Below the pieces are notes generated by a model. That model saw nothing but the letters and a program-made list of their open reading frames with translations, ran no database searches and was not told where the DNA came from. Made by a program: the position numbers and the translations under genes. This document shows positions 1 through 64,000 of a stretch of DNA of 64,000 bases, piece after piece. The stretch is from an uncultured Candidatus Saccharibacteria bacterium (lineage in GTDB: Bacteria > Patescibacteriota > Minisyncoccia > Phycocordibacterales > UBA2100). Numbering within the stretch: position 1 is the stretch's first letter; each line of letters opens with the position of its first letter. The stretch spans positions 13,637 to 77,636 of the forward strand of contig CAZYLZ010000002.1 in assembly GCA_964648335.1 (NCBI GenBank), in the 5' to 3' direction.

Positions 1-76
1 TCACCGCGAACGTCATAGTCGGGCTCGATAGGTACACGATGAGAGAGACGGCGGCGAACAATGCGTATCGTTTCAT
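1..76 (-). CDS. Partial CDS: N-terminus of a secreted/membrane protein (MKRYALFAAVSLIVYLSSP...) that continues beyond the left edge
   Basis: Reverse-strand ATG at 76, 1 nt after the stop of the downstream pilin-like gene; hydrophobic N-terminus. Only 25 codons are visible. Confidence 0.3.
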   Translation of the reverse strand, partial: MKRYALFAAVSLIVYLSSPTMTFAV

Positions 77-77
77 A

Positions 78-1460
78 TTAGTTGCTGATCCAGCTGAGCT
101 GCTGATAACCCGATGCGGAGAGAGGAAAAGATGGCGGGGGTCCGTACAAAAGATTACTGTCGTACGTTCCATTGGTACTCGTGTATCCTGAAACAACCTG
201 ATTTGATCCGTTTACCCATGTCCACGTCCATTGTCCGTAGGTCATGATAGATCCGTAGACGGTGATCGATGATTTAACGGTGTTCGGGTAATAAAAGAAC
301 TGCGCACTTCCATTTTGTGAGACGATAGCTGCATCGATTTCCAGTGTCGACGGCGCTCCGTACGAAACAACGAAATCATCCTGCGCGATGAGTCCAAGGA
401 CGTTTGTACCGTCTTTGGCTGCATAAACTATGTTGTTGGGCACATAGATAGTTGGCGCAGTAGCGGCGTTATAGGGGAGCTTTGCGGCTGCAACCATCGC
501 GCGGCCTTTGACGGTGCCTTCGACCCACACCTTATCCTCGACATAGATGATCCCATTTGCTGGTATTGCCTGCGTAAACTGAAGCGAGCGATTCCGGTAA
601 TCAGTACTCTCGTTATGTGCGGTGCCGTTTACATCCCAACCTGTCGGGTCGTTCTGCAGGCTCGTTACTTTGTATACACTCACGGTACCTGCAGCATTGA
701 AGACGAGCGAATACCCCTGAGCATTCGAGGGCGACAGATAGATGCCACCTGCCTGTGCGCTCGCTTTCATGGTTGCGAGGTTTGATGTAAGGGCCGAAAA
801 ATCCACCGCGGGCACAGGGAACTGCCAGAAGTTCTTTACTGCTTGCGATGCGTTTCCCCATACACCGTTTTTGGTAGTGGGGCACGGACTGCCTTGCGAC
901 GATGGACAGGTGTATGTCGACTTCGCCGATTGTATCGGAGCGTTGCCTGAACCATCGAAACGAATTCCGTTGTTGGACTGCATCTGACCATTGACGGTTT
1001 CGCCAGTACCGATCCAGATGATGTCATTGCTCAAGAACGAATATTGTGCCAAGGACGGGATCCCATACTTTGCTGTTACCGTGCGTTTGGCGTTCGGGCT
1101 GTTCGTCGTCCATCCGGTCGATTTGATCGTGACGATGGTCGAACCAGTTTTGGGTGGCGTTATCTCAAGACTGTAGTACCCAATGACGTTTTGCGTATCG
1201 AGATCGATGTAGGTGTGGACGTACGGGCCGGGCGTCGTAGTGCCGTCTTTGTAGTCATCTGCGAAATGTGCGAGATGCCACTGGTAGTAGTTTACGCCCG
1301 CTTCCGCTATCTGGAGGGCTTGCTCGCGGTCGCTACGCGTCCGCGCCACGCGGTTCTGCTTTGCAAGCAGATCGAAGTAGGGGACAACGATCAGGACGAA
1401 CAACGCCGATACAAGCAGCAGCATCACGATAGTGTCTCCTCGTTGGTGCGTTCGTTTCAT
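78..1460 (-). CDS. Type IV pilus minor pilin/pseudopilin, PilX/GspK-like (460 aa)
   Basis: N-terminus MKRTHQRGDTIVMLLLVSALFVLIVV resembles the QRGxAL... start of GspK/PilX-class minor pseudopilins; large Ser/Thr/Gly-rich extracellular part; last gene of a three-gene pilin-like operon. Confidence 0.5.
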   Translation of the reverse strand: MKRTHQRGDTIVMLLLVSALFVLIVVPYFDLLAKQNRVARTRSDREQALQIAEAGVNYYQWHLAHFADDYKDGTTTPGPYVHTYIDLDTQNVIGYYSLEITPPKTGSTIVTIKSTGWTTNSPNAKRTVTAKYGIPSLAQYSFLSNDIIWIGTGETVNGQMQSNNGIRFDGSGNAPIQSAKSTYTCPSSQGSPCPTTKNGVWGNASQAVKNFWQFPVPAVDFSALTSNLATMKASAQAGGIYLSPSNAQGYSLVFNAAGTVSVYKVTSLQNDPTGWDVNGTAHNESTDYRNRSLQFTQAIPANGIIYVEDKVWVEGTVKGRAMVAAAKLPYNAATAPTIYVPNNIVYAAKDGTNVLGLIAQDDFVVSYGAPSTLEIDAAIVSQNGSAQFFYYPNTVKSSITVYGSIMTYGQWTWTWVNGSNQVVSGYTSTNGTYDSNLLYGPPPSFPLSASGYQQLSWISN

Positions 1461-1462
1461 GA

Positions 1463-2089
1463 TCAGTTGCCCAGGTTTGTTTTAAGGTTCCTCACTGCCG
1501 CCCCGGTTACGGCAGAATAGGTAGTAGTCGCTCCACGCAGGTCCTGTATCTGAGGCGTCAGGCTGATTTGCACGTACCGTATTTGATTAATATTAACAGG
1601 CTGCGTCAAAGGTGTGGTGCTTCCATTGAAGTTACCGTCGTAATAGAAGAAAACGGACGATGTCCCATTCATAATCTTAGTCGCGACTGTCGTCGTCGAT
1701 TCGTTCGCCGAGAGGTATTTTGGCGGATTACCAGAAGGCGCGGTCCGTCCTTTTATGAGCGAGGTTCCCGAAAGGTAATAGCGGATGCGGTCGGCGGTCG
1801 TGCTACCGGCCGACTCGAAGTTCGTGAAGAAGATTATTTCAGTCGTGCTCGCCTCGTAGATGGGGTACGAACCATCGTTGCCGGTAGCGGCGTTGCGCAA
1901 CTCGTTCGTGAAATCTGATGTAATGCTCTGGATCTGATCGACGGAATTCCCGCCGAGCGTCTGCTGCGAGGACGTGGCGAGCATGGTGCGCAAGAGCGTC
2001 ACGACACCCATGATGAGGAGTGTATAGACAAAAATGGTAACGACCATTTCGACGAGAGTGAATCCGCGGTTTGATGTTCGCATGCGCAT
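1463..2089 (-). CDS. Type IV pilin/pseudopilin with class III signal sequence (208 aa)
   Basis: Canonical prepilin motif NRGFTLVEMVV followed by a hydrophobic helix (G-1, F+1, E+5); 2-nt gaps to both flanking pilin-like genes. Confidence 0.75.
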   Translation of the reverse strand: MRMRTSNRGFTLVEMVVTIFVYTLLIMGVVTLLRTMLATSSQQTLGGNSVDQIQSITSDFTNELRNAATGNDGSYPIYEASTTEIIFFTNFESAGSTTADRIRYYLSGTSLIKGRTAPSGNPPKYLSANESTTTVATKIMNGTSSVFFYYDGNFNGSTTPLTQPVNINQIRYVQISLTPQIQDLRGATTTYSAVTGAAVRNLKTNLGN

Positions 2090-3898
2090 TTAATGACTAA
2101 GAAGCACCTGGAGCGTATTGTACCCTCCGATGGTGGCGTTCGAGATGGTCTGAGTCTGGTAGCCGGCCATACTCACCGTGAGCGTGTAGTCCGAAGCTGC
2201 GGTCACTCCAGCGAACATGGCTTGTCCTGGAGCTGCGCAGCCCGAGACATAGTTGAGACTCATACTGCTCAATACCGGAGAAACCGTAGTGTCTATCGTT
2301 GAGAGATACGCCTTGTACCGGACATACCGGTTTCCGGTCGAGGTCGCATGTATTGTGGATCCAGGAGTGGTGAAGTATGTCGCGCTCGTTCCATCAGGGC
2401 CCAGGTAATTCCATGTGGCGTCGTCGTTGTTCGTGGCTATCTGGAATCTAAGAGTCGTCGAGGCGCTCTGCGATGCTGGCGACCACGAAAGCGTTGTGTA
2501 TGACGTGGATGCCGTCCCTGTATCGAACGTGGATGAGACGAGAGATCCGCTCGCAGCATACGTACCCGCGAACTGCAAAAGACGGACGCCGGTCGGGACG
2601 CCTGTCACACTAAGATTGCCATCATCAGAAAAATACTCGGTGGCGTCCGAAAAGTTTCCTTGCCCTGCTCCCCCGCTCCAATCCTGCTGATTCCAGATAC
2701 TGCCCTGCGTATACTTGATCGAATCAAATCCTGTGCTCGGTCGCTCGAGTTCCACCGTCGCGTTCTCGATAGGATTGCCAGTCGCGGCGTCCTTAACTAT
2801 GACAAGGAGGCTGTTGGCCGTCGTCGGGCCAAGTATCAGCGTCGATTGCTGGCTGGTGTTGGGAAGTATACTTATCTGCTGTATAGGGGATGATCCGTAG
2901 ATCATGCTGCCGGCGCTGGTGATGATCGGCGTGTAGTTGTCCCATTCTATAGAAGAGGACGATACGCGGCCGTTCACATCGCTCGTATAGGTGTAGTCAG
3001 ACTTATAGACCGCCGGGGTTCCGACAAGCTTCGCTCCCCGAAGCTCTACGCCAATCCCGCTCAGAGGAGCGCAGATCTCGTTGACCGTGTTGACTATCAA
3101 GGAGCTGAGGGCGTCTATCGAAAAGCTGATCTGCGTAATCTGTCCGTTTGCAATCGTGGCGTTCGGCTTGGTGGGGTTTGGATTTCCAACAGTGACGGGG
3201 AGCGTCTGGTCTGACGAGTACCCGTTCTTTTTTACGGTGACATGGTAGCTGTTGTTGCTGTCGGGAAGTCCGACCTCGATCCAGTTTCCGTTGGCGTCAC
3301 TCGTTCGTGTGAGGTTGATCGACGGCACCAGGAGCGTGTTGGTTATCTGGATGGTTGCGTTCGGTACCGGCTGGCCCACCGCGTCGAACACCTTGATCGA
3401 AAGCGCGCCGCCGTTGGCGAGGCTCTCGAGCCCTTTGGGTACAGCATTGGTGATGAACGGGGTCACGACTCCGGTGCGAACATTCCGGATATCGAGTTTG
3501 ATCTGTTTGTAGTCGTTAGCTGCGTAATCAGTCGAACTTGCTATCGTGCCGTCGGCTGGATCGTCCACGTAGGTCACCTCGTAGTAAATCTGATATTGCG
3601 CATTGTTATACGTTATGGAAAGCGCGTTTGGTTCGTCCGGCAGGCCACCGGAGGGATTTCCATTTGTGGTCCCTATTTGTCCATAGGGAAGATTCCGCGC
3701 TATTTCGATATATTTGTCAGCAAGGGCCGCAAGAGTCGTCTTTTCGCGATACATGCGCGCACTTTTAGTTATCGCTGCAGATGCTGAAAACACTGCCATT
3801 GAAAGCATGGCAAAAATGCCAATAGCAATCACGGAAGAAAGTAGAGTGAATCCTCTTTTCGCGGAGCGCGCTCCCTGATAAGCAGATGTCTCTTTCAC
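2090..3898 (-). CDS. Large pilin-like protein with prepilin-type N-terminus (602 aa), PilW/PilY-like minor pilin candidate
   Basis: N-terminus KRGFTLLSSVIAIGIFAMLSMAV (prepilin-like but S rather than E at +5); long beta-rich Thr/Ser/Asn-rich body; first gene of the pilin operon. Confidence 0.5.
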   Translation of the reverse strand: MKETSAYQGARSAKRGFTLLSSVIAIGIFAMLSMAVFSASAAITKSARMYREKTTLAALADKYIEIARNLPYGQIGTTNGNPSGGLPDEPNALSITYNNAQYQIYYEVTYVDDPADGTIASSTDYAANDYKQIKLDIRNVRTGVVTPFITNAVPKGLESLANGGALSIKVFDAVGQPVPNATIQITNTLLVPSINLTRTSDANGNWIEVGLPDSNNSYHVTVKKNGYSSDQTLPVTVGNPNPTKPNATIANGQITQISFSIDALSSLIVNTVNEICAPLSGIGVELRGAKLVGTPAVYKSDYTYTSDVNGRVSSSSIEWDNYTPIITSAGSMIYGSSPIQQISILPNTSQQSTLILGPTTANSLLVIVKDAATGNPIENATVELERPSTGFDSIKYTQGSIWNQQDWSGGAGQGNFSDATEYFSDDGNLSVTGVPTGVRLLQFAGTYAASGSLVSSTFDTGTASTSYTTLSWSPASQSASTTLRFQIATNNDDATWNYLGPDGTSATYFTTPGSTIHATSTGNRYVRYKAYLSTIDTTVSPVLSSMSLNYVSGCAAPGQAMFAGVTAASDYTLTVSMAGYQTQTISNATIGGYNTLQVLLSH

Positions 3899-3981
3899 AT
3901 CAGTAGTGTAACAAGATGCGACAGAATGCCGGCTTTGCCATGTGCATGTCTCGGATACTCGACGTGATACAATCAGCGTTC

Positions 3982-4731
3982 ATGAACCCTCTTGTCGTGG
4001 CAAACTGGAAGATGAACCCGGAAACCTTGTCTGAAGCGAAGCGGCTCTTCGATGCGACCAAGAAGGTTGTCGCAAGCATTCGCGGATCGACGGTGATCGT
4101 CGCACCTCCTGCTATCTTTTTGCCGACCTTGGCCTCAGGATATCGCGGCGCAAGCATCAAATTCGCTGTCCAGCACGCGCGCGGAGAATTGCATGGGTCA
4201 TACACCGGGGAAGTATCGATGATCCAGGCTAAAAACGCGGGTGCAACCTATGCCATCATCGGACATGCCGAATGTCGCTCCAGAGGAGAGACCAATGACG
4301 ACGTGCGTACGCAGGTAGCAGGAGCACTTTCTTTGGGAGTGAAGGCAATTGTCTGCGTCGGAGAGAAGTCGCGCGACAAGATTGGGACCCATTTCGCTGC
4401 TATAGAAGAGCAGGTACGTGTCGCCCTAAAGGATGTTTCGAAAAACCAGTTCAAAGATGTGATAATCGCGTACGAGCCCGTGTGGGCCATAGGGGCACCA
4501 CAGCCGATGCATCCGCACGATATTCATGAGACGACTTTGTATATCCGAAAGGTCGTTGCTGAGCAATTCGATACCAAGCCAGCGCTCGCGATGCCGATAC
4601 TCTATGGCGGATCGGTAGATGACACCAATGCGCTCTCTGTTTTGCGCGAGGGCACCACCCAGGGACTTTTGGTTGGCCGAGCCAGCACCGACGCGACCAC
4701 CTTCACAAAGCTCTTACTTTCGATACGGTAG
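3982..4731 (+). CDS. tpiA: Triosephosphate isomerase
   Basis: VANWKMN, IGHAECR and YEPVWAIG motifs. An ATG at 3982 gives a typical 249-aa TIM; the upstream ATG at 3916 is an alternative start. Confidence 0.85.
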   Translation: MNPLVVANWKMNPETLSEAKRLFDATKKVVASIRGSTVIVAPPAIFLPTLASGYRGASIKFAVQHARGELHGSYTGEVSMIQAKNAGATYAIIGHAECRSRGETNDDVRTQVAGALSLGVKAIVCVGEKSRDKIGTHFAAIEEQVRVALKDVSKNQFKDVIIAYEPVWAIGAPQPMHPHDIHETTLYIRKVVAEQFDTKPALAMPILYGGSVDDTNALSVLREGTTQGLLVGRASTDATTFTKLLLSIR

Positions 4732-4742
4732 CTCCTTCATCG

Positions 4743-5954
4743 TTGCTTGCCCAGGTCGTTCGCTATTCAGATGTTTCATATTACAATCCATACGTGCATA
4801 CAGGATCGACCCATACGTTCAGGAGCATCAGGCATCTCCCGGTATCCAAGCTCGATGGCACGCGTGTCATATTGCGTGCCGATCTAAACGTTCCGCTCGA
4901 GAACGGCGTGGTGACGGACGACTTTCGGATAAAGCGAGTAACGCAGACCATCGAGTACCTCAGGCTCCATAAGGCGAAAGTCATTATCATCTCGCATATC
5001 GGGCGCGACCCCAAAGAATCGCTGCGCCCCGTATACGAATACATGAAGGCGCACTCGAGCGGACTCGTGTTCGTGCCCGATATGCTCGGTGCTGCAGTGA
5101 CTTCAGTCGTCGACTCGATGGAAGAGGGTGACGCCATATTGCTCGAGAACCTGCGGCGCTATCCCGGGGAAGAGGCCAATGACATGTCATTTGCGAAGTC
5201 TCTTGCATCGCTTGCAGACATTTATATCAACGATGCGTTCTCTGCTGCACATCGTGAGCATGCTTCTATAGTTACACTACCGAAGCTCTTGCCGTGTTAT
5301 GCCGGTCTCTTGCTCGAAGACGAGGTGACGCACCTCTCCGTTGCTCTTAATCCTCCGAAGCCTGCGCTCTGCATCATAGGTGGAGCGAAGTTCGATACCA
5401 AAGAACCGCTCATCCGCAGGCTTCTCGAGGCATACGGGTTCGTCTTTATTGGCGGAGCATTGGCCAACGATGTCTTCAAAGCACGCGGTTTCCCGGTAGG
5501 GATCTCAAAGGTTGGGGACCGACCACCAGCGGACGATGTGCTTGCACATCCAGGTCTCATCGTTCCGACCGATGTGATAGCAGCAAAACCCGACAAGCAG
5601 TCGAAGCGCAAGCTTCCGCGAGATGTCGAGGATGACGAGACCATCGCAGACATAGGACCCGATTCGATAGCAAACCTGGTGCCGCGTATCATGGAAGCAA
5701 AATTCATATTATGGAACGGACCGATGGGTCGCTACGAAGACGGTTTCGACGTGGCGACCGAGATGCTCGCCGAAGCAGTGTCGCAAAGCTCTGCACGAAC
5801 GGTAGTCGGCGGTGGCGACACTATCGCAGCGATAAAGAACAAAGGCCTCGATAAGAAGTTCTGGTTCTTGTCGACGGGTGGAGGAGCAATGCTCGAGTAC
5901 CTCTTGCAAGGCACGCTCCCTGGAATCGAAGCGCTCAAGCAGCCACACCACTAA
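4743..5954 (+). CDS. pgk: Phosphoglycerate kinase
   Basis: RADLNVPL, hinge and C-terminal GGGDT-type motifs. The ORF starts on TTG; the true start may be slightly downstream. Confidence 0.85.
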   Translation: MLAQVVRYSDVSYYNPYVHTGSTHTFRSIRHLPVSKLDGTRVILRADLNVPLENGVVTDDFRIKRVTQTIEYLRLHKAKVIIISHIGRDPKESLRPVYEYMKAHSSGLVFVPDMLGAAVTSVVDSMEEGDAILLENLRRYPGEEANDMSFAKSLASLADIYINDAFSAAHREHASIVTLPKLLPCYAGLLLEDEVTHLSVALNPPKPALCIIGGAKFDTKEPLIRRLLEAYGFVFIGGALANDVFKARGFPVGISKVGDRPPADDVLAHPGLIVPTDVIAAKPDKQSKRKLPRDVEDDETIADIGPDSIANLVPRIMEAKFILWNGPMGRYEDGFDVATEMLAEAVSQSSARTVVGGGDTIAAIKNKGLDKKFWFLSTGGGAMLEYLLQGTLPGIEALKQPHH

Positions 5955-6007
5955 CGGTGCTCCTTCGAACACGTGCCGCATGTCACCGTGCGGTAGTATG
6001 TTTATAT

Positions 6008-7564
6008 ATGAAACGAACCATAGTGGGCGTGCTTATGTTGATGAGTCTTGGTTTGCCAGCGATTTCCGTTGCTGCGACGCTCGATGAGCTCAAGAGTACC
6101 CTCGAGGCGCTCACGCGGCAGATGCGCGCTATACAAGGAGCGGCGACAAGGATGTCGGCCGCCGATTCGTCAAGCGCAGCATCGGTCTGCACGATCGCAC
6201 GTGCCGGGTTTGGTCGCGGGCGCTCAGGAAGCGATATCACAAAACTCCAGTCGTTCTTGGTCAGCACAGGATACCTCTCGGCGGCTCCGACGGGGTACTT
6301 CGGTTTGCAGACTCAATCGGCGCTCGCTCGGTATCAACTGAACCAAAAACTGATTGCATCGCTCGAAGGGGGTGGGTACTTCGGGAACCTCACCTGGAGA
6401 CATATCTATGAACATACGTGTACTACGACCGCTTCTGTTTCATGCAAACCTCTTACATACATGGCGATGGCTTGCAAAGATGGAACCGCGTCAGTGGCGG
6501 AGCGTGATGCGGCAGGGTGCATCACCGGATACCGTTGCCCGAATGATCCGTACATGCCGCCTTCAGGGTGCATCGAGTGGAGCGATGGGTGCAACATCTG
6601 TCATCGCGATAACGATGCTTCGAGTGCAGTTTGTTCGGCAAACACATGCGCAACGAGGACTGCCGGTATATGCAAGTACTACCTTGTGACGAACAGCGGA
6701 AACATACCGCCGATCATCCAGAGTGTCGCGGGCCCGCTTTCGATCGCAAACGGACAAAGCGGAACGTGGTCTTTTGTTGCCAAGGATAGTGATAACGCAA
6801 ATCTCACGTATTCGGTCGACTGGGGCGACCGCGCTATCCAGGGGGCTGCGGTAAGCGCCGATCAGACGGTAGCGGCTGGTCAGGTGGCAGAATTTACCCA
6901 CACATATTCGGTTTCAGGCGCGTATGCGATCACATTCATTGCACAAGACCCATCGGGGGGCATCTCACGCAGTACGGCTTTGGTTAAGGTAGGTGCAGTC
7001 GATGCGCTCTGTGCGCTCGATTACACTCCGGTATGCGGACAGCCGAGCGAGCCCGCGTGCCGTAAATCCATCCCTGCATGCATGATTGCCACGCCCGGCC
7101 CGACGACCTATACCAACCGTTGCTTCATGGATACTGCGGGAGCCTCGCTGTTGTACACGGGCGTGTGTGCTAGTTCGGCCACGGCCTGCACTGCCGAAGT
7201 CCGTCAGTGTCCCGACGGGACGTATGTCGGGCGCAGCGGTCCCTTGTGCGCGTTTGCGAGTTGTCCGACAGCGGTCACCTCGTGTACGACTGCAAGCGGT
7301 TCGACGGTAGCCAATGGTCAGACCGCTACTGGTTTTTGTGCCGACGGAACCATGAGCAGCCTCTGTACCGGCATAAAAGTATGTCAGAGCGGACAGTGGA
7401 CCTACCAATCGGGCGATCCTGCGGGAATAGCACGCTGCCGCGTATGGACCGGGAATTGCTCGACGTGTACGCGCTCGTCATACGGTGGACCCTATTCCTG
7501 TGCGGCGAGCCAATGCGATAGCTACAATGGCGCCTCGGGCATGTTCTGTTCGACCTATTTCTAG
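6008..7564 (+). CDS. Secreted multidomain protein: signal peptide, coiled coil, PG-binding-like module, PKD-like module, Cys-rich Kazal-like modules
   Basis: Signal peptide MKRTIVGVLMLMSLGLPAISVAA; GSDITKLQSFLVSTGYLSAAPTGYFGLQTQSALARYQ resembles the PG_binding_1 fold; YSVDWGD resembles the PKD signature; CALDYTPVCGQ...TTYTNRCFMDTAGASLLYTGVC resembles a Kazal core (PVCG...TY.N.C...C). Confidence 0.6.
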   Translation: MKRTIVGVLMLMSLGLPAISVAATLDELKSTLEALTRQMRAIQGAATRMSAADSSSAASVCTIARAGFGRGRSGSDITKLQSFLVSTGYLSAAPTGYFGLQTQSALARYQLNQKLIASLEGGGYFGNLTWRHIYEHTCTTTASVSCKPLTYMAMACKDGTASVAERDAAGCITGYRCPNDPYMPPSGCIEWSDGCNICHRDNDASSAVCSANTCATRTAGICKYYLVTNSGNIPPIIQSVAGPLSIANGQSGTWSFVAKDSDNANLTYSVDWGDRAIQGAAVSADQTVAAGQVAEFTHTYSVSGAYAITFIAQDPSGGISRSTALVKVGAVDALCALDYTPVCGQPSEPACRKSIPACMIATPGPTTYTNRCFMDTAGASLLYTGVCASSATACTAEVRQCPDGTYVGRSGPLCAFASCPTAVTSCTTASGSTVANGQTATGFCADGTMSSLCTGIKVCQSGQWTYQSGDPAGIARCRVWTGNCSTCTRSSYGGPYSCAASQCDSYNGASGMFCSTYF

Positions 7565-7617
7565 GAATTCATGAAGAAGAGAAGGGCCGACCTGCCGTAC
7601 TGTTGTGCGGTGGTAGG

Positions 7618-9234
7618 ATGAAATGTATTAGAAGGCAGAACGTCATCATCTTTATGCATACATTTACACGTCGTTTGCGAACGTACGGTGCCGCAATTGC
7701 ACTCACTTCAGCGTTGGTCCTCCCGCTCTCTGCCTCGGCCGTGACGATAGACGAGCTCAAGGCCCAAGTTGCAGCTCTCATGGCTCGCATATCAGAGATG
7801 CAAACACAGACTCGTGTGGCAGATCCTTCCTCGAGCCAATCCTCACGCATGATGCCTGATACTTCGCGGAGCGTGTGCTCGTACCTTAACCGCAACCTTT
7901 CTCTCGGCAGCCGTGGGGATGATGTTCGTAGCCTGCAAGAGTTTTTGCAATCAAATGGCTACCTTTCGGCACAAGCCACTGGCTATTTTGGGTCTCTTAC
8001 CCGGGCGGCACTTAAAACCTGGCAGGGGACGCAGGGACTGAGTGCCATCGGAAGCATGGGACCACTCACTCGTGCCAAGCTTGGCGTATGGTGTAAGAAC
8101 AAGGTCGATCTGGTGGCGACGCCTTCGTCTGGCGCAGCACCGCTTTCGGTCACGTTCTCGACGATGCTGAGCGGATTCAGGATTCCATCGGTGACCTACA
8201 TTCTCGACTACGGAGACGGAGTTCAGGAAAAGCCCGCAGACTGCCTCGCTCCGGCCGACGCATGCATAGAGCCAGGAAAGAATACGCATACCTACTCGGG
8301 CACGGGGGTATATACCGCCACCTTGAGCATGATTACGAACCCATGTGCGGGAATGGAGCTGACCTGCAAGGCCGCTATCCACACCGAGGTCGTGGCGCAG
8401 ACGGTCATCAAAGTCGGAACTGACGGACCGGTCGCATGCACCATGGACTACAATCCGGTGTGCGCAGCTAAGCAGGTGACCTGCATCCGCGCGCCGTGCA
8501 ATCCAATCCCGACCACCTACAGCAACAAATGCGCCATGACGGCAGACAATGCAGCATATCTGTACCAGGGTGCGTGCAAGGATCCGTCGTACGATCCGGC
8601 AAGCGATGCACAGTGCAAATCGTGGTTCGATGGATGCAATACCTGCTCGCGCTCATCTCCGGGTGGCATGGCGGCTTGTACACTCATGTACTGCGAGAAT
8701 CCGCAGACGCGCTATTGCAAAGCGACCTTCACCGATAATCAACCACCGACCGTCTCGTCGTTCTCGGGACCTACCGTTCTTGCTCAAAACCAGAGTGGTA
8801 CGTGGACTATCAGCGCGAGCGACCCCGAGAACGGGCAGCTTACGTATCAGGTGTGGTGGGGTGATGAAAATGTACCTACGCCCGCAAACGCACCTTCTGC
8901 GTTGTCAGCGCGCGAATTTACGCAGACGACCACGTTCTCGCATTCGTACGCAACGCCCGGAACCTACACGGTCTCGATGGTGGTTCGCGACATCGTAGGT
9001 CAAGAAACAAAGACGACCACGACAGTACAGGTGAGTGGTGCTACGGCGTGCGCCACGATTTACCAACCGGTCTGCGCACGTCCTTCGGGCTGCCTCAACA
9101 CCTGCGCTCCCGGTATGTACTGCACCATGCAGTGTATGCTCGCGACCCCGGTTACCTATGGAAACTCATGCGAGATGAATCGCGTCAGTGCCACCTACCT
9201 GCATGACGGCCAGTGCACGTCGGGCGACTACTAG
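7618..9234 (+). CDS. Paralog of the preceding secreted PG-binding/PKD/Kazal-like protein
   Basis: Same architecture: signal peptide; VTIDELKAQVAALMARISEMQ coiled coil; GDDVRSLQEFLQSNGYLSAQATGYFGSLTRAALKTWQ; YILDYGDG (PKD-like); two Kazal-like cores (YNPVCAAK...TTYSNKCAM...LYQGAC and YQPVCARP...VTYGNSCEM...LHDGQC). ATG at 7618 follows a GGTGGTAGG SD-like element; the ORF track's TTG at 7603 is an alternative start. Confidence 0.6.
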   Translation: MKCIRRQNVIIFMHTFTRRLRTYGAAIALTSALVLPLSASAVTIDELKAQVAALMARISEMQTQTRVADPSSSQSSRMMPDTSRSVCSYLNRNLSLGSRGDDVRSLQEFLQSNGYLSAQATGYFGSLTRAALKTWQGTQGLSAIGSMGPLTRAKLGVWCKNKVDLVATPSSGAAPLSVTFSTMLSGFRIPSVTYILDYGDGVQEKPADCLAPADACIEPGKNTHTYSGTGVYTATLSMITNPCAGMELTCKAAIHTEVVAQTVIKVGTDGPVACTMDYNPVCAAKQVTCIRAPCNPIPTTYSNKCAMTADNAAYLYQGACKDPSYDPASDAQCKSWFDGCNTCSRSSPGGMAACTLMYCENPQTRYCKATFTDNQPPTVSSFSGPTVLAQNQSGTWTISASDPENGQLTYQVWWGDENVPTPANAPSALSAREFTQTTTFSHSYATPGTYTVSMVVRDIVGQETKTTTTVQVSGATACATIYQPVCARPSGCLNTCAPGMYCTMQCMLATPVTYGNSCEMNRVSATYLHDGQCTSGDY

Positions 9235-9644
9235 AGCTCGGCCTTTATCTTCTCTACCGCTTCTTCGGTCTGTTCTTTGTTGAATGCTCCGTGCGGCCAA
9301 AGCTTTAAGCCGTCGTTCTTGTAGCGCGGAATAAGGTGAACGTGCGCGTGGTCGACAACCTGGCCCGCATGTTCGCGGTTGTTCATCATGAGGTTGATCC
9401 CGTCACATTCCATCCCTTTTTCCAAGGCACCTGCGACCTTACGCACCGTCTCTTGAACCTGAGACCAGCTTTCTTTCGATATGGAAAAGATATTGGCAGC
9501 GTGCACTTTGGGAATCACTAGCGTGTGTCCGGGCGCGACCGGATGAATATCCGAAAAAGCGATAGTATGCTCGTCTTCGTAAACGATAAATGAAGGAATC
9601 TCGCCTTTAACGAGCTTACAAAAGATACAGTGTGAAGTGTCCAT
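9231..9644 (-). CDS. HIT-family (histidine triad) nucleotide hydrolase
   Basis: HIT motif DHAHVHLIPRY, N-terminal CIFC zinc-binding pair, 137 aa. Confidence 0.85.
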   Translation of the reverse strand: MDTSHCIFCKLVKGEIPSFIVYEDEHTIAFSDIHPVAPGHTLVIPKVHAANIFSISKESWSQVQETVRKVAGALEKGMECDGINLMMNNREHAGQVVDHAHVHLIPRYKNDGLKLWPHGAFNKEQTEEAVEKIKAEL

Positions 9645-9679
9645 AGAAGGGAGTATACCAAAAGTGATACAATCGCTCG

Positions 9680-11359
9680 ATGTCTACCGTTCAGTTCGGC
9701 GCGTTTGCTCCTATTATCGAAGCGCTTTTGGCCAAACGCTCAGTGAGCGAAGCTAATGTACCGACATTCCTTTCTCCCGACTACCACATCCATACACACG
9801 ATCCATTCCTGTTTGCCGACATGGGTGTCGCGATGGAGCGACTCTTTAGAGCGCTTCGTTCGAACGAGCGTATCGCTGTGTACGCTGATTTTGATTGCGA
9901 CGGCATACCCGGTGCCACCGTGATGCATGATTTTTTTAAAAAGATTGGGTATGCCAACTTCGAGATCTACATTCCTCATCGCGATCTCGAGGGGTATGGC
10001 ATACACACCGATGCACTCGATGAGCTTAAGGGCCGCAACGTAAGTCTCATGATTACCGTAGATGTCGGCACCGTCGCGATCGAGGGAATCGCCTACGCGA
10101 AGTCACTCGGTATCGACACTATCGTCACCGATCACCACGAGATAGGGGATCGGATGCCGGATGCCGTCGCGGTGATCAACCCGAAGCGCGCGCCGTATCC
10201 TTTCGGCGAGCTCTGCGGAACGGCAACGGCATTCAAGTTGGTGCAAGCTGCGATCGCGCACGGAAAGAAAATAAAGTACCTGCCCTGCATGTCGATTCCC
10301 GAAGGGTGGGACCGATGGCTCTTGGACCTGGTCGCAATCGCGACGGTCGCTGACATGGTCCCACTTATCGGCGAGAATCGCGTGCTTGCGCGCTACGGAC
10401 TGCTCGTGCTGCGCAAATCGCCTCGTCCGGGGATTGCTGCTCTGTGCCGGGCACTTCGCATATCGCAGCGAGATCTCACCGAAGACGATATTGCGTTTTC
10501 TATCGCGCCGAGGGTCAACGCCGCGTCGCGCATGGATAAGCCCGAGCTGGGCTTGGCTCTGTTGTCTACAAAGGACGTCGCAGTTGCCGAGCAGACGGCC
10601 GAAACGCTCGAGCGTCTCAATAAAGAACGCAAAGGAGTCGTCGCGAGCATAGTGAAAGAAATCAAGAAGCGGCTCGAGCACCGAGCCGACGCAGCCATGA
10701 TTGTCTTGGGTGATCCCGACTGGAAACCGGCGCTTCTGGGACTTGTTGCTACATCTATCGTTGGGGAATACGGCAAGGCGGTATGCCTGTGGGGACGCGA
10801 CGGCAAAGGCAAGCTCAAGGGTTCGTGCCGCTCTGACGGAACAGTGAACGTAGTCGAGCTTTTTGGGGCTGCGGAGCATGCACTCATCGAATACGGCGGG
10901 CATAAGATGTCCGGAGGTTTTTCGGTTTCTGGCGAGTCGGTGCATACGTTACCCGAAGTTCTTTCGGCATGTGTCGAGAAGGCGCGCATTCCCGATGTCG
11001 TTATGGCGGATGCCTACGACCTCGATCTGGCAATTTCTGCCATAACCTGGGATTTTTATGACGCCCTGTCACATCTGGCGCCGTTTGGGCTTGGTAATGC
11101 AAAGCCGATCTTTCGCTTTTCGGACGTGACCGTCGTCGATGTGAGGCAGTTTGGCAAGACGAAGGAGCATCTCGAGGTAACGATCGAGGATAAGGAGGGC
11201 GGACGAGCGCGCGCCATATCGTTCTTTTCGACCCCGGCATCGTTTACAGCTCCTTTAGTGATGGGGGAATCCACACATATCATGGCGTGTCTCGAAAAAT
11301 CGACCTTCGGGCGCGCTCCCGAGCTGCGACTCCGGCTTGTGGACAGTGTGAACAACTAG
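9680..11359 (+). CDS. recJ: Single-stranded-DNA-specific exonuclease RecJ
   Basis: DHH-family motifs (YADFDCDGIPGA, VTDHHEIG), DHHA1-like C-terminal region, 559 aa. Confidence 0.85.
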   Translation: MSTVQFGAFAPIIEALLAKRSVSEANVPTFLSPDYHIHTHDPFLFADMGVAMERLFRALRSNERIAVYADFDCDGIPGATVMHDFFKKIGYANFEIYIPHRDLEGYGIHTDALDELKGRNVSLMITVDVGTVAIEGIAYAKSLGIDTIVTDHHEIGDRMPDAVAVINPKRAPYPFGELCGTATAFKLVQAAIAHGKKIKYLPCMSIPEGWDRWLLDLVAIATVADMVPLIGENRVLARYGLLVLRKSPRPGIAALCRALRISQRDLTEDDIAFSIAPRVNAASRMDKPELGLALLSTKDVAVAEQTAETLERLNKERKGVVASIVKEIKKRLEHRADAAMIVLGDPDWKPALLGLVATSIVGEYGKAVCLWGRDGKGKLKGSCRSDGTVNVVELFGAAEHALIEYGGHKMSGGFSVSGESVHTLPEVLSACVEKARIPDVVMADAYDLDLAISAITWDFYDALSHLAPFGLGNAKPIFRFSDVTVVDVRQFGKTKEHLEVTIEDKEGGRARAISFFSTPASFTAPLVMGESTHIMACLEKSTFGRAPELRLRLVDSVNN

Positions 11360-11449
11360 TCCAAGGGGGTGCTCCCGGTGATACGATTGTAGTACTGCAG
11401 AGGACTCTCGGGTCCTGCAACGTTTAATCTTACTTTTTATCTCGATCAT

Positions 11450-12112
11450 ATGGACACTGTCTCTCACGAAGGAACTTCGATTGCGGTCAAAGACATGCTC
11501 TCGTTCGGCTGGGCGACCTTCGAGCGACGCCCTTGGTTCTTCATAGGAATCATCATCATCCTCATGGTGGCAAGCGGCATCGTTAATGCCATCATCACTG
11601 CCATCTTTGGAGCTCAAGGAGCGGGATCCCTCTTCGGTAACGTCGCGAGCTTTTTGGTGAATACGCTCGTATCGATGGGTATCGCGAATGTATTCTTGAA
11701 GGCGCACGAGAATGTGTATTCGGTGCAATTTGCCGATATCTGGCACCCACAGCCATTTCTTAAGTTTTTGGGTGCGTACTTCTTGCAGAGCATCATCATT
11801 TTGGTCGGATTCATTCTCTTGGTCGTGCCGGGCGTCATCGCGATGGTCATGCTCGCGTTCACTTCATACTTGGTGATGGAAAAGGGATTGGGACCTATCG
11901 ACGCCATCAACGAGAGCATCCGCCTGACAAAGGGGGAGCGCTGGAACCTCCTTATCCTCTTAGTGGCACTCATCTTCGTGAACCTGATCGGGCTCTTGGC
12001 ACTTTTGGTAGGACTCTTGGTGACAATCCCTGTTTCTGTCCTTGCTATCGTTCATGCGTATAAGACGTTGTCGCTCAAGAACCCGATGCCAGCGTCATCG
12101 GTCGCAATCTAA
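11450..12112 (+). CDS. Polytopic membrane protein, function unknown
   Basis: Five or six hydrophobic helices, short soluble N-terminus; no catalytic motif recognised. Confidence 0.5.
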   Translation: MDTVSHEGTSIAVKDMLSFGWATFERRPWFFIGIIIILMVASGIVNAIITAIFGAQGAGSLFGNVASFLVNTLVSMGIANVFLKAHENVYSVQFADIWHPQPFLKFLGAYFLQSIIILVGFILLVVPGVIAMVMLAFTSYLVMEKGLGPIDAINESIRLTKGERWNLLILLVALIFVNLIGLLALLVGLLVTIPVSVLAIVHAYKTLSLKNPMPASSVAI

Positions 12113-12188
12113 GCATCAATTTCTTTCTCCAAACGGCGCCTCACGGCGCCGTTTGGTTTTATAAAGATCAGTCCTGTATACTCGTTTT

Positions 12189-12602
12189 ATGCTAGAAAAC
12201 ATCACGATATTCACCGATGGCGGTGCGCGCGGGAATCCTGGGCCGTCGGGCATCGGGGCGGTGATTTACGAGGGGAAGACGCGCCTTGCCGAAGTGTCGG
12301 AATTCATAGGACACGCCACAAATAACTGGGCCGAGTATCAGGCGGTCATTCGAGCCCTCGAGACCGCGGTGCACTATGGGCTGTCGGGAAGAACCATCGA
12401 GTTCCGTCTCGATAGCAAGCTCGTTGCCGAGCAGCTTATGGGCAACTGGCGGGTCAAAGAAGAAACGCTCAAGCCGCAGTGGGCTCGCGCGCGAAGCCTT
12501 ATCGAAGAGCACTTTAAGGACGCCGGTTTCACGTATATCCCGCGCGAGAAAAACAAAGAGGCGGATCGTCTGGCTAATGATGCCATGGACAAAGGTGCGT
12601 AA
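12189..12602 (+). CDS. rnhA: Ribonuclease HI
   Basis: ITIFTDGGARGNPGPSGIGAVIY, NNWAEYQAVIRALE and DSKLVAEQLMGNW carry the D/E/D RNase H catalytic residues. Confidence 0.8.
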   Translation: MLENITIFTDGGARGNPGPSGIGAVIYEGKTRLAEVSEFIGHATNNWAEYQAVIRALETAVHYGLSGRTIEFRLDSKLVAEQLMGNWRVKEETLKPQWARARSLIEEHFKDAGFTYIPREKNKEADRLANDAMDKGA

Positions 12603-12662
12603 GGGTGGCGCTGGCTCGAAACCGATGATATACAGGACATAGTCAGCAACAAGGAGTGAGCG

Positions 12663-13484
12663 ATGAATCTCATCACCCTTTTCAGACGGGCCTTTTGGGA
12701 CTCGTCCGAGTTCGCTACCTATGCGCCGTCCGAACTTTCACGACTTGAATCGCTTAAGGAAGAGACAAGAAAAAAGTTCGTCTTCGCATGGCAAGAGCGA
12801 TATTCGAAAGAAAGCATCGTGAGACAGATGCTGTTTGTGGAGCGACATGACCTGATTGAGCTGAAGTTGCGCCAAATCTCCCAATCCATACGGGAGATCG
12901 AAAGCGGTGTAGGAGACCGCAGTAGGATCGGCGCGCTCAAAGACGCACGGCTCAAGTGGCAAAACCAACACGCTGATCTGATTGCACGGCGATCGGAAAC
13001 TGCGACCGCTCCCGCGAAGATTTTCGATAGAATCTTCACGGTTCCTCGGGTCGTCGCGTGCGAGATGGATGGTACCTGCCTCGTTGTCTATACCGACACG
13101 CTGTACTCGTGCGTGGTAGACCAGCGAAAGCGACGTTGGTACAAGATCGGCCGCTTCCGTATTGCAATAGATCTCGTAGGAAGGCCGAACACGCCTCATA
13201 ACGATGAACGGATTGGCGTCCAGTGGCACAATCTCGATCGAAACCAGTTCTCGTTCAGTATGTGTGCGCCGCAAATCCCGCGTAGCGGGACGGTGAGCTG
13301 CCTCGGTACGACATATTCGCAGATAATGCGAGATGCAGTCGTCTCGGGCGAAACGAATACGCTCGTCGCTGCGGCCATCCGATTCGCGGAATGCCCGTCG
13401 AAATCCAGGAACATGGCCAACTGGCACCGCGTCTCGGAAAACAAAGTACCGAAGTGGTATCTTAATGCCCCACTTGAGTGGTAG
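12663..13484 (+). CDS. Hypothetical protein: N-terminal coiled coil plus a C-terminal domain with a UBC/E2-like H-x-N...C motif (candidate E2-like partner of the downstream E1)
   Basis: Good SD (AAGGAG) before the ATG. Residues 180-205, ERIGVQWHNLDRNQFSFSMCAPQIP, resemble the HPNIDSNGxICLDIL active-site loop of UBC folds (H189, N190, C201), and predicted beta-strands precede it. Own terminator hairpin follows at 13490-13515. Confidence 0.35.
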   Translation: MNLITLFRRAFWDSSEFATYAPSELSRLESLKEETRKKFVFAWQERYSKESIVRQMLFVERHDLIELKLRQISQSIREIESGVGDRSRIGALKDARLKWQNQHADLIARRSETATAPAKIFDRIFTVPRVVACEMDGTCLVVYTDTLYSCVVDQRKRRWYKIGRFRIAIDLVGRPNTPHNDERIGVQWHNLDRNQFSFSMCAPQIPRSGTVSCLGTTYSQIMRDAVVSGETNTLVAAAIRFAECPSKSRNMANWHRVSENKVPKWYLNAPLEW

Positions 13485-13570
13485 TGCAAGCACCGCGCGC
13501 TGCGCGGTGCTTTTTGTTGCCATATGCCCGTTTTGCGATACTCTGCAGACAGAGGAAATGGAGGTGATAC

Positions 13571-14299
13571 ATGACCATACTACTATCGTCCGATCTGCAG
13601 ATTACTGAGTTCGATCCGAGGCACACACGCGGACGTGCTGTCTGGATTCTTGGCTGCGGAACGACTGGCTCTCGTATTGGCGAGGCGCTGGCACGAATGG
13701 GTATCGACCCGGCCCAGATCCATCTGGTCGACGACGATCATGTCGAGTCTGTGAATATCAAGCCACAGCGATACACCCAAGATGACATCGGCCGGCTCAA
13801 GGTAGATGCTTTGGCCGATCATATCAATAAAATCGCACGCTCGCGGCCGCATACCCATGCGAAGCGGTTCAACGGCTCAGAGAAGCTCTCGGGCTATGTG
13901 TTCTTGTGTCTAGACACGCTCGAGGATCGCAGTGCGATCTGGCACCGTGCCATCAAAGACAATGACGATGTCATCATGATGTTCGATGTCGGTATCGGTA
14001 ACTTCAATGGCAAGTACTTCGGCGTGCGACCATGCAATCCTATCCATATCGATCGGTACGAGGCGCATCGTGCAGGAGACTTGGCTGCACAGAAAGAGAT
14101 CCAGGCGATATTGGCGGCACACAACATGTGTGCAACCAAAGCGAACAGGGGTCCGACAGCTGACATCATGTGCGGCATTGTCGAAACTCAGTTCATCAAG
14201 TGGATCGAGGTCGAGAATGGCAATACCGAACCCTTCGAGAATCTGATCGCGTTCTCGATGCGGGGGCAGGCGATGCCGGCCAACGAGATCTGGGGATAG
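13571..14299 (+). CDS. E1-like adenylyltransferase of the ThiF/MoeB/HesA family (242 aa, minimal Rossmann domain)
   Basis: VWILGCGTTGSRIG (GxGxxG), LVDDDHVESVNIKPQRY (matches the DxDxVexSNLnRQ motif), RLKVDAL, YVFLCLDTLEDR (matches DCTDNxxxR), VIMMFDVGIGNFNGKYF. SD GGAGGTG precedes the ATG. Confidence 0.75.
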   Translation: MTILLSSDLQITEFDPRHTRGRAVWILGCGTTGSRIGEALARMGIDPAQIHLVDDDHVESVNIKPQRYTQDDIGRLKVDALADHINKIARSRPHTHAKRFNGSEKLSGYVFLCLDTLEDRSAIWHRAIKDNDDVIMMFDVGIGNFNGKYFGVRPCNPIHIDRYEAHRAGDLAAQKEIQAILAAHNMCATKANRGPTADIMCGIVETQFIKWIEVENGNTEPFENLIAFSMRGQAMPANEIWG

Positions 14300-14410
14300 A
14301 ACCTCGCACCGGGCTTGACTGCCCGGTGCTTTTCTTTACACTCTCGTAAGGCAGGTACTCGTCGCCTGCATAATGACGTTCGAACTGAACAGACGAGAAG
14401 AGGAGAGAAC

Positions 14411-14548
14411 CATGTCGATGAATGCATCGGTGAACACGACTGGCGCCACGCCCGTCTCGTTCGATGTCGTTCGCCAAGCACTCGGCCGCGGCGGGCACGC
14501 TCCGTCGACCCAAGACCGGGCCCGGTACGGACTCGCTGTCGAGGGCTA
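14411..14548 (+). CDS. Small ORF (45 aa) ending in Gly, bracketed by two terminators; candidate peptide or UBL-like partner of the E1, or non-coding
   Basis: SD AGAGGAGAGAA seven nt upstream of the ATG; product MSMNASVNTTGATPVSFDVVRQALGRGGHAPSTQDRARYGLAVEG; terminator hairpins at 14306-14337 and 14561-14591. Not in the six-frame track because it is under 60 aa. Confidence 0.25.
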
Positions 14549-14655
14549 ATCCTCGCTACCACGCTCGATCGGCGGCACGCATGTGCCGCCGGTTTCTTTT
14601 ACATAGGCTCAAACCGCGATAGAATGGCTCTTATTTCGTTACCAGAACACATTCT

Positions 14656-15060
14656 ATGATCAAGGGATTCCAGCAATTTATTCTCCGCGGCAACGTTGTC
14701 GATTTGGCAGTCGGTGTGGTGATTGGAGGAGCCTTCGGTACCGTCGTAACTGCCCTCGTAAAAGACCTGCTTACTCCCTTGGTCGGAGCTATCGTGCAGG
14801 CCCCCGATTTTTCGAGTCTCGCCTTTACTATCAACGGCAGCCAATTCATGTACGGCGACTTCATTAACGCGGTGATTGCGTTTCTCCTCGTTGCTTTCTC
14901 TATCTACTTCTTCGTCGTAACTCCGATGAACGCCATGATGGCCCGCATGAAGAAGGCAGATGTTCCGGCTGACCCGACCACTAAGAAGTGTGGCGAGTGC
15001 CGAAGTGAGATCCCAATGGATGCCAAGCGCTGCGCGCACTGCACGCAGGTTCTTGCGTAA
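14656..15060 (+). CDS. mscL: Large-conductance mechanosensitive channel MscL with C-terminal CxxC-x11-CxxC tail
   Basis: RGNVVDLAVGVVIGGAFGTVVTALVKDLLTP is the MscL signature; C-terminus KKCGECRSEIPMDAKRCAHCTQVLA looks like a zinc ribbon. Confidence 0.85.
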   Translation: MIKGFQQFILRGNVVDLAVGVVIGGAFGTVVTALVKDLLTPLVGAIVQAPDFSSLAFTINGSQFMYGDFINAVIAFLLVAFSIYFFVVTPMNAMMARMKKADVPADPTTKKCGECRSEIPMDAKRCAHCTQVLA

Positions 15061-15067
15061 TAGAGGT

Positions 15068-15433
15068 ATGGCAGATGATGTAAAAGCGGTAGTCGAAGAA
15101 AAGAAAGAAGACGCCCCTCCGGCGCCTCCTAAGACGGCAGTACAAGGATTTCTCGATTTCATACGAGAGCGCGGTGTCGTCGGGCTCGCTATTGGATTCG
15201 TGGTCGGTGGCGCGGTTACCAAGACGGTAACTTCGCTCGTCAACGACGTACTCAATCCGCTCATGGGTCTCGTTCTCGGGTCTCGGCTCAACCTGAGCGA
15301 CATGTCCATCGGTGTCGTAAAGGTCGGCAGCTTCGTGACGAATCTCATCGATCTTGTGATGGTCACTGCCGTGATCTACTTCTTGTTCTACAAAGCGCTT
15401 CGTCTCGACAAGCTCGAGAAGCCGAAGACCTAA
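15068..15433 (+). CDS. mscL: Second MscL paralog
   Basis: GFLDFIRERGVVGLAIGFVVGGAVTKTVTSLVNDVLNPLMG; ATG at 15068 after an acidic/Lys-rich N-terminal tail; strong 17-bp hairpin downstream. Confidence 0.8.
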   Translation: MADDVKAVVEEKKEDAPPAPPKTAVQGFLDFIRERGVVGLAIGFVVGGAVTKTVTSLVNDVLNPLMGLVLGSRLNLSDMSIGVVKVGSFVTNLIDLVMVTAVIYFLFYKALRLDKLEKPKT

Positions 15434-15502
15434 AAATCCTACGCACACAAACGGCCCCGTGATCACTGGTTGACGGGGCCGTTTGTGTGTTAGGGTGCAG
15501 CC

Positions 15503-16846
15503 GTGAAAAAGGCGAAGGTAATACGAATTGCAGGTTGGGCGTTAGTAGTTCTCGCCCTCGTCTGTGCTCGGACGGCCATGATCGCACCGGTGCGCGTAAG
15601 CGAGCTCGATCGTGCTCTCGATACGCGGCTCACTGTCGAAGGAATCATCGACGACGAGCCCGATGTCCGTGAAAACACGCAGCATATCGTCGTCCGAATA
15701 AGCCAGCCGCGCGATACCAAGATCCAAATTGCCACTTCGCGCTACCAGCATTTTTCGTATGGAGACCGGGTTCGGGTCGAAGGAGAGCTCAAGCTACCGC
15801 AAGCGTTTGCGAGCGACGCCGGTCGCGAGTTCGACTACCCGCACTTTCTTGCAAAAGACGGCATAGGGTATCAGATGTCTTTCGCTCAAGTGCATGTCAT
15901 AGACACGAACAACGGGAATCCGGTATGGGCGCTTTTGTATAGAATAAAACAGACGTACACCGACGGTTTGGCCGCGGCACTGTCTGAACCTGAAGCAGGG
16001 CTCGCAGCTGGCATCACTGCGGGAGACAAGCGCGCGATGGGTGGGCGGCTCTTGGAAGACTTCCGCACCGCAGGTGTCGTCCATATCGTCGTTTTGTCGG
16101 GGTATAACATCGCCATTGTATCGACCGCGGTCCTTTTTATGCTCGGCCGACTTTCGCGCAAAGTGGGTTCCGGACTCGGCGCGCTTGCTATCGTGCTCTT
16201 TGTCATAGCTACCGGCGGATCGGCTGCGGCAGTCCGTGCGGGCGTGATGGCCTGTCTTGCGCTTTTTGCCTATGCGACGAACCGTACTTACGACGTATCG
16301 CGTGCTCTCATTGTCGCGGCAGTTGCGATGGTGCTCTGGAATCCACTTACCTTGCTCTACGATCCTGGGTTCCAGCTCTCGGTCATCTCGACAATCGGTA
16401 TCATCTACGTGTCGCCCTTGTTCGAGCAGTGGTTCGGCTCGGTGACCGAAGCATTCGGCATCCGATCCATTCTTGCTACTACGGTCGGCACCCAGATCAC
16501 CGTCATGCCGTTTTTGCTGTATCAGACCGGCATCCTATCGATCGTGGCGCTTCCGGTAAATCTCCTCATCGTTCCTGCCGTGCCGCTCTCGATGCTCCTC
16601 ACCTTTATCGCGGGCGTTTCGGGGGTTGTCGCTCCGTCGGTATCGGTATTCGTGGGTGCTCCCGCATATCTCGTGCTCTCGTACATTCTCGCCGTAGTCG
16701 ACTGGGCCGTGAGGATTCCATTTGCATCAGTGCAGGTACCGGCCTTCCCGCTGTGGTCGGTTTTTATCACGTACCTTATCGGAATCGCGGCGTATTTCTC
16801 GCTCGTGCAGAAGGCGAACTACGTGCGGCACGTGAGCGCAATCTAG
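15503..16846 (+). CDS. comEC: ComEC/Rec2 DNA-uptake channel, membrane portion (DUF4131-like N-terminus plus Competence domain), lacking the metallo-beta-lactamase domain
   Basis: GTG start; N-terminal TM helix plus OB-like region; GLAAGITAGDKRAMGGRLLEDFRTAGVVHIVVLSGYNIAIV is the Competence-domain signature; multiple TM helices. Confidence 0.75.
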   Translation: MKKAKVIRIAGWALVVLALVCARTAMIAPVRVSELDRALDTRLTVEGIIDDEPDVRENTQHIVVRISQPRDTKIQIATSRYQHFSYGDRVRVEGELKLPQAFASDAGREFDYPHFLAKDGIGYQMSFAQVHVIDTNNGNPVWALLYRIKQTYTDGLAAALSEPEAGLAAGITAGDKRAMGGRLLEDFRTAGVVHIVVLSGYNIAIVSTAVLFMLGRLSRKVGSGLGALAIVLFVIATGGSAAAVRAGVMACLALFAYATNRTYDVSRALIVAAVAMVLWNPLTLLYDPGFQLSVISTIGIIYVSPLFEQWFGSVTEAFGIRSILATTVGTQITVMPFLLYQTGILSIVALPVNLLIVPAVPLSMLLTFIAGVSGVVAPSVSVFVGAPAYLVLSYILAVVDWAVRIPFASVQVPAFPLWSVFITYLIGIAAYFSLVQKANYVRHVSAI

Positions 16847-16847
16847 C

Positions 16848-17441
16848 TTATGCCTGCACGGGCGCGAAGCGCTCTTCGAGCACGCCCCAGTTGATCGCCT
16901 TGAAGAATGCAGCGACATACTTGGCCTTGCCCTGTGCTCCGTAATCGAGGAGGAACGCATGCTCCCAAACGTCGAGCGCGATGACGATAGGAAGCGACGC
17001 GAAGTGGCCCTGGTGCTGCTCGCCGGCAAATCCGATGTGGAATCGGCCGCCCTCTGGGTCCCAATAAAGAATCGACCATCCGGGTCCGCGCATGAGTGCC
17101 ACGGCGGTCATCTGCTCGATCATCATCTCAATCGTGCCGTACTGACCGGCTATTGCGTGGCCCAATACCGAATTGTCGGTGGGATTCATTCGCTTGCCGG
17201 TAAATTGTTCAAAGTAGATCTCATGCAAGCGCATGCCGTCGAACTCGAACGACTTGCGACGCGTGAGTTCTGAAAGAGCGTGTGCATGCTTTGCCGAGTC
17301 TTGCATGTACTCGACGATCGCCGCTTCTATCGCATTGAAGTTCTTGACGTAGCCGTTATAGAGGCCGATGTGCTCTTCGATCGATTGAGTGGAGATGCCG
17401 TCGATCGCGGGAAGTTCGAATGTCTTTGGTGCATAAATCAT
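16848..17441 (-). CDS. sodA: Fe/Mn superoxide dismutase
   Basis: N-terminal helical hairpin and C-terminal DVWEHAFLLDY metal-ligand motif; 197 aa. Confidence 0.85.
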   Translation of the reverse strand: MIYAPKTFELPAIDGISTQSIEEHIGLYNGYVKNFNAIEAAIVEYMQDSAKHAHALSELTRRKSFEFDGMRLHEIYFEQFTGKRMNPTDNSVLGHAIAGQYGTIEMMIEQMTAVALMRGPGWSILYWDPEGGRFHIGFAGEQHQGHFASLPIVIALDVWEHAFLLDYGAQGKAKYVAAFFKAINWGVLEERFAPVQA

Positions 17442-17566
17442 ACTAGTTTCTGGTTATGTGGTAATCGGTTATTCGTTTCAAGTATACACAAGCCCCGGGG
17501 CGAATCTATGAACGACCGGGGTAGGATGGGGTTTGCTATCTTCCTGCCGTCTGGCACAGTGCGGGG

Positions 17567-18427
17567 ATGGAGTCGTTTGCGCGTCGCACACTTCCGTTTG
17601 CCTGTTTTGCCCTCGCCATCATTGCTGCAACCATCTGGTGGCAGGTCTATCGGCTTGAGAGTCCGCATGCGCTCGTAGTCTCGTTTTTAAACGTGGGACA
17701 GGGCGACGCCATCTTCATCGAGAGCCCAACGGGGAGGCAGGTCCTCATCGACGGAGGCCCTGATGCCTCGGTATTGCGCGAGCTCGGAGGCAGTATGGCC
17801 TGGTACGACCGACATATCGATGTCGTAATGGCGACGCATCCCGATGCCGATCACATCGCGGGCTTGGTCGACGTGCTGCAGCGCTATTCGGTGGACTATA
17901 TCTTTACTAACGGAGCCACCAAGAACACCGGTCCGGCAGAGTCTCTGTTGCTCTCGGTGGCACACGAGGGCGCGCGCGAGCTCGTGGCGCGTCGCGGCGA
18001 GGTGCTCGACCTGGGCGCTGGCGTAAGGCTTACGGTGCTCTACCCCGACCGGGATGTGTCGCAGTTTAAGGACACCAACGACGGTTCTATGGTGGCAAGG
18101 CTTACCTACGGCGACACAGCGTTCTTGCTTACGGGAGATGCTACGCAGCCTGTCGAGGACTACTTGGTGTATCTCGACCACGAGGGGCTCAAAAGCGACG
18201 TGCTTAAGCCTGGGCATCACGGCTCGAAAACTTCGTCAGCGCCGGATTTTATCGGCTTTGTGGACCCGCAGTATGCTGTTTTATCGCGTGGGTGTACCAA
18301 CCGATATGGGCACCCGCATGCGATAACCCTGCAAACGCTGGCCCGATTTAAGGTGACTACCCTCGACACATGCAAGGATGGGAGGGTAGTTTTTGAGAGT
18401 GATGGCAAGACGGTGGTTCGGAAATAA
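17567..18427 (+). CDS. Metallo-beta-lactamase-fold protein corresponding to the C-terminal domain of ComEC, with N-terminal TM anchor
   Basis: FLNVGQGDAIFIESPTGRQVLIDGGPD, HPDADHIAGL and GHHGSKTS MBL motifs, as in the ComEC C-terminal nuclease domain. Confidence 0.7.
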   Translation: MESFARRTLPFACFALAIIAATIWWQVYRLESPHALVVSFLNVGQGDAIFIESPTGRQVLIDGGPDASVLRELGGSMAWYDRHIDVVMATHPDADHIAGLVDVLQRYSVDYIFTNGATKNTGPAESLLLSVAHEGARELVARRGEVLDLGAGVRLTVLYPDRDVSQFKDTNDGSMVARLTYGDTAFLLTGDATQPVEDYLVYLDHEGLKSDVLKPGHHGSKTSSAPDFIGFVDPQYAVLSRGCTNRYGHPHAITLQTLARFKVTTLDTCKDGRVVFESDGKTVVRK

Positions 18428-18453
18428 ACAGGTAATAAGCCATTTGTATGCTC

Positions 18454-18482
18454 TTGCAATATACACAATAGTATGATATAAT
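18454..18482 (+). promoter_or_regulatory. Sigma70-type promoter with extended -10 (TTGCAA, 17 nt, TGaTATAAT)
   Basis: ttgcaa at 18454-18459; tataat at 18477-18482 preceded by tg; SD AAAGGAG before the ATG at 18531. Confidence 0.5.
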
Positions 18483-18530
18483 ACAAGCAGGTAAGACTAG
18501 AGACTAAAAAGCAGCAAAAAGGAGCGCACC

Positions 18531-18860
18531 ATGCGCAACTTCATCGCCTTCGTTTGCCTCATCCTCGCATCGTTCACCTTCGTCGGGCCGGCTTCGGCCC
18601 AGCAAGGTGTGCACCCGCATAACGTCACCGGCGGCACCCTGCGTATGGCGCCCGATCGTCCCCACCACATACACCGCATGCCGAGCATGCAACGTCACAT
18701 GGAGGCACGCGGCGTCGGGCGACCGAACGGTCATTCGACCGTCATCCAGTCCTACCAGTATTGGATGAATCGGCCGCTCGGCGGGTACGCTCGTCCGAAG
18801 ATCCGCGAGCACATCATCATCCTCAGGATGCGGATGCGCCCGGAACGTCGGATGTTCTGA
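18531..18860 (+). CDS. Small secreted His-rich protein (109 aa)
   Basis: Signal peptide MRNFIAFVCLILASFTFVGPASA; mature part rich in His/Arg/Met (HPHNVTGG, RPHHIHRMPSMQRHMEARG). Confidence 0.5.
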   Translation: MRNFIAFVCLILASFTFVGPASAQQGVHPHNVTGGTLRMAPDRPHHIHRMPSMQRHMEARGVGRPNGHSTVIQSYQYWMNRPLGGYARPKIREHIIILRMRMRPERRMF

Positions 18861-18984
18861 GTTCTTTCGAGGCCCCGATTCACGCTTGCGTGGACGGGGT
18901 CTCTTCTTTTATGGCGCGAAAACAGAGTTGCTCGCAGATATTAGTGATGTTACAACCAAACAAGACAGTTTAGAGGAGAACGAC

Positions 18985-19479
18985 ATGTCATCGAAAGCAG
19001 ACTACTCTCTGCATCAGAGACTTACTCTTGCTCAGCATATAGTGAGTATCTACCAGCATCCTTGGTTTGGATATCATTCAGCTCGCGAGCATGTCACCAA
19101 AGGGAAGATGCTGATGGTGATTTACATCACCGACGGCGAAGAAATAATTACTCAAGCCGATGTTGGTAGGCTTGTTGGTGTCAGCAACCCTAATACGCTC
19201 AAAAGAATAGTCACGAGTGTTATAGCTGATGGATATATAACGTATGGTCCGCACCCGACCGATCGGCGTAAGAAAGGTCTTTTTGCAACCGATAAGCTTC
19301 GTTGCCGGGCCTCGGAGGAGCTCGAATATTTGGCGCGACTGTCTAGGACGACCATGACGGAAATGTTGATGAAACAACCACTACCACAAACAGGCGCACC
19401 ACAATTTAAGCTTCGTGTGCGAGTAAAGGCAAAACGCATGATAAATGCGAAAGACCCGCGCAAACAAGAGCCCTCCTAA
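18985..19479 (+). CDS. MarR-family winged-helix transcriptional regulator
   Basis: GAGGAG SD before the ATG at 18985; wHTH core ITQADVGRLVGVSNPNTLKRIVTSVIADGYITYGPHPTDRRKKGLFATDKL (includes the DRR motif typical of MarR). Confidence 0.6.
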   Translation: MSSKADYSLHQRLTLAQHIVSIYQHPWFGYHSAREHVTKGKMLMVIYITDGEEIITQADVGRLVGVSNPNTLKRIVTSVIADGYITYGPHPTDRRKKGLFATDKLRCRASEELEYLARLSRTTMTEMLMKQPLPQTGAPQFKLRVRVKAKRMINAKDPRKQEPS

Positions 19480-19508
19480 CGGAGGGCTCTCACATTTCCC
19501 ATCATTAT

Positions 19509-19751
19509 TTAAATGAGACCGGCTTTCTTGAGGGTAGCAAAAGCACCATTCTTCTGGATGGTCTTGATACCCTTGGCAGATACAACAATAGTGACGGTCT
19601 TGTTGAGCTCGGGGACGAAGACCGACTTCTTCTGGAGGTTTACGCGGCGCATGCGCTTGCCGGTAGGGTTAAACTGCGTCGCACGGGTGCGGTTCGAATA
19701 GCCACCTCCCATGGTGGGCTTTTTTCCGGTTATTGCGCAGTGCTTTGCCAT
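19509..19751 (-). CDS. rpmB: Ribosomal protein L28
   Basis: MAKHCAITGKKPTMGGGYSNRTRATQFNPTGKRMRRVNLQKK is an L28-family sequence. Confidence 0.8.
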   Translation of the reverse strand: MAKHCAITGKKPTMGGGYSNRTRATQFNPTGKRMRRVNLQKKSVFVPELNKTVTIVVSAKGIKTIQKNGAFATLKKAGLI

Positions 19752-19864
19752 AGGCCACGAACTATATCCTATATTCTAAAAAATGCCAATAGCGAGGCCT
19801 CTGACGCGTATGTATAGAGTTCTTGTGCTCGGACAGGCAGTTTTCGCCGTGCTACGATTGTGCG

Positions 19865-20494
19865 ATGCAGCTCGAAGACGTCTTTCTGGTTATCGTTATC
19901 GTTATGTCGGTTGTCCTTCATGAGGTGGCTCATGGCTACATGGCAAACTGGCTCGGCGACCCGACAGCGCGCCTGCAGGGGAGACTCACCCTTAATCCCA
20001 TCAGCCACCTCGACCCAATAGGATCAGTGCTCTTGCCGGCCTTGTTCGCTTTTACGCACTCGCCGTTCTTCTTTGGTTGGGCAAAGCCCGTCCCGTACAA
20101 CCCCTACAACCTTAATGGCAAGTACGGCGAACTGTTAGTTGCCGCAGCAGGACCTGCTACCAACTTCTTGCTTGCGATCATCTTTGCGATCTTTATACGG
20201 CTCACTCCGTTTGTCCCGGTATCGGCCGAGGTGATACTTCTTATGTTCATCATCATAAACGTCAATGTAATGCTCGCGATATTCAACCTCATCCCGATCC
20301 CACCTTTGGATGGCTCCAAAATTCTCTCGGGGATCTTGCCGACGAGCCTCGCGCAAAGCTACGACGACATCCGTGCAAAGCTCGAAGCCAATCCCATTAC
20401 CGGCTTTCTCATCGTCATAGTGCTCGTGAACATCTTTGGCGGCGCATTCTCGGGTATTGTGCTGCTGGCGTCACATGTCCTCGCCGGTATCTAG
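19865..20494 (+). CDS. M50-family (site-2-protease-like) integral membrane zinc metalloprotease
   Basis: HEVAHGYMANWLGDP (HExxH) within a TM helix; LNPISHLDPIGSV (LDG-like) motif; several TM helices. Confidence 0.75.
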   Translation: MQLEDVFLVIVIVMSVVLHEVAHGYMANWLGDPTARLQGRLTLNPISHLDPIGSVLLPALFAFTHSPFFFGWAKPVPYNPYNLNGKYGELLVAAAGPATNFLLAIIFAIFIRLTPFVPVSAEVILLMFIIINVNVMLAIFNLIPIPPLDGSKILSGILPTSLAQSYDDIRAKLEANPITGFLIVIVLVNIFGGAFSGIVLLASHVLAGI

Positions 20495-20511
20495 GTCACC
20501 AAACCTACCGT

Positions 20512-21453
20512 ATGAGCACCTTTGAAAGACTGAGTACGACTCGCGAGAGCATCCCACTCATACCTGCCCGTGAACGGCTTATAGGACCAGAGGGTTTTGT
20601 GCGGAACATCGACGCAGAGATCGAGAAGGGCTCCCATACCCCGTATCCTGGCTACCCTGCATACGAAGTGCGCATCAGGATGACACCTGGGCAGATCAGT
20701 GCGTGGCGCGAGAAGGGGAGCAAGGGTGCCGACCTTCCTGTCGCGATGGTCTTCGATCACCCGAATTATCTGAAGGGCGTCGAAAATGGAGTCGCACACA
20801 GGGCAGACATCGATTCATTCGTACCGAACGTCGAAAAGATGCTTTCGAGCGGCAGAATCGGCGGCAACGGCTTCTATTACGAAGGTGGTATCAACGAGAC
20901 AGCCGATCCAGTGCTTCTTGTCGAGGACGAGGGATTCCTCAAGGTGTGCCTTATCGAGCGAGCGGACGTGACCGCTGACAACCCATGGCGCTGGGCACTG
21001 CCGGGCGGCATGAAGGACGCGACCGAGACATCCGTATCGGCGCTCTTACGGGAGTTTCAAGAAGAGACGGGCGAATCGCTCTTTGACGAGACCGGCGTGC
21101 TCGACACGAGTAAATTCGATCTCGAGATGTTGACTGACGAGAATGGTAATGAGCAGTTCGTCATGTATGGCGATCCGCGAGGCACTATCAATGCGATACC
21201 GGCCGGTAAAGCGGCGCTCATTACGCCGAAGAATACCGAGGTTGCCCGCATACTCTTGAATATGCGACTCAAGCCCAAGCTCGAGTCCGAGCCCGAAGTT
21301 CGATCTATTCGATGGAAAGTCGCCAGCGCCGACGTGATCGAAAGTACCTTTTCCTCGCACCCAACCCTTATCATGCGTGCCATAGAGCAGTGGCAAAAGA
21401 GGCATCCCGGGATGGTCGTGGGGAAGGATGGCACAGTGGGCAGAAGTGCCTAG
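20512..21453 (+). CDS. NUDIX hydrolase with an N-terminal extension of about 130 aa
   Basis: Nudix box GGMKDATETSVSALLREFQEETG (Gx5Ex7REUxEExGU). Confidence 0.7.
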   Translation: MSTFERLSTTRESIPLIPARERLIGPEGFVRNIDAEIEKGSHTPYPGYPAYEVRIRMTPGQISAWREKGSKGADLPVAMVFDHPNYLKGVENGVAHRADIDSFVPNVEKMLSSGRIGGNGFYYEGGINETADPVLLVEDEGFLKVCLIERADVTADNPWRWALPGGMKDATETSVSALLREFQEETGESLFDETGVLDTSKFDLEMLTDENGNEQFVMYGDPRGTINAIPAGKAALITPKNTEVARILLNMRLKPKLESEPEVRSIRWKVASADVIESTFSSHPTLIMRAIEQWQKRHPGMVVGKDGTVGRSA

Positions 21454-21521
21454 GGTACAGCATTCGCAGAGCAGAAAGCCGACTGATTCCGTCGCCCTAT
21501 CGAGCCGTTTCGGGCCCGTTC

Positions 21522-21550
21522 TTGCAAACTCAAGCATTACGTAGTAGTAT
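21522..21550 (+). promoter_or_regulatory. Candidate sigma70 promoter for rpsL-rpsG (TTGCAA, 17 nt, TAGTAT)
   Basis: ttgcaa at 21522-21527; tagtat at 21545-21550; about 35 nt upstream of the rpsL ATG. Confidence 0.4.
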
Positions 21551-21585
21551 CCCAAAGCGCCGATTGCGCGATTTTTTCTACACAC

Positions 21586-22008
21586 ATGTCAACCATAAAC
21601 CAGCTCGTAAAGAAGCGCCGCCGCGACAAAATCACCAAGACCAAGACCACTGCTCTTGGCCGTGGCTTTAATGCGCTCGAAAACCGCCCTACCTTCTATC
21701 CGGCACCGTTCAAGCGCGGCGTCTGCACCAAGGTGACCACCAAAACCCCTCGTAAGCCGAACTCAGCTATCCGCAAGATCGCTCGTGTCCGCCTTACCAA
21801 CGGCATGGAAGTCACCGCCTACATTCCGGGCGAGGGACATAACCTCCAGGAGCACTCGGTCGTACTTTTGCGCGGAGGTCGCGTTAAGGACATCGGTGTT
21901 CGCTATACTATTGTCCGTGGAAAGCTCGACGCAACCGGAGTAGAAGCGCGCCGCCGCGGCCGTTCTCGCTACGGTGCTAAGCGCCCTAAGGCAGGAGCCA
22001 AGAAATAA
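21586..22008 (+). CDS. rpsL: Ribosomal protein S12
   Basis: [48 protein letters not shown] is the S12 signature. Confidence 0.95.
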
Positions 22009-22019
22009 TCCCATACTAT

Positions 22020-22481
22020 ATGCGACGCCCAGTAAAAAACCGCAACATGCCAGATCCAGACGAGAAGTTTGGTTCGGTTAAGATTGCAAAGCTCATCAAC
22101 TACGTCATGATCCGCGGCCAGAAGGACACTGCGCGCAAGATCGTCTACGGAGCATTCGATATTTTGGCTAAAGAAGGCGATCCGGTGATCATCTTTGACG
22201 AGGCACTTGCCAACGTCGAGCCACAGGTAGAGGTCCGCTCACGCCGCGTGGGAGGTGCTAACTACCAGGTTCCGCGCGAGGTCAACCCAGGACGCAAGAT
22301 GTCTTTGGCCTATCGCTGGATCATCCAGGCTGCACAGTCCAAGAAAGGAAAGCCGATGATGGAGAAGCTTGCAAACGAGCTCTTGGCAGCACGCAAGGGA
22401 GAGGGTGAGGCAGTCGCCAAGCGCGACAACACGCATAAGATGGCAGAAGCTAATAAGGCCTTCGCCCACTTCGCCTGGTAA
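22020..22481 (+). CDS. rpsG: Ribosomal protein S7
   Basis: S7 family sequence along its full length (MRRPVKNR...ARKGEGEAVAKRDNTHKMAEANKAFAHF). Confidence 0.95.
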   Translation: MRRPVKNRNMPDPDEKFGSVKIAKLINYVMIRGQKDTARKIVYGAFDILAKEGDPVIIFDEALANVEPQVEVRSRRVGGANYQVPREVNPGRKMSLAYRWIIQAAQSKKGKPMMEKLANELLAARKGEGEAVAKRDNTHKMAEANKAFAHFAW

Positions 22482-22660
22482 GTACCGCGCCGGTTCGGCG
22501 CATTGCTTTGTCGCGTGCGGCAGAATTTCTTTCACAATACGTTAAGTATTGCTCAAGAATATTCTGCCTTCGCTTCGCACACTGCATCCAAACCAGCGCG
22601 GTACTTGAAACTCCAGTCCGCCTCGTTCTCTATCTCAAACTAAACGTCCGCAAATACAGC

Positions 22661-22717
22661 CGATACAAAAATGCCGCTCACAATACTTCTAGTATTGTGA
22701 GCGGCATTTTTGTATCG
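22661..22717. terminator. 57-bp perfect palindrome (27-bp arms, 3-nt centre), ending in a T-run; probable bidirectional terminator or a protein/recombination site
   Basis: cgatacaaaaatgccgctcacaatact-tct-agtattgtgagcggcatttttgtatcg; lies between the rpsG stop and the stop of the minus-strand gene at 22748; the surrounding 0.7 kb is markedly AT-richer than the flanks. Confidence 0.55.
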
Positions 22718-22747
22718 CGCCTGTCACCGTATCTCAAATCTCGCGTT

Positions 22748-23140
22748 CTAGCGGATGAAATTTGGGGAAATAAAATTATGTGGATGCAAAGTAAAATCCG
22801 TCAAATAGAGAAAATAGAATGAGATACCAAATACGACGAAGGTACATATCAGTTTTAGAATACGAACTACGCTTGTGTCGCGCGCCCAATCGTATTCCCA
22901 CAAGAATAGAATGCCCCAAAGTATCGCAAAAACCGGTGCGTATATTACGCTAAGTAGTAACACATCGAAGAGCCCAGATCTTCCTTGGCCGACAACGAGT
23001 AGAATAGCGGAAATAATCGGCGAGAGTGCAAGGAGGCCACTTACGTCACGAATGATTTTTGGGACTCTGCTCATTTCGTTCAAAATAGTAACACAGGTGA
23101 GAGATTGGAGGTCATCAAAAAATGACACGACCCATCGCAT
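22748..23140 (-). CDS. Hypothetical small membrane protein (130 aa, about 4 TM helices)
   Basis: Hydrophobic helices; lies in an AT-richer patch inserted between rpsG and fusA. Confidence 0.45.
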   Translation of the reverse strand: MRWVVSFFDDLQSLTCVTILNEMSRVPKIIRDVSGLLALSPIISAILLVVGQGRSGLFDVLLLSVIYAPVFAILWGILFLWEYDWARDTSVVRILKLICTFVVFGISFYFLYLTDFTLHPHNFISPNFIR

Positions 23141-23351
23141 AACAGAATCCAGCCCTCAGCTCTGCACTTTTTTCCTGGTGTCTTTTGCTGCGACCATTCC
23201 TGCTTTGCAGTACTCCACATTAGTTAAAACACACTCGAAAGCACCCTCTGATGTACTCGTTATTTCGCGGTGTGCCAAACAGCAAGAGGTGGCGGTTTGT
23301 TTGTTGAAGGCCTGTATACTATTTGCATAGTAAGTAATCGCTTTTTTCTGT

Positions 23352-23579
23352 ATGAAAGGACCAAGGTTCGAGGTGTACCACGACAAGGCAAAGAAATTTC
23401 GTTTTCGCTTATTGGCTGCAAATGGCGAGCCGGTCGCAATGTCCGAGGCCTACGAGTCTAAAGCGAGCGTCATGAGCACCGTAAAGAGAATCGGTGCTAT
23501 GGCAGCAAAGGCTGCGATCGTCGACATGACTGTCGCTCCAAAAGCGGCACCGGCAAAGAAGGTCGCAAAAAAGAAGTAA
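23352..23579 (+). CDS. DUF1508/YegP-family small protein
   Basis: FEVYHDKAKKFRFRLLAANGEPVAMSEAYESKASVMSTVKRI matches the YegP/DUF1508 repeat (FE.Y.D..G.FRFRL.A.NGE.IA.SEGY.SKA). Confidence 0.7.
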   Translation: MKGPRFEVYHDKAKKFRFRLLAANGEPVAMSEAYESKASVMSTVKRIGAMAAKAAIVDMTVAPKAAPAKKVAKKK

Positions 23580-23604
23580 TAGATACTTTCTTCTGATGTA
23601 AGAA

Positions 23605-23630
23605 AAAGACCGGCCTCATGGCCGGTCTTT
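23605..23630. terminator. Bidirectional rho-independent terminator hairpin (aaagaccggcc-tcat-ggccggtcttt)
   Basis: 11-bp GC-rich stem with A-run/T-run flanks, between convergent genes 23352-23579 (+) and 23636-24127 (-). Confidence 0.6.
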
Positions 23631-23635
23631 GGTGT

Positions 23636-24127
23636 TTAGATAGGGGCATCGCTTGCGAGAATCCCTCCGAGATCCTCGATGAGAAGCTCATAGAACGCCC
23701 GAATCCCATCATCGAGCATAAGAGGTGCACCCTCTCTTTCTTTCGATGCGCAGCCGGAGCTGTCGATGACAATCGCCTGGCCCGATCCTGTGGCGCCGAT
23801 ATCCGTGTACACGTATGTGCAGGCAATCGGTTCGCGAAGTATTTCGGAGCTACCGTTCGGGGCGAAGATCTCCCGTTGGCGGATGACTATCGCATGGTCG
23901 GTCACGACCAACACCGGGACTCCGTTGCGTAGACGATAGTCGACGACGGCCATGGGCTCTTTCGTCTCGGGGTGCTTGATCGAGAGGGTCATCGTGTCGG
24001 ATCGCTTCCCGACGTGCTGAGCCATCCCTCGGAGCAGCTTTTCCACGTTTCGCGCGGGCTCTGCGGCGATGCCTGTGGCACCCAGGAAGATTCCTGACAG
24101 GGCCAGTGCACTCACTATTTTCATCAC
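23636..24127 (-). CDS. Secreted hypothetical protein (163 aa)
   Basis: Signal peptide MMKIVSALALSGIFLGATGIAA; no recognised catalytic motif. Confidence 0.5.
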   Translation of the reverse strand: MMKIVSALALSGIFLGATGIAAEPARNVEKLLRGMAQHVGKRSDTMTLSIKHPETKEPMAVVDYRLRNGVPVLVVTDHAIVIRQREIFAPNGSSEILREPIACTYVYTDIGATGSGQAIVIDSSGCASKEREGAPLMLDDGIRAFYELLIEDLGGILASDAPI

Positions 24128-24296
24128 TTCCTCCTGACAAGTTGCTCAGTACTAGATGCGATACTGCACCCATATCGGGGTTCTGTCTACGGGGAGCGGA
24201 AGGAGCTCTGGCGCTTTTGCATTTTGGGGCTTTTCTGGTACTCTTTCGCAACGAGCTCCGCGCTCCTTTATTTGTTATTCATTGATTGTTTTACGT

Positions 24297-26441
24297 ATGG
24301 AACGAGATTATCCACTGCAGAAAGTTCGAAACTTCGGTATCATCGCGCACATCGATGCGGGCAAGACGACCACGTCCGAGCGCATCCTCTTTTATACCGG
24401 CGAAAGCCACAAGATCGGCGAGGTGCACGAGGGTGACACCGTCACCGACTGGATGGAACAGGAGCGCGAGCGCGGAATCACCATCACTGCAGCGGCGATA
24501 ACTTGCTTCTGGAACCCTACCTACATGGGAACCGACGTCACCTTGAAGCACCGCTTCAACATCATCGACACGCCGGGCCACATTGACTTCACCTCAGAGG
24601 TGCAGCGCTCAATGCGCGTGCTCGACGGAGCAGTCGTCGTCTTTGATGGTGTTGCGGGCGTCGAACCTCAGACCGAGACGAACTGGCGCTATGCCGAGGA
24701 CGCAAACGTCCCCCGCCTCTGTTTCGTAAACAAGCTCGACCGAACCGGAGCATCGTTCGAACGCTCGTTTGGCATGATATTGGAGCGCCTTTCTAAGGAT
24801 GCTGTGCGCATGCAGCTGCCTTTGGGCGAAGAAGACGGATTCGACGGCATGGTGGACCTTTTGACCATGAAAGCTTTCAAGTTCGAAGGAGAGAAGGGAA
24901 AGAACGTTTCGACCTATGATTGCCCGGCAGACAAAGTAGAGGAGGCAAAGAAATATCGCGCCATGCTCGTAGAGAAGATTGTCGAGACCGATGACGCAGC
25001 CATGAGTGCCTACCTCGAGGGTACCGAGCCATCTGTCCCTGAGCTCAAGGCGATCTTGCGCCGCGCAGTCATCGCAAACAAGATCTTCCCGACCTTCTGT
25101 GGATCTGCTCTCAAGAACCGCGGCGTGCAGCTGGTGCTCGACGGCGTCGTTGACTACCTTCCGTCGCCACTGGACCTTCCTCCTGCAAAGGGAGTGAACC
25201 CCGATACCGGCGAAGCGATTACGCGCTCAGCTGATGACAAAGAGCCGTTCTCTGCACTCATCTTCAAGCTGCAGGTAGATCCGTTCGTGGGGCAGCTCTC
25301 GTTCTTCCGTGTGTACAGTGGTACGTTCACCGCGGGAAACTCGGTGTACAACGCGACTACCGGCAAGAAGGAGCGCGTCGGACGCATCGTCCGCCTCCAG
25401 GCAAACAAACGCGAAGAGATTAAGACCGTATTCACCGGAGAAATCGCGGCATTGGTCGGCGTTAAGGAGTCCAAGATCGGACACACCATCTGCGACGAAG
25501 ACAAGCCGATCATTTTGGAAGAGATCGAGTTCCGCGAGCCGGTTCTCCGCGCCCGCATCGAGCCTAAGACCAAGGGCGATCAGGAGAAGATGGGCATGGC
25601 GCTCAACAAGCTTTCAGACGAAGACCCAACATTCCGTGTCTCGAGCGACGAAGAGACTGGCGACACCATCGTAGCAGGCATGGGAGAGCTCCACCTCGAG
25701 ATCATGGTGGACCGCATGAAGCGCGAGTTCGGTGTCGAAGCTACTTTGGGCAAGCCACAGGTGGCGTACCGCGAGACAATCACTGGCTCTGCTGATGTCG
25801 AGAACAAGTACATCAAGCAGACCGGAGGTCGCGGACAGTATGGCCACGTCAAGATCAAGATGAAGCGCCTCGAGCCGTTGGTAGAGGGCGAGAAGATCAA
25901 GAACAACGTCAAGCGCGAAGACCACTTCGAGTTCACCAACAACATCAAGGGAGGAGTCATCCCGCAGGAATTCATCCCAGCAGTGGAGAAGGGAATCCGC
26001 GAGGCTATGACCCGTGGCATCCAGGCGGGGTACCCGGTCGTCGATATTGCAGTCGAGCTCTACGACGGTTCCTACCACGACGTCGACTCATCCGAAATCG
26101 CATTCAAGATCGCGGCATCGCAGGCATTCCAAGAGGCAGCTCGCCAGTCGAAGCCGGTACTCCTCGAGCCGGTCATGAAGGTGGTCGTGGTTACCCCAGA
26201 CAAGTTCATGGGCGACATCACCGGTAACTTCAACTCGAAGCGCGGACAGATCCAGTCGATCGACGACCGCTCGGGAGGCCTCAAGGTCATCTCGGCATTC
26301 GTGCCACTTTCAGAAATGTTCGGCTACACGACGACCCTGCGTTCGATGACCGAAGGCCGTGCAAACAACACCATGACCTTCGACCACTACGAGGTCGTTC
26401 CTAAGAACGTCGCAGACGAAGTCATCGCATCGCGCAAGTAA
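24297..26441 (+). CDS. fusA: Elongation factor G
   Basis: [23 protein letters not shown] and NKLDR GTPase motifs; 714 aa from the ATG at 24297 (the ORF track's upstream extension is spurious). Confidence 0.95.
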
Positions 26442-26464
26442 AAGAAAGAAATGTCTTTAATGAC

Positions 26465-26496
26465 AACCACCGGCTCAAAGCCGGTGGTTTCTTTCC
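26465..26496 (+). terminator. fusA rho-independent terminator (aaccaccggc-tcaaa-gccggtggtt plus TTTCTTTCC)
   Basis: 10-bp GC stem immediately after the fusA stop, followed by a T-rich run. Confidence 0.55.
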
Positions 26497-27035
26497 TGCC
26501 CTGCATCCGCAGGGCTAGAACAAGGTCGGGAGCTCTCTCTGATAGTGGCGTTGGTTGTTAATGTAGTTACGAATCTGGTGTTCATTTGTTCCGATGGTGG
26601 ATATGAAGTAACCCCGTGCCCAAAAAGGCCCCTGAGGTAGCTTTTTCGCTTTCTTCTTGAGCCACATGGATGTCTTGCCTTTCATCACCTGCACGATGTA
26701 GGCAGCGGAGTACTTCGGTGGGATTGAGAGAAACAGGTGTATATGTTCGTCTCCTACATGCCATGCGTGGATGGAGAGCTCTTTCCACTTCGCGATGTAC
26801 TTGAACATACGCTTCAATTCGAGTTTAATGAACTTGTCCGTCAGTATCTTTCCGCGGTACTTCGGACACCAGACTAGGTGGTAGTCACAGACCCATGTCG
26901 CATGGGACTGTTTATACAGACGTCTATTCATGGTCGGTTCTGTCACCGTTGGTTAGTAATATCGACCACCGGTGATTGTACCGAGGGCTCCGCCTTGAAA
27001 CGCACACCCCAGCTACGCTGGGGGTTTATGTTGTT
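26497..27035 (-). mobile_element. IS200-like insertion sequence (tnpA only, no tnpB) with subterminal hairpins; boundaries approximate
   Basis: tnpA flanked by imperfect palindromes (gccctgcatccgcagggc at 26499-26516; ccccagctacgctgggg at about 27010-27026), inserted immediately downstream of the fusA terminator. Confidence 0.5.
26515..26931 (-). CDS. tnpA: IS200/IS605-family transposase TnpA (HUH Y1 transposase)
   Basis: HLVWCPKYRGKIL (HuH) and the catalytic-Tyr region ...GYFISTIG...; 138 aa; AT-richer than the flanking DNA. Confidence 0.85.
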   Translation of the reverse strand: MNRRLYKQSHATWVCDYHLVWCPKYRGKILTDKFIKLELKRMFKYIAKWKELSIHAWHVGDEHIHLFLSIPPKYSAAYIVQVMKGKTSMWLKKKAKKLPQGPFWARGYFISTIGTNEHQIRNYINNQRHYQRELPTLF

Positions 27036-27037
27036 AA

Positions 27038-27071
27038 GCAAGAACCGCACGAAGTGCGGTTCTTGCTTTTT
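27038..27071 (+). terminator. Rho-independent terminator (gcaagaaccgcac-gaa-gtgcggttcttgc plus TTTTT)
   Basis: 13-bp stem followed by a T5 run. Confidence 0.6.
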
Positions 27072-27129
27072 ACTTTTGCACAGGCCATTCCATCGAGAGG
27101 CGAGCTTGCTGATACAATCAACGGTGTAT

Positions 27130-27522
27130 ATGGCAGATCAAGCCGTGCTCGGCGATGACGTGATTCTTAAGAAAGCGCTCTTGGCGGCGGCGTTGTTTGC
27201 ACTCGCCAGTGGTCTCGCGCTCCTTATGTACTGGTTACAGGTCCCCCAACCAGAAGGTCCTGGATCGCTGCAGCTGCGGCCGACGACAATCGAAGAAAAA
27301 GCCGATGTACTGCGGTCGGTGAGCGAGAGCGGTTCGCGAACCAGTGCGAATGGAGATGAAAAGCTCAAGATACTGGAGAGTCTTTCGCAGACACAACCTA
27401 TAGATGATGTGCGCGAAGCTACCACGACGGTTCCTGCCATGCCGAGATTGGACACGCAGGCATCCGGAGGTATGAGCGAAGAAGAGAAGCTCAAGATCCT
27501 GTCGGGGCTCAAGGCTCGTTAA
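27130..27522 (+). CDS. Membrane-anchored hypothetical protein (130 aa)
   Basis: ATG at 27130; TM helix ALLAAALFALASGLALLMYWL; acidic Ser-rich tail with repeated EEKLKIL. Confidence 0.45.
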   Translation: MADQAVLGDDVILKKALLAAALFALASGLALLMYWLQVPQPEGPGSLQLRPTTIEEKADVLRSVSESGSRTSANGDEKLKILESLSQTQPIDDVREATTTVPAMPRLDTQASGGMSEEEKLKILSGLKAR

Positions 27523-27525
27523 CCT

Positions 27526-28428
27526 ATGACTGCAGCAATAAAAGAATACGGCGTAACCACGATTGCATCGGTCGTGGCGATTCTCATGATAGTCGTGGCC
27601 GTCTTCGCTAAGCCTACCGATGTCCTTTCACAGAGCGCAACCGCAGTCACCGGCTGGGCGTGGAGTGATACCATCGGATGGATTTCGCTCAACTGTTCAG
27701 ATCTCGGCACATGCGCCACATCGAATTATGGGCTCTCGAAGGCGGCAAACGGGACGTTGAGCGGCTATGCGTGGAGCGACAACGTCGGGTGGGTAAGCGC
27801 CAATGCAGCCGATCTCGTCGGCTGTCCGTCGGCGCCCTGCACAGCAGTAGTCTCGGGCACCAGCTATATGGGTTGGCTCAAGGCGGTCTCGGGCGGTTCG
27901 GCGCAAAGCGGAGGCTGGGATGGTTTTATAAGTCTGAGCGGCACCGGTTATGGACTCACACAATCGGATGCGATAGTTCTCGGGTACGCATGGGGAAGCG
28001 ACAACCTCGGCTGGCTCGATTTCTCGGCCGCATATCCTTGCGCCGCGACGGCAGGATATTACTGCTCGGGTAATACACAGATGTATCGCGACAACGCATG
28101 CAACACCTCGACTATCCAATCATGTTACTCGTGTGTAGCCGGCACGGGCCAGTGTCTTCCGCCCCCGGTCGTCACCGGTACGTTTACCATACATCCAGTT
28201 CTTGTTCATTCGGGTGCGACCACAACCGTGACATGGACCACGCAAGACGCGTACTACTGCATCGTATCAGGAACAAATGGCGATACCTGGACGGCAACCG
28301 CCGGAACGCGGACATCAAGCGTAATCACGTCGCCCGTCACCTTTACTCTTACCTGTGGCGGACCCGCGGGTACTACCACCGTGAGTGCAGGCACTTCTAC
28401 GGTTGTCCCATCATGGCAAGAATACTAG
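27526..28428 (+). CDS. Secreted/anchored repeat protein with three G(Y/W)AWS(D)N(V/I)GW(I/V/L)S Trp-rich repeats and a Thr-rich beta-rich C-terminus
   Basis: N-terminal hydrophobic anchor; repeats GWAWSDTIGWIS, GYAWSDNVGWVS, GYAWGSDNLGWLDFS; C-terminal region TVTWTTQDAYYCIVSG...TFTLTCGG looks like an Ig/fibronectin-like beta module. Confidence 0.55.
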   Translation: MTAAIKEYGVTTIASVVAILMIVVAVFAKPTDVLSQSATAVTGWAWSDTIGWISLNCSDLGTCATSNYGLSKAANGTLSGYAWSDNVGWVSANAADLVGCPSAPCTAVVSGTSYMGWLKAVSGGSAQSGGWDGFISLSGTGYGLTQSDAIVLGYAWGSDNLGWLDFSAAYPCAATAGYYCSGNTQMYRDNACNTSTIQSCYSCVAGTGQCLPPPVVTGTFTIHPVLVHSGATTTVTWTTQDAYYCIVSGTNGDTWTATAGTRTSSVITSPVTFTLTCGGPAGTTTVSAGTSTVVPSWQEY

Positions 28429-28551
28429 ACTGTATGTGGAATGGCGAATCGTCGACAATGAATCCATGCTTTTCTACTACAAGTAGTTTGTCCGATTTGT
28501 GCACATTATCTGTTATTGCAAAACAGACGTCTGCCGTATCATGTGTAGTAC

Positions 28552-29769
28552 ATGCGGCCCCTCAATCTATCGATTGCAATCGCGATTTCTACGCTCCTTT
28601 CTGCCTCAGTAGCTTTTGCCTGGACCGGCCCAACACAGACCGCACCAGCAGGTAACGTCTCGGCACCCATAAACGTCGGCTCCACCGACCAGGTAAAGAG
28701 CGCATCGTTAGGCGTCAACGGCCTCGCGGTTTTTGGTAACTCGCTATTACAAGCAGCGAGCTATCTTAACTGGGGTGCAACAGCAGGATCTGGAGGATAC
28801 GGCATCCGCGACAACGGGGGCACCCTCGAGTTCAAGAACTCGGCAGGGTCGTGGTCCCCGTTTGGTACCGGTGCACTTACTGGCTCGGGTACGGCAAACT
28901 ACGTCACTAAGTTCGCGGGCGCCTCAACTCTCGGTAGTTCAATCATCTACGACAGTGGTTCGAACGTCGGTATCGGTGCTGGCACGAGTCCTGTGGGTAA
29001 ACTTGAAGTGCGTCACAGTATTGGTACGCAAACAGAAATGCTACGGCTACGATCAAATTTGGCAACGTGGCAATCGTACGGCCTGCTTACTTTTGTTGAT
29101 GATGCAACGGGTCTTGTCGAGTCGCAGATAAAGACGGAGCTGGTATGGGGTTCACCCGAGGTAAAGAGAACATTGACCTTGGGTACAAAAGAGAATCTCG
29201 ATACGTTGAATATTTATAATGGCGGTGTTGCTATAGGGACACGACTACCGACTGCAAAACTTACCGTGGGAACGGCAGGGAGTGCAGGTAGCTCGTACTA
29301 CGATATTGGTGCGGGGAAGATAGCTGCAGGGACTTCTATTTATTCGTACGGTAGCATCTGCGCGGGAAACAATGCAGGCGACTGTTCTGGAGCTGGAGGG
29401 GTCCTACTTACTGCAGCGGGCGCAGTCACTGCAGTTGGAAATGTTACCGCGGCCGCGTTTCTTTATAGCTCTGATCGCAGGCTCAAAGAGCGCATAGCCC
29501 CAATAGCAGACTCTCTATCGAAGACTTTACATCTTTCAGGAGTATCGTACGTTTGGAAAACGGGGCCACGAGCCGGACAGCGCGATATCGGTGTCATCGC
29601 ACAAGACGTAGAAAAAGAGCTGCCAGAAGCGGTCCATACCGACGAAATGGGGATGAAGTCCGTCGACTATCCAAAGCTCACCCCACTTCTCATTAACGCC
29701 ATCAAAGAACAGCAGGCCCAGATAGAACGGCTCGAGGCTCGCATAGAAGCTCTCGAGGCGAAAAAGTGA
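28552..29769 (+). CDS. Secreted fibre-like protein with C-terminal intramolecular-chaperone/autoproteolytic domain (Peptidase_S74, tail-spike chaperone type)
   Basis: Signal peptide; Gly/Ser/Thr/Ala-rich beta-rich body; C-terminus SDRRLKERIAPI...SGVSYVWKTG...GVIAQDVEKELPEAV...VDYPKLTPLLINAIKEQQAQIERLEARIEALEAKK matches the S74 chaperone-of-endosialidase signature. Confidence 0.65.
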   Translation: MRPLNLSIAIAISTLLSASVAFAWTGPTQTAPAGNVSAPINVGSTDQVKSASLGVNGLAVFGNSLLQAASYLNWGATAGSGGYGIRDNGGTLEFKNSAGSWSPFGTGALTGSGTANYVTKFAGASTLGSSIIYDSGSNVGIGAGTSPVGKLEVRHSIGTQTEMLRLRSNLATWQSYGLLTFVDDATGLVESQIKTELVWGSPEVKRTLTLGTKENLDTLNIYNGGVAIGTRLPTAKLTVGTAGSAGSSYYDIGAGKIAAGTSIYSYGSICAGNNAGDCSGAGGVLLTAAGAVTAVGNVTAAAFLYSSDRRLKERIAPIADSLSKTLHLSGVSYVWKTGPRAGQRDIGVIAQDVEKELPEAVHTDEMGMKSVDYPKLTPLLINAIKEQQAQIERLEARIEALEAKK

Positions 29770-29779
29770 CCGTACTTGT

Positions 29780-30193
29780 ATGAACGAACGATCGCATAGC
29801 GAGAGGACGAAGCTCGGCCGCTCGGTCGTGGCACTCGCGTTCGTCGTGGGATGCACGATCGCGCTTGCCGCTCTCGCACCGTCTGTTCGTGCCCCGCTTG
29901 CCTCTGCCGAGACGGATTTTTTTGATGCATCTGCGCGCGGGCTCGGGATATTGCCGGCATCGTGCGCGTCGTCGCCGATGTATTATCACTACCACTCATA
30001 TGTAGCACCCGGTAATACACGCGCGTTCGTCTCGAATACCGGCGAGACGGAATATGGCGCGACACTAGGCGCCGCCGGAACCTATGTTTGTATTACCAAT
30101 GCTACCGGCCTCAATTACTTCGTCCCGGCAAATACTGCAGCTGAGATAAATGCATTCAAGGCAAAAGTGATTCCTGGAATGTCAAAGTGGTAA
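29780..30193 (+). CDS. Secreted hypothetical protein (137 aa)
   Basis: Signal peptide VVALAFVVGCTIALAALAPSVRA; 4-nt overlap with the next gene. Confidence 0.45.
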   Translation: MNERSHSERTKLGRSVVALAFVVGCTIALAALAPSVRAPLASAETDFFDASARGLGILPASCASSPMYYHYHSYVAPGNTRAFVSNTGETEYGATLGAAGTYVCITNATGLNYFVPANTAAEINAFKAKVIPGMSKW

Positions 30194-31011
30194 TGCGAAT
30201 GTTCCGACGCTTCGGTGGAATCTTGCCAGTAGGAACCAATACAAGGGTACTTGTCGCGTTAGTGGGGGGAATGGTGGCTATGGCCCTCATCCTCAGACCC
30301 GTAATGCTCGTAAACGGGCACGAAGCGGTTATGCTCCGATACAACCCAACTGCCGACCGTGCATTTGCCTATGCTGAGCGCCATTTTGATGCCGCTGAAT
30401 CAGAATCGTACGATCTTGTGCGCGCCAAACACTATTTCACGCTCGCGCTTGCACTCGATCCCGCCTTTCCCAGCGTCCGCCACGAGCTCTCGAGGATTGC
30501 GTTTTTGGAAGGTGATTTCGGACGGGCACTGGCATTTATAGACAAAGAAATCATCTTAAATCCGGAACCATCGCCGGCATCGTATTACATACGCGCCCTA
30601 GTAAAGGGATATATGCAAGACTATGAAGGAGCGGCAAAAGATTACGAGACGTACTTTGCTGTCACGCCAGCAAACTGGGCCGCTATCAATGACTACTCGT
30701 GGGTCCTTATGAAGCAAGGACTCTCACAACAGGCGCTCGAAGCCCTCAATTGGGGTCTTGGGCAGTGGCCCGAGAATGCCTGGCTGCTTTCGAACAAGGC
30801 GACCGCACTCTACGATCTTGGGCGAGACGACGACGCTATCGAAACGGCCCGCAACGCACAGAAGGCCGTCAAACTCGTTACCAAGTACGATTGGCTCGTT
30901 GCTTATCCAGGAAATGATCCATTGATTGCAGAAGAAGGTCTCGCGGCGTTTCGCCAAGCGATAGATGAGAACTTAGAACAGATGGAGAAGAAACATCCTG
31001 CACAATACTGA
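30187..31011 (+). CDS. Membrane-anchored TPR-repeat protein
   Basis: N-terminal TM helix; helical repeats of TPR flavour (HYFTLALALDPAF..., YYIRALVKGYMQDYEGAAKDYETYFAV...). Confidence 0.5.
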   Translation: MVMRMFRRFGGILPVGTNTRVLVALVGGMVAMALILRPVMLVNGHEAVMLRYNPTADRAFAYAERHFDAAESESYDLVRAKHYFTLALALDPAFPSVRHELSRIAFLEGDFGRALAFIDKEIILNPEPSPASYYIRALVKGYMQDYEGAAKDYETYFAVTPANWAAINDYSWVLMKQGLSQQALEALNWGLGQWPENAWLLSNKATALYDLGRDDDAIETARNAQKAVKLVTKYDWLVAYPGNDPLIAEEGLAAFRQAIDENLEQMEKKHPAQY

Positions 31012-31092
31012 TTTGTCAGGTGCGTATGCGCCCTGTGCAAGTGATACTCAGACGGGTATACTGGGCCCGGTTCGTCAAAAAAGGAGAGGAAC

Positions 31093-31281
31093 ATGAATAG
31101 CGTTCGTACGATGATTGTTGCACTGTTCTTGGCCGGCGCAGGTGCGCTGGCCCTGACATCGTTCGGAGACTCGTGCCAAGCAGGCAGCTGCTCAACCGGA
31201 CAGCGCTCAACTTGTCTTGCGTGCTGTGGCGACAAGCCGAATTGCCGTCAGGCATGTTTCGGATATCCTGCCGGAACCTGA
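31093..31281 (+). CDS. Small secreted Cys-rich peptide (62 aa precursor, about 39-aa mature part with 7 Cys)
   Basis: SD AAAGGAGAGG; signal peptide MNSVRTMIVALFLAGAGALALTS; mature FGDSCQAGSCSTGQRSTCLACCGDKPNCRQACFGYPAGT; hairpin terminator directly downstream. Confidence 0.5.
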   Translation: MNSVRTMIVALFLAGAGALALTSFGDSCQAGSCSTGQRSTCLACCGDKPNCRQACFGYPAGT

Positions 31282-31290
31282 GTAACCACA

Positions 31291-31320
31291 AAAGACCCGA
31301 GCAGTGCTCGGGTCTTTTTC
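31291..31320. terminator. Bidirectional terminator hairpin (aaagacccgagca/tgctcgggtcttttt)
   Basis: GC-rich stem with A-run and T-run flanks between convergent genes. Confidence 0.55.
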
Positions 31321-31324
31321 ATGT

Positions 31325-31849
31325 TCAAACAGGACAAACCGGCGGCTTATCTATAGCGCGCGCGAGGTTAAATGCCGATAGTGCAAGGAGCCCCAGACCC
31401 AGATAGCCAATCTCGGCGCCGCGGTAGGGTAAGAGCGTCACGATGCCGATACCACCGGCGTTGGCCGCAAGCGACCAGGCAAGTATCGATCCACATGCGG
31501 CACAGCCAAGCCCGAGCATCCCTGCAAGTGCTGCCCCGAGCGACCCTGCGTATTGCATCTTCGAAGGGAGTGCACGGTTCATTCGTATAAAAAAGAGCGT
31601 GAGCGTGCTCGAAAGGCTAAGCAAAAGCGCGAACAAAAGGGGATACCAAGCCGTCTGAAGGTCGATATCGACGAGAGAAGATACGAAATAGGGACCGAGT
31701 ATCGCAGCTGCCGCGGCAAGCGACCCTGACTCGGTGGCTACGGCGTAGACAAGACGCGCATTCGGTACCCATATCGAGAGTGCATAGAACACGACCGAGA
31801 GTGTGATCAATATAAGCCAGGTCGATCGGCGAGAGAATGCGCGTCGCAT
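31325..31849 (-). CDS. Integral membrane protein with intramembrane CAAC (CxxC) motif (174 aa)
   Basis: Four or five TM helices; GLGCAACGSILAW sits inside a helix. Family not recognised; only three Cys in total, so a VKOR assignment is not supported. Confidence 0.5.
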   Translation of the reverse strand: MRRAFSRRSTWLILITLSVVFYALSIWVPNARLVYAVATESGSLAAAAAILGPYFVSSLVDIDLQTAWYPLLFALLLSLSSTLTLFFIRMNRALPSKMQYAGSLGAALAGMLGLGCAACGSILAWSLAANAGGIGIVTLLPYRGAEIGYLGLGLLALSAFNLARAIDKPPVCPV

Positions 31850-31862
31850 GCAAAAAAGTATA

Positions 31863-33599
31863 TCAGCCCGTACGGGGCTGCGGATCCGACTTCGCTATGC
31901 AATAAAGCTCGTTGGCGAAAGTGGATACGAAGAAGTTCTTGGTCGCAGGATTGTAAGCTGGACGGTTGGTTATGCGTTCGGTTGCCCTAAATACCGAACG
32001 CACGCTCCCGGTTGCAGGATCGAGCTCGGTTAGTCTCCCGGAATTAGCGCCGATATAGAGGCTGCCTTCAATGAGTACCGGAGAGGCGAATATGCGGGCT
32101 GCCGCATCCCATTTCCACAGCACTTTTGCCGAACGAGGATCGAGGCAGTAGAGATTCTTGTCCAGGCACGACACGAACACTTTTCCGTCATGTACAAGCG
32201 GCGTCGAAAAGAAGCCTGCTTCCGCCCCGAAACCAGCACGGAGGCTACCGCTTTTACGATCGATGAACAGTACCGTGCCGTGGGTGTTGGCTGCGACTAG
32301 TGTGTCGGACGACGGATCGTATGCGAGCGATCCTTTTATGTCGAACGAGCTGAACCCGGAATCGAGTTCGGCTTCCGTAGGCCTCCCAGTCTGATGTTTC
32401 CATTTGAGATGGCCAGTCTGTGCGTCGAAAAGATATACAGCCCCGTCGTTGCTTCCTATCGCGACCTCGTTATGAGCCGCAAGATAGAGCGGTGTTGCGT
32501 GTGTGTAGCAGGGCATATCGGTGTAGCTCCAACGTTTGGCGCCTGTTGCGGCATCGAGCGCGACGATACCACCGCGCTTTCTCCAGAGTCCGAACTCGAG
32601 TCCAATGAAGATGACCGTCCCATCTTCATTTGCAATCGGCGACGAGCCGACCCAATCAGCTTCGAGATACACCCATTTCTTTTTTCCGGTTTTGACGTCG
32701 AGCGCGTAGACATTGCCGTCGTATGACCCGAAGCAGACGGTATCGCCGATCACGAGCGGGGAAGAGAATATACCCTTGCCCGAAGCGCTCGATCCGGACC
32801 TGAATGACCAAGCTACCGATCCGTCCGCTTGGTTGAGGGCCCAAAGGATTCCGGTGTCGGATCCGATATAGACACGCTCTGTATCGATAGCAGGATCCGA
32901 TTTAGGTACGACATGCTGGTAGCTCGGGTTGTTGCTCGCGAACTTCCACAATACCTCGTACGAAGGACCAGGTAGGTGAGCGTGCTCGTGTTTCGGTGGG
33001 CTCACCCTGAGTTCTTTCGCAAAATCATCAAGCACGAAGGCTGATCGTACCGCGATGCCTTTGCTCGTGAGACCTGCATAAGCCCCTGTGTCGCGAAACC
33101 TGAGTATCGTCCATACTCCCGACACGGTATGCCCGAGCCTCTCGAGGATCTCGACCTGGCGAAGAATCGATTCTCCGGTGTTCATGAGGTCGTCTACCAG
33201 GATGATTGGACGATTGGGCACGAGCGTGCCTTCGATCATCTGCATAAGCCCGTCGCGCTTGCGGGATTTTCTAACGAAAAAACCGCTCATATCAGCGCGT
33301 CCCGAATCGAATCCTCTGGCGACGATTGCGGCAACGACGGGTATAGCTCCGCTTTCAAGGCCTCCAATCTGGACCGGACCCATATCGGTATGTGTCTCCC
33401 AGAATAGGGTAGCGATATCGCTCATCGACTCGCCGTCGAGAGAGAACTTGCGGAGATCGAACAGCCACCCGTCGTCGCGCACTGTGCCGTTCTTTCGCGA
33501 TATCTTTGCTGTATCCGAGGTAACAAACGCACGGCTTATAATTGCAGATTTGAGGCGTTCGGCTGCGGCTTTGGCATCGGTAGATGTCATAGAGCGCAT
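31863..33599 (-). CDS. Fusion protein: N-terminal type-I phosphoribosyltransferase (OPRT-like) domain plus C-terminal PQQ-like beta-propeller repeats
   Basis: PRPP-binding motif RPIILVDDLMNTGESI, followed by repeated GxxYALDxxTGxxxW and VYxxxxDGxxxxxD blades (e.g. GNVYALDVKTGKKKWVY, GAVYLFDAQTGHLKWKH). Confidence 0.65.
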   Translation of the reverse strand: MRSMTSTDAKAAAERLKSAIISRAFVTSDTAKISRKNGTVRDDGWLFDLRKFSLDGESMSDIATLFWETHTDMGPVQIGGLESGAIPVVAAIVARGFDSGRADMSGFFVRKSRKRDGLMQMIEGTLVPNRPIILVDDLMNTGESILRQVEILERLGHTVSGVWTILRFRDTGAYAGLTSKGIAVRSAFVLDDFAKELRVSPPKHEHAHLPGPSYEVLWKFASNNPSYQHVVPKSDPAIDTERVYIGSDTGILWALNQADGSVAWSFRSGSSASGKGIFSSPLVIGDTVCFGSYDGNVYALDVKTGKKKWVYLEADWVGSSPIANEDGTVIFIGLEFGLWRKRGGIVALDAATGAKRWSYTDMPCYTHATPLYLAAHNEVAIGSNDGAVYLFDAQTGHLKWKHQTGRPTEAELDSGFSSFDIKGSLAYDPSSDTLVAANTHGTVLFIDRKSGSLRAGFGAEAGFFSTPLVHDGKVFVSCLDKNLYCLDPRSAKVLWKWDAAARIFASPVLIEGSLYIGANSGRLTELDPATGSVRSVFRATERITNRPAYNPATKNFFVSTFANELYCIAKSDPQPRTG

Positions 33600-33622
33600 G
33601 ATACACTAGCGGAATATCGCGT

Positions 33623-34918
33623 ATGACCGCACTGAGCAAACGTATCTTCGATTCCGATATCGAGCAGAAACTCATCCGCTGGTACCGTCGCATCTTCTCG
33701 GTACACGAGCTTGAAGAAAGTACCGTCTTACAGTTCGTTTTCGGAGCGACACTCCTATCGCACCTGATCACGTTTTCACAGTGGAGTTCCTCTACTATGA
33801 CCACCGTCGACGCGTACCAGAATGGCATGCATCTCTGCTGGCCCTATTTCCAGGGCTGCGGGAGGCTTTTGTGGCTCCATACGCTGCCCGAAGGGTATTC
33901 GCAGCCCACCTTGTACATGATCTTCTTCGGGCTCTTTCTCTTCATTGCCTACTGCATGTACCGGAAGGATTGGCTCATGGCGCATATCGTTCTCGTTCCT
34001 GCATTTTTATGGCACACATATGTGATATTCGTCCTTACGCAGGCGATGACCGGCAATTACGAGTACTACCTCTTTGTCTTCACCGGGATCTTGCTGTTCT
34101 TGCCGCATAAGGAGTATTTTCTCAAGCTCTCGGTCGTCTCGTTCTATGTTATGTCGACCATGGCCAAGATCCACGAAGCGTGGATTCTCGGCACCTATTT
34201 TTCGGCGCTCAAGACAGGACTTCCGCTGTTCCCAGACTGGTCGATACCGCTTCTTACCAATACGGTCATCTTCATGGAGATGGTCGGATCGTGGTTTCTT
34301 ATGTCGAGGCGATGGCAGCTTCAGCGCTCCGTACTGGCGTTCTTCGTGTTCTTCCATCTCTATTCGGGCATCATCGTCGGTTTTCGATACCCTACTATCG
34401 TGCTTCCTACGATGTTTATCCTCTTCGGACCGCTCTACCGTCATACGGCTCCTCCCTCTACGCGGCGTTCGATAGCGGGTTGGTTGTGCATCGCGCTCCT
34501 TTTCACCATACAGTGCGTACCGAAGCTCATCCCGGGAGACGAGAAGCTCACACTTGAGGGAAATATGTACGGCCTCTACATGTTTGAATCCAATCACCAG
34601 TGTGTGTCCCAGGCGACCGTCCACCGCGCCGACGGCACGACAGAGAACCTTCGTGACGAGAGTACGTCGGCCCGCGATCGTTGCGACCCGTACAGCTACT
34701 GGTTCCGGATACATACGCTCTGCAGTAGGGACGAGAGCATCGACCATGTTGCTTGGACGTTCGACCATTCGATAAACGGCGGACCCTTCCTTCGTATCGT
34801 CGATGTGCAAGACGCCTGCATCCTCAAGTACCATCCGTTCAGACACAACGAATGGATTATGACCGAGAAAGATGCTCCCGAGATGAGGGGGCATCCGGTC
34901 GAGAATATCTATATATGA
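33623..34918 (+). CDS. HTTM-domain (vitamin-K-dependent gamma-carboxylase-like) polytopic membrane protein
   Basis: LQFVFGATLLSHLITF, CWPYFQGC, LPEGYSQPTLYMIFFGLFLFIAYCMYRKDWLMAHIVLVPAFLWHTYVIFVLTQAMTGNYEYYLFVFTGILLFLP follow the HTTM pattern (L.FRI.FG.L...; YR.S...F.L.Y.Y.FLLD.T..NNH.YL). Confidence 0.6.
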   Translation: MTALSKRIFDSDIEQKLIRWYRRIFSVHELEESTVLQFVFGATLLSHLITFSQWSSSTMTTVDAYQNGMHLCWPYFQGCGRLLWLHTLPEGYSQPTLYMIFFGLFLFIAYCMYRKDWLMAHIVLVPAFLWHTYVIFVLTQAMTGNYEYYLFVFTGILLFLPHKEYFLKLSVVSFYVMSTMAKIHEAWILGTYFSALKTGLPLFPDWSIPLLTNTVIFMEMVGSWFLMSRRWQLQRSVLAFFVFFHLYSGIIVGFRYPTIVLPTMFILFGPLYRHTAPPSTRRSIAGWLCIALLFTIQCVPKLIPGDEKLTLEGNMYGLYMFESNHQCVSQATVHRADGTTENLRDESTSARDRCDPYSYWFRIHTLCSRDESIDHVAWTFDHSINGGPFLRIVDVQDACILKYHPFRHNEWIMTEKDAPEMRGHPVENIYI

Positions 34919-35109
34919 ACCAATATACTGACATGATCTACGTTCTCGGAGGACTTGCTGGAAACGAACCGACGCATCTCGGACCGATACAGCTCTACCT
35001 TCTCGAGTATTTTCCAGCCGCCATGGTGTTCTGGTGGACTGTGCTCGCATGCACGCTCGCAACGGTCATAGCGTTGACCGTTCGGGATGTCATTAGGCAG
35101 CTCAGATAA
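34915..35109 (+). CDS. Small membrane protein (64 aa), translationally coupled to the HTTM gene (ATGA overlap)
   Basis: ATG overlaps the upstream stop (atatATGAac); hydrophobic helices VFWWTVLACTLATVIALTV. Confidence 0.4.
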   Translation: MNQYTDMIYVLGGLAGNEPTHLGPIQLYLLEYFPAAMVFWWTVLACTLATVIALTVRDVIRQLR

Positions 35110-35167
35110 GGCAGTGTTGTCCACACGAGCATATAATCGCACCGAGTCATCCCGGTATACTGGGCTC

Positions 35168-35641
35168 ATGCTTCCTAATCAGCGTGGCGTTGCGGCATAT
35201 GTAGTTGTCTCGATCGTAACGCTTATCGTGACAGCGGCCGTTATCTACCTCACACCGCTCAAAAACATCGCAATCATCGAGCCTTCGATACTCGACCAGA
35301 CGCCGCTCGCGTTCAATGCAGAATATACGTCCGATCCGACCCAGTACCTGTTTATCGATGTCCGCCCTTCAGATGCATATAATCGTGCCCATGCACCCGG
35401 CGCTATCAGTATGCCGCTCCATACCCTCTACAACACGCGACACTCGCTCCCTAAGTCGGAAAAGGAGATTGTGCTTATTTGCAACGAAGGCATCGCTTCC
35501 GGCGTTGGGTACCATTATCTGCAGCATTTCGGATTCTTCAATATCCGCCGTATCGGAGGCGGGATGGAGAAATGGATAGCAGATGGCCTTCCGGTTGAAG
35601 GGACGGCAGTGGCACCTACGGGCACTGCATCGACGCCATAG
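35168..35641 (+). CDS. Membrane-anchored single-domain rhodanese (sulfurtransferase) protein
   Basis: TM anchor; YLFIDVRPSDAYNRAHAPGAISMP...EIVLICNEGIASGVG carries the rhodanese active-site Cys loop. Confidence 0.7.
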   Translation: MLPNQRGVAAYVVVSIVTLIVTAAVIYLTPLKNIAIIEPSILDQTPLAFNAEYTSDPTQYLFIDVRPSDAYNRAHAPGAISMPLHTLYNTRHSLPKSEKEIVLICNEGIASGVGYHYLQHFGFFNIRRIGGGMEKWIADGLPVEGTAVAPTGTASTP

Positions 35642-35669
35642 CAACCCGTAGTTCGGGTATACTTACGAC

Positions 35670-35948
35670 ATGGAAGCTTTCCTTAAACGTTCTCTCAAAC
35701 TAATCTCGTACAGCGCGCTTGCGCTTGCTGGTGTCGTTGCGTCGGGTGTGTGGCACGACGCGGGACAGAAATCGGGTCATACGGTGACCCGCAAAGAAGA
35801 GATTAAGAACTCCTTGTTTGCCGGTATCGCTCATGCTGATGCGCCATGCAGCGGTTACGGATGTGCCTCCTTGTTCGGAACTTCGGGAGGAGGAGGAGAT
35901 GGGGGAGGTGATTGCGGTGATGGGGGAGGTGGGGACGACTGCAATTAA
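35670..35948 (+). CDS. Small secreted protein with Gly/Asp/Cys-rich C-terminal tail (92 aa)
   Basis: Signal peptide LISYSALALAGVVASGV; tail APCSGYGCASLFGTSGGGGDGGGDCGDGGGGDDCN. Confidence 0.45.
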   Translation: MEAFLKRSLKLISYSALALAGVVASGVWHDAGQKSGHTVTRKEEIKNSLFAGIAHADAPCSGYGCASLFGTSGGGGDGGGDCGDGGGGDDCN

Positions 35949-35985
35949 TCGGTATCTGTCCAATCCTTATTTTTCATAGAGCTGC

Positions 35986-37137
35986 ATGGATACACAAAAC
36001 CCCAATTTGATGGCAAAAAAGATGGTGTTGATTATCGTCCCCGGCATAGTACTCGGGGTATTGTTGTATGCAGGATACCTCTGGAACCAAAGAGCAACTG
36101 TGCCAGAGGTCTCTGACTTGCCGCCGATTGAAGCAAATGCTCATAATGGGCTTTCGTACCAAAATTTACTCGAGAACAGTATCTCGTTCGCTCGCGCGGT
36201 TCAGTACGCGAAGGACCGAAATTTCGCTCTCGCACGCGAGTATTACGAGAAGGCGAAACTCGAGACGACCGATCCGACCGCACAGGGCATCATCATGTTC
36301 CAAATGGCGATACTCACGGGCGACGAAGGGAAGTACCTTGAGTCGATCGATGCCCTCAAAGAGATAATCGCTAAGGCCGACGTAACCTCGCCGGTCACGC
36401 GGGCATACGCCTTTCTCGAGATGGGTCTTTTGTTCTATAAATATGCCGACAATGCCATTACTGATCGTATCTTCGCGGGCGATGTCTATTACAAGAAGCT
36501 CCGCGACGACGATGTGAAGGTCACCTACCGGCATCTCTTCGAGGAGTCTGCGCGCCTGTATCCGTTGTCGCTCTCGGAGCTGCGCATCGCTGATTGGTAC
36601 GTGAACGAAATAACGCTGGCCGAGAAGGGAGAGAAGGTGCTCGATCCGGTTAAGCGGCCTGAGTACGAGAAAATAATCGGAGACTCGCTCATCGCTGCCG
36701 ACGCAGATCTTGTGCGTATCCAGAATCTTCCGAGCGAATACGCTCGCTACGGATTGCCGGCACTCTTGCGTAAGGCAATCATCGTCGGGAAGCTGAATGC
36801 CATCGGTAATGGCAGTTTGGGGCCGGTGGAAGCAGTCTTCGATAAGGCGCTCAATGCCTATGCTACGCGCCCTGGTGCCGACGGCTACGTCCGCTACCAC
36901 TATGCCGACGCGCTCTCGAACCAGCCCGGGGAGATTCCTGTGGCTAAGATACGCACACTCTTGAGTCCGCTTTACGATCAGAAGGAGGTCTACAAGACGT
37001 CGTCGGTACTATCGTTTCTCAAGAACGAACGTGCAAACGTGCTTAACGTCAAGAAGGATATAGTGAAGCTCGCAAAAATCGATCCCAAGTTCAAGGAGCT
37101 CCTCATGTCCTATGGCTGGAAGTCGAGTGACTTCTAG
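35986..37137 (+). CDS. Membrane-anchored alpha-helical (TPR-like) hypothetical protein (383 aa)
   Basis: N-terminal TM helix MVLIIVPGIVLGVLLYAGYLW; helical repeat body. Confidence 0.5.
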   Translation: MDTQNPNLMAKKMVLIIVPGIVLGVLLYAGYLWNQRATVPEVSDLPPIEANAHNGLSYQNLLENSISFARAVQYAKDRNFALAREYYEKAKLETTDPTAQGIIMFQMAILTGDEGKYLESIDALKEIIAKADVTSPVTRAYAFLEMGLLFYKYADNAITDRIFAGDVYYKKLRDDDVKVTYRHLFEESARLYPLSLSELRIADWYVNEITLAEKGEKVLDPVKRPEYEKIIGDSLIAADADLVRIQNLPSEYARYGLPALLRKAIIVGKLNAIGNGSLGPVEAVFDKALNAYATRPGADGYVRYHYADALSNQPGEIPVAKIRTLLSPLYDQKEVYKTSSVLSFLKNERANVLNVKKDIVKLAKIDPKFKELLMSYGWKSSDF

Positions 37138-37150
37138 ACCTGATCCTCCT

Positions 37151-37864
37151 ATGAAAAAACTCATATCGTCTTTGCCAGCCTCGGCAGCGCCCTGGCGTCT
37201 CTGGGGTGCCATTCTCATACTTGCTGTCATGACGACTCTCGCAGCATTCTCGTATATGCGCATCGAGGCACCAAAGGTACAAACAGGAACGTCAGCTGTC
37301 GGGGGAGTGGGAGATCAGCGTGACCATGTACTCGGCGAAGCAGCAGCTGACGTCAGGGTCATACTCTATTCAGACACCGAGTGCCCGTTCTGCAACAGCT
37401 TCCATGACTATTCTCTGCCGAAGATCCTCGACGAGTACGGCTCACGGGTCGCGGTGGTGTACCGACACTATCCAATCGTAACCTTACATCCCAATGCACG
37501 CATCGAGGCAGATGCGACCGAGTGCGCGTATGAGCAAAAGGGGCATGAGGGTTTTTGGGCGCTCCTCGATGCGCTCTATACCGCTATCGACAAAGAGAAC
37601 ACGTTCGATATCGCCCAGATACCCCAGCTGGCTCAGGAGGTCGGACTCGATCCGGTACGTCTCGAGAAATGCATTGATTCCGGGCAGGGCGATGTCTGGG
37701 TGAAGAAAAACATGGATCAAGCGACGACCGTGGGCGTCTACAAGACACCTACGGTGTATGTCGAGAACGTACAGACTGGTAAGAGCGTGCTCATTGCTGG
37801 TGCCGGCTTTACGGCGACCAAAGCTGCTATCCAACTGCTTCTGACGCAAGTATCAGTCCAATAG
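37151..37864 (+). CDS. DsbA-family thiol:disulfide oxidoreductase, membrane-anchored
   Basis: Thioredoxin-fold active site TECPFCNSFH (CPFC) and the DsbA helical insertion; ATG at 37151 precedes a TM helix. Confidence 0.75.
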   Translation: MKKLISSLPASAAPWRLWGAILILAVMTTLAAFSYMRIEAPKVQTGTSAVGGVGDQRDHVLGEAAADVRVILYSDTECPFCNSFHDYSLPKILDEYGSRVAVVYRHYPIVTLHPNARIEADATECAYEQKGHEGFWALLDALYTAIDKENTFDIAQIPQLAQEVGLDPVRLEKCIDSGQGDVWVKKNMDQATTVGVYKTPTVYVENVQTGKSVLIAGAGFTATKAAIQLLLTQVSVQ

Positions 37865-37878
37865 CATCTGCGAGCTTC

Positions 37879-39069
37879 TTATAAGTGCCGAGCGATGGTT
37901 TCTGCGATGATGCGGTAACCTCCTACTATAGGGTGCCCGTTGTTGATGCGTTCGTAAAGCGGAATCGACTTATTGAGTTCAATCGCCATATCGCGAAGTG
38001 GAAATACGCAATCGATCTTTTCTGTAATGCAAAAATCAGTAACCGCCGATGAGAGGTTTCGTTCGGCCCATTCGTACTCTTCGAAGCCGGGTATGGTAGT
38101 ACTCGCCATTCGCGCAGATTCGAGATAGACCATTTCCTTTGTCGGTATAAATACAATCAAAAGCTGTGCACCGGCCTCCTTTGTTCCGTCATGCATCTCG
38201 CGTAAGAAAGATTTGGTGAGCCTCCATCCCTCCTTTGTTGTCGCGTTGGTGAGGTCGACTGCGGGGTATCGATATGACGGCGAAAGTATCGTTCCGGTGA
38301 TACCCTCGAGACGGATTCCGAGGCCCGGATGGCTCTGGAGAAGCGTATCGAATCGATTTTTCCTTTCCTCAGGAGTTTCTCCCAGAGGCGATTGCCACCA
38401 TGCGTATGCGAAGTCTGCATCGAGTATCTCGAAGATCCTGCTGTATCCACGGGCTATCTGTCTGAACCTGGTGAACTTGTTCCAAAAAGAACCCGGAGCG
38501 TACCCATCGTCGAGCGCGATGCTCGTATCGATGAGTGTGTCAGTGATATCTGTTGAATACACAAACGAAGAATCACGGTACGGCGTCCAGTACGCTAATC
38601 GATATACTTGATCAACAGAACCCAATAGATCGTTTCCGGCGTACAAGCCTACTACCACCGTCTTTGGCTTGAGCGATAGGGCGGTCGGCAAAAGTGCTCT
38701 GTATTGAGCAGGTCCCCAGCCGACATGTGCCAGTTGATACACCGCTTTCCCCGAGATGGTTTCGAGTTGTGCAGGCCACGATTCGATTCGAAGTGCCTTG
38801 TATCCGAACGTCTGCGAATCACCAATCGCTACTATATCTGCCTGATCGACGGCTTTAAGATTACGAAATCCCCGGCTGTCGTATTCTCCCCCGGGACGCG
38901 CCCGTACGTCGAGAACCGCATCTGATAAGGGTGTATTGGGAGATGGCAACCATATACGTAACAGCACCTCTGACGTCGTTAGTGCAAGCAGTGCTCCCAC
39001 AGCAATCGCGAAGTAACGCATCCGACACCGGAGGAGTCTGTGAATCATGCTTTTTTTGCTCGCGCCCAC
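37879..39069 (-). CDS. SGNH/GDSL-family hydrolase-like protein, membrane-anchored
   Basis: N-terminal TM; IVAIGDSQTFG (GDSx block I) and later DxxH-like region; start ambiguous, with several in-frame Met codons (39048 or 39021) overlapping the upstream MTase stop. Confidence 0.5.
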   Translation of the reverse strand: MGASKKSMIHRLLRCRMRYFAIAVGALLALTTSEVLLRIWLPSPNTPLSDAVLDVRARPGGEYDSRGFRNLKAVDQADIVAIGDSQTFGYKALRIESWPAQLETISGKAVYQLAHVGWGPAQYRALLPTALSLKPKTVVVGLYAGNDLLGSVDQVYRLAYWTPYRDSSFVYSTDITDTLIDTSIALDDGYAPGSFWNKFTRFRQIARGYSRIFEILDADFAYAWWQSPLGETPEERKNRFDTLLQSHPGLGIRLEGITGTILSPSYRYPAVDLTNATTKEGWRLTKSFLREMHDGTKEAGAQLLIVFIPTKEMVYLESARMASTTIPGFEEYEWAERNLSSAVTDFCITEKIDCVFPLRDMAIELNKSIPLYERINNGHPIVGGYRIIAETIARHL

Positions 39070-39659
39070 ACGTGATACGGGAGCTCAGGTTCGTTCACGA
39101 GACTGTGTTCTCCCGGTCGATACTCCACCCAGCTGGCTAGGTTATCGACGACGCACGCGCGGTTTCCCCATGAGCCGGTCTCGATATATTCGAGCGGAAA
39201 GCCGCCCTCGGCCAAGAGATGCTTGAGTCCGAGTTCTGTCCAGCGACTGCAGTCGACCGGGTCATTGTGAACCCGCACGAGAAACGGAGTAGACACTAAA
39301 AAATACCCCCCTGGCCTGAGCGAATCGTATACATTTTTAACGGCACGATATGGCCAGAACACGTGTTCGAGCACTTGTTCGGCAATGACGAGGTCGTATT
39401 GCTTGGGCAAAACGTCTTTGCAGAGATCGAAGGCGGGAAAGTGCACAGAATCGTACGACTTGAATCCAAAATCGCTCCAAGCGTTTCCCGATATCTCCAC
39501 GGTCTCCAGTGTCTCGACAGGCAGAGCGCGGACGAGCTGCTTTGTCGCGTCATTCATGATGACGCGGCTCCAATTCGTGCGATTTTCTTTTTTTGCTGTT
39601 TTCAGAACAGGCTTAGTTTGGTCATTTCCAAAAGAAAACCCCGGGAACCATGAGTGCAT
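39045..39659 (-). CDS. Class I SAM-dependent methyltransferase
   Basis: DLVIAEQVLEHV and LRPGGYFLVSTP Rossmann MTase motifs; the real start may be the internal MNDATKQ (about 39557). Confidence 0.6.
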   Translation of the reverse strand: MHSWFPGFSFGNDQTKPVLKTAKKENRTNWSRVIMNDATKQLVRALPVETLETVEISGNAWSDFGFKSYDSVHFPAFDLCKDVLPKQYDLVIAEQVLEHVFWPYRAVKNVYDSLRPGGYFLVSTPFLVRVHNDPVDCSRWTELGLKHLLAEGGFPLEYIETGSWGNRACVVDNLASWVEYRPGEHSLVNEPELPYHVWARAKKA

Positions 39660-39760
39660 GAGTGGATTCTGTGGGGCGATGATGCTGTTGTCAATTCGAC
39701 TTTGTAGAGAGTGATGTTCTCTGGGAGTGACGGTAAACGCTCCGCTGTATACTGGGGGCC

Positions 39761-41761
39761 ATGGAGCCGGCGATACGCTATTCGGTCATCGTTCCGACCT
39801 ACGACAGGGTCGACGATCTCGAGACCTGTCTCGAGTCGCTCGTCGTACAGACGGCGAAAAATTTTGAAGTGATCATTGTCGACGATTGTTCGGGTCCCGA
39901 GACGCGCGCATTTGTCGAAACGTTTATTGCTAAGTATCCGCATATCCCGTCCCGGTACGTGCGACAAGAAAAAAACGGTGGACATGGGAAGGCGCGCAAT
40001 GCAGGAATGGCCATTGCGCGCGGCGAGATACTCTTGTTTACAGACGACGACTGCATCCTTCCGCCCGAATGGGTCGCTACGCATGCCGATGCGCATGTGC
40101 GGTATCCAGAAGCTGCAGGAGTAGGGGGTTGGTACTGGCCGCCAGCAGATCGTCCCAAGAACGTGTTCGATCGCTTTTACGAGATCCAGTACCGGTACTC
40201 GTACCAAGGTATGCATGATTGCGAAGTGTGGACCAATACAATGAGTTCGCTTGCGGGCAATACCGCGAATATGTCGTACAAGACAGACCTCATCCGCGCT
40301 CTCAATGGTTTCGACGAGGCTATCTACTTTACCGGCGGCATAGACTGGGAGCTCAAGACACGCATGATCGCAACCGGACGTTCGCTCGTCTCGATTCCAC
40401 TTTCGGTTGTGCACACCAAAGCATTCACCCTCCGATCGTTTCTATCGAAGACGATCAAGCTGGGGAGAGGGATGGATTACATGGCAAGTAAATACAAAGT
40501 AGTACAGCGCCCAAGTCTCAGATTCGCTCTCGGTACCTATAGTACTTGGAAGACGAACCCGGTTATCGGCGGGGAGTGCGCGTGGGTCGCGCTGCTATGG
40601 ACTTTGGCGCTCATCCCCGGCAAATGGGTCAATCGCCTGCGACATTTTCGTCCGAGAGAAGTATTTGACATGCGGAGTCTCAAATATTTCACCTACCGAT
40701 ACAAGAATGCTGCACGTATTTCGATGCACGAGATTCGAAAATTTGACCTTGAAGCGTCGGCCGCTCAGCTGGAAAAAGTGTTGCAAGGAGCCGGTTCGAC
40801 ATTGCGGTACTCGGTGATCATTCCGACTTTTAACCGAAGGGAGTATCTCGTGGTCGCTATCGAAGCGGTCCTTTCGCAAGAGCGCGTGCCGACACAACTC
40901 TTCGAATTAGTGGTCGTTGATGATGGCTCTACCGACGGGACCAAAGAAGCTGTCGAAGCCATCATCGCTGCGCACCCTGAGCGCGCGATACGGTATCTCT
41001 ATCAGCCTAACGCAGGTGCTTCCGTTGCGCGAAATGCAGGTGCTGCCGTGGCGGTAGGTAACATCCTTTTCTTCACCGACAGTGATTGCCGCGTTCCCAG
41101 GCACTGGCTGTGGAATATGCTCCAGGCGTATGAACAGTATCCCGAAATAGTCGGCACCGGTGGTGGGCAGCTGACGCGGAGAAAGGGGGCAACGCGGCTC
41201 GATCATTTCAGGGCGACCGCATCCGACAATCGTTTCGTTGCTACGTATCGCGACGCGATCATTATTTCAAACGATACCGTTTCTGGTATCGTGGCGTACG
41301 ATTCGGCGAGCATGTCGATTCGCGCAGACGTGTACAGGGAAGTAGGGGGGTTCTTTCCGATAGGGAGTACCGCCGTCGGTTTTTATCATGAGGATGTCGA
41401 TCTTGCCTGCCGGGTGCAGCGCAGGGGTCCTATGGCTTTGGTTCCTGGTGCCTTTGCCATGAACCGTCGCCTCCTTTCTTTTTCCGACTTTCGGAAGGTG
41501 GCATACGTACGAGGAGCGACACTCCCATTTCTCATAGAGCGGCTTTCGCCGGCAGCGACCTCGGTGTGCGAAACGCCACTTCGAGAGCAGGTGTTCATTA
41601 CCTTACTGCTCTGCCTCATGCGTCCGTTCGATATCGGCAGCTGGCTCTGGCTCGTGAATCTTGAACGATATGCCGCCGGGTATCGCCGCGGGCTCGCGGT
41701 CCAAGCCCAAGAGCGCGACTTCTCGGTTGAGGAGACAAAAACGGCTAAAAGCACCAAATAG
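39761..41761 (+). CDS. Tandem double glycosyltransferase family 2 (GT2) protein
   Basis: Two GT-A modules: YSVIVPTYDRVDDLETCLESLVVQT...VIIVDDCSGPET...FTDDDC and YSVIIPTFNRREYLVVAIEAVLSQ...LVVVDDGSTDGT...FTDSDC. Confidence 0.8.
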   Translation: MEPAIRYSVIVPTYDRVDDLETCLESLVVQTAKNFEVIIVDDCSGPETRAFVETFIAKYPHIPSRYVRQEKNGGHGKARNAGMAIARGEILLFTDDDCILPPEWVATHADAHVRYPEAAGVGGWYWPPADRPKNVFDRFYEIQYRYSYQGMHDCEVWTNTMSSLAGNTANMSYKTDLIRALNGFDEAIYFTGGIDWELKTRMIATGRSLVSIPLSVVHTKAFTLRSFLSKTIKLGRGMDYMASKYKVVQRPSLRFALGTYSTWKTNPVIGGECAWVALLWTLALIPGKWVNRLRHFRPREVFDMRSLKYFTYRYKNAARISMHEIRKFDLEASAAQLEKVLQGAGSTLRYSVIIPTFNRREYLVVAIEAVLSQERVPTQLFELVVVDDGSTDGTKEAVEAIIAAHPERAIRYLYQPNAGASVARNAGAAVAVGNILFFTDSDCRVPRHWLWNMLQAYEQYPEIVGTGGGQLTRRKGATRLDHFRATASDNRFVATYRDAIIISNDTVSGIVAYDSASMSIRADVYREVGGFFPIGSTAVGFYHEDVDLACRVQRRGPMALVPGAFAMNRRLLSFSDFRKVAYVRGATLPFLIERLSPAATSVCETPLREQVFITLLLCLMRPFDIGSWLWLVNLERYAAGYRRGLAVQAQERDFSVEETKTAKSTK

Positions 41762-41813
41762 AGACGTGGTAGAGCCGCTTCGGGGCATATCCGACCCAGG
41801 GTTTTCAACAGTA

Positions 41814-41841
41814 TTGACGTAGGTGTCAGTTTTGTTAGTAT
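41814..41841 (+). promoter_or_regulatory. Candidate tuf promoter (TTGACG, 16 nt, TAGTAT)
   Basis: ttgacg at 41814-41819; tagtat at 41836-41841; the decamer TTGTTAGTAT recurs at about 41917 just before the tuf ATG. Confidence 0.35.
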
Positions 41842-41935
41842 TGTGCCCACGCAGCGGCGACTCTTTTATTTGTGGCGCCTGGTTACAAATTGCGTTGGCA
41901 GCAATTCATTAGTAGGTTGTTAGTATATTTAACGT

Positions 41936-43135
41936 ATGGCAGATTTTGCTCGAACAAAGCCCCACGTGAACGTCGGTACCATCGGTCACGTCGACCACGG
42001 TAAGACTACGCTCACTGCGGCAATCCTCCACACCCTCCACATGGCGGCTGGACAGGGATACGGCGCCACCGAGAAGGGTGTCGACGCTATCGACTCCGCA
42101 CCAGAAGAGAAGGCACGTGGTATTACTATCTCGCTCTCGCACTCCGAGTACGAGACACCGAAGCGCCACTACGCGCACATCGACGCTCCTGGTCACGCAG
42201 ACTATATCAAGAACATGATCACGGGTGCCGCTCAGATGGACGGTGCAATCTTGGTTATCGCGGCGACTGACGGTGTTATGCCTCAGACACGCGAGCACGT
42301 TCTCTTGGCTAAGCAGGTCGGCGTTCCAAAGATCATCGTCTTCTTGAACAAGGTAGACATGGTTGAGGACAAAGACCTCATCGACCTCGTCGAGGAGGAG
42401 GTCCGCGAACTCTTGGACAAGCAGGGCTTCGACGGCGCAAACACGCCGATCATCCGCGGTTCGGGCCTTAAGGCTCTCGAGTCAACCGACATCAACAGCG
42501 AGTGGTCTCAGAAGGTTCTCGAGCTTGCGAAAGCTCTCGACGAATACATCCCAGAGCCAAAGCGCGAACTCGACAAGCCATTCCTTATGCCAATCGAAGA
42601 CATCTTCTCGATCGAAGGACGCGGAACCGTGGTTACGGGCCGCATCGAGCGCGGAGTTGTGAAAGTTGGTGAGGAAGTCGAGATTGTCGGTCTTCAGGAC
42701 ACCGCAAAGACGACCGTAACCGGCGTCGAGATGTTCAACAAGTCGCTCCAGCAGGGAGAGGCAGGTGACAACGCAGGAATCCTCTTGCGCGGTACCAAGA
42801 AGGACGACGTCCACCGCGGACAGGTTCTCTGCAAGACCGGATCGGTAAAGCCACACACCGAATTCGAGGCAGAAATCTACATCTTGTCTAAAGAAGAAGG
42901 AGGTCGCCACACTCCATTCTTTAGCGGATACAAGCCACAGTTCTACATCGGTACTACCGACGTGACTGGCGAGGTTACCCTTAAGGAAGGTGTCGAAATG
43001 GTTATGCCAGGCGATACCGTTACCTTCAAGGTCAAGCTCGTAGCTCCGATCGCTCTCGAAGAGCAGCGCCGCTTTGCGGTTCGCGAAGGAGGCAAGACTG
43101 TCGGTGCCGGAGTCGTCACCAAGGTCATTGCGTAA
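41936..43135 (+). CDS. tuf: Elongation factor Tu
   Basis: [22 protein letters not shown] and NKVD motifs; 399 aa. Confidence 0.95.
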
Positions 43136-43157
43136 ATCTCTCTAGATTCAAGCAAAC

Positions 43158-43186
43158 AAAACCCCACCGAAAGGTGGGGTTTTGTT
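43158..43186 (+). terminator. tuf rho-independent terminator (aaaaccccacc-gaaa-ggtggggtttt)
   Basis: 11-bp stem with a T-run; a second hairpin (aaacgctcgac-tatc-gtcgagcgttt, 43210-43237) serves the convergent minus-strand gene. Confidence 0.65.
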
Positions 43187-43252
43187 ATGCACAGACCGGG
43201 TTGTGTATCAAAAAACGCTCGACTATCGTCGAGCGTTTGAATGCCGTCCAAG

Positions 43253-43762
43253 CTACTTGCATCTGCGCTTGATAGCCGCCGCATCTTCGAGAACGATGTC
43301 TGCGATATGCTCCCATTGCGAACGGAACGCTTCGTTCTTACCGTACCCATCGCTAATCGCTTCCATGCCGAAGAGGCCGCCTACGTCACACTCCATATGA
43401 CGTGCATTGAGAACGTTACCCGATTCCGAGAGCTCGATAGTAAATCGATTGCACCGATTACCGTTGATCAGATGGCGATCCTGTGCTCGTCCTTGCATGA
43501 CAAGTGTGCGATCGTTTTTGCGCGAGAGGTACAAGATTCTGATATCGTACCTCGTCCGGTCAGTGTCAGGGTAGAAATAGGCGCTCGTCGGCGTCGTATC
43601 GTCGTGCGGTCCGACGAAATACTGCACATAAGCGCAGTCAGGTGCGTCGTCGATGGCCTCGAGAAGACCCAGGAATCTCTGTAGTCGATTCGATTCGGAT
43701 GCTGGTGCCGAGGGTGTGCAGAGGCTCAGCGCACAACAAGCAATCAAAAATGTCTGTCGCAT
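43253..43762 (-). CDS. Secreted hypothetical protein (170 aa)
   Basis: ATG at 43762 after a GGGAGAGA SD; signal peptide MRQTFLIACCALSLCTPSAPA. Confidence 0.5.
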   Translation of the reverse strand: MRQTFLIACCALSLCTPSAPASESNRLQRFLGLLEAIDDAPDCAYVQYFVGPHDDTTPTSAYFYPDTDRTRYDIRILYLSRKNDRTLVMQGRAQDRHLINGNRCNRFTIELSESGNVLNARHMECDVGGLFGMEAISDGYGKNEAFRSQWEHIADIVLEDAAAIKRRCK

Positions 43763-43897
43763 CGGTCTCTCCCATGGTTTGGCATATTCTGCGGTGCATT
43801 GTGCATGCGGGGGAGGGTATGTCAATTTCGCGATCGTTTCTCGCACTCGGTATCATTTTCTGTTACTGTGCCCAAAGTTGTAACAGTGGAGGACCCG

Positions 43898-44350
43898 ATG
43901 AGGAACGAATTAGGCGCTCTCGCAGTTGGTGTTTTGATGGCCATAGGCATGGTTCGACCGGTGTGGTCCGAACCGGGCGATGCTACAAAAGCACGGACAA
44001 TGCTCGATCGTGTCGTTGTGGCGGTAACGAAAGATCAGGCCGCCGCAATGATGTCGTTCTCGACAGGGGCCGACGGATTCAAGGATGGCGACATCTATCC
44101 GTTCTGCTTTGGTCTCAAAGATGGCATCGTGATGAGCGGTCAAACTAAGGGGCGCGACATTCGTACCTTCGCGCCGTCGGACAAGGGCGGACAGCGGATG
44201 TACGATGCAGCACAGCAGCCCGAGGGAGTAGTCACACAAGTGACGTATCTCGCGCGTAGACCACCACCAGCCGGCGATACGCCGGTTACCAAAGTAAGTG
44301 TCGTGCGGCGCATCGGCGAAATCGCTTGCGGCGTCGGCTACTATCCATAA
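43898..44350 (+). CDS. Secreted single-Cache-like (sCache_2-like) sensor-domain protein
   Basis: Signal peptide; DRVVVAVTKDQAAAMMSFS...GDIYPFCFGLKDGIVMSGQTKGRDIRTFA...GVVTQVTYLARRP follows the Cache pattern (long helix, then F.YD.G..H......G.D.......Y.W). Confidence 0.5.
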   Translation: MRNELGALAVGVLMAIGMVRPVWSEPGDATKARTMLDRVVVAVTKDQAAAMMSFSTGADGFKDGDIYPFCFGLKDGIVMSGQTKGRDIRTFAPSDKGGQRMYDAAQQPEGVVTQVTYLARRPPPAGDTPVTKVSVVRRIGEIACGVGYYP

Positions 44351-44375
44351 TCCGAAAAGAGTGAAAGGAGGGAGT

Positions 44376-44684
44376 ATGGAGCGATGCGACTACCTGCTGC
44401 CCGATCATTTAGGGCACATAGCTATCGGCGATGATGTCCGGCCACAGTGCCTGCTCCCTCAAGAGCACGAAGGCACTCACCTGGTGCAGTTCTCTGGAGG
44501 GCAACACATCGAGTGGGAACACTCTCGTGAATGTATCGAGCCCGATGCCTGCGCCGACTATGCCCACTGCCAGCATTTCGACTATTGGGAGCTGACGAAA
44601 AAAGAAGCAAAAGAACGTATAGAAAAAGAATCCCCGCGAACTTACGTTCGCGGGGAGATCGTTTTTTGTCAGACTAAAAATTGA
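44376..44684 (+). CDS. Small Cys/His-rich hypothetical protein (102 aa)
   Basis: SD GGAGGGAG; MERCDYLLPDHLGHIAIG...HSRECIEPDACADYAHCQHFDYWE. Confidence 0.4.
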   Translation: MERCDYLLPDHLGHIAIGDDVRPQCLLPQEHEGTHLVQFSGGQHIEWEHSRECIEPDACADYAHCQHFDYWELTKKEAKERIEKESPRTYVRGEIVFCQTKN

Positions 44685-44756
44685 CACTGTATAAACTAAT
44701 GGTAAAATGTTTTTAGTGCAAAGCGTAGGGCGCTTTGCTGAACCAGGAGGTATAGA

Positions 44757-45860
44757 ATGAAAAGAAGCAGCACCATTGCAGCGATTCTTGCGGCTGTGAG
44801 TACCGTCTTCGCTGGCACGACTCACGCAAAATCCCCGATCGGAGAGCGGATGCTGGGATCGTACGTCGGGTTCAGTCCGATCGCGGCCTCAAACGGTGCC
44901 CTGTTCGAGGAAAATCACTTCGGGGTGACATTCGATACGCAGGGAGTCCTGCTATCCTATCGTATCGGCGGCCGGCCGTTTCAGATCCGCTATGGTAACG
45001 AATGGCTCTTCGACATCAGGGGTGGGGGTGTCGAGCCTTGTCTTGCTCTGCGACAACATCAGTCGTCGACTTTGGCGCGGTACATATTCTGTCAGACTGC
45101 GGAAGTGCCCGCTGTAGAGATGGATATCGTTATGTTTCTCGGCGAGGGCATGCCAGCGATTCTCGGCGTGTTCTACAAGCAAGATCGCGGCATCGACCTC
45201 GTCAGGCAGGCATACGATTCGGCCTATAGTCCCGCTCGACCAAACACCAACACCGTCTCGATCTTCTTGCGCCCCTTCGACGAACAACGTTCGCGAGACA
45301 CCATGAGGTCGGGGACTGCCGACGCAAAAGTAGCCCTGGTCGAGGCAGTAGCGCAGAACCTATGGGTTGCTCCCGAAGATGAGATCGCACAGCGCATTGA
45401 GCTCATCAAGCAAGCTGTCGCCGACAAAAACCCGCAGGTGCAACGGACTGCTCTCAACACGTTTGTCCTCGGCGGACGAGTCGTCCATGGGGTCGACATC
45501 GTATCGAGGGCCATCCATAAGCAAGACATCGACAGCGTCGTCTTAAAGGAAGCAGTTTACGCTGCTACCTGCCTCATGTTCGAAGCCTACCAGCGAGTGC
45601 AGAAAGCGAATCGTGTCGAGAAAGAATTCGGTACAACCGATATCGACCTCATACACCAGAGGACGGGCGGCGTGCTGAATGCCTTCGCGATCACTGATCT
45701 TGAGGACGTTACTCGCTCGGTCCCGCCGTCGCGACGGTGGACGCGCGATCATCTCGCGACTCTTCGTGCCGCGCTCAAGCAGGCTATCGTGAGTCCTCTG
45801 TTGAGTAGGGAGTCTCGTCAGGACGCCGAACAAGCGCTCGTGCAGTATCAAATTCCGTAA
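44757..45860 (+). CDS. Secreted hypothetical protein (367 aa)
   Basis: AGGAGG SD; signal peptide MKRSSTIAAILAAVSTVFAGTTHA; terminator hairpin at 45877-45910. Confidence 0.55.
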   Translation: MKRSSTIAAILAAVSTVFAGTTHAKSPIGERMLGSYVGFSPIAASNGALFEENHFGVTFDTQGVLLSYRIGGRPFQIRYGNEWLFDIRGGGVEPCLALRQHQSSTLARYIFCQTAEVPAVEMDIVMFLGEGMPAILGVFYKQDRGIDLVRQAYDSAYSPARPNTNTVSIFLRPFDEQRSRDTMRSGTADAKVALVEAVAQNLWVAPEDEIAQRIELIKQAVADKNPQVQRTALNTFVLGGRVVHGVDIVSRAIHKQDIDSVVLKEAVYAATCLMFEAYQRVQKANRVEKEFGTTDIDLIHQRTGGVLNAFAITDLEDVTRSVPPSRRWTRDHLATLRAALKQAIVSPLLSRESRQDAEQALVQYQIP

Positions 45861-45959
45861 TCTGCGCAACAACGACCGACCGCCGCTTCACAAGCGGCGG
45901 TCTCTTTTTACCTCGCGGATACGGCATGATACTGTACTCACAGCAAAAGGAGGTCCGAA

Positions 45960-46247
45960 ATGACGAATCAGCAGCACGACTACTCGAACCCGCCCGATTG
46001 GGCTACTCCCGAGGCGTGGGCCGCAGTCGAAAAAATAGTTGACCGCGCAAAGAAGAACTACGATCGACTCTTACGAGAATCGCAAGAAAAGCTGTTGCGC
46101 GATCATTGGGGTGAATACATAGTAATTGCTTCGTATTTACCCTTGCGATACGTGGTCGCAAAGAAAGAGCTCGACGCAGATAATGCATTCAAAGCCAAAT
46201 ACCCTAGGATCAAAAGTGCGGCGCTCTTTCAGATAGGATGTATATAA
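45960..46247 (+). CDS. Small hypothetical protein (95 aa)
   Basis: AAAGGAGG SD directly upstream; no recognisable motif. Confidence 0.45.
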   Translation: MTNQQHDYSNPPDWATPEAWAAVEKIVDRAKKNYDRLLRESQEKLLRDHWGEYIVIASYLPLRYVVAKKELDADNAFKAKYPRIKSAALFQIGCI

Positions 46248-46281
46248 GAAACCCGCCGAGCATGCGCTCGGCGGGTATTTG

Positions 46282-46944
46282 TTACGCAAAGATAAGTGGG
46301 GTGGGGTCGGGGCATTTGCGTGCCCAGAACATTATCTCGCTTTCTTTGACGTATCCGTCCATAGTGTTCGAAAAGTTTTCCCAGTCGGTCACGTCGTCGA
46401 TGTCGGCGAACAGATTGAGATGCAGGTGCGGACGCCACACGCCGTTGACCGTTGAGTTGCCGATGGTTCCGATCCAGACGCCTTTTGTTACTCGGACGCC
46501 AGTGGCGTGTGGCAGATGCTTTGCAAGGTGTGCGTACACCAATGCATGCGGTCTTCCGCGAAAATTGATGATCTGGATTACGTGATACCCCCATCCGCCG
46601 ACAAGCGGCGCATCGGTCCCTTGATACACAATCGGTCCATCGGCGAGGCTCAGGACGCGGATGCCGGGGTTGTGATTTACGTCGATGCCGGTATGTATCC
46701 AGAGCTTGTCTTTCTCGAGGTAGGTTCCTCGGCGTATGTTGCTGCGGTCTTCCATCCATCCACCGTACGACCAGTCGAGTCCGAGATACCGGTGGTACTC
46801 TTCTTCCATCTGGTGCGTGACGACCGGATCTTTGAATGGTCGGAGCTTCCGTGGGACGTCATACCTCTTCTCCCACCAGATTGATCCGGTGTTGAGGTTT
46901 GCGTACCCATGGCGCTCGGCCATGATCTTGCTCTCGAATATCAT
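46282..46944 (-). CDS. M23-family (LytM-type) metallopeptidase
   Basis: HTGIDV (HxxxD) and PHLHLNL (HxH) zinc-ligand motifs; AGGAGG SD before the ATG at 46944. Confidence 0.7.
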   Translation of the reverse strand: MIFESKIMAERHGYANLNTGSIWWEKRYDVPRKLRPFKDPVVTHQMEEEYHRYLGLDWSYGGWMEDRSNIRRGTYLEKDKLWIHTGIDVNHNPGIRVLSLADGPIVYQGTDAPLVGGWGYHVIQIINFRGRPHALVYAHLAKHLPHATGVRVTKGVWIGTIGNSTVNGVWRPHLHLNLFADIDDVTDWENFSNTMDGYVKESEIMFWARKCPDPTPLIFA

Positions 46945-47214
46945 AAGTGCCTCCTGTGTGTTTGGGACAAAACTTGGCGCAGGATACGGCAAAGGGAGGG
47001 GGTGTCAATATGAAAAGGCAAGCGTTGCCTAAAAAGAAAGCGCAGCCGGGTGGCGGCTGCGCGGTCGTGTTCGACGAAGCCTCTAACAACGTCGAGTACG
47101 TACTTTACTACGAACTGGGTGAGATGGCAATGAAGCAGCAAAGCAGCAAGCTACCTCGAGGGTAGCAAGCCGGCAGAAGGTTAGAGGCCATCTGCCGGCC
47201 CACCTGATCGCTAC

Positions 47215-47394
47215 TTAACGATCCTTCGAGCAGTCAGATACTGCTACCTGACTGCTCTTGGGCGCACCTGCCAGAGCAGGGGGTACGGTCTCGCACTCGT
47301 GACCGTACATCGCTACTGGAGCCAGTGCGATGCTACAGCTTGTGCCGGCGATCTGAGTCATCACCAGCACCGACGCGATCGTTCGTAGTCTCAT
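47215..47394 (-). CDS. Unlisted small ORF: secreted peptide (59 aa) with signal peptide and 3 Cys
   Basis: AGGTGG SD before the ATG at 47394; MRLRTIASVLVMTQIAGTSCSIALA-PVAMYGHECETVPPALAGAPKSSQVAVSDCSKDR; terminator-like hairpin (gccggcag...ctgccggc) shared with the convergent small ORF at 47009-47165. Confidence 0.3.
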   Translation of the reverse strand: MRLRTIASVLVMTQIAGTSCSIALAPVAMYGHECETVPPALAGAPKSSQVAVSDCSKDR

Positions 47395-47596
47395 AAGCCA
47401 CCTCGCTTATGTAGTACCCGAACTAAGCGGGTATCGGGCTTCACCCAGGCCGAAAGGCAGCCTGCGTGTATTATACTATATTTCATATTATAGGTCAATA
47501 ACGTTCGTTTACCACCGCTAACCGACCCAGACTATGTCCCCTCAGGGCCATACAAGTTGCTTTTTTTGGCAACGTAGTGCATACTGCGGTCGTTCT

Positions 47597-47965
47597 ATGA
47601 CAGCGAAGACAGCACGTAAGACCGCCTCGAAAAAGGCAAGCAAAGCCCTCACCGGCCTGCCTGAGCGTTTGCGCATCCGCGTACGTGCTTACGAGCACCG
47701 CGTGCTCGACACGTCTGTCAAGCAGATCATCGACACGGCAGTCCGCCTGGGTGCCACCGTCGTGGGTCCCGTTCCGCTTCCAACCGAAATCAAGAAGTAC
47801 ACGGTCAACCGTGCATCCTTCATCGACAAGGACTCTCGCGAGCAGTTCGAGATGCGCGTCCACAAGCGCATGATCGATATCATGAGCCCGACCCCAAAGG
47901 TCATCGAGGCTCTCACCAACATCGACCTCCCATCCGGTGTATCTATTGACGTCAAGATGATGTAA
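47597..47965 (+). CDS. rpsJ: Ribosomal protein S10 with Lys/Ala-rich N-terminal extension
   Basis: IRVRAYEHRVLDTSVKQIIDTAVRLGATVVGPVPLPT...HKRMIDI is the S10 core; about 20-aa basic N-terminal extension. Confidence 0.9.
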   Translation: MTAKTARKTASKKASKALTGLPERLRIRVRAYEHRVLDTSVKQIIDTAVRLGATVVGPVPLPTEIKKYTVNRASFIDKDSREQFEMRVHKRMIDIMSPTPKVIEALTNIDLPSGVSIDVKMM

Positions 47966-47981
47966 CCCTGTGGTTATTGGA

Positions 47982-48024
47982 AAAAGCCGTGGATTACCCT
48001 TGTGGTCATCCACGGCTTTTCTTT
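47982..48024 (+). terminator. Terminator-like hairpin after rpsJ (aagccgtggat...atccacggctt plus TTCTTT)
   Basis: 11-bp stem with a 13-nt loop and a T-rich tail. Confidence 0.5.
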
Positions 48025-48089
48025 AGTAGAGGTCGTGTTTTGTGCATAACCAGAATCAACGGGTTCTAAGCGCGCTATACTTTTCAGAC

Positions 48090-48527
48090 ATGAGACGTGC
48101 GCTTATCGCTTCCACCTTGGTGGCTTCACTTCTGCCCTTTATCGCCGTTGCACAGACGCAAGGGGATGATATGCGTTCGGTCATCGAGGCCGATCTCCAT
48201 GCCAAAGGGGTCGACTCTACTATGAGTGCAGCCGATTTCCGGGCTCTGGTCGACTCGCTTGCAAACGCCTCGCAGAAAGAGGGGATAACCCCGAAAACCG
48301 TGGTAGAGAACCAAAATGCCGAAAACTTCAAGAATACGCCCCCGTTGGCCTCGGGGAGCACCTTCGATCAGGCGGCGCAGGGTGTCGATGCGGACTTGCG
48401 CGCAGCGTCCGAACAGGAACTCGCCGTGATCGTTGCTGGCGTGGTAGCGCTCGCGCTCTTGTTCGGAATATGGCGCAGATACAAGCATTTGTCGGCTATC
48501 CGGGCGTCGTCGGCAAAGCTCCTCTAG
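48090..48527 (+). CDS. Secreted hypothetical protein with C-terminal TM anchor, inserted between rpsJ and rplC
   Basis: ATG at 48090; signal peptide MRRALIASTLVASLLPFIAVAQ; C-terminal helix LAVIVAGVVALALLFGIW. Confidence 0.45.
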   Translation: MRRALIASTLVASLLPFIAVAQTQGDDMRSVIEADLHAKGVDSTMSAADFRALVDSLANASQKEGITPKTVVENQNAENFKNTPPLASGSTFDQAAQGVDADLRAASEQELAVIVAGVVALALLFGIWRRYKHLSAIRASSAKLL

Positions 48528-48681
48528 CACGTATTCTGCGAGAGGGGACAGGATGCTTGCATTTTATGCAAAGTTCTATATAGTGCACGAACGCTACGTC
48601 CCAAGAAGGGACCAATGGTACGAGGCATTCGCCTCCGCCATCGAGTGGACGGCGTTTTTTCATTTTATGACAAACAAATTC

Positions 48682-49287
48682 ATGTTGGGAACCAAGGGTC
48701 GTATGACCCAGGTATTTAACGAAGACGGCAGCGTCAAGGCTGCTACGGTTGTTACTGCAGGTCCCCTTAAGGTGACCCAGGTAAAGACTGTCGAGATCGA
48801 CGGATACAAGGCTGTACAGGTAGGCTTTGGCGACCGCCGCGAGAAGAATGTTAACAAGCCGCAGTTGGGTCATCTTAAAGACCTTGGCACCTTCATGCAC
48901 TTGCGAGAGTTCCGCCTTACCGAGGGTTTCAAGACCCCGCTCGAGCGCGGTCAGTCGATCGACGTATCGGCGTTCGTTCCAGGCGACGTCATCACCGTTT
49001 CTGCAATCACCAAGGGAAAGGGCTTCCAGGGAGGCGTTAAGCTCCAGGGCTTCAAGGGTGCTCCTCGCTCGCACGGTCACAAGCAATCCGAGCGCCGTCC
49101 AGGTTCTATCGGTATGCGCTGGCCGCAGCGCGTCATCAAGGGAAAGCGCATGGCAGGACGCATGGGTGGCGACATGGTCACGGTCAAGAATCTCAAGGTC
49201 CTCCAGGTCGACATCGCAACCAATACCCTCGTCATCTCGGGTGCAATCCCAGGGAAGCCAGGAGCTCTCATCGAGATCATCGCATAA
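48682..49287 (+). CDS. rplC: Ribosomal protein L3
   Basis: MLGTKGRMTQVFNEDG... L3 N-terminus and full-length family similarity. Confidence 0.9.
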   Translation: MLGTKGRMTQVFNEDGSVKAATVVTAGPLKVTQVKTVEIDGYKAVQVGFGDRREKNVNKPQLGHLKDLGTFMHLREFRLTEGFKTPLERGQSIDVSAFVPGDVITVSAITKGKGFQGGVKLQGFKGAPRSHGHKQSERRPGSIGMRWPQRVIKGKRMAGRMGGDMVTVKNLKVLQVDIATNTLVISGAIPGKPGALIEIIA

Positions 49288-49294
49288 CCTTTAT

Positions 49295-49960
49295 ATGAAA
49301 ACAGACATCTACAACACACAGGGTAAGAAGGCAGGGTCAATCGACCTTCCCGAGACTGTCTTCGGACTTCCGTGGAACAACGACCTGGTCTATCAGACTG
49401 TCGTCGCTATGGAGGCAAACGCCCGAACCCCGGTCGCGCACACCAAGCAGCGTGGCGAAGTCCGCGGAGGTGGAAAGAAACCATGGAAGCAGAAGGGAAC
49501 CGGACGCGCACGTCACGGATCGATCCGCTCTCCTATCTGGAAAGGCGGTGGTGTCACCCACGGACCTCGCAAAGAGAAGATCTATTCGCAGAAGCTCAAC
49601 AAGAAAGCCCGCGCCAAGGCGCTCTATACCGTGCTCTCTCAGAAGCTTCGCGATGGCAAGATCCTCTTCGTCGATGAGCTCGCATTCGCGCAGCCAAAGA
49701 CTGCCGAGGCCAAGAAGGCTCTCGTAAACTTTGCCGGCGTCAAAGGCTTCGACACGATTGCTACCAAGAAGAAGAACAGCGCTCTCATCGCTATCGGCAC
49801 CTTGAACCCAGGAGCAGTAAAGAGCTTCAACAACATGGGTAACGTCGCTACCGTCGAGACCCGCAACCTGAACCCGGTCGAGGTCTTGCGCGCAAGCTAC
49901 CTGGTTATCGTGAACCCTGAAGAGTCGGTCAAGGTACTCGCCGCTCGCTCAACCAAATAA
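49295..49960 (+). CDS. rplD: Ribosomal protein L4
   Basis: ATG at 49295 (MKTDIYNTQGKKAGSIDLPETVFG...); the 377-aa ORF in the track is an out-of-register upstream extension overlapping rplC. Confidence 0.9.
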   Translation: MKTDIYNTQGKKAGSIDLPETVFGLPWNNDLVYQTVVAMEANARTPVAHTKQRGEVRGGGKKPWKQKGTGRARHGSIRSPIWKGGGVTHGPRKEKIYSQKLNKKARAKALYTVLSQKLRDGKILFVDELAFAQPKTAEAKKALVNFAGVKGFDTIATKKKNSALIAIGTLNPGAVKSFNNMGNVATVETRNLNPVEVLRASYLVIVNPEESVKVLAARSTK

Positions 49961-49963
49961 TAT

Positions 49964-50386
49964 ATGGCTATCTTCAAACGAACACCAAAAGCAGCTGCAG
50001 AGACCAAGACTGCAAAGACGACCAAAGAGCCTAAGGCAAAGAAGGTCGCTTCCAAGAAGACAGCGGTCGTAAAGACCGCAGCTCCTATCGAGATTTCTGC
50101 AGACGCACAGAGCATGGCGCACGTACTCATCCGTCCTCGTATCACCGAGAAGGCGAGCGAGAGCGCATCGAAGAACTGCTATGTCTTCGATATCCACCTC
50201 GATGCCACTAAGCGCGATGTCGTATCCGCGATACGCAGCGCGTACAAGGTCACTCCGGTGCGCGTCAACGTCACCTACATCCGTGCAAAGAACGTCGTTA
50301 CTCGCCGCGGTCAGCGCGGAGTGAAGCAGGGTGGAAAGAAGGCATACGTGTATCTTAAGAAGGACGACACCATCACACTGATGTAA
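49964..50386 (+). CDS. rplW: Ribosomal protein L23 with Lys-rich N-terminal extension
   Basis: L23 core HVLIRPRITEKASE...YVFDIHLDATKRDVVSAI...; about 45-aa Lys/Ala/Thr-rich N-terminal extension. Confidence 0.9.
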   Translation: MAIFKRTPKAAAETKTAKTTKEPKAKKVASKKTAVVKTAAPIEISADAQSMAHVLIRPRITEKASESASKNCYVFDIHLDATKRDVVSAIRSAYKVTPVRVNVTYIRAKNVVTRRGQRGVKQGGKKAYVYLKKDDTITLM

Positions 50387-50396
50387 CCCAATTTGT

Positions 50397-51239
50397 ATGA
50401 AGAGCTATAAACCAACAACACCGTCACAGCGCAACACCACCCGGGTCAACTACCGCGAGGAGTTGAGCGGAGACAAGCCGCATAAGGCTCTCACAGGCGG
50501 TTTTTACCGCGCATGGGGTCGTAACCACCATGGCCGCATCACCACACGCCACAAGGGAGGCGGACACAAGCGCAACTACCGCGATATCGACTTCATGTAC
50601 GACAAGCACGACGTCGAGGCCAAAATCGAGACCATCGAGTACGACCCGAACCGCTCTGCGTTCATCGGTCTCGCGCTCTATACCGACGGCGCGCGCCGCT
50701 ACGTCATCTTGCCAGCTACCGTCAAAGTCGGCGACACGTTTATCGTATCAGTCGAAGCTCCGGTAAAGGCAGGTAACCGCATGATGCTCAAGAACATGCC
50801 ACTTGGCACGTTCGTATACAACATCGAGATCAAGCCCAACGGCGGATCAAAGATCGCACGCTCTGCAGGCAACTACGCAGAAGTCGTCGCACAAGACAAC
50901 GGCAAGACCCATCTTAAGATGCCATCGACCGAAGTCCGCCAGGTAGTCGGTACTGCATGGGCGTCAGTAGGAGCCGTTTCTAACGACGAGCACCGCCTCA
51001 TGCATCTCGGAAAAGCAGGTCGCTCGCGTCACTTGGGTATCCGCCCAACAGTCCGCGGTGCTGCAATGAACCCGGTAGACCACCCACACGGAGGAGGAGA
51101 AGGACGCATGGGTCGCGGACACCGCCGCGCTCGCTCTCTCTGGGGCAAGCCAACCGGCAAGGGACAGAAGTCTCGCGCACCAAAGAAGTACTCGAACGTA
51201 TTCATCCTCAATCGCCGCAAGGTTGGCAAGAAGCAATAA
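50397..51239 (+). CDS. rplB: Ribosomal protein L2
   Basis: GRNHHGRITTRHKGGGHKRNYR and the L2 C-terminal GGGEGR motif. Confidence 0.95.
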   Translation: MKSYKPTTPSQRNTTRVNYREELSGDKPHKALTGGFYRAWGRNHHGRITTRHKGGGHKRNYRDIDFMYDKHDVEAKIETIEYDPNRSAFIGLALYTDGARRYVILPATVKVGDTFIVSVEAPVKAGNRMMLKNMPLGTFVYNIEIKPNGGSKIARSAGNYAEVVAQDNGKTHLKMPSTEVRQVVGTAWASVGAVSNDEHRLMHLGKAGRSRHLGIRPTVRGAAMNPVDHPHGGGEGRMGRGHRRARSLWGKPTGKGQKSRAPKKYSNVFILNRRKVGKKQ

Positions 51240-51246
51240 TCGATTA

Positions 51247-51274
51247 GAAAGCCCCACGTAAGTGGGGCTTTCGG
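51247..51274. terminator. Bidirectional terminator (gaaagccccac-gtaa-gtggggctttc)
   Basis: 11-bp stem immediately after the rplB stop; convergent with the minus-strand gene at 51278-51544. Confidence 0.6.
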
Positions 51275-51277
51275 TTT

Positions 51278-51544
51278 TTATACCAGCTCGATTTCGCGCA
51301 CCGTGCCGTCTTTCTTTCTCAGCAGGATCGTATCACCCTCTTGAATACGAGCGCGCAGCCATTTTCCGAGGCGTTGTATCTCATCGTTCTGATCGATCGA
51401 GCATTTTGCAAAATGCTCGATCGCAGCTCGAATCTGGTGTGCGTCTTTCATCAGGGCGGGGTGGCACTTTCGTATGATAGCGAGATGCTCAATGTCACGC
51501 TGTAATAGGGTAAAGGTCGAGCGAGTCCCGGGTTTCTTTGCCAC
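51278..51544 (-). CDS. Small hypothetical protein (88 aa)
   Basis: No recognisable family; inserted between rplB and rpsS. Confidence 0.4.
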   Translation of the reverse strand: MAKKPGTRSTFTLLQRDIEHLAIIRKCHPALMKDAHQIRAAIEHFAKCSIDQNDEIQRLGKWLRARIQEGDTILLRKKDGTVREIELV

Positions 51545-51813
51545 TGGTAACTCCTTGTTTCTTTTACGGGCGTACTATGAGGACTGTAACATAAAAAAGA
51601 TTACACTCTGCAGAAATGGGGGACATTATTCGTTGACCGACGAATTTGCGGAAAGTGGGATAATTGACAGTCTGATAAAAGAACGTAGTCTTGCAACAGC
51701 GCCACAGTCTCTGTTCTCGTCCAGGTAAACCCCTAACCCAGAGGAGCCCTGTATACGTAGCTACTCATGCCATCAGATGCGGCAATCATGCTGCGGATGG
51801 AATGGAGGACACT

Positions 51814-52248
51814 ATGTGGCACGAACAAAAATCCCTCGAAAAAATCGAGGCGCTGCTAGAACGGTCGATTATGGGTCGATCGGAGGCTGCGAGCCTGTTT
51901 CGACGCATTGCCGACCAGATCGAGCAGGGAGGTACTCTCGACGAGTCTCTCTTCGATCTGTCGCAAGCATGCGGCGAAGCGCTCCTTCGCGTAAGCGAGG
52001 CAGTATTCGCTCCGTATGCCGATCCTTTCGAAGCCTTTATAAAGGACTTCGAGGAGGTGCGCGAGACGAGTCCTGCGGCCCGTATGTATCGCGAGATTGC
52101 AGCAGCAGCCGAGCCCGAGTGGGACGGATATGCGGACTGTGACTGCGATGCATGCTGGGGTCGGGAAACACCTGGCGGCTATTGGGATGAACCGAGACCC
52201 TACTGCGATGGCTGTGGACACTGTGTCGACTGCCTCGGGTTCGGGTAG
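51814..52248 (+). CDS. Hypothetical protein with Cys-rich C-terminus (about 144 aa)
   Basis: GGAGGA SD; helical N-terminal part; tail CDCDACWGRETPGGYWDEPRPYCDGCGHCVDC. Confidence 0.45.
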   Translation: MWHEQKSLEKIEALLERSIMGRSEAASLFRRIADQIEQGGTLDESLFDLSQACGEALLRVSEAVFAPYADPFEAFIKDFEEVRETSPAARMYREIAAAAEPEWDGYADCDCDACWGRETPGGYWDEPRPYCDGCGHCVDCLGFG

Positions 52249-52353
52249 GTTCACCTCCACTCCCGGCGAGAATTCTCGCCGGTTTTCATTATGGATACCA
52301 AACGAATAAAAAAGGGACCGCACAAAGTAGGTGCGGTCCCGGGTCGTTGCGAA

Positions 52354-52809
52354 TTAATCCTTTGATCCATAGGAATCGCGTTTCGCGACCAATACGTGAA
52401 CCTGCTCCTTGAGTTCGTTCAGCAGATCCCAAAGTGTATCGTCGGATCTAATCTGTGCGCATATCCGACGATAGCCATGCATGATGGTAGTGTGATCTCG
52501 TCGGCCGATCCTCTGGCCGATCTGCGGGTAGGAAAGCGTGGTCAGCTCTTTGCAGGGCCATATTGCGATATAGCGTGCCTGGACAAGTCCGGGCTTTCCA
52601 TACTGACTCACCAGGAGTTGTCGAGAAATCTCGAAATGTCGACATACGACATAGAGAATGATCTCGAGGGTTATCTTTCCCCTATGCGGGATGAGGTACT
52701 CGAGCAGGGGACGCTCAGGTACCACACTATCGATCCCATATATGCGGATACTTTCGGTCGGATCGTTGCGGTTCGAGTCTTTCGACATCGGGTTCTCCTT
52801 GCGGGTCAA
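52354..52809 (-). CDS. Standalone DnaA C-terminal (domain IV, DnaA-box-binding HTH) domain protein
   Basis: ISRQLLVSQYGKPGLVQARYIAIWPCKELTTLSYPQIGQRIGRRDHTTIMHGYRRI matches the Bac_DnaA_C signature (...IG..FGGRDHTTV.HA..KI). Confidence 0.65.
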   Translation of the reverse strand: MTRKENPMSKDSNRNDPTESIRIYGIDSVVPERPLLEYLIPHRGKITLEIILYVVCRHFEISRQLLVSQYGKPGLVQARYIAIWPCKELTTLSYPQIGQRIGRRDHTTIMHGYRRICAQIRSDDTLWDLLNELKEQVHVLVAKRDSYGSKD

Positions 52810-52912
52810 TGCTCGTCCCAGTTAAGCATGGCCTGTGGCTGATGGCAAAGTGGCTTATTACCTAGCTTAAAATGGGCTCGGTCGGCAAATAACCGCAGAG
52901 AACCGCACTTTG

Positions 52913-52941
52913 TTGACATTTAAAGGTCCTTCGCGTACTAT
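52913..52941 (+). promoter_or_regulatory. Sigma70-type promoter (TTGACA, 17 nt, TACTAT) upstream of rpsS
   Basis: ttgaca at 52913-52918; tactat at 52936-52941; near-identical to the promoter at 59495-59523. Confidence 0.5.
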
Positions 52942-52991
52942 GCGGGCACGCCTTTCCGGCGTTTTGTTTTGCATATTTTGCACTAATACCT

Positions 52992-53324
52992 ATGTCACGA
53001 TCATCTAAAAAAGGACCTTATGTAGACGAGCGTCTGCTCGCAAAAGTCTTGGCTTCTAAGCCAGGCGCTTCTGTGATAAAGACGTGGGCTCGTGCATGCC
53101 AGATTCCGCCGGAATTCGTCGGTTTTAAGTTCGGCGTTCACAACGGCAAGCAGCATATTGAGGTTCTCGTTTCGGAAGAGATGATCGGACACCGTTTGGG
53201 CGAGTTCTCTCCTACTACCCGCTTCGGTAAGCACGGAGGTAAGATGCAGAAGGAGCTCGAGACCGCTAAGCGCGAGGCCGAAGTATCTGCAGCAAAGGCA
53301 GCTAAGGCACCCGCCACCAAATAA
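52992..53324 (+). CDS. rpsS: Ribosomal protein S19 with C-terminal Lys/Ala-rich extension
   Basis: GPYVDERLLAKV...HNGKQHIEVLVSEEMIGHRLGEFSPTTRFGKHGG is the S19 signature. Confidence 0.9.
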   Translation: MSRSSKKGPYVDERLLAKVLASKPGASVIKTWARACQIPPEFVGFKFGVHNGKQHIEVLVSEEMIGHRLGEFSPTTRFGKHGGKMQKELETAKREAEVSAAKAAKAPATK

Positions 53325-53326
53325 CC

Positions 53327-53722
53327 ATGAAAGCTACGCTCTCAGACTACCACCAGTCGCCGCGCAAGGTCCGCCTTGTCGCTAACCTCGTGCGCGGAAA
53401 GAACATCGAGAGCGCTCGTCGCATCCTCATGTTTGCCGACCAGAAGTCTTCTCCAATCTTGAAGAAGCTTTTGGAGTCAGCTATCGCAAACGCCAAGAAT
53501 GCTGGTATCGACACCAAGGACCTCGTCGTAAAGGACCTCCAGATAGGGAAGGGATTGGTGATGAAGCGCTTCATGGCACGCTCTCGCGGACGCGGAGCCC
53601 CTATCAAGCGCCGCACGAGCCACATCTTTTTGACGCTTGGAGATGCTACTGTAAAGGGAAAGAAGGGACGTCCCGACGGCCACACGATCACCAAGCGCAC
53701 CCCTAAGACAACCACTGCATAA
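53327..53722 (+). CDS. rplV: Ribosomal protein L22
   Basis: L22 family (SPRKVRLVANLVRGKNIESARRIL...). Confidence 0.9.
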   Translation: MKATLSDYHQSPRKVRLVANLVRGKNIESARRILMFADQKSSPILKKLLESAIANAKNAGIDTKDLVVKDLQIGKGLVMKRFMARSRGRGAPIKRRTSHIFLTLGDATVKGKKGRPDGHTITKRTPKTTTA

Positions 53723-53726
53723 TTTT

Positions 53727-54440
53727 ATGACACACACCGTACATCCATTCGCACATCGCCTCGGCATACTCCGCACGTGGAAGTCCCGTTGGATTTCGCA
53801 CAACCCGGCAGAGTACCGCAAGAACCTCGGTACCGACCTTGCAATCCGCAAGTTCCTTACCAAGCGCTTGCGCGGCATGTACGTCACCGCAGTCGAGATC
53901 GAGCGATCGCAGAAGGCGCTCCGCATCCTGATCAAGACATCACGCCCAGGACTCGTCATCGGACGAGGCGGAGAGGGTTCGACCAAGCTCGCCAAAGAAG
54001 TCGAGGCAGTAGTCAAGCTCCAGAAGCCTAAGGAGATGCCACAGGTCAAGATCGATATCGAAGAGATTCGCTCGCCCGAGAGCCAGGCGCCCATTGTTGC
54101 ATACATGATCGCCGAAGGCCTCGAGAAGCGCCAGACTTTCCGCCGCGTTATGAAGCAGACCATGGAGAAAGTCATGGCTAACCGCGACGTACAGGGAGTC
54201 GCTATTGGACTTTCGGGACGCTTGGGAGGAGCCGACATGTCTCGCGACGAACACCTCAAGATGGGACGCATCCCGCTCCAGACTTTGCGTGCAGATATCG
54301 ACTTCGCTCGCGAGAAGGCCTACCTTCCGTACGGAGTCATCGGTATCAAGGTATGGATCTACCGCGGAGACGTCTACGAGGCTACCAAGAAAGAAGAGCA
54401 GGCTCAGCAGGCACGCCGCGAATCCCGATCAAACCGCTAA
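53727..54440 (+). CDS. rpsC: Ribosomal protein S3
   Basis: KH-domain and S3 C-terminal domain motifs (GRGGEGSTKL...GIKVWIYRG). Confidence 0.95.
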   Translation: MTHTVHPFAHRLGILRTWKSRWISHNPAEYRKNLGTDLAIRKFLTKRLRGMYVTAVEIERSQKALRILIKTSRPGLVIGRGGEGSTKLAKEVEAVVKLQKPKEMPQVKIDIEEIRSPESQAPIVAYMIAEGLEKRQTFRRVMKQTMEKVMANRDVQGVAIGLSGRLGGADMSRDEHLKMGRIPLQTLRADIDFAREKAYLPYGVIGIKVWIYRGDVYEATKKEEQAQQARRESRSNR

Positions 54441-54449
54441 TAAATTTGT

Positions 54450-54875
54450 ATGTTGTCTCCTAAGAAACCGAAATACCGCAAGTGGCAGACTGGACGAAAG
54501 AATATTCGTCGCATCAATGCACCCGAGACTCGCGGACTCACCGTCGCGTTTGGTTCGCATGGGCTTAAGGCAACGACCGCCGCTCGTGTTACATCGAACC
54601 AGCTCGAGGCTGCCCGCAAAGTGATCATCCGCTCTGCGGGCAAGGTAGGCCGCGTGTGGATCCGTGTCTTCCCAGACCGTCCGTTTACCGCCAAGCCTGC
54701 CGAAGTGGGCATGGGTTCGGGAAAGGGAGACCTCCAGGGCTATGTCTTCGAGGTTCGCCCAGGGCGCGTGCTCTTTGAGGTCGAGGCTGCAAATCCTGCC
54801 ATGGCCCGCGAAGCACTTCGCAAAGGAGGAACCAAGCTACCGCTCCGCACTAAGATAGTCGAGAGAACCCACTAA
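54450..54875 (+). CDS. rplP: Ribosomal protein L16
   Basis: MLSPKKPKYRKWQTGR... is the L16 family signature. Confidence 0.95.
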   Translation: MLSPKKPKYRKWQTGRKNIRRINAPETRGLTVAFGSHGLKATTAARVTSNQLEAARKVIIRSAGKVGRVWIRVFPDRPFTAKPAEVGMGSGKGDLQGYVFEVRPGRVLFEVEAANPAMAREALRKGGTKLPLRTKIVERTH

Positions 54876-54880
54876 CCCCT

Positions 54881-55090
54881 ATGACAACCTTCAAGAACAC
54901 ATCCGAGGCTGACCTCAAGAAATTGGTCGCCGACAAGAAAGACGCGCTCCGCTCGTCTCGCTTTGGCGTCGCAGGAAGTCGCGCACGCAACGTAAAAGAA
55001 GCACGCACGACCCGCCGCGAGATTGCGCGTGCACTCACCGAGCTCCGTGCTCGAGTGCTCGGGCTTGCCAAGGAGGGTTCTGTCAAGTAG
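54881..55090 (+). CDS. rpmC: Ribosomal protein L29
   Basis: 69-aa helical protein in the conserved position after L16. Confidence 0.85.
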   Translation: MTTFKNTSEADLKKLVADKKDALRSSRFGVAGSRARNVKEARTTRREIARALTELRARVLGLAKEGSVK

Positions 55091-55110
55091 GATGCTCAAG
55101 CCAAAAACGT

Positions 55111-55362
55111 ATGGAAACAACAACTAACAAAACAACTCAGGGAAAGGTCCTCTCTGGCGTCGTCGTAAAGGCGGCCATGAAGGATACCTGCACCGTTGCA
55201 GTCATGCGTTTCGTAAAGCACCCTAAATACGAAAAGTTCCAGAAGCTCGTCAAGAAGTACCTCGTACACGACGCAGGTAACACCAAGGCGATAGGAGACA
55301 AGGTCACTATCAAGGAGACCCGTCCGCTCTCGAAGCGCAAGCGTTTCATCATCGTCAACTAG
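55111..55362 (+). CDS. rpsQ: Ribosomal protein S17
   Basis: OB-fold S17 motifs (GVVVKAAMKDTCTVAV...KYLVHDAGN...GDKVTIKETRPLSKRKRF). Confidence 0.9.
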   Translation: METTTNKTTQGKVLSGVVVKAAMKDTCTVAVMRFVKHPKYEKFQKLVKKYLVHDAGNTKAIGDKVTIKETRPLSKRKRFIIVN

Positions 55363-55366
55363 TTTT

Positions 55367-55738
55367 ATGATCCAGCCATCAACCATCGTCGTTATAGCGG
55401 ACAACACCGGAGCCAAGATCGGCCGCGTTTTCAAGGTGTTGGGCGGCTCTAAGCGCCGCTATGCTCGCATTGGCGACGAGGTGATCCTCGCGGTCCAGGT
55501 GGCAGAGCCACGCAAAGGCGTAAAGCGCAAGGATGTCGTGACGGCAGTTGTCGTACGCCAGGCGCAGCCATTTCGCCGCAAGGACGGATCGTACATCCGC
55601 TTCGACGAGAACGCAGTTGTCATCGTCGAGAAGGGAAAGCTCGAACCCAAGGCTAACCGCATCTTTGGTCCAATTCCACGCGAACTCGGAGACCGCGGCT
55701 ACCAGAAGATAATCTCGCTCGCCCCTGAGGTGGTCTAG
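55367..55738 (+). CDS. rplN: Ribosomal protein L14
   Basis: MIQPSTIVVIADNTGAK... is the L14 family signature. Confidence 0.95.
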   Translation: MIQPSTIVVIADNTGAKIGRVFKVLGGSKRRYARIGDEVILAVQVAEPRKGVKRKDVVTAVVVRQAQPFRRKDGSYIRFDENAVVIVEKGKLEPKANRIFGPIPRELGDRGYQKIISLAPEVV

Positions 55739-55746
55739 GAAGGATA

Positions 55747-55774
55747 TTGACAACACTTAAAAAAAGTGTATAAT
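55747..55774 (+). promoter_or_regulatory. Near-consensus sigma70 promoter (TTGACA, 16 nt, TGTATAAT) for the inserted gene at 55843
   Basis: ttgaca at 55747-55752; tataat at 55769-55774 preceded by tg; followed by an 8-bp hairpin plus T-run (55784-55806) in the leader. Confidence 0.55.
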
Positions 55775-55842
55775 TTCAATTAGAAAATGGCTCAGACGGC
55801 CATTTTTGATTTATAGTCCAATAGTGCAACAGGAGAAGTCAG

Positions 55843-56565
55843 ATGAACTTCGACAGTCAGATCGGTTCAAAGCTCTTGCTCACGGTGACTGCCGTTCAGG
55901 GACGATCGAAGCCCTCCAAGCTTTCATTCGGCGTGGAATTCGAGCAGTATGACATGCTGCTCGAAAAACATGCTTCGGACCCTGTTCCGGAGGAAGTAAC
56001 CAGCACCGATTACTGGGAAGCGGGTGGACGCGACGTTAGTCGCTGGTATGGTGTGTCGCCCAACAAGTCGATGCGTATCTATCACGTCAGCGGCGATTCG
56101 CGTGACCTTCTTGTTGAAGGTGACAAGTGGGAAGTCGAGGTGGTGAAGTGCTATCTCAATCCCAACGAAGCTCGTACTCGCGATAACCGCCGCAAAATTC
56201 ATTACACGGTCATGCCGATTCGGCGTGACGTGCATGTACATCGGGCGTCCGTTGATTTCGCTCGTAAGTCAGTCCTCACCACCTATCGTTGCGGAACTAA
56301 TACGCAGGAGGACCGGTCCGAATGCGATGTATATGTGCGCAGGTATCGTCTCGAAAACGGCTGGGTCGTTCAGGCTCTCGAAGCCTCGAAAGACGGCGTC
56401 ATCATCGAGGTTCGGGTGAACCAGATACTGGAACCGAATCAATATATGACGGCACTCCAGGCTGAATCTGGACACCATATGGACACCAAGAGCCTTCGCC
56501 GGATGTACGCCGCCGTGCCATCGGTGCCGAACGACTTTCTCAAGCACATGAACAAGGCTGCATAA
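55843..56565 (+). CDS. Hypothetical protein (240 aa) inserted between rplN and rplX
   Basis: SD AGGAGAAG; own promoter; terminator hairpin gaccccggc-atgagc-gccggggtc plus T-run at 56579-56612. Confidence 0.55.
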   Translation: MNFDSQIGSKLLLTVTAVQGRSKPSKLSFGVEFEQYDMLLEKHASDPVPEEVTSTDYWEAGGRDVSRWYGVSPNKSMRIYHVSGDSRDLLVEGDKWEVEVVKCYLNPNEARTRDNRRKIHYTVMPIRRDVHVHRASVDFARKSVLTTYRCGTNTQEDRSECDVYVRRYRLENGWVVQALEASKDGVIIEVRVNQILEPNQYMTALQAESGHHMDTKSLRRMYAAVPSVPNDFLKHMNKAA

Positions 56566-56723
56566 CGCGACAATCCCTGACCCCGGCATGAGCGCCGGGG
56601 TCTTGTCTTTTAAGGATAAAAATGTATACTGCGGCAACCATTTAGTGTTTCCAATCGCCCCTGCGGGAGTCAGGTACGAGTCTGAGTGGAACAATCTCCC
56701 ACATCATCAATTCAATATTTGCT

Positions 56724-57029
56724 ATGAAAATTAAAAAGGGAGACAAAGTAATAGTGGTGTCCGGCAAGGATAAGGGAAAGACCGGCACGGTCGCGAAGGC
56801 ATTTCCGAAGGAGCTCAAGGTACTCATCGAGGGTATCAACATGGCAAAGCGCCACATGCGCCCGAATGCAAAGAATCGCATGGGCCAGATAATCGAGAAG
56901 TCGATTCCGGTCCACGTAAGCAACGTCATGATCGCAGACCCGAAGGGCGGCAAGCCAACGCGCGTTGGTATCAAGAAGGATGCAAAGGGATCGTCGCGCA
57001 TCGCTAAGAAGAGCGGATCCGTTCTGTAA
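56724..57029 (+). CDS. rplX: Ribosomal protein L24
   Basis: MKIKKGDKVIVVSGKDKGKTG (KOW motif). Confidence 0.9.
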   Translation: MKIKKGDKVIVVSGKDKGKTGTVAKAFPKELKVLIEGINMAKRHMRPNAKNRMGQIIEKSIPVHVSNVMIADPKGGKPTRVGIKKDAKGSSRIAKKSGSVL

Positions 57030-57038
57030 AACAAATAT

Positions 57039-57599
57039 ATGGCTACAAAAACACTCACTCGCGTACAAAAGCAGAAGGCAACCTTCGAGGCGCTCAAGGG
57101 CGATTTCGGATGGACCAACCCCATGCAAGCTCCCAAGGTGACCAAGATTATCGTCGCTACCGGAGTCGGCTCTAAGTCAGACAAGAAGAAGAAGGAGTTC
57201 ATCGGCGAGCGCCTCACGACCCTTGCAGGACAGAAGGCGGTCGCTACCTTGGCCAAGAAGTCTATCGCTACCTTCAAGGTACGCGAGGGCGACGTCGTTG
57301 GTCACCGCGTCACCTTGCGCGGCGCTCGCATGGAAGCGTTCTTGGACAAGCTCGTTCACATCGTCCTCCCACGAACGCGCGACTTCCGCGGCATCACGCC
57401 TAATGCTATCGACGAAATTGGAAACATCACTGTGGGCATCAAGGAGCACACTGTGTTTCCCGAGGCTGCCGAAGAAGACATCAAGGACGTGTTCGGACTC
57501 GCGGTCACTATCGTGACCACCGCCAAGAACAAGGCAGAAGCAGAGGCATTTTTGCGCTCGATCGGCCTTCCGCTCCAGAAAGAAGAAGGAAAGAAATAA
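57039..57599 (+). CDS. rplE: Ribosomal protein L5
   Basis: L5 family over its full length. Confidence 0.95.
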   Translation: MATKTLTRVQKQKATFEALKGDFGWTNPMQAPKVTKIIVATGVGSKSDKKKKEFIGERLTTLAGQKAVATLAKKSIATFKVREGDVVGHRVTLRGARMEAFLDKLVHIVLPRTRDFRGITPNAIDEIGNITVGIKEHTVFPEAAEEDIKDVFGLAVTIVTTAKNKAEAEAFLRSIGLPLQKEEGKK

Positions 57600-57612
57600 T
57601 TTCACGATAAAG

Positions 57613-57644
57613 AAAAACACCTCACATCCCGTGAGGTGTTTTTT
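57613..57644. terminator. Bidirectional terminator (aaaaacacctcac-atcc-cgtgaggtgtttttt)
   Basis: 11-bp stem flanked by A-run and T-run after the rplE stop. Confidence 0.6.
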
Positions 57645-57660
57645 GTTGCGCATATCCCCA

Positions 57661-58044
57661 CTAGGCTAGTATCCATTGCAGCAGGGACTTTTCTCCGGGC
57701 GTCAGATGAATGATAGTTGCGAATTCCCATCGTGCATGGGCATGTTCACGCTCGGTGAGATCCTCCTTAAGTGCTATTCGTTGTTCCAGGGTTACGCTTT
57801 GTTCCCAACGGATCGCACAGAATGACCACCAGGGATTCTTGGCGCGGAGCAATGCCTTGACCGTACGCTCGGTCCCAATCTCGGCGCATGCGCGTCGGAT
57901 GATCTGACCTTGTCCGTACTTGCCGAGTCGTATCGCTGCCGCTGTCTTTTTGGCGCCGGTTTCCAGAGCAAGCCGATACGCGGCTTTTTGCTCGTCGTCC
58001 ATACGGATTCGTATCATGCCGTGAGTCGAACGTATACGTTTCAT
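57661..58044 (-). CDS. Small HTH-type protein, possibly a transposase/recombinase-like DNA-binding fragment (127 aa)
   Basis: ATG at 58044 after an AAAGGA SD; AAYRLALETGAKKTAAAIRLGKYGQGQIIRRACAEIG has HTH character. The longer 245-aa frame in the track overlaps the plus-strand gene at 58151 and is probably spurious. Confidence 0.4.
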   Translation of the reverse strand: MKRIRSTHGMIRIRMDDEQKAAYRLALETGAKKTAAAIRLGKYGQGQIIRRACAEIGTERTVKALLRAKNPWWSFCAIRWEQSVTLEQRIALKEDLTEREHAHARWEFATIIHLTPGEKSLLQWILA

Positions 58045-58150
58045 CGAGAATCCTTTCTGTGTACTTTCTCGGTACACCCTAGCCGAAAAGTGCCTAGGTA
58101 CCAAGCTATGGTATAACCAGCGAAGCTCAGATATATGAGGAGGTTTCGAA

Positions 58151-58522
58151 ATGATTGCAATCACTATCGATGCCGGTCCGGCATCTCGTATCAAGAAAAG
58201 GTATCGACTAAAGGAAGAAGTAGACGCTTCGAAGCTTTGCCCCGACGACCCCGCTGCTTTGGAGCTTGCGATGAAGATAGGGAAGGTCGAGGGATTGCTC
58301 GATGCGCTCGCATATATGCACTGTATCGATGCTAGTTTCTCGATATCGCTCGAGCATGGGGTGGCGGTCGCGGCAGGTACCATAGTGGTGTCGAGCAACG
58401 ATTCGTACCTCGGAGTCAGAGGCTTGGTGGCTTTGGTCGAGAACGATGCCGCGAAAATCGCGGCCGATTATCCCGGTGTCACAGTCCGGCTCACAGCCGA
58501 TATGACCGCAGAGATGATATAA
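58151..58522 (+). CDS. Hypothetical protein (123 aa)
   Basis: Strong SD GAGGAGG before the ATG; terminator ccccggcc-acaat-ggccgggg plus T6 at 58529-58563. Confidence 0.5.
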   Translation: MIAITIDAGPASRIKKRYRLKEEVDASKLCPDDPAALELAMKIGKVEGLLDALAYMHCIDASFSISLEHGVAVAAGTIVVSSNDSYLGVRGLVALVENDAAKIAADYPGVTVRLTADMTAEMI

Positions 58523-58561
58523 GAATACGCCCCGGCCACAATGGCCGGGGCGGTTGGTTTT

Positions 58562-59350
58562 TTAGCCCGAATCCTCTTCGACGGAACCGGCAAGCAGGGG
58601 ATGGTGGTGCTTGCGATACTGAGACAGGCGTCGGAAGTCGCGGATCAGAAGCTCTCGCCCCTTCACCTCTCCGTAGTTGCGGTATTCGTACCGAAACAGT
58701 CGCCAGCCAGTGAGGATGAACATGCGCAAGAGCCGTACCGGTCCTGCGAATGCGCGAAGGATACGGAACCGCTTCATGCACCGGATTGCCCACCTATGGA
58801 AGTGGCTCAGGTACCGGCGATACCACGTGCCCACAATCATATCAGCGATGGCCGCATAAGTACGACGGACGAGAGCGGAGGCGACGAACCCGATAGGGAA
58901 GAAGAGCAGCCAGAATCCGTGGGTAAAGTACGGCTTCAGGAAGTGCCAGAGCCAGAGCTGGATACCGACAATTCCTATCGATATGGCCAGCTTCGTAGCG
59001 AACGATCGGCGGTGCCATAGGCGACGGCTGAACCGGCAGAGGGTACGTACCCTCCATCGGGTCTGCCGTATGCGTGATATCTTCTTTTCGTCATCCAGCC
59101 AGTACTCGAGTGCCACGCCTGTGCCTGCGGCGGTCAAGGGCTGCAAGAGTCTGCGCGCTCCGACCGAAGTCATAAGCGGTGCCAGAGCTTCGGCGATCAT
59201 GCCGCCCAAGAAACGAGCCGAGACGGCGATCCACTCGACGAGCGCCCTGAAGGCGCCACCGATGAGCGGTATCTCGAATAGATAGTCGAGGATGGCTATA
59301 AGTGCGATGATGCTCGCGAGGGCTAGGTACCAGAGGCGATGTCTCGCCAT
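58562..59350 (-). CDS. Arg-rich polytopic membrane protein (262 aa)
   Basis: Six or more TM helices; many RR/RxR loops; no recognised family. Confidence 0.5.
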   Translation of the reverse strand: MARHRLWYLALASIIALIAILDYLFEIPLIGGAFRALVEWIAVSARFLGGMIAEALAPLMTSVGARRLLQPLTAAGTGVALEYWLDDEKKISRIRQTRWRVRTLCRFSRRLWHRRSFATKLAISIGIVGIQLWLWHFLKPYFTHGFWLLFFPIGFVASALVRRTYAAIADMIVGTWYRRYLSHFHRWAIRCMKRFRILRAFAGPVRLLRMFILTGWRLFRYEYRNYGEVKGRELLIRDFRRLSQYRKHHHPLLAGSVEEDSG

Positions 59351-59494
59351 GGTGTCTCCTTTCTTGCAATTACTTGCACGGATATACCTCGGTCAGATTA
59401 TACTATGTTTTAAGCCATTTTCAAGTATTCGCGAGCGACTGGTGTGTACATTGGCGCCACTGGGCACCTCCGATGGGCTGTAACCTGCAAGGGT

Positions 59495-59523
59495 TTGACT
59501 TTTAGCGGTACTTCGCGTATATT
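59495..59523 (+). promoter_or_regulatory. Sigma70-type promoter (TTGACT, 17 nt, TATATT) with about 165-nt leader before rpsZ
   Basis: ttgact at 59495-59500; tatatt at 59518-59523; 24 of 29 positions identical to the promoter at 52913-52941. Confidence 0.5.
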
Positions 59524-59691
59524 TGCCGAGCCTCGTAGGGGGCCTGGTATTTGAGCCGATTGAAGCACTTGCTGCGTAGATTACCCTCGAAACTCAGGTC
59601 ACGCGATGGAGTCTCTCTAATCTTGGCTGTGAGGCCTCGATGCAAGGACTCCAAAGTCTCCTTTGCGCGCGCACCTATTTTTCACCACCAT

Positions 59692-59877
59692 ATGGCTAAG
59701 AAATCAATGATCGTAAAGGCTAACCGCAAGCCTAAGTTCAGCAGCCGCACAGTGCGACGCTGCAAGAGCTGCGGACGCCCACGCGGATTCATGCGCGATT
59801 TCAACCTTTGCCGTATCTGTTTCCGCGAGCAGGCGCTCGAGGGCAACATTCCGGGTATAAAGAAGTCATCTTGGTAA
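59692..59877 (+). CDS. rpsZ: Ribosomal protein S14, Zn-ribbon (type Z)
   Basis: 61 aa; [20 protein letters not shown] zinc motif. Confidence 0.9.
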
Positions 59878-59884
59878 TATATTT

Positions 59885-60280
59885 ATGATCACCGACCCTG
59901 TAGCAGACTTCATAATCCGCCTTAAGAACGCATCTGCGGTCAAGAAGACCGTGGTTTCGACTCCGTACAGCAAGCTTGTCATGGCTATCGCCGAGAAGCT
60001 CAAGCAGGACGGATTCATCGCATCCGTCGAGAAGTCCGGAAAGAAGGTCCGCAAGAACATCGAGGTCACCCTCATGTACGAGAAGAACGGCCTCCCAACC
60101 ATCTCGGGCGTCAAGCGCGTATCTAAGCCAGGACGCCGACTCTACCGCGGATTCAAAGAGATCGTCCCTGTTCGCTACGGAACCGGCACACTCGTACTTT
60201 CCACACCCAAAGGAATCCTTACCGACACCGAAGCCCGCAAGGAAAAGGTCGGCGGCGAGACCCTGTTCGAAATCTGGTAA
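59885..60280 (+). CDS. rpsH: Ribosomal protein S8
   Basis: MITDPVADFIIRLKNA... is the S8 family signature. Confidence 0.95.
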   Translation: MITDPVADFIIRLKNASAVKKTVVSTPYSKLVMAIAEKLKQDGFIASVEKSGKKVRKNIEVTLMYEKNGLPTISGVKRVSKPGRRLYRGFKEIVPVRYGTGTLVLSTPKGILTDTEARKEKVGGETLFEIW

Positions 60281-60289
60281 TACATCTAT

Positions 60290-60829
60290 ATGTCACGCAT
60301 AGGAAAACAGCCAATCGCAATCCCCGCAAACACGCAGGTAACCGTGTCCGACAGCACTGTGTCGGTCAAGGGGCCAAAAGGGGAGCTCTCTAAGAAGTAC
60401 GCATCGTCAGCGATTTCGGTCGTCGTCGAGGGTACGGAGGTAATCATCGCTCCTCTCAAAGAGACCCGCGAGTCGAAGTCGCTCTGGGGCACTACCGCTG
60501 CTCATATCAAGAACATGGTCAAAGGCGTCAACGAGCCATACACCAAGCGCCTCATCCTTTTCGGAGTCGGTTACAAGGCAGAAGTAAAGGCAACCAATCT
60601 CGTCATGGCGCTCGGTTTCTCTCACCCGGTCATCGTCGAAATTCCGAAGGGACTCACGGTAACGACAGACAAGGAGGGTATTACCGTGGTAGGACCAGAT
60701 AAGGAGATGGTCGGACAGTTCTCGGCGACGGTACGCAGCCTCAAGAAGCCAGAGCCGTACAAAGGCAAAGGATTCCACTACTCCGACGAGACCATCTTGA
60801 GAAAGCAGGGTAAGAAGGCATCCGCATAA
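60290..60829 (+). CDS. rplF: Ribosomal protein L6
   Basis: MSRIGKQPIAIPANTQV... is the L6 family signature. Confidence 0.95.
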   Translation: MSRIGKQPIAIPANTQVTVSDSTVSVKGPKGELSKKYASSAISVVVEGTEVIIAPLKETRESKSLWGTTAAHIKNMVKGVNEPYTKRLILFGVGYKAEVKATNLVMALGFSHPVIVEIPKGLTVTTDKEGITVVGPDKEMVGQFSATVRSLKKPEPYKGKGFHYSDETILRKQGKKASA

Positions 60830-60835
60830 ACATAT

Positions 60836-61183
60836 ATGGCTACACTCACAAAATCAGAACAGCGAATCCGCAGGCACAACCGTGTCCGCTCTAAGGTCAT
60901 CGGTACTGCCGAGCGTCCTCGCCTGTCGGTCTACAAGTCGAACACGCGCATTTCTGCGCAGCTCATCGACGACGACAAGGGTGTCACGCTTGCAGCGGTG
61001 TCGTCTGCAACTGAAAAGGGAAAGACCCCACAGGAGCGGGCAGAGTCTGCCGCAAAGGCGCTCGTCGCAGCCGGAAAGACCAAGGGTATCTCGCAGGTCG
61101 TGTTCGATCGCGGCGGATTCCGATACATCGGTACTATCAAGGCGTTTGCAGAGGCGGCGCGTAATGCAGGTTTTCAATTTTAA
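60836..61183 (+). CDS. rplR: Ribosomal protein L18
   Basis: RPRLSVYKSNTRISAQLIDD...VFDRGGFRYIG is the L18 signature. Confidence 0.9.
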   Translation: MATLTKSEQRIRRHNRVRSKVIGTAERPRLSVYKSNTRISAQLIDDDKGVTLAAVSSATEKGKTPQERAESAAKALVAAGKTKGISQVVFDRGGFRYIGTIKAFAEAARNAGFQF

Positions 61184-61186
61184 TGT

Positions 61187-61774
61187 ATGTCTGAACCAGT
61201 AACCACAACAGCACCATCCACTCCATCGACCGGAGCACCACGCGACAGCCGCGGACCTCGCAGTAATGATCGCCGTGGACCACGCCCAGGAGGCGGCGGA
61301 GACCGCCGTGGAGGAGGCCGTGGAGGACGCCGCGACGACCGCCAGTCCGAGTTCGCTCAGAAGATGATCAGCATCCGCCGTGTGGCCCGTGTGGTCGCCG
61401 GAGGACGCCGCTTCAGCTTCTCGGTCACTATGGTATTGGGAGACAAAGCAGGACGTGTTGGCGTTGGTGTTGGCAAAGCAGGCGACACCCAGCTCGCTAT
61501 CGAGAAGGCATCGCGCGCTGCAAAGAAGCACATGATCACTCTCAAGCTCACCGAGACCAAGAGCCTTCCGTTCAATGTCGAGGCAAAGTACTGCGCGTCT
61601 GTCGTCGAGATCCGTCCGTCGAAAGGCCGAGGACTCGTCGCCGGTTCTGCAGTACGAACCGTGCTTGAGCTCGCCGGTGTCAACGACGTAACCGCAAAGC
61701 TCTTGTCGCGCAGCAAGAACCCTATCAACAACGCCCGCGCTGCTATCAAGGCGCTCGAAAGGATCGCCGCATAA
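61187..61774 (+). CDS. rpsE: Ribosomal protein S5 with Arg/Gly/Pro-rich N-terminal extension
   Basis: S5 dsRBD and C-terminal domains (IRRVARVVAGGRRFSF...VGVGKAG...); about 55-aa RG-rich N-terminal extension. Confidence 0.9.
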   Translation: MSEPVTTTAPSTPSTGAPRDSRGPRSNDRRGPRPGGGGDRRGGGRGGRRDDRQSEFAQKMISIRRVARVVAGGRRFSFSVTMVLGDKAGRVGVGVGKAGDTQLAIEKASRAAKKHMITLKLTETKSLPFNVEAKYCASVVEIRPSKGRGLVAGSAVRTVLELAGVNDVTAKLLSRSKNPINNARAAIKALERIAA

Positions 61775-61784
61775 TTTTATCTCT

Positions 61785-62243
61785 ATGACTCACGGACTAC
61801 ACTCACTCAAACGATCGGGACCTCGCAAAGCCGACCGCGTCGGACGCGGACAGGCGAGCGGTCGCGGAAAGACCTCTGGTCGCGGTACCAAGGGTCAGAA
61901 GGCGCGCGCGGGACACAAGATTCGCCCAGAATTGCGCGATATCATCAAGAAGATCCCGAAGCGCCGCGGATACGGAAAAAACCGCTCACGCACCGTCGAC
62001 GGAACGCGCCCTAACCACACTGCCGTCTCTTTGGAGCGCCTCGAGATCGCATTCGCTTCTGGCGAGACCGTCTCCAAGAACTCGCTCGTCGAAAAGAATA
62101 TTCTCACGATGCGCCGTGCAAACTCGGCCCCTATCAAGATCCTCGGAGACGGAACCATCACTAAAAAACTTACCGTAACAGGCATCGCTACGTCGGCTTC
62201 GGCCAAGAGCGCCATAGAAAAAGCAGGAGGTAGCGTCGCATAA
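61785..62243 (+). CDS. rplO: Ribosomal protein L15 (directly after S5; no L30 gene)
   Basis: GRGxxSGRGKTSGRGTKGQKAR is the L15 signature; rpmD is absent between rpsE and rplO. Confidence 0.9.
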   Translation: MTHGLHSLKRSGPRKADRVGRGQASGRGKTSGRGTKGQKARAGHKIRPELRDIIKKIPKRRGYGKNRSRTVDGTRPNHTAVSLERLEIAFASGETVSKNSLVEKNILTMRRANSAPIKILGDGTITKKLTVTGIATSASAKSAIEKAGGSVA

Positions 62244-62250
62244 CTCATAT

Positions 62251-63525
62251 ATGTTCGAGACATTCTTCCGAAAGCTCCAGATCGTTGTCTCAGATCCCTC
62301 GATCCGCAATCGAGTACTCTTTACTATAGGTGCGCTCGCACTCTTCCGTCTCTTGGCTACTATTCCGATTCCGGGCGTCAATCTCGTCGCACTCGAGAAC
62401 CTCTTCTCGCAAAACGCGTTCTTGGGACTCTTGAACGTCTTCTCGGGAGGCGGACTCTCTAAGCTCTCAATCGTCATGCTCGGCGTGGGTCCCTACATCA
62501 CTGCATCTATCATCATGCAGCTTCTGACGGTGCTCTCTCCGACCTTGAAGCAGGTGTACCAGGAAGAGGGAGACGCAGGCCGACAGCGATTCACCCAATG
62601 GTCGCGCATCCTCACTATTCCGCTCGCATTCATGCAGGCATTCGCATTCTTGCTCCTCTTGCGCCAAGAAGGTGTGTTGCTCCAGCTCACCACTCTCGGT
62701 CTCGTCGCTAATATCTTCGTCGTCGCCGCAGGATCTATCTTCCTCATGTGGTTGGGCGAGATCATCACTGAGTTCGGCATCGGCAACGGCATGTCACTCC
62801 TCATCTTTGCAGGCATCATCTCAGCAATCCCAGGCAGCATTTCTCAGCTCTTGTTCACGTTCGATGTATCTCAGATTCCTGTATATATCGCGCTTACGGT
62901 TGCTGTAATCCTCATGACGGCAGCAGTCGTCTTTATCACCGAAGCAGAGCGTCCTATTCCTATCACGTACGCGCGGCGCGTTCGCGGCAACAAGGTCTTC
63001 GGCGGCGTCTCGACCTACCTGCCGCTTCGCGTCAACCAGTCGGGAGTCATTCCGATAATCTTCGCGCTCTCGATCCTCCTGTTCCCACAGATGATCGCGC
63101 AGTTCTTGGCTCGTGCCAACATCGCTCACGTATCTTACGGCGCACAGAAGGTTGTCGCGTTCTTGAGTAACACGTGGGTCTATGGCATCGCGTACTTCTT
63201 GCTCGTGTTCGTCTTTACGTACTTCTACACTGCGATTACCTTCGAGCCAAACCAAGTCGCGAAGAATCTCCAGAAGAACGGAGCATTCATCCCGGGTGTC
63301 CGTCCTGGCAACACGACAGCCGAGTACCTGGGTAATATCATCACCCGCATTACCTTGGTCGGCGCGCTCTTCTTGGGCTTCATCGCAGTAATGCCGATAA
63401 TCCTTCAGGGCATCACGGGCATCACAGCGCTCACTATCGGCGGTACAGCACTTCTCATCGTCGTATCCGTTGTCCTCGACGTCGTCAAAAAAATCGACGC
63501 TCAGACCTCGATTCGCGAGTACTAA
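62251..63525 (+). CDS. secY: Preprotein translocase subunit SecY
   Basis: Ten-TM SecY topology and motifs (GLGNGISLLIFAGI-like GNGMSLLIFAGI), 424 aa. Confidence 0.95.
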   Translation: MFETFFRKLQIVVSDPSIRNRVLFTIGALALFRLLATIPIPGVNLVALENLFSQNAFLGLLNVFSGGGLSKLSIVMLGVGPYITASIIMQLLTVLSPTLKQVYQEEGDAGRQRFTQWSRILTIPLAFMQAFAFLLLLRQEGVLLQLTTLGLVANIFVVAAGSIFLMWLGEIITEFGIGNGMSLLIFAGIISAIPGSISQLLFTFDVSQIPVYIALTVAVILMTAAVVFITEAERPIPITYARRVRGNKVFGGVSTYLPLRVNQSGVIPIIFALSILLFPQMIAQFLARANIAHVSYGAQKVVAFLSNTWVYGIAYFLLVFVFTYFYTAITFEPNQVAKNLQKNGAFIPGVRPGNTTAEYLGNIITRITLVGALFLGFIAVMPIILQGITGITALTIGGTALLIVVSVVLDVVKKIDAQTSIREY

Positions 63526-63542
63526 CCACTATCGCGACTTCC

Positions 63543-63573
63543 AAAAGAGCGGCCGCACCGGCCGCTCTTTTGT
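63543..63573 (+). terminator. secY rho-independent terminator (aaaagagcggccg-cac-cggccgctctttt)
   Basis: 13-bp GC-rich stem flanked by A4/T4 runs. Confidence 0.65.
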
Positions 63574-63703
63574 ATTGCATTTCCTCCCACTCTTTTTAAG
63601 AGGGCTTGAAACTTTTGACGTTCAGTTTCAAGAAGGGGGAGTTGGTCGGTCCTAATTAACCAACTCTCCTTCAGTCCCTCTCTTGGAAAGAGAGGGAGGT
63701 AGG

Positions 63704-64000
63704 ATGGCGTGTGCTACGATTTGCTCCATGGTCAAACAGATAGACATCCATAAAGCCGCCGGGATCATCATTAAAGACAAAAAACTCCTTATAACGCGCT
63801 CAAAAGGCAAGACGGCATTCATCTCACCTGGCGGCAAGATCGAAGGAGGGGAAAGCGCCCCCGAAGCGCTCGTTCGAGAGTTGAAAGAAGAGCTTCAGAT
63901 CGATGTCGCTGTGAACGATCTAAAGGAATTCGGCACGTTTTATGCATTTGCCACAGGGAATGATGGAAAATACCTGCGCATGGATGTCTTTCTGGTCGAG
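63704..64000 (+). CDS. NUDIX hydrolase, partial (runs off the right edge)
   Basis: SD GGGAGGTAGG before the ATG at 63704; Nudix box GGKIEGGESAPEALVRELKEELQI; no stop within the window. Confidence 0.6.
   Translation, partial: MACATICSMVKQIDIHKAAGIIIKDKKLLITRSKGKTAFISPGGKIEGGESAPEALVRELKEELQIDVAVNDLKEFGTFYAFATGNDGKYLRMDVFLVE

Follow-up and report, generated by a model that had tools for sequence, protein, structure and literature searches.

Two open reading frames adjoin on the + strand of the window, the 64-kb stretch of DNA analysed here, at 5957..7564 and 7603..9234, and the same pair recurs in an independent assembly, where the genes are called as 509 and 538 amino acids (aa). Gene A (6008..7564) encodes 518 aa plus a stop from ATG 6008, the likely start by its context (GTG 5957 and ATG 6035 are alternatives), and gene B (7618..9234) encodes a product of 538 aa if translation begins at ATG 7618 and of 526 aa if it begins at ATG 7654; all features of A and B described below lie on the same strand. 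BLASTP aligns the two products at 35% identity across 223 aa (E 2e-33), with further matching segments, and on this comparison they are tandem paralogs, which bears out what an earlier sequence-only reading had proposed for two adjacent genes.

That reading also holds for the N-terminal parts. Both proteins carry a putative Sec-type signal peptide with an AXA-type site: in A (6008..6076), a KR n-region and hydrophobic core end with predicted cleavage between MKRTIVGVLMLMSLGLPAISVAA and T, and in B (7654..7740) cleavage is predicted between ...RRLRTYGAAIALTSALVLPLSASA and V (the site is also given as ...AAIALTSALVLPLSASA before V), the aligned B family having a consensus that terminates in ASA before LT. 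The short conserved amphipathic stretch behind the signal peptide is the segment previously called a coiled coil. The PG_binding_1-like module proposed earlier passes the Pfam cut-off of 23 bits (PF01471) in both proteins, at 33.9 bits in A (6185..6421, E 3.6e-8; 55 bits with a family HMM) and 50 bits in B (7873..8094, E 3.3e-13), where the alignment columns place it between invariant Cys75 and Cys147. PKD-like segments were likewise confirmed, each protein having PKD or PKD_4 matches that exceed the Pfam threshold: A has a single copy (6701..6994; 27.9 bits for PKD_4, cut-off 27, and 22.5 for PKD, cut-off 23.5; family HMM 80 bits), and B has two, as Pfam PKD matches two stretches, a first, PKD-like domain with four conserved Cys (8101..8418; 131 bits with the family HMM PKDa) and a second at 8737..9036 (residues 371-457, E 1.1e-12).

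The proteins contain 32 Cys in A and 26 in B. Every module of B holds an even number (2, 4, 6, 6 and 8), and an alignment of 80 homologs shows no or almost no variation at any of the 26 Cys of B, so the Cys pattern of the pair is not a product of chance. Their sequences suggest that A and B are exported to the surface of an ultra-small bacterium of Kaiserbacteria type (Patescibacteria/CPR) and are rich in disulfides.

Kazal-like and pacifastin-like modules

At least two unrelated types of Cys-rich module are present, Kazal-like and pacifastin-like. The motif cited by the sequence-only reading, C..PVCG...TY.N.C.....Y.G.C, does appear in the translations, once in A and twice in B, but the claim of two Kazal-pattern modules in each protein had lumped different Cys modules together, and its Kazal-only account missed the pacifastin-like modules interleaved with the Kazal ones. 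The Kazal-like module of A (6998..7171) reads CALDYTPVCG, an insert (QPSEPACRKSIPACMIATPGP), TYTNRC...GVC, with Leu at the predicted P1. In B, K1 (8428..8583) reads ACTMDYNPVCA, an insert (AKQVTCIRAPCNPIP), TTYSNKC...GAC, with Met at P1, a position held by Lys in 70 of 79 relatives; K2 (9037..9219; 8 Cys) reads CATIYQPVCA, an insert with 4 Cys, TYGNSC...GQC, with Thr at a P1 that is hypervariable across the B family. K1 and K2 are related to each other (hhalign probability 99.5%, E 2.7e-23), and the module of A matches both the K2 HMM (E 1e-15) and the K1 HMM (E 1.8e-6).

Against Pfam Kazal_1, with its cut-off of 21 bits, the module of A scores 12.1 bits and K1 scores 21.2 bits in isolation and 16.9 within the whole protein; across the family, 78/78 K1 modules match Kazal_1 at E<=0.1. 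The K1 family profile finds 51 PDB matches at E<=1, nearly all Kazal inhibitors, led by GmSPI2 (2.6e-6), ovomucoid (5e-5) and infestin (1.5e-4), and phmmer likewise returns Kazal inhibitors as the best PDB matches of the A module (GmSPI2, E 0.0074). AlphaFold (AF2; pLDDT 91) models K1 as strand-strand-helix-strand, and Foldseek pairs this model confidently with just two PDB entries, both Kazal inhibitors: leech-derived tryptase inhibitor (LDTI; TM 0.63/0.73, rmsd 1.9 A) and GmSPI2 (TM 0.64/0.84). The very small size of the domains keeps the Foldseek E-values of the K1 and pacifastin-like models weak (0.3-1.5). These profile searches and models support the Kazal assignment in homology and fold, the part of the earlier idea that stands; the part that fails is the classical six-Cys disulfide topology, as the modules lack C1 and C5 and with them the C1-C5 disulfide. 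Residues with a structural part in the Kazal loop are retained (P3 Cys, P2 Thr, P2' Tyr, Pro-Val-Cys and Thr-Tyr-x-Asn-x-Cys).

Closest in sequence and fold are thus the non-classical two-disulfide Kazal inhibitors of MEROPS I1, LDTI (1ldt) and GmSPI2 (Galleria mellonella silk protease inhibitor 2; PDB 2m5x/4hgu), the latter aligning the same four Cys and also dispensing with the C1-C5 bridge. They share with our modules the loop C-T-x-[ED]-[YW]-x-P-V-C-G, the T-Y-x-N-x-C helix that follows and a C-terminal G-x-C. In contrast to them, the modules described here are extended at the hairpin tip, between PVCG and TY, by a Cys-stapled insert that is 12-22 residues long and brings 2 or 4 additional Cys, and they sit within a bacterial protein of ~530 aa alongside PG_binding_1 and PKD, where their status as inhibitors is predicted.

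The second module, CxxWxDGCNxC...CTxxxC...C, occurs once in B (PAC, 8599..8739; CKSWFDGCNTCSR...ACTLMYC...YCKATF, predicted P1 Leu) and in two divergent copies in A, at 6560..6694 (CIEWSDGCNICHR...CSANTC...CKYY, with Ala at the predicted P1) and 7424..7561 (CRVWTGNCSTCTR...CAASQC...CSTYF), whose loops CSANTC and CAASQC deviate from the family consensus; the reactive-site-like motif CTL[RKM][AY]C is kept in 73/80 PAC modules. Eleven of the 11 PDB matches of the PAC profile at E<1 are pacifastins (PMP-C, E 7e-5), with an alignment spanning C-N-x-C and A-C-T-L-[KR]-A-C. All 75 of 75 family PAC modules match Pacifastin_I, B's own scoring 25.3 bits (cut-off 27.9), while the two copies in A give no Pfam match. 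A search of 1.84 billion proteins reached a true insect pacifastin precursor at E 8e-24. The AF2 model (pLDDT 94) has pacifastins as its top 12 Foldseek matches in the PDB, at 36-47% identity.

PAC shares with pacifastins (MEROPS I19; PMP-C/LCMI-II, 1gl1; SGPI-1/2) the C-N-x-C motif and the aromatic residue before it, and its reactive stretch is almost identical to the A-C-T-L-[KR]-A-C of PMP-C and SGPI-2, the identity noted above extending over ~30 aligned residues. Unlike in pacifastins, an invariant Arg replaces Cys4, the first Cys lies 6 rather than 9-12 residues before Cys2, and the sixth Cys of PAC falls at a seventh position (Y-C) near the C-terminus, with a fourth strand added. Whereas those inhibitors are arthropod proteins, the PAC module is found in bacteria and protists. 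A 2026 study reported 24 bacterial pacifastin-like accessions from myxobacteria and CPR and judged the CPR domains genuinely bacterial by genomic context (PMC13388995). It kept only canonical six-Cys domains (C1-C4, C2-C6, C3-C5), nearly all found via structure alone; the CPR proteins that we checked are of 77-311 aa, mostly from Shapiro-, Roizman-, Woesebacteria and similar lineages, with no Kaiserbacteria among the entries and no mention of PG_binding_1 or PKD (PMC13388995). The variant described here, by contrast, is detectable from sequence and would fail that study's Cys filter.

Protein A carries further Cys modules. M1 (6413..6541; SCKPLTYMAMACKDG...GCITGYRCP) has 4 Cys and is conserved in A-type relatives; it has no Pfam match, and its resemblance to Kazal modules is not significant (E 82 with the K1 HMM). 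M2 (CTAEVRQCPDGTYVGRSGPLCAFASCP) and M3, together at 7184..7408, gave no matches in a Pfam search; several B orthologs carry the M2 motif C-terminally, and it is also present in A-type relatives and in L074.

Family, synteny and spread

B has 331 homologs at ~45-55% identity and lies in a conserved gene order beside tpiA-pgk (TIM-PGK-x-B-HIT-RecJ-DUF975-RNaseH), making it a syntenic, conserved member of a large Patescibacteria family. A has an exact database match (P0121) and only 28 homologs, all at <=40% identity, and is absent from the slot that B occupies in relatives; it is a paralog specific to its lineage, in which the modules have been reshuffled. A genome scan confirmed at least 108 relatives, and many of those listed from other CPR lineages match the Kazal-like module alone, so the earlier statement that Kazal inhibitors are rare in bacteria fails within this phylum. 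Kazal-like and pacifastin-like modules also co-occur, in many arrangements, in small secreted proteins and lipoproteins of Gracilibacteria, Absconditabacteria and Peribacteria, which additionally carry short Kazal domains that pass Pfam cut-offs.

A proposed role at the cell surface and its alternatives

We lean, by a modest degree, towards reading A and B as wall-held, dual-fold protease inhibitors that protect the cell surface against foreign proteases. Once the signal peptide is cleaved off, PG_binding_1 at the N-terminus would hold each protein non-covalently to peptidoglycan, and the PKD domains would serve as spacers displaying several small inhibitor heads. These heads would be canonical (substrate-like, Laskowski-mechanism) serine-protease inhibitors of two unrelated folds: a two-disulfide Kazal domain of GmSPI2/LDTI type with its hairpin enlarged by the disulfide-stapled insert, and a pacifastin-like domain in which the Arg at Cys4 and the new C-terminal Cys would accompany replacement of the Cys1-Cys4 bridge. 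The surface of a small, probably host-attached cell, with its pili and wall proteins, may thereby be shielded from proteases of the host or neighbours, and the tandem copy A, with its reshuffled modules, may widen the range of targets. The significant PG_binding_1 match right behind the signal peptide in both proteins supports anchoring, though the domain could target a host wall instead of the cell's own.

In this genome, the predicted P1 residues of protein B are Met, Leu and Thr, and those of protein A are Ala, Leu and Ala. Judged from such residues, the Lys of the K1 family predicts trypsin-like targets and the Leu of PAC predicts chymotrypsin-, elastase- or subtilisin-like targets. In K2, P1 (H 3.05) and P18' (H 3.60) are among the three most variable columns, and by mapping from OMTKY3 we take both to be enzyme-contact positions in Kazal inhibitors. 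Together with loop conservation, this variability is among the signs that the predicted loops are functional.

A Kazal fold alone is no proof of inhibition, since the Kazal-like domains of follistatin, agrin and SPARC type are not known to be inhibitors. A and B could accordingly be surface adhesins or structural stalks whose Cys-rich modules inhibit nothing and serve only as stable spacers that resist proteases or as knobs that bind ligands; PG_binding_1 and PKD, domains typical of surface and adhesion proteins, would then attach them to the wall or surface of a host cell. We consider this unlikely, though not negligibly so: pilus-type genes adjoin the locus (a prepilin-like protein at 2090-3898 of the window, and T2SS E/F genes in L003), modules are freely shuffled in order and number, and both module types depart from canonical Cys patterns, but, Cys aside, K1 and PAC are best conserved in their predicted reactive loops, a pattern that a spacer role would not predict, and the variability of K2 centres on canonical contact positions. 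The inhibitor role is also favoured by guilt by association: the two inhibitor folds, though unrelated, turn up side by side in many architectures, some of them small proteins that contain little besides these modules.

Less probable again is that A and B restrain serine proteases which the cell itself secretes or keeps at its wall, and that they control autolysis, the turnover of the wall or the maturation of pili instead of providing defence. B is a conserved single-copy gene in a fixed housekeeping position and its K1 loop, C-T-K-E-Y, is nearly invariant across the family, which together would be expected of a conserved endogenous target more than of an arms race, and in one relative a Peptidase_S49 gene lies directly upstream. 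Against this, no protease gene is consistently linked to B in the window, the loci of relatives or the independent assembly, the 64-kb window contains no S1, S8 or HtrA motif, and the hypervariable K2 and tandem, shuffled paralogs resemble diversification against varied targets. A peptidoglycan hydrolase-like enzyme, suggested by a JGI name ('peptidoglycan hydrolase-like protein with peptidoglycan-binding domain') and weak partial NCBIfam matches to SleB and PG hydrolases, is effectively refuted, as those matches are restricted to the PG-binding domain (~68-151) at 21-41 bits against cut-offs of 236-500, Pfam and NCBIfam profile searches found no catalytic domain in A or B, and the remaining protein consists of PKD, Kazal-like and pacifastin-like modules.

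If the preferred reading of A and B as surface-protecting inhibitors is true, inhibitor families of animal type, Kazal and pacifastin, form a bacterial surface shield against foreign proteases. Oomycete EPI1 and EPI10 are extracellular Kazal-like effectors. In Pseudomonas aeruginosa, the serine-protease inhibitor ecotin is bound in the biofilm matrix (PMC5893882). By analogy, a similar logic may apply here, that of a secreted inhibitor retained at the surface or matrix against foreign proteases, although the inhibitor folds and mode of retention differ and the function of A and B is predicted. The animal proteins WFIKKN2 (WAP, Kazal, Ig, Kunitz, NTR), ovomucoid and LEKTI likewise join several heads of differing folds or specificities in one secreted chain, with Ig-like spacers, whereas A and B differ in host organism, in combining Kazal with pacifastin-like heads and in their putative peptidoglycan anchor; WFIKKN2 is itself among the weak sequence matches.

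Paralogous PG_binding_1 proteins at a conserved locus

Two adjacent open reading frames on the + strand (5957..7564 and 7603..9234) encode the proteins that we call A and B. Read from the DNA, the likeliest start of A is the ATG at 6008 (6008-7564, 518 aa) and that of B the ATG at 7618 (7618-9234, 538 aa) or at 7654 (526 aa); residue numbers in B refer to the 526-aa form. The pair recurs in an independent public assembly, where the proteins are called at 509 and 538 aa, and the two share 35% identity over 223 aa (E 2e-33) together with further collinear and shifted segments, a similarity that identifies them as paralogs and bears out the proposal of the sequence-only reading that they form an adjacent, paralogous pair; chance does not account for the observation. 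Both sequences are read as starting with a Sec signal peptide with an AXA-type cleavage site. The PG-binding and PKD-like segments named in that reading both score above the Pfam cut-offs in both proteins: PG_binding_1 (PF01471) at 33.9 bits in A and 50 bits in B against a gathering score of 23, PKD (PF00801/PF18911) in two stretches of B, PKDa and PKDb, at 48.2 bits against 23.5, and PKD_4 in A, marginally and in a single copy, at 27.9 bits against 27. In A1, an alignment of B with 79 homologs, the PG_binding_1 domain of B is bracketed by invariant Cys75 and Cys147. Searches of Pfam and NCBIfam found no catalytic domain in either protein, and we rejected a peptidoglycan hydrolase reading, as the NCBIfam matches were limited to the PG-binding domain and fell far below cut-offs. 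Promoter and terminator scans around the two genes did no better than on shuffled sequence.

The pair lies downstream of tpiA and pgk and is followed by a convergent HIT-family gene and then by recJ, a DUF975 membrane protein gene and an RNase H gene. We collected 331 homologs of B, typically 45-55% identical and of equal length, whose named sources are Candidatus Kaiserbacteria, Parcubacteria or Minisyncoccia and whose names are "hypothetical", "peptidoglycan-binding protein" or "PKD domain-containing protein". Two long contigs from relatives preserve the order TIM-PGK-[one variable gene]-B ortholog-HIT-RecJ-DUF975-RNase H, with an NTP-transferase or Peptidase_S49 gene in the variable slot and no A-like gene there; B is therefore the conserved, syntenic member of the pair. 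A has only 28 detectable homologs, the nearest at 38-40% identity, and is a tandem copy specific to its lineage. At five other loci (L005, L007, L010, L012 and L018) the B ortholog likewise adjoins tandem PG_binding_1 paralogs whose modules are reshuffled.

The surroundings of the pair hold several further features. The 3' ends of B and of the HIT-family gene (9231-9644, -) overlap tail to tail by 4 bases (9231-9234, in the stop region of B), as they do in three relatives (L001-L003). Just upstream of tpiA, on the - strand at 2090-3898, a 602-aa protein combines a prepilin-type N-terminus (GFTLLSSVIAIGIF) with a CarboxypepD_reg domain; at the corresponding place L003 carries T2SS/T4P E and F genes and N_methyl pilins, and the locus of A and B therefore adjoins a pilus gene cluster. 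Farther downstream, two adjacent and slightly overlapping MscL-family genes encoding 134 and 137 aa (L084 13467-14244, corresponding to ~14.65-15.45 kb of the window) may represent either tandem paralogs or one gene that is split.

Two unrelated cysteine-rich modules

When cut from A1, the Cys-rich stretches separated into two unrelated module types. Type K is Kazal-like and comprises K1 (8428-8583, +) and K2 (9037-9219, +) of B and a single copy in A (6998-7171, +); PAC is pacifastin-like, with one copy in B (8599-8739, +) and two divergent copies in A (6560-6694 and 7424-7561, both +). HMMs built from A1 resolve B into signal peptide, PG_binding_1, PKDa, K1, PAC, PKDb and K2, an order found in 92 of the 150 proteins collected, and A into PG_binding_1, a 4-Cys module, PAC, PKD, K, two further Cys modules and PAC; in other family members the K1-PAC-PKD unit is duplicated or one head is absent. 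The earlier description of the Cys-rich modules as Kazal-like is supported for type K, and it missed both the pacifastin-like class and the further Cys modules of A.

The assignment of type K draws on profiles, fold and reactive loop. Single-sequence searches of the PDB placed only Kazal inhibitors on top, at marginal E-values, and the K1 profile (family consensus ACTKEYxPVCGxKPIVCITTPCNPIPTTYGNRCMMxADGAxFLYEGQC) gave 51 matches at E<=1, nearly all of them Kazal inhibitors, the best being GmSPI2 (2.6e-6), ovomucoid (5e-5), infestin (1.5e-4) and an anemone elastase inhibitor (2.9e-4). These matches fall into two blocks, the reactive-site loop (aCTkeYkPvCg) and the stretch from T-Y-x-N-x-C through the last Cys, between which lies an insert of 12-22 residues that known Kazal domains do not have. 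All 78 family K1 modules match Pfam Kazal_1 at E<=0.1 (best 1.2e-6), and the copies in the window are borderline or weaker against the Kazal gathering score of 21 (PF00050/PF07648; MEROPS I1): isolated K1 of B scores 21.2 bits and the whole protein 16.9, the module of A scores 12.1 against Kazal_1, and K2 of B has no Pfam Kazal match. Pfam is of no use for the modules of A and for K2 of B. We based their assignment on hhalign and on family HMMs from which the window sequence had been left out; by these, K2 aligns with K1 at a probability of 99.5% (E 2.7e-23) and the Kazal-like module of A matches K2 at 1e-15 and K1 at 1.8e-6. An AlphaFold2 model of K1 from the family alignment (pLDDT 91) has the Kazal arrangement of strands and helix (E12-16, E28-32, H35-40, E44-48), and Foldseek returned only two confident PDB matches, both Kazal inhibitors: LDTI (probability 1.00, TM 0.63/0.73, rmsd 1.9 Å, E 0.3) and GmSPI2 (probability 0.91, TM 0.64/0.84, rmsd 1.8 Å, E 1.5). 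Profile, model and structure search thus agree on the Kazal fold over any other Cys-rich fold.

Type K nevertheless departs from the six-Cys Kazal pattern (pairing 1-5, 2-4, 3-6), as C1 and C5 are absent. Among known proteins, the non-classical Kazal inhibitors GmSPI2 and LDTI come closest to it; type K shares with GmSPI2 the same four aligned Cys, equivalent to pairs 2-4 and 3-6, and adds to them the Cys-bearing insert. By elimination, the extra Cys of the insert, of which there are two in K1, in the module of A and in some K2 orthologs and four in K2 of B, should pair with one another. Homology, fold and reactive loop speak for Kazal membership, the Pfam scores of the window copies are borderline, and on the strict six-Cys pattern type K falls outside the family.

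PAC presents a similar balance. Its profile (family consensus CKSWxDGCNxCSRSxPGGPAMCTLRAC...YCTAYF) gave 13 PDB matches at E<=10, and all 11 with E<1 belong to the pacifastin family, among them PMP-C (7e-5), SGPI-1, SGPI-2 and LCMI-II, in alignments that span D-x-C-N-T-C and A-C-T-L-[KR]-A-C; the locust peptides PMP-C and SGPI-2 are its closest known relatives. All 75 family modules match Pfam Pacifastin_I (PF05375; MEROPS I19) at E<=0.1 (best 2.6e-7), the copy in B reaches 25.3 bits, below the cut-off of 27.9, and the copies in A have no match to this Pfam family. Run with HMMER against all 1.84 billion representatives, the PAC profile found 1114 proteins at E<=0.001, including a midge "serine protease inhibitor i/ii" precursor matched through 16 repeats (E 8e-24). 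The AlphaFold2 model (pLDDT 94) has four strands in the small antiparallel sheet of pacifastins, and its top 12 Foldseek matches in the PDB are all pacifastins, with 36-47% identity, rmsd 1.9-2.7 Å, TM 0.46-0.53 by query and 0.54-0.66 by target, and E 0.27-2.2. Homology, fold and reactive site argue for pacifastin membership and the Pfam scores of the window copies are borderline, but the Cys pattern places PAC outside the family in the strict sense: the six-Cys arrangement of pacifastins (C-x(9-12)-C-N-x-C-x-C-...-C-T-x3-C; 1-4, 2-6, 3-5) is incomplete, with an invariant Arg at the position of Cys4, the first Cys only 6 residues ahead of Cys2, and an extra invariant Cys (Y-C) after the core, on the fourth strand. 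On the simplest reading, the 1-4 bridge would be replaced by one from the first to the last Cys.

Two of the further Cys modules of A recur elsewhere. M1, the 4-Cys module at 6413-6541 (CxPxxYxPxxCxDG(x9)GCIxGYxCP), is conserved, replaces the PKDa-K1 part in A-type proteins, has no Pfam match, and occurs also in P0102 (residues ~254-291) and P0122-P0124 of the homolog collection; we rejected the idea that it is a degenerate half Kazal domain (E 82 against the K1 HMM). The second, at 7184-7270, carries the 4-Cys motif CxxxxxxCP[DN]G[ST][YW]VGR[ST]GPxCxFxxCP, has no Pfam match either, and is an optional extra module in the family, recurring at the C-termini of eight collected proteins (P0013, P0031, P0042, P0064, P0089, P0100, P0103 and P0113) and beside a Kazal-like module in a membrane protein (L074 4690-6162) from a MAG labelled Patiriisocius, Flavobacteriia.

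Predicted reactive sites and role

Kazal inhibitors have their scissile bond after the second residue following the loop Cys, as in OMTKY3, and pacifastins within C-T-P1-P1'-x-C, as in SGPI and PMP-C. The K1 loop, C-T-K-E-Y, is nearly invariant across the family (Cys 80/80, Thr 79/79, P1 Lys 70/79, Glu 75/79, Tyr 78/79), as is the loop-supporting Asn of T-Y-x-N-x-C in K1 (79/80); throughout the family alignment the Asn and Tyr that support the loop show little or no variation. In the window the type-K loops read CTMDY (K1), CATIY (K2) and CALDY (A), each with TYxNxC. The PAC reactive site, C-T-L-[RKM]-[AYF]-C, is present in 73 of 80 family members and reads CTLMYC in B; the PAC loops of A (CSANTC and CAASQC) have drifted from this consensus, and nearer A-type relatives retain CT[MQL]RAC. 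In B the predicted P1 is accordingly Met in K1, Leu in PAC and Thr in K2; in A the three are Ala, Leu and Ala. P1 of K2 is hypervariable (Met 26, Ala 11, Glu 11, Thr 6, Leu 6, Asp 5, Lys 4, others; entropy 3.05), and the most variable K2 column (entropy 3.60) is the residue after T-Y-x-N-x-C, which we take to be P18', an enzyme-contact position in ovomucoid third domains. Variability concentrated at contact positions is a classic signature of canonical inhibitors.

Judged from these sequences and models, A and B are predicted to be wall-anchored compound inhibitors that combine modified forms of a Kazal and a pacifastin module. After export and cleavage of the signal peptide, the N-terminal PG_binding_1 domain would hold the protein on peptidoglycan, presumably that of the cell's own wall, and the PKD domains would space out three substrate-like inhibitor heads of differing predicted specificity and putative target class; tandem shuffled paralogs such as A would add heads. 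Such proteins might protect a cell that probably lives attached to a host. The heads could also target a conserved endogenous protease, with which the invariance of the K1 loop is compatible. A regex search of the six-frame translation of the 64-kb window found no S1, S8 or HtrA catalytic motifs, however, and no cognate protease gene is evident near A and B or conserved beside the orthologs examined; the lack of a linked protease gene, in this genome and in these relatives, mildly favors foreign targets over the cell's own. That the Cys modules are mere spacers is poorly compatible with the K1 and PAC loops, whose strong conservation a spacer role does not predict on the family alignments, and with the focus of K2 variability on contact positions.

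The proposed inhibitors resemble the animal compound inhibitors WFIKKN2 and ovomucoid in overall design and, in biological logic, Pseudomonas ecotin, a surface- or matrix-retained microbial inhibitor (PMC5893882). Our literature search found no paper on Kazal domains in CPR and nothing relevant on them in other bacteria, save an arCOG annotation in a sponge thaumarchaeon. CPR/Patescibacteria presumably live attached to other cells, a setting in which little is known of how their own surfaces survive; B, a conserved gene at a fixed position that combines heads of two classical "animal" inhibitor families with a peptidoglycan anchor, offers a concrete hypothesis of surface survival.

Distribution of the modules

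A scan of one genome per GTDB species yielded at least 108 confirmed relatives. Kazal inhibitors had been described as rare in bacteria in the sequence-only reading, as they are usually deemed to be in prokaryotes; Kazal-type domains are instead common in Patescibacteria. Among the matches listed, full-length proteins come from Patescibacteria MAGs only, and K and PAC alone occur together in Absconditabacteria/SR1, Gracilibacteria, Peribacteria and others in many arrangements, such as PAC-K-PAC, K-PAC-PAC, PAC-PAC-K and PAC-K-K-K. The K/PAC proteins of other CPR lineages are small, have signal peptides or lipoboxes, and bear in addition short insert-free Kazal modules that score 34-47 bits, above the Pfam Kazal_1 and Kazal_2 cut-offs; their occurrence in related CPR proteins shows insert-bearing type K to derive from an ordinary two-disulfide Kazal domain. 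The repeated joining of two unrelated inhibitor folds in one secreted protein points to protease inhibition as the shared function, and is the strongest contextual argument for it that the sequences offer.

Pacifastin-like domains outside arthropods were reported in May 2026 (PMC13388995). The 24 bacterial accessions listed there belong to myxobacteria and CPR; all had to show the canonical six-Cys pattern, and nearly all were recognized from structure alone. The CPR proteins that we checked from that set are small (77-311 aa); its list contains no Kaiserbacteria, and a PG_binding_1 or PKD context is not mentioned (PMC13388995). PAC, in contrast, is detectable by sequence yet would fail that study's Cys filter, and so adds to the recent claim of pacifastins beyond arthropods a variant, with a putatively rewired disulfide, common to CPR bacteria and protists. 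The protist copies belong to a variant module (CxxW[FY]DGCNxCx[RV]...CTxxxC...PxC) present as 3 to 13 tandem copies in P0149, P0161/P0292, P0151, P0157 and P0179; P0149, with 13 copies, is a transcript of an MMETSP marine protist, and P0161/P0292 come from the dinoflagellate Crypthecodinium cohnii. P0149 and P0161 exceed the Pacifastin_I cut-off (82 and 64 bits), and these sequences suggest a variant PAC subfamily common to CPR bacteria and microbial eukaryotes. We tentatively raise a broader scenario, possible but not one that we would favor as a whole: the insert-bearing Kazal and the "Cys4-to-Arg" PAC would form a CPR-wide secreted toolkit, whose PAC variant, shared with the dinoflagellate and the MMETSP protist, would imply inter-domain transfer or very deep ancestry, and which in Kaiserbacteria would have become fixed as a conserved inhibitor with a peptidoglycan anchor and three heads (P1 Lys, Leu and variable) that shields the episymbiont surface, the first wall-bound compound canonical inhibitor to be described in bacteria. 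As small, stable scaffolds with natural P1 variation, the modules are of practical interest for inhibitor engineering. Among the repeats of the tandem PAC proteins, P1 and P1' differ greatly.

Several observations concern the genomes in which relatives were found. A number of related ORFs in Absconditabacteria, Gracilibacteria and Peribacteria (L021, L022, L024, L025, L044, L053, L054, L057 and others) are complete only when UGA is read as sense (table 25), as expected for some of those lineages, and standard ORF calling truncates them. Insert-type Kazal-like modules occur in MAGs labelled Paludibacter, Methanosarcinales, Hellea, Nanoarchaeota, Caulobacterales, Patiriisocius and "archaeon" (L023, L041, L052, L056, L063, L074 and L076), which could reflect horizontal spread or mis-binned CPR contigs. 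Many of the MAGs with full-length orthologs of this Kaiserbacteria/Paceibacteria-type protein (L004, L006-L009, L011, L012, L014 and others) bear the title "uncultured Candidatus Saccharibacteria", a label that is probably generic or mistaken and stems from an automated submission pipeline.

Follow-up and report, generated by a model that had tools for sequence, protein, structure and literature searches.

Organization of the locus

Three adjacent genes of the window (the whole 64-kb stretch of DNA that was analyzed) encode, in order and all on the plus strand, a 273-aa E2-like protein (herein X), a 242-aa adenylyltransferase of the E1/ThiF family (herein E1), and a 45-aa peptide that ends in Gly (Table 1). 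A preliminary description of this DNA had proposed a possible ubiquitin-like conjugation or activation module; that interpretation is supported by the present analysis, and the underlying observation is confirmed in part. The same description reported a 45-codon ORF ending ...LAVEG-stop with a good Shine-Dalgarno sequence, bracketed by two terminators. Each of these features is found, the terminators as terminator-like hairpins, and a third hairpin follows gene X. GGAG also lies 6 to 10 nt upstream of the ATG of the small ORF at six related loci, and -35/-10 pairs similar to the promoter-like element of the window are seen by eye at the same place in three of them (L013, L021, and L025).

Table 1. 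Features of the three-gene locus (window coordinates)
Feature	Coordinates	Strand	Basis or detail
Gene X, E2-like, 273 aa; coiled-coil hairpin and predicted UBC-like domain	12663..13484	+	ORF list; phmmer relatives; AF2 model
N-terminal antiparallel helical hairpin/coiled coil, residues 22-113	12726..13001	+	
C-terminal UBC/E2-like domain (predicted), residues about 117-273	13011..13481	+	
E2-type active-site signature A202-P-Q-I-P-R-S-G-T-V-S-C213-L-G215	13266..13307	+	Cys213 codon 13299-13301
Terminator-like hairpin 3' of gene X	13488..13512	+	11-bp stem, then T-run
E1/ThiF-family adenylyltransferase, 242 aa, without extra domains	13571..14299	+	Pfam ThiF
ATP-binding G-loop G28-C-G30-T-T-G33	13652..13669	+	GxGxxG invariant in 13 aligned E1s
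Cys187 codon, sole invariant Cys of E1, crossover-loop position	14129..14131	+	13 aligned relatives
Terminator-like hairpin 3' of E1	14306..14329	+	9-bp stem, 8 GC pairs, then TTTTCTTT
Promoter-like TTGACT-16-TACACT	14315..14342	+	overlaps E1 terminator, upstream of small ORF
Shine-Dalgarno GAGGAGAG of small ORF	14400..14407	+	sequence
45-aa peptide MSMNASVNTTGATPVSFDVVRQALGRGGHAPSTQDRARYGLAVEG	14412..14549	+	terminal Gly codon 14544-14546, stop 14547-14549
Terminator-like hairpin 3' of small ORF	14567..14594	+	12-bp stem, then T-run

In all genomes seen, the triad belongs to a block of housekeeping genes that is fixed and vertically inherited (TIM-PGK-HIT-RecJ-DUF975-RNaseH-triad-ComEC-SOD). 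The ThiS/MoaD sulfur-carrier setting that would have spoken for a different function is not seen; RecJ, RNase H, ComEC, and SOD form the context instead. As described previously, no JAB/JAMM motif, cyclase, or effector is visible in the neighborhood of the triad, and the JAMM motif is absent from every plausible gene of the 64-kb window, as is a JAB gene from every CPR locus examined. Neither an Rfam family nor a tRNA occurs in the triad region or the whole window; the small ORF is thus not a known RNA element.

X Is Predicted to Combine a Coiled-Coil Hairpin with a UBC-Like Domain

The AF2 model of X (pLDDT 84.6) consists of an N-terminal helical hairpin, in agreement with the coiled coil noted earlier, followed by a C-terminal α/β domain whose predicted fold is of the UBC type, with an N-terminal helix, an antiparallel sheet, and helices at the C terminus. 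While the model thus provides the structural check proposed for this protein with a UBC-like fold, a Foldseek comparison with the PDB returned nothing significant, and a sequence-profile search of the PDB recovered coiled-coil proteins only. X matches no Pfam, NCBIfam, PADLOC, or PHROG family, and none of 61 X-family members, nor the long forms described below, matches the Pfam families Prok-E2_A to Prok-E2_E at E ≤ 0.1.

In an alignment of the 61 sequences, C213 and G215 are invariant and G209 is nearly so. The active-site stretch aligns with HPNINSNGS-ICLD of UBE2D2, with C213 opposite UBE2D2 C85, and with APHVxxxGxACLGN of long-form relatives. The invariant Cys therefore lies within an HPN-type loop, [AP]P[QN]IxxxGxVxC, from which the His itself is missing, as it is from several prokaryotic E2 families (PMC1779556). 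The H-x-N...C loop proposed in the preliminary description does not stand, in that conservation extends to W188 and N190 but not to H189 or to the Cys paired with it (C201, in "SMCAPQ"). The E2-like reading itself survives, with the signature (A202-P203-Q204-I205...G209-x-V211-x-C213-L214-G215) a few residues downstream of the loop first suggested.

Compared with canonical UBC/E2 proteins such as UBE2D2 and UBC9, X shares the α/β UBC-type fold in its model, and its [AP]P[QN]IxxxGxVxCLG parallels their HPN[IV]xxxGx[IV]CL[DS]. It differs in its low identity (about 10%), the missing His, one extra residue before the Cys, and five to six strands rather than four; an R240-[YF]-x-E243-C244 motif and a WPxVxxxEVPxWY C terminus are peculiar to the X family. 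On the model and the alignment together, X is assigned a UBC-like fold with an E2-type active-site motif.

The 242-aa Protein Belongs to the E1/ThiF Family

Residues 23 through 222 of E1 match PF00899 at 62.7 bits (cutoff 28.1; E = 3.9e-17). The core E1 motifs listed in the preliminary description (G-loop, DxD, KVD, and LDxxxxR) are upheld, the corresponding adenylation-site residues G28xG30xxG33, D54/D56, K77-V-D79, and D115...R120 being kept across 13 relatives. C187 is invariant in the 7 CPR and 6 MGE/phage members of this set, its crossover-loop place being judged on linear sequence, and E1 has no CxxC zinc pairs. Profile and motifs together identify the product, at the level of sequence, as a member of the E1/ThiF family.

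More specific assignments fall short. E1 scores below every cutoff of the NCBIfam ThiF, MoeB, and PRTRC equivalogs, far below in the case of ThiF and MoeB; it reaches 42.7 bits with TIGR03736 (PRTRC_ThiF; cutoff 144.75) and 43 bits with the NCBIfam cap2_3 model (cutoff 320). PADLOC E1-E2 models match E1 over only ∼70 residues, all within the generic nucleotide-binding (Rossmann) fold. Among solved structures, the Cap2 E1 domain, a ThiF-type protein, MccB, and PaaA come closest, each of these matches being confined to the Rossmann part. The nearest E1 relatives sit in JAB cassettes.

A Gly-Ended Peptide Is Encoded Directly after E1

Homologous ORFs of 45 to 55 aa directly follow E1 in seven of seven independent loci, and every one ends in Gly-stop, with tails of the form ...EG, ...AG, ...DG, or ...KG. 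Conservation among related loci is strong only in this C-terminal tail, and the conserved D-P-R codons carry synonymous changes. The peptides are of low complexity, rich in Ala, Gly, Pro, and Thr, and contain 12 to 24% bulky hydrophobic residues versus 29 to 33% in β-grasp UBLs. They match no family and, judged by size, composition, and profiles, are not β-grasp UBLs. A 400-aa protein that shares the 90% cluster of the peptide is unrelated to it, a clustering artefact. The recurrence of X, E1, and Gly-ended small ORF at all seven loci answers the earlier call for a check of the three-gene arrangement and, by comparative sequence evidence, establishes the three as real genes and the triad as conserved.

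Relatives of X Occur in E2-JAB-E1-UBL Cassettes

An exhaustive phmmer search recovered 116 relatives of X, the short forms making up roughly 60 clusters. Less exhaustive searches found few: a k-mer-indexed homology search left X an apparent orphan, the same tool returned only four proteins when run with a profile, and a hand-made degenerate DNA pattern gave three true and three chance matches in GTDB genomes and two true matches, on short contigs, in JGI metagenomes. X of the window has no match in IMG/VR, and a long form has none in cultured-phage genomes. At every examined locus with enough DNA (10 CPR and 3 viral), a ThiF gene lies one to three genes downstream of the X relative; the contigs of the long forms P0050 and P0056, and those of P0014 and P0017, are too short to show gene context. 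Long-form relatives occur in cassettes with a JAB peptidase and an E1, joined on two of three contigs by a β-grasp UBL, and phage- or MGE-borne cases are found among the relatives. The sequence relationship thus indicates that X is homologous to the E2-like proteins of E2-JAB-E1-UBL cassettes.

Proteins of 432 to 538 aa encoded upstream of JAB at L007, L009, and L010 looked by eye like further members of the family; this is unconfirmed, as neither HMM matches them. With hhalign, L009 gives a weak match to the X family in the active-site register (E = 0.007) and L007 a coiled-coil match only.

A Probable Minimal Activation and Transfer Module

Taken together, the triad probably encodes, in a Paceibacterota-like (CPR) bacterium, a minimal ubiquitin-type module with three components that serves activation and transfer. 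The peptide would be synthesized with a free C-terminal Gly, so that JAB/DUB processing would not be needed. E1 would bind ATP and adenylate the Gly carboxylate, then probably carry the peptide as a thioester on Cys187 and hand it on to Cys213 of X, from which it would pass to an end acceptor, a protein lysine or something else; the coiled-coil hairpin of X probably serves in oligomerization or target choice. That E1 acts on the peptide, that a thioester relay operates, and that targets become conjugated are inferences. We further suggest, tentatively and at somewhat below even confidence, that the module is a housekeeping, vertically inherited E1-E2 cascade of CPR bacteria (Paceibacterota) that conjugates a disordered, non-β-grasp peptide of 45 to 55 residues via its encoded C-terminal Gly; that it descends from phage/MGE UBL-E2-JAB-E1 cassettes that lost JAB and had their UBL replaced; and that it would be the first E1/E2 system with a non-ubiquitin-fold modifier, a "Pup-like tag on ubiquitin-like machinery."

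It is very unlikely that the genes are unrelated neighbors and that X resembles E2 enzymes in fold by chance. The nonsignificant Foldseek result and the lack of a curated family for X would fit such a reading, but the ThiF gene accompanies X relatives at all informative loci, the invariant Cys falls within an E2-type motif, and JAB and UBL genes are found alongside the long forms. X and E1 might also be a true E2/E1 pair for which the peptide is not the substrate, the modifier being a β-grasp protein encoded elsewhere or the target a different one, and the peptide an unrelated or regulatory product, adjacent by descent. We consider this unlikely. Hairpin terminators and a promoter-like site of its own separate the peptide gene transcriptionally, the loci are all syntenic relatives, and to our knowledge no E1 substrate so far has been a disordered peptide of such size. 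The gene nevertheless occupies the UBL slot of phage-type cassettes, directly after E1, and encodes a product strongly conserved only in its Gly-ended tail; MscL, whose position varies around the triad, never splits it at the loci compared, and no ThiS- or Ub-like ORF was seen near any of the seven loci.

Were the peptide activated without being conjugated to protein, E1 would adenylate its C terminus to yield a thiocarboxylate (sulfur carrier) or a modified or cyclized RiPP-like product, with X as a Cys-based carrier or scaffold. ThiF-like enzymes do adenylate the C-terminal carboxylates of ThiS/MoaD and of the RiPP precursors MccA, GrcA, and EnfA (PMC12250964), and the solved structures closest to E1 include MccB and PaaA. 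The RiPP-type enzymes MccB, PaaA, GrcB, and EnfB, however, all have an N-terminal RRE/peptide-clamp domain of about 90 to 100 aa (PMC12250964), which E1 lacks, because its G-loop begins at residue 28 of 242. The low ThiF and MoeB equivalog scores, the predicted E2 fold and motif of the partner X, and the absence of transporter, immunity, protease, sulfurtransferase, thiazole-synthase, and MoaE genes from the neighborhood in the window and at CPR loci also make this outcome decidedly improbable. The same chemistry could alternatively serve an antiviral role, as in Bil, Bub, and CBASS-Cap2, the peptide being conjugated to phage or host proteins upon infection. Bacterial E1/E2 conjugation pathways characterized so far all act in antiphage immunity (PMC11601596; PMC10557695), relatives are phage- or MGE-borne, PADLOC models match E1, and X and E1 diverge faster (30 to 40% identity) than the flanking RecJ, SOD, and RNase H (45 to 62%). 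Those PADLOC matches, however, cover generic fold only; the triad occupies a fixed housekeeping block in every genome seen rather than a variable island, and no effector, DUB, or sensor gene lies alongside it in these genomes. A defensive role is therefore unlikely.

Discussion

The proposed module is best described by comparison with known systems. It resembles the Bil (BilABCD) and UBL-E2-JAB-E1 operons (Iyer/Burroughs/Aravind "6d/6e"-type cassettes) in having an E2-like and an E1-like protein as distinct products, each with a catalytic Cys (here putative), and in a Gly-ended modifier. It differs from them in having no JAB/DUB and no β-grasp UBL, in a candidate modifier that is a 45- to 55-aa low-complexity peptide with Gly as its last translated residue, in an E2-like protein with an N-terminal coiled coil that lies outside all Pfam Prok-E2 families, and in its setting, which is a syntenic block of CPR housekeeping genes rather than a defense island. 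Bub (BubB/BubCD) uses Ser oxyesters and peptidase-E1 fusions (PMC11601596), whereas the triad has invariant Cys residues and lacks a peptidase. CBASS Cap2 is an E2-E1 fusion that conjugates the CD-NTase and is reversed by Cap3; in the window E2 and E1 are separate genes, with no cyclase or effector. As in the Pup/PafA system, the candidate modifier is short, probably disordered, and would be recognized by its C-terminal tail. Pup ends in GGQ or GGE, and PafA, which resembles glutamine synthetase, ligates it through the side chain of Glu, whereas the triad has E1/E2-type enzymes and a candidate modifier with Gly at its end; no PafA/Dop-type ligase gene adjoins the triad in the window or at CPR loci. 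With ThiF/MoeB-ThiS/MoaD and the RiPP adenylyltransferases (MccB, PaaA, GrcB, and EnfB), the triad shares a ThiF adenylation domain and, by prediction, activation of a C-terminal carboxylate, but it has no β-grasp carrier, sulfur or cofactor genes, or RRE, and the partner is E2-like. It is likewise distinct from the PRTRC cassette, whose equivalog cutoff is not reached; ParB and PRTRC proteins A-F are not encoded among the window neighbors.

X would define a new E2-like family that none of Pfam, NCBIfam, PADLOC, and PHROGs contains, its short forms occurring in CPR and its long forms in phages. The module consists of three proteins, all small and soluble, and requires no protease for processing; it is therefore accessible to direct testing in vitro, and it could serve as a compact peptide-ligation tool.

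In the E1/E2 pathways known to us, the enzymes always act on β-grasp proteins. A conserved E1/E2 pair with a disordered Gly-ended peptide as its only plausible partner would, if borne out, mean that the machinery is separable from the ubiquitin fold. Our literature search found no paper linking CPR, Patescibacteria, or Parcubacteria with E1/E2 systems. The module would give the ultra-small, largely uncultured CPR bacteria, whose regulation is almost unknown, a protein-tagging system.

A conserved small ORF follows the E1 gene

The triad comprises the genes for X (the 273-aa E2-like candidate), the 242-aa ThiF-family protein (E1) and the 45-aa Gly-ended peptide. As the preliminary description had proposed, the small ORF has a Shine-Dalgarno sequence (SD) and is flanked by two terminator-like hairpins. 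The region holds eight terminator-like sites against 1.9 expected in the consensus scan; Rfam families and tRNAs were found neither there nor elsewhere in the window.

Features of the triad region, in window coordinates
Feature	Position	Strand	Description
X gene	12663-13484	+	ORF, 273 aa
E1-like gene	13571-14299	+	ORF, 242 aa
Small ORF	14412-14549	+	45 codons, MSMNASVNTTGATPVSFDVVRQALGRGGHAPSTQDRARYGLAVEG-stop
SD of small ORF	14400-14407	+	GAGGAGAG, preceding the small ORF
Terminator-like hairpin after X gene	13488-13512	+	Consensus scan
Terminator-like hairpin after E1 gene	14306-14329	+	Consensus scan
Terminator-like hairpin after small ORF	14567-14594	+	Consensus scan
Promoter-like TTGACT-16-TACACT	14315-14342	+	Consensus scan; overlaps E1 terminator

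A 5' UTR of ~70-90 nt precedes the SD of the peptide gene. Read by eye, the distant relatives L013, L021 and L025 also have a terminator-like hairpin between the E1 and peptide genes that is overlapped by promoter-like hexamers, so the overlap of the E1 terminator with the -35/-10 pair of the small ORF (window 14306-14342) recurs.

Tracing relatives of X to their contigs yielded seven independent loci extending beyond E1, a small and, within their one lineage, phylogenetically non-independent sample; in all seven, an ORF of 45-55 aa with a GGAG SD lies 3' of E1 and ends in Gly-stop. The small ORF, C-terminal Gly included, is thus conserved across related genomes.

C-terminal tails of the peptides
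Locus	Tail
Window	...DRARYGLAVEG
L013	...RPERVAQYRAG
L016	...ADDPRTKQYIDG
L036	...ENDPRMRAYLDG
L044	...QNDPRRRQAHKG
L021	...GDDPRRIEYVDG
L025	...ADDPRTRKYVDG

Conservation resides in the tail. The N-terminal halves vary and have a high content of Ala, Gly, Thr and Pro; at the conserved D-P-R positions, codons differ by synonymous changes. Each peptide has 0-1 Lys. Since bulky hydrophobic residues make up 12-24% of the peptides, versus 29-33% of beta-grasp ubiquitin-like proteins (UBLs; 66-77 aa), a beta-grasp fold is implausible on composition. A 400-aa protein sharing the peptide's 90%-identity cluster (P0131/P0132) is unrelated and looks like a database clustering artefact.

E1 retains the core motifs and one invariant cysteine

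E1 scores 62.7 bits against Pfam ThiF, whose cutoff is 28.1, and the GxGxxG loop, DxD, K-V and D...R are invariant in an alignment of 13 relatives (7 CPR and 6 MGE/phage), which bears out the E1/ThiF identity first read from its motifs. It falls far under the cutoffs of all NCBIfam equivalogs, among them ThiF, MoeB, SAMP E1, TcdA, PRTRC_ThiF and cap2_3, and PADLOC "E1-E2" models cover only its ~70-residue nucleotide-binding part. Among solved structures, the Cap2 E1 domain, a ThiF-type protein, MccB and PaaA come closest, with the match limited to the Rossmann part. E1 has no extra N-terminal domain (the G-loop begins at residue 28), and CxxC zinc pairs are absent from the 13-relative alignment. 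The single invariant Cys is C187 (codon 14129-14131), which the alignment places, in linear sequence, where the catalytic Cys of the crossover loop would be. The loop after C187 (window 14132-14170) co-varies with peptide tail type across seven loci, where shared descent is inseparable: CK[TS]EFPxP pairs with ...Y[VIL]DG tails, and C...GPTADI with ...LAVEG and ...QYRAG tails.

X is very probably a UBC-fold homologue

X matches no family in Pfam, NCBIfam, PADLOC or PHROG and appeared to be an orphan in a k-mer-indexed search; this was overturned by exhaustive phmmer against 1.84 billion representatives, which found 116 relatives at E<=1e-3. These are of two kinds, X-like proteins of ~250 aa (short forms) and proteins of 430-770 aa with C-terminal homology (long forms); none of 61 family members matches Pfam. 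In the alignment of these 61 sequences the N-terminal coiled coil is variable and the C-terminal domain conserved, with T144, L147, W159, C213, G215, R240, E243, P263 and Y266 invariant, P128, R129, G163, W188, N190, G209, V262 and W265 nearly so, and C244 kept in 53.

H189 and C201, whose spacing the preliminary description had likened to the HPN...C catalytic loop of E2 enzymes, are both non-conserved. The conserved stretch lies elsewhere, at A202-P-Q-I-P-R-S-G-T-V-S-C213-L-G215 (family consensus PP[NQ]IxxxGxVxCxG; long forms APH[VI]xxxGxACLGN), and at the sequence level it is the E2 signature HPN[IV]xxxGx[IV]CL, whose UBC9 counterpart is HPNVYPSGTVCLS. The domain alone (residues 115-273) gave a predicted model with pLDDT 90.5 and pTM 0.87; Foldseek against the PDB returned nothing significant, the best match being an E2 (E=0.56). 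In profile-profile comparison with four aligned canonical E2s, the short forms (E=0.001, probability 21%, 68 columns) and long forms (E=0.0017, probability 15%, 113 columns) take a common register that puts Cys213 atop the catalytic Cys, and AIQFVESVNxxD of the long forms aligns with the helix-2/PNPDDP region. Each line is moderate alone; taken with the genomic context, they make X very probably a UBC-fold homologue with a catalytic-type Cys. Support at the level of the fold is moderate.

Relatives lie in JAB-containing cassettes on mobile elements

The long-form HMM matches X (E=1.7e-29), with APHVxxxGkACLGn aligned to APQIPRSGTVSCLGT. Three long forms sit on IMG/VR contigs of 180-207 kb (L040, L041 and L042), in the order long E2-like protein, JAB peptidase (HSHx7SxxD; weak Prok-JAB matches in two of three), E1. 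A UBL of 69-86 aa follows E1 in L040 (weak ThiS match) and L041, thus in the same place as the CPR peptide; the UBL tails are ...RVRKVVGN-stop and ...KIKGN plus an extension. L042 has no obvious UBL after E1. On the 207-kb contig (L040, 5320-8289), two tandem long E2-like paralogues precede the JAB, E1 and UBL genes; the second is without the catalytic Cys (APHVELSGYPVAGM), which suggests an E2 and an inactive UEV-like partner.

The closest E1 relatives by k-mer search are on phage- or MGE-like contigs, in the order small UBL-like ORF, 432-538-aa protein, JAB peptidase, E1; two of three UBL-like ORFs have GG then 2-4 extra residues. The 432-538-aa proteins are at most candidate members of the X family. 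These E1 relatives lie in JAB cassettes, not in the ThiS/MoaD setting that would have told against the original proposal. Directly 3' of two such cassettes is a reverse transcriptase (RVT_1) gene (L007, 6982-8148; L009, 7003-8229), with a PemK toxin and integrase further downstream in L007.

The triad occupies a housekeeping neighbourhood

The triad is preceded by HIT, RecJ, a DUF975-like membrane protein and RNase H; after it come two MscL paralogues, ComEC, SOD, a metallo-beta-lactamase-fold protein and L28, and later S12/S7/EF-G. Both flanks are of housekeeping type, from a bacterium with a small genome, and the block (TIM-PGK)-HIT-RecJ-DUF975-RNaseH-[X-E1-peptide]-ComEC-SOD is common to seven loci. 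Those records that are named are Candidatus Paceibacterota. MscL follows the triad in the window and precedes X in L013, L035, L043 and L044; the triad therefore behaves as a unit. Among the window, L036 and L044, identity is 30-34% for X and 35-40% for E1, against 40-62% for RecJ, RNase H and SOD; with the shared synteny, this indicates a vertically inherited, conserved and fast-evolving module. It is outside any defence island. JAB, protease, cyclase, effector, ParB and sulfur/cofactor genes are all missing from its surroundings, and plausible genes of the 64-kb window contain no JAMM motif, in agreement with the absences noted originally.

The tandem MscL paralogues span 14656-15433, the first (14656-15060) with a C-terminal CGEC...CAHC zinc-ribbon-like tail. 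A 543-aa protein (7603-9234) has PG_binding_1 and PKD domains and several Cys-rich repeats (Y.PVCA...C...Y.N.C), possibly Kazal-like inhibitor modules.

A probable E1-to-E2 relay

We favor an E1-to-E2 relay acting on the peptide as the probable function. E1 would adenylate the Gly carboxylate; the peptide may then pass onto Cys187 as a thioester and would be received by Cys213 of X, whose coiled coil may serve in dimerisation of the enzyme or in target selection. Translation of the peptide already ends on Gly, so JAB processing would be unneeded, which would explain the missing JAB in the CPR module. That the activity ends in protein conjugation is a tentative extension.

It is highly improbable that the three genes are chance neighbours. 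An antiphage role using the same chemistry is rather unlikely, the fixed housekeeping synteny counting against a typical defence island. That the peptide, conserved mainly in its tail, is not a substrate of E1 or X is also unlikely. Activation to a thiocarboxylate or RiPP-like product is quite improbable: the RiPP-type ThiF enzymes MccB, PaaA, GrcB and EnfB each have an N-terminal RRE domain (PMC12250964), and E1 has none.

With the proposed relay, the module would work in the manner of E1/E2 conjugation systems from bacteria, namely Bil, CBASS Cap2, Bub and the operon classes set out by Iyer et al. 2006 (PMC1779556; PMC11601596). Unlike Bil-type systems it has no JAB or DUB and no beta-grasp UBL; unlike Cap2/Bub-type systems it has no fusion architecture; X matches none of the Prok-E2 Pfam families; and the gene context is neither that of PRTRC nor that of ThiS/MoaD systems. 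The module therefore belongs to none of these specific E1/E2-related families. No paper connecting E1/E2 systems with CPR, Patescibacteria or Parcubacteria emerged from our literature searches, and the E2-like family represented by X appears to be undescribed.

Follow-up and report, generated by a model that had tools for sequence, protein, structure and literature searches.

A str–S10–spc ribosomal-protein supercluster divided at seven junctions by accessory genes in a Paceibacteria-lineage genome

On bacterial chromosomes, most variable genes are concentrated in a few intervals between core genes, known as hotspots of horizontal gene transfer (HGT). What such an interval contains varies from strain to strain, and its cargo probably spreads by homologous recombination in the conserved genes on either side. 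Ribosomes of CPR/Patescibacteria reportedly have peculiarities, as set out by Brown et al. in 2015. For ancient operon clusters, 163 events were counted over 204 genomes and about 2–2.5 Gy, with 65% of rearrangements falling between operons and leaving these intact; duplication, transposons and HGT are the candidate routes, and selection for synteny is suggested to weaken once an insertion has occurred (PMC6735719). Relaxed selection after a first insertion is described for Gammaproteobacteria and Bacilli, and it has been proposed that insertions into operon clusters may arise through transposon-directed rearrangement (PMC8046335). Absence of uL30 together with adjacency of rpsE and rplO is reported for all CPR (Tsurumaki et al. 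2022, PMC9297842).

Core gene order and the seven breaks

Within the window (the whole 64,000-nucleotide stretch analysed), which belongs to a Patescibacteria (Paceibacteria/Kaiserbacteria-like) genome, the supercluster spans 21586–63525. Pfam searches of translated ORFs identified each core gene named in the initial annotation (E-values 1e-7 to 1e-124), giving 25 of 25 from rpsL to secY in canonical order on the plus strand: S12, S7, EF-G, EF-Tu, S10, L3, L4, L23, L2, S19, L22, S3, L16, L29, S17, L14, L24, L5, S14, S8, L6, L18, S5, L15 and SecY. rpmD (L30) is absent from the cluster; the rpsE–rplO spacer is 10 bp. The claimed split at seven junctions likewise holds, as 17 spacers between consecutive core genes measure 2–20 bp and seven measure 698–15,494 bp (rpsG/fusA, 1,815; fusA/tuf, 15,494; tuf/rpsJ, 4,461; rpsJ/rplC, 698; rplB/rpsS, 1,752; rplN/rplX, 985; rplE/rpsZ, 2,092 bp). 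Core DNA makes up 14,517 of 41,940 bp, with ~27 kb of accessory cargo across the seven breaks, six of which interrupt an operon (str, S10 or spc) of the canonical E. coli arrangement.

All seven junctions were reproduced at 99.9–100% identity in contigs from at least 12 other samples, assembled by the JGI (3300045330/31/32/33/72/78 and 3300005039), Logan (DRR685535, SRR23702519/22 and SRR12487045/46) and ENA (ERZ4216102) pipelines. The entire fusA/tuf insert is carried on a single 33-kb JGI contig, and the rpsG/fusA arrangement is the same in six other assemblies. The cluster with its inserts is a real chromosomal architecture; the chimera that had been named as the refuting scenario fails.

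All core blocks lie on the plus strand. The first (21586–22481) comprises rpsL (21586–22008; Ribosom_S12_S23) and rpsG (22020–22481; Ribosomal_S7), followed by a terminator-like GC hairpin with a T-run (22487–22501). fusA (24297–26441; EF-G, 714 aa; GTP_EFTU, EF-G_D2, EFG_III, EFG_IV, EFG_C) has a hairpin on its 3′ side (26465–26489). tuf (41936–43135; EF-Tu, by Pfam) lies behind a promoter-like TTGACG-16-TAGTAT (41814–41841) and ends at a terminator hairpin (~43153–43185). rpsJ forms a single-gene block (47597–47965; Pfam) with a terminator at 48011–48037; this hairpin and that of tuf were also recognized by eye. The remaining blocks, also assigned by Pfam, are rplC–rplD–rplW–rplB (48553–51239; terminator 51247–51272), rpsS–rplV–rpsC–rplP–rpmC–rpsQ–rplN (52992–55738), rplX–rplE (56724–57599) and rpsZ (61-aa zinc type)–rpsH–rplF–rplR–rpsE–rplO–secY (59692–63525).

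Promoters and terminators were scored as consensus matches, and at that level the data bear out the claim of terminators and fresh promoters at the junctions. Across 41–61 kb, terminator-like sites number 45, against 19.7 ± 4.9 in shuffled sequence. Intergenic DNA, 14.5% of this stretch, holds nine of the ten strongest terminators and all eight of the strongest promoter-like sites (P ~1e-5 to 1e-7). Taken together, promoter-like sites show no enrichment (13 vs 12.3 expected). GC3 and codon usage are native-like in most insert genes. The proposed check for compositional skew per insert singled out a 900-bp low-GC patch as foreign-looking and did not mark the other inserts; native-like composition would fit within-clade donors or relocation within the genome.

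Inserts and their cargo

The cargo named in the initial annotation was largely recovered with Pfam and PHROGs (IS200-type Y1 transposase, fibre-like protein, rhodanese, DsbA, GDSL-like protein, methyltransferase, GT2, M23 and DnaA domain IV). About half of the cargo genes are for envelope or secreted proteins, and one encodes the IS200-type transposase. The rpsG/fusA insert (22482–24296) had been described as a 1.8-kb AT-rich patch with three genes. Its length stands at 1,815 bp, but only ~900 bp (22500–23400) is AT-rich. This patch contains a perfect 27-bp palindrome (22661–22717) and is probably non-coding; the codon usage of its ORFs is non-native. The credible genes are a DUF1508 gene (23352–23579, plus strand) and one for a 162-aa signal-peptide protein (23636–24124, minus strand).

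The 15.5-kb fusA/tuf insert (26442–41935), with gene identities from Pfam, begins with tnpA (26515–26931, minus strand; Y1_Tnp, 138 aa, E 2.8e-31) and a nearby hairpin with a 15-bp stem (27036–27068). These are followed by genes for a 130-aa protein (27130–27522), a 300-aa membrane-anchored protein (27526–28428), a 405-aa fibre protein with an S74 chaperone domain (Peptidase_S74; 28552–29769) whose C-terminus receives the PHROGs tail-fibre matches, a 137-aa protein (29780–30193), a TPR protein (30271–31011), a 174-aa membrane protein (31325–31849, minus strand), a PRTase plus PQQ-propeller protein (31863–33599, minus strand) and a 431-aa membrane protein (33623–34918). The distal part encodes a rhodanese (35168–35641), proteins of 92 aa (35670–35948) and 383 aa (35986–37137), a DsbA/thioredoxin-like protein (37151–37864), a GDSL-like protein (37879–39021, minus strand), a methyltransferase (39045–39659, minus strand) and a double GT2 (39761–41761). 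Conserved counterparts of the 300-aa, fibre and 137-aa genes also separate fusA from tuf in two relatives (L004 and L008).

At tuf/rpsJ (43136–47596), 4.46 kb with an M23 peptidase were found as annotated, with seven small genes instead of eight, several of them with signal peptides. They lie at 43253–43762 (minus strand), 43937–44350, 44376–44684, 44757–45860, 45960–46247, 46282–46944 (the M23 peptidase, minus strand) and 47215–47394 (minus strand), and bidirectional terminators separate most of them (44631–56, 45878–902, 46251–76). The single secreted gene claimed at rpsJ/rplC (48090–48527, plus strand) encodes a protein of 145 aa that combines a signal peptide with a membrane anchor at its C-terminus. 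One correction is needed: no terminator was found after it, and it therefore probably heads the rplC operon and is co-transcribed with rplC. The gene is present in the sister population (L096), and in both L001 and L004 this junction holds a weak homologue (22–28% identity).

Three genes including one for a DnaA domain-IV protein were confirmed at rplB/rpsS (51240–52991; 1,752 bp): those for a 57-aa protein (51278–51451, minus strand), a 148-aa Cys-rich protein (51802–52248, plus strand) and the domain-IV-only protein (52354–52809), which proved to be on the minus strand, divergent from rpsS and its upstream promoter-like TTGACA-17-TACTAT (52913–52941). The rplE/rpsZ insert (57600–59691; 2,092 bp) encodes proteins of 127 aa (57661–58044, minus strand) and 123 aa (58151–58522, plus strand) and a 262-aa membrane protein (58562–59350, minus strand), with a bidirectional terminator (58528–58552) and promoter-like sites on the minus strand (59424–59397) and on the plus strand before rpsZ (59495–59523).

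The rplN/rplX insert (55739–56713, plus strand) is a self-contained cassette and matches the description of one gene with its own promoter, the latter as a consensus match. A perfect TTGACA-16-TATAAT (55747–55774) and a hairpin with a T-run (55783–55807) precede a 240-aa ORF, here called X (55843–56565), which is followed by a terminator (56579–56602), a promoter-like TTGTCT-16-TATACT (56603–56630) and a leader of ~90 nt upstream of rplX. X is a member of a tiny orphan family and has diverse alleles. It resembles no known transposase or integrase, and it gave a confident structure model for which Foldseek returned no fold match. A uS13-like identity is doubtful: the region of a marginal profile match to eukaryotic uS13 (E 0.03) is predicted to form β-strands in X and is helical in uS13. 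Members of the family lie directly 3′ of rplN in four of six sampled contexts, in non-sister lineages, and two contexts are non-ribosomal; in L118 the cassette adjoins a tRNA-like 3′ fragment.

The window also encodes a Competence/ComEC gene. Candidate pilin genes were also noted in the window from N-terminal motifs only, with the translations judged by eye.

Recurrence in relatives and the origin of the inserts

We compared the junctions across 68 distinct relatives selected by shared S3 peptides (S3 56–76% identical), counting gaps of at least 400 bp. Gaps occur at fusA/tuf in 6 of 7 relatives, rpsJ/rplC in 11 of 17, rplB/rpsS in 19 of 39 and rplE/rpsZ in 18 of 27, and 0–1 times at each remaining junction (tuf/rpsJ, 1 of 17; rplN/rplX, 0 of 45; rpsG/fusA was comparable in one relative). 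Between lineages, the cargo of a given junction is largely non-homologous, with few families shared, and includes an M50 peptidase, an EamA transporter, a methyltransferase, a PaaX/Cas2-like protein, a 1,176-aa GSDH/LamG/PKD protein and a 1,054-aa PG-binding/PKD protein. On this comparison, the first four junctions are old, clade-wide slots whose cargo differs by lineage, none of them a canonical E. coli operon boundary (0 of 4), and the breaks at rpsG/fusA, tuf/rpsJ and rplN/rplX are lineage-specific or patchy. Both halves of the initial suggestion, an integration hotspot or lineage-specific remodelling, thus apply.

Comparison with a sister population at ~95% nucleotide identity, covering inserts 4–7, dated two events as very recent. 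The sister lacks 51251–52305 (1,055 bp of rplB/rpsS cargo, with the DnaA-IV gene kept) and the rplN/rplX cassette (55738–56713, 976 bp), and retains the rplE/rpsZ insert at ~91% identity. Both sites are clean: two terminators abut at the former, and the latter reads rplN TAA-ATTTTGCAT-rplX ATG, a motif before rplX that is common to relatives without X. Cargo turnover thus looks recent, with gain and loss apparently ongoing at the population level. On either side of the polymorphic inserts, identity to the sister stays roughly even, with no recombination tract seen at their edges; within the species, recombination mosaics appear as 100% identity broken by tracts of 71–88%. A search of the junctions revealed neither repeats nor att-like sites nor target duplications, so nothing there points to a specific integration mechanism.

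These findings probably reflect an architecture typical of a Paceibacteria (CPR/Patescibacteria) lineage, with permissive inter-operon slots between ultra-conserved genes, whose cargo is exchanged by recombination. The universal order is kept, but a few long operons would have become about nine short blocks, each ending at a hairpin terminator and restarting from its own promoter-like site, and accessory genes would accumulate and turn over in the spaces between. At a junction that already has its terminator and promoter, another insertion would be nearly neutral because co-transcription is no longer broken, as in the relaxed selection described after a first insertion (PMC8046335). The conserved flanking genes may serve as durable homology arms, through which DNA taken up from relatives could by recombination bring cargo into a site or remove it; the ComEC-type gene and the candidate pilin genes in the window would fit such uptake. 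The stoichiometry of ribosomal proteins would have to depend on eight or more promoters and not on the coupling of translation along S10 and spc transcripts.

A purely vertical history, in which a few ancient insertions in the Paceibacteria ancestor were followed by divergence and differential loss, with neither hotspot nor ongoing acquisition, is unlikely. It would account for the native-like composition and for cargo conserved in place across family-level distances (the fusA/tuf fibre module and the rpsJ/rplC secreted protein), and fast-evolving envelope proteins can shed detectable similarity. However, the rplB/rpsS and rplE/rpsZ cargo belongs to different Pfam families and ranges from 0.45 to 4.1 kb, which is not one diverged gene, and presence/absence differences already exist at 95% identity. 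A single ancestral gain of the X cassette would also need ~12 independent losses in the sampled tree, where X-bearers were monophyletic in 0 of 100 bootstraps.

Selection of the positions for co-expression, with inserted genes acting with or on the translation apparatus, is quite improbable. X could be a lineage-specific ribosome-associated factor, as its recurrence 3′ of rplN and the marginal uS13 match might hint. The gene for the DnaA-IV HTH protein is kept in the sister and has the promoter-like site of rpsS in its own upstream region, so that this protein could be a regulator of the rpsS block. Against this, no DnaA-box cluster was found near rpsS, X has its own promoter and terminator instead of being coupled to rplN and rplX, is dispensable in the sister and occurs in two non-ribosomal contexts, and the uS13 match disagrees with the predicted structure and has no counterpart in Foldseek; about half of the cargo has signal peptides or membrane anchors or consists of surface-polysaccharide and redox enzymes.

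Delivery by transposons or site-specific elements, with IS200 as one vehicle and the X cassette itself as such an element, is very unlikely, even though fusA is directly followed by an IS200-type Y1 transposase gene flanked by subterminal hairpins, the route has been proposed for operon clusters (PMC8046335), and the cassette is self-contained, recurs at the same site in non-sister lineages and adjoins the tRNA-like fragment in L118. The window holds one IS copy, and in each of the 13 contigs with the exact transposase its position beside fusA is unchanged, hence no sign of recent movement; no junction has another recombinase, an integrase, inverted-repeat ends, attC-like sites or target duplications, and X resembles no known transposase or integrase. 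Stitching of unrelated contigs into the cluster is extremely improbable, for although chimeras occur in metagenomes such as this source, the seven junctions recur across independent samples and pipelines and relatives from unrelated studies are broken at the same four.

Comparison with known systems

Like HGT hotspots, the favored slots lie between conserved genes and hold different cargo at the same interval. Here, however, the flanks are the ribosomal-protein operons themselves, normally cold regions, most slots hold only 1–7 genes, and integrases, prophages and tRNA genes are absent, unlike in hotspots elsewhere. The fusA-proximal element conforms to IS200/IS605 in its 138-aa Y1_Tnp, ~0.6-kb length, strong subterminal hairpins and position next to the fusA terminator hairpin, yet it accounts for ~0.6 of 27 kb of cargo and is fixed at one site in 13 of 13 contigs. 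The rplN/rplX unit recalls integron cassettes as a single-ORF unit with diverse alleles and precise presence or absence at one site; it differs in lacking integrase, attI and attC, in having its own promoter and terminator where integron cassettes are usually promoterless, and in its site inside a ribosomal-protein operon.

As in other CPR, the cluster lacks uL30 and has rpsE next to rplO. Where it touches on operons, gene clusters, synteny and gene order, PMC9297842 deals with gene loss and protein or rRNA size, and none of these passages was found to describe fragmentation by insertions such as that seen here.

The fragmented cluster is a variant form of known operon-cluster remodelling. It shares with the published cases the same ancient cluster, the insertion of small unrelated gene sets and the retained order (PMC6735719), and differs in that seven breaks occur in one genome, six of them inside canonical operons, with four recurrent across the clade with changing cargo and two polymorphic at 95% identity.

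Seven interruptions of the str–S10–spc supercluster

Gene calls rest on a six-frame ORF inventory and Pfam scans of its translations, and 25 of 25 canonical str–S10–spc genes were recognised by Pfam family (E 1e-7 to 1e-124). They occupy 21586–63525 on the + strand in the order rpsL, rpsG, fusA, tuf, rpsJ, rplC, rplD, rplW, rplB, rpsS, rplV, rpsC, rplP, rpmC, rpsQ, rplN, rplX, rplE, rpsZ, rpsH, rplF, rplR, rpsE, rplO, secY, retaining the canonical gene order and a single strand from rpsL to secY. As in the Candidate Phyla Radiation (CPR, Patescibacteria), rpmD (uL30) is absent in the window, and the rpsE–rplO spacer is 10 bp. Seventeen junctions are short (2–20 bp spacers). The other seven, numbered here as inserts 1–7, are rpsG|fusA (1,815 bp), fusA|tuf (15,494 bp), tuf|rpsJ (4,461 bp), rpsJ|rplC (698 bp), rplB|rpsS (1,752 bp), rplN|rplX (985 bp) and rplE|rpsZ (2,092 bp). 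The core genes make up only 14.5 kb of the 41.9-kb span. The contiguity expected of the str, S10 and spc operons is lost at these seven spacers of 0.7–15.5 kb, each with terminator-like hairpins, and six of the seven lie inside canonical operons.

These breaks are not a product of assembly. Exact-protein look-ups with S12, S7, EF-Tu, S10, L2, the IS200 transposase and the insert-6 protein X retrieved contigs from other samples and other pipelines that are 99.9–100% identical to the window and jointly cover all seven junctions; one 33-kb contig runs from upstream of rpsL through fusA and the whole 15-kb insert to tuf. JGI samples 3300045330–33, 3300045372 and 3300045378 contain this organism. 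The chimera scenario raised in the initial annotation is ruled out by this recurrence in independently assembled contigs, and the seven-break architecture is real and reproducible. The genes, their order and the seven breaks described there stand in substance, whereas some strands and some gene counts do not. Its AT-rich patch at rpsG|fusA holds for ~900 bp (22500–23400) and not for the rest of the insert.

That patch is also the only clearly deviant stretch in composition, with a GC content of 42–47% (vs ~55%), ORF GC3 of 0.43–0.47 and negative codon scores; background genes have a GC3 of 0.645 ± 0.03, and most cargo genes lie at 0.50–0.72 with similar codon scores. Skew in GC and codon usage, proposed earlier as a check on each insert, is confined to 22500–23400. 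The native-like composition of the cargo therefore points to donors of similar composition or to relocation within the genome, not to distant horizontal transfer. The patch holds a perfect 27-bp palindrome (22661–22717) with a 3-nt loop and A5 and T5 flanks, and 22482–22760 folds far better than shuffled sequences (z = −11.7). It has no similarity to phage and plasmid records, and Rfam at relaxed thresholds returned only miRNA-like matches in insert 1, which arise from the palindrome. The palindrome could be a bidirectional terminator within a decayed or non-coding insert.

Several features border or belong to the core genes. Downstream of secY, 63526–64000 contains a terminator hairpin (~63545–63575) and then a Nudix-box ORF from ~63703, and adk, map, infA and rpmJ are not there; the supercluster may either end after secY or have an eighth break at this point. 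Upstream of rpsL, 19865–21453 encodes a NUDIX hydrolase and an M50 peptidase in place of rpoB–rpoC. This M50 peptidase also precedes rpsL–rpsG in relative L034, and a different one is cargo of the rplB|rpsS gap in relatives L001 and L007. L23 (49964–50386) carries a Lys/Ala-rich low-complexity N-terminal extension of ~45 aa, S5 (61187–61774) an Arg/Gly-rich low-complexity N-terminus of ~55 aa, S19 (52992–53324) a Lys/Ala-rich C-terminus and S10 (47597–47965) an N-terminal extension. Neither ARAGORN nor Rfam at its gathering thresholds called an RNA gene anywhere in the window.

Recurrent break points and turnover of cargo

Approximately 33 credible genes are distributed across the seven inserts. 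Their products include an IS200-type Y1 transposase, TPR, PRTase plus PQQ-propeller, rhodanese, DsbA-like, GDSL-like, methyltransferase, double-GT2, M23 peptidase, DUF1508 and DnaA domain-IV-only proteins, and many others have no family. A crude hydropathy test assigned membrane spans or a hydrophobic N-terminal segment to 17 of the 33. Insert 2 contains a module of a 300-aa membrane-anchored protein, a 405-aa fibre protein ending in a Peptidase_S74/phage tail-fibre chaperone domain, and a 137-aa protein. PHROGs and PADLOC gave nothing for the submitted proteins (X, inserts 5 and 7 and, for PADLOC, insert 3), with two PHROG exceptions: the fibre C-terminus matched, and the DnaA domain-IV-only protein had one weak hit to a PHROG of unknown function. 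NCBIfam, searched with X, insert-5 and insert-7 proteins and several from inserts 2, 3 and 4, yielded only partial DnaA matches and a sub-threshold amphi-Trp match.

The DnaA-like protein of insert 5 (52354–52809, −) aligns with only the C-terminal ~100 positions of DnaA models (Bac_DnaA_C at residues 49–116; TIGR00362 at residues 39–136, 82.5 bits vs a cut-off of 343.9). DnaA identity, which demands AAA+ domain III as well as domain IV, is rejected, and by its domain content we class it as a domain-IV-only helix-turn-helix protein. Its gene diverges from the promoter-like site of rpsS and is kept in a sister population with ~95% DNA identity. With one mismatch allowed, only 8 sites scattered over the window match the DnaA box TTATCCACA, and neither this gene nor rpsS has one nearby. 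The protein may be a local regulator.

Relatives were recruited with S3: GTDB species representatives contributed 35 loci and metagenomes 47. Closer relatives did not turn up, the best S3 identities being 73% and 76%, respectively. Metagenome contigs in this set have no taxonomic label; every organism-labelled, genome-derived locus is from Patescibacteria (Kaiserbacteria, Paceibacterota, Taylorbacteria, Wolfebacteria and others). With Patescibacteria MAGs as its nearest S3 relatives and uL30 missing, the window genome belongs to the CPR. We mapped the window core proteins onto the relatives (68 distinct loci after deduplication) and scored gaps of at least 400 bp as broken. The fusA|tuf junction is broken in 6 of 7 relatives, rpsJ|rplC in 11 of 17, rplB|rpsS in 19 of 39 and rplE|rpsZ in 18 of 27. 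Single breaks occur at tuf|rpsJ (1/17) and rpsQ|rplN (1/46), and none at rplN|rplX (0/45) or at any other junction (n = 24–63; n = 1 for rpsL|rpsG and rpsG|fusA). Four junctions are thus occupied in 49–86% of relatives and the others in 0–1 relatives, which is the distribution of a hotspot; four of the seven window breaks are therefore clade-wide break points, and none of them is a canonical E. coli operon boundary.

What fills these gaps in relatives is heterogeneous: an M50 peptidase, PKD-containing surface proteins of 1,054 and 1,176 aa, an EamA transporter, a methyltransferase, a PaaX/Cas2-like protein and many orphans. The cargo belongs to unrelated Pfam families and differs in size, its presence or absence differs even at 95% identity, and all-against-all BLASTP linked only a few cargo proteins between relatives. 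Of the integration hotspot and the lineage-specific remodelling proposed in the initial annotation, the hotspot is borne out at these four sites, where breaks recur clade-wide with changing cargo; the other three breaks are lineage-specific or patchy. Two cargo pieces are, from their homologues, old: the 300-aa/fibre/137-aa module, which also lies between fusA and tuf in relatives L004 and L008 (32–64% identity), and the rpsJ|rplC secreted protein, whose homologues in L001 and L004 (22–28% identity) occupy that junction too.

Turnover is visible at much closer range in the sister population, represented by contigs L096, L100 and L101 from other samples, which were found only via an identical L2 protein; the comparison covers inserts 4–7. 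The sister retains the rpsJ|rplC gene, the DnaA domain-IV gene and the rplE|rpsZ genes. It lacks window segment 51251–52305 (two genes), the terminators of rplB and the domain-IV gene abutting there, and segment 55738–56713, where the rplN TAA is followed by ATTTTGCAT and then by the rplX ATG. This 9-nt sequence is the usual rplN–rplX spacer in insert-less relatives, and the window still has it where the insert ends on its 3' side. Neither a target duplication nor a repeat can be seen. Synteny with relatives, invoked earlier as a means of dating the insertions, places the gain or loss of both segments as recent, given their absence at ~95% identity. S17 is 83 aa in the window and 93 aa in L096.

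A further contig, L110, assembled from a different sample, matches most of 25.4–32.9 kb at 100% identity and falls to 71–88% in three tracts: 27773–28070 (300-aa gene), 30623–31070 (TPR gene) and 31373–32700 (174-aa and PRTase/PQQ genes). L110 belongs to the window's own species, with recombinant patches, and is not a sister population. In these envelope-related genes the tracts resemble recombination mosaics or hypervariable regions, and their occurrence in an otherwise 100% identical contig therefore argues that homologous recombination with diverged alleles is active at the locus. In a tract test on flanking core genes, mosaic tracts appeared elsewhere in the locus, and none was clearly tied to the two polymorphic inserts.

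Transposition received less support. The IS200-type TnpA matches PF01797 (Y1/HUH) nearly full length (E 2.8e-31) and its gene, within the element region 26465–27070, is flanked by candidate subterminal hairpins at 26465–26489, 27007–27023 and 27036–27068, the last of which has a strong 15-bp stem and lies upstream of tnpA. Yet mobility is not supported, with one copy in the window and the same site beside fusA in 13 of 13 contigs with an identical TnpA, from samples including JGI 33000453xx, Logan SRR12487045/46, SRR35242010, DRR685535 and SRR23702522. The element appears fixed at this site and is possibly domesticated. No repeats, MITEs or att-like sequences common to several junctions were found.

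The rplN|rplX cassette and protein X

Insert 6 encodes X, a 240-aa protein (55843–56565, +) that matched nothing in Pfam, NCBIfam, PHROGs or PADLOC. Among 5.8 billion proteins a word-indexed search returned two homologues, a profile search among 1.84 billion representatives found a family of 25, and a viral-contig scan was negative. AlphaFold2 with 3 sequences gave an unusable model (pLDDT 43); with 20 sequences it predicted a beta-rich body and three C-terminal helices (pLDDT 88, pTM 0.71), for which Foldseek found no PDB match (best E 0.32, TM below 0.25) and none in BFVD.

Six contexts of X are on record, the window's own and five of homologues. In four of the six (the window, L121, L122–124 and L126–127) the gene directly follows rplN, and in L121 and L122 rplX also lies downstream. 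The L125 homologue follows a DksA-like zinc-finger ORF. The L118 homologue (33–35% identity) directly follows GTAGGTTCGAGTCCTACCGCCGGAGCA (L118 ~3700–3730), a tRNA-like 3' fragment resembling a T-arm plus 3' acceptor strand; ARAGORN and Rfam call no tRNA there, and the fragment may be att-like. Non-coding parts accompany the X gene: a TTGACA-16/17-TAtAaT promoter, a transcript-start hairpin with a T-run, GTAGacAGGAG and a GC-rich terminator. The window, L121 and L122, in which the contig extends into the downstream flank and rplX comes next, also share TTGTCTTTT-N13-GTATAyT and a CATTyAGgGTTTCCAA leader before rplX; the L126 flank, truncated where its contig stops, differs. The 5' hairpin was recognised by eye only, and RNAalifold, run on six cassette 5'UTRs, detected no covariation to support it.

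How X came to this junction was addressed with a neighbour-joining tree of seven proteins (942 columns, 100 bootstrap replicates). An integron cassette is rejected, with no integrase or attI and no attC: the scanned window ORFs contain no integrase domain and the cassette ends no repeats or attC-like inverted repeats, nor was any other recombinase or site-specific machinery found for the cassette. A single ancestral gain would need ~12 losses in the sampled tree. The nearest neighbour of every X-bearer is X-less (window/L096 100%, L126/L091 99%, L122/L055 59% bootstrap), and X-bearers are monophyletic in 0 of 100 replicates. L121 and L122 share 95% identity in L14 and 80–93% in flanking DNA, and only 43% in X. 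We consider repeated acquisition or allele swapping of X at rplN|rplX more likely than pure vertical descent.

A bolder proposal, which we consider improbable, is that the 976-bp unit represents a new kind of self-contained, site-preferring cassette that moves among Paceibacteria lineages into the same spc junction, its alleles diversified or swapped far faster than the host, with the r-protein operons of CPR as cassette platforms and the most conserved genes as recombination arms. The cassette would then comprise a consensus promoter, a 5' hairpin/T-run, the ORF, a terminator and an outward promoter with leader. The 5' hairpin and T-run would insulate it against rplN read-through, the outward promoter and leader would restart rplX–rplE, and X could mediate its own maintenance or have a ribosome-linked conflict function (toxin, immunity or anti-phage). 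The family offers a testable case of how an orphan gene can come to occupy the same place again and again in the genome's most conserved locus.

Predicted transcription units and known cases of cluster remodelling

Promoters and terminators were scored as consensus matches only. Hairpin plus T-run sites follow rpsG, fusA, tuf, rpsJ, rplB, rplN (weak), the X gene, rplE and secY, and most cargo genes also have one at the 3' end, many of them bidirectional. Between 41 and 61 kb, 45 terminator-like sites occur vs 19.7 ± 4.9 expected; 9 of the 10 strongest are intergenic, though intergenic DNA is only 14.5% of this region, as are 8 of 8 promoter-like sites with at least 10/12 matches. Promoter-like sites lie upstream of fusA, tuf, rpsJ (by eye), rpsS, the X gene (a perfect TTGACA-16-TATAAT), rplX and rpsZ. 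At the consensus level, these data agree with the terminators and fresh promoters reported earlier for most junctions. Nine units are predicted: rpsL–rpsG; fusA; tuf; rpsJ; a 145-aa gene with rplC–rplD–rplW–rplB; rpsS to rplN; X; rplX–rplE; and rpsZ to secY. With such an arrangement, small-genome episymbionts would have to balance r-protein stoichiometry with many promoters.

Pairs of terminator and promoter would make the junctions neutral landing sites, and the ultra-conserved flanking genes would act as homology arms through which DNA imported from relatives could recombine. The window encodes a Competence/ComEC gene (15503–16846, +) and three ORFs at 78–3898 (−; 460, 208 and 602 aa) with N-termini like type IV (pre)pilins by eye only; together, the putative pilins and ComEC would be natural-transformation hardware relevant to such recombination. 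Two adjacent MscL-family genes (134 and 121 aa) lie at 14656–15433, according to the Pfam annotation of a matching JGI contig.

Textbooks present the str–S10–spc cluster as the model case of a gene order that selection for co-transcription and translational coupling has frozen, and CPR phylogenomics and binning assume that the 16 syntenic r-protein genes share one short contig. Across this whole clade, intra-operon breaks are tolerated, the same four break points are reused and cargo is gained or lost between populations 5% apart; the constraint is therefore on order within blocks, not on contiguity. Inserts of 1–15 kb with variable content would split r-protein markers across contigs. The slots also concentrate envelope and secreted proteins (the fibre module, M23 peptidase, glycosyltransferases and DsbA), whose genes are plausible candidates for host interaction.

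Full-text literature searches found no description of cluster fragmentation by insertions in CPR bacteria, and the passages of a CPR ribosome paper that matched the search terms describe uL30 loss and rpsE–rplO adjacency only (PMC9297842). Remodelling of the cluster is otherwise known: 163 events were recorded in 204 genomes, 65% of rearrangements lying between operons, with small insertions such as tusDCB, bfd–bfr and nrdHEF; insertions were suggested to relax selection on synteny, with duplications, transposons and horizontal gene transfer as candidate routes (PMC8046335). The present case belongs with these processes in kind and differs from that study in breaks that lie inside operons, four recurrent clade-wide sites, cargo turnover and polymorphism within 5% divergence.
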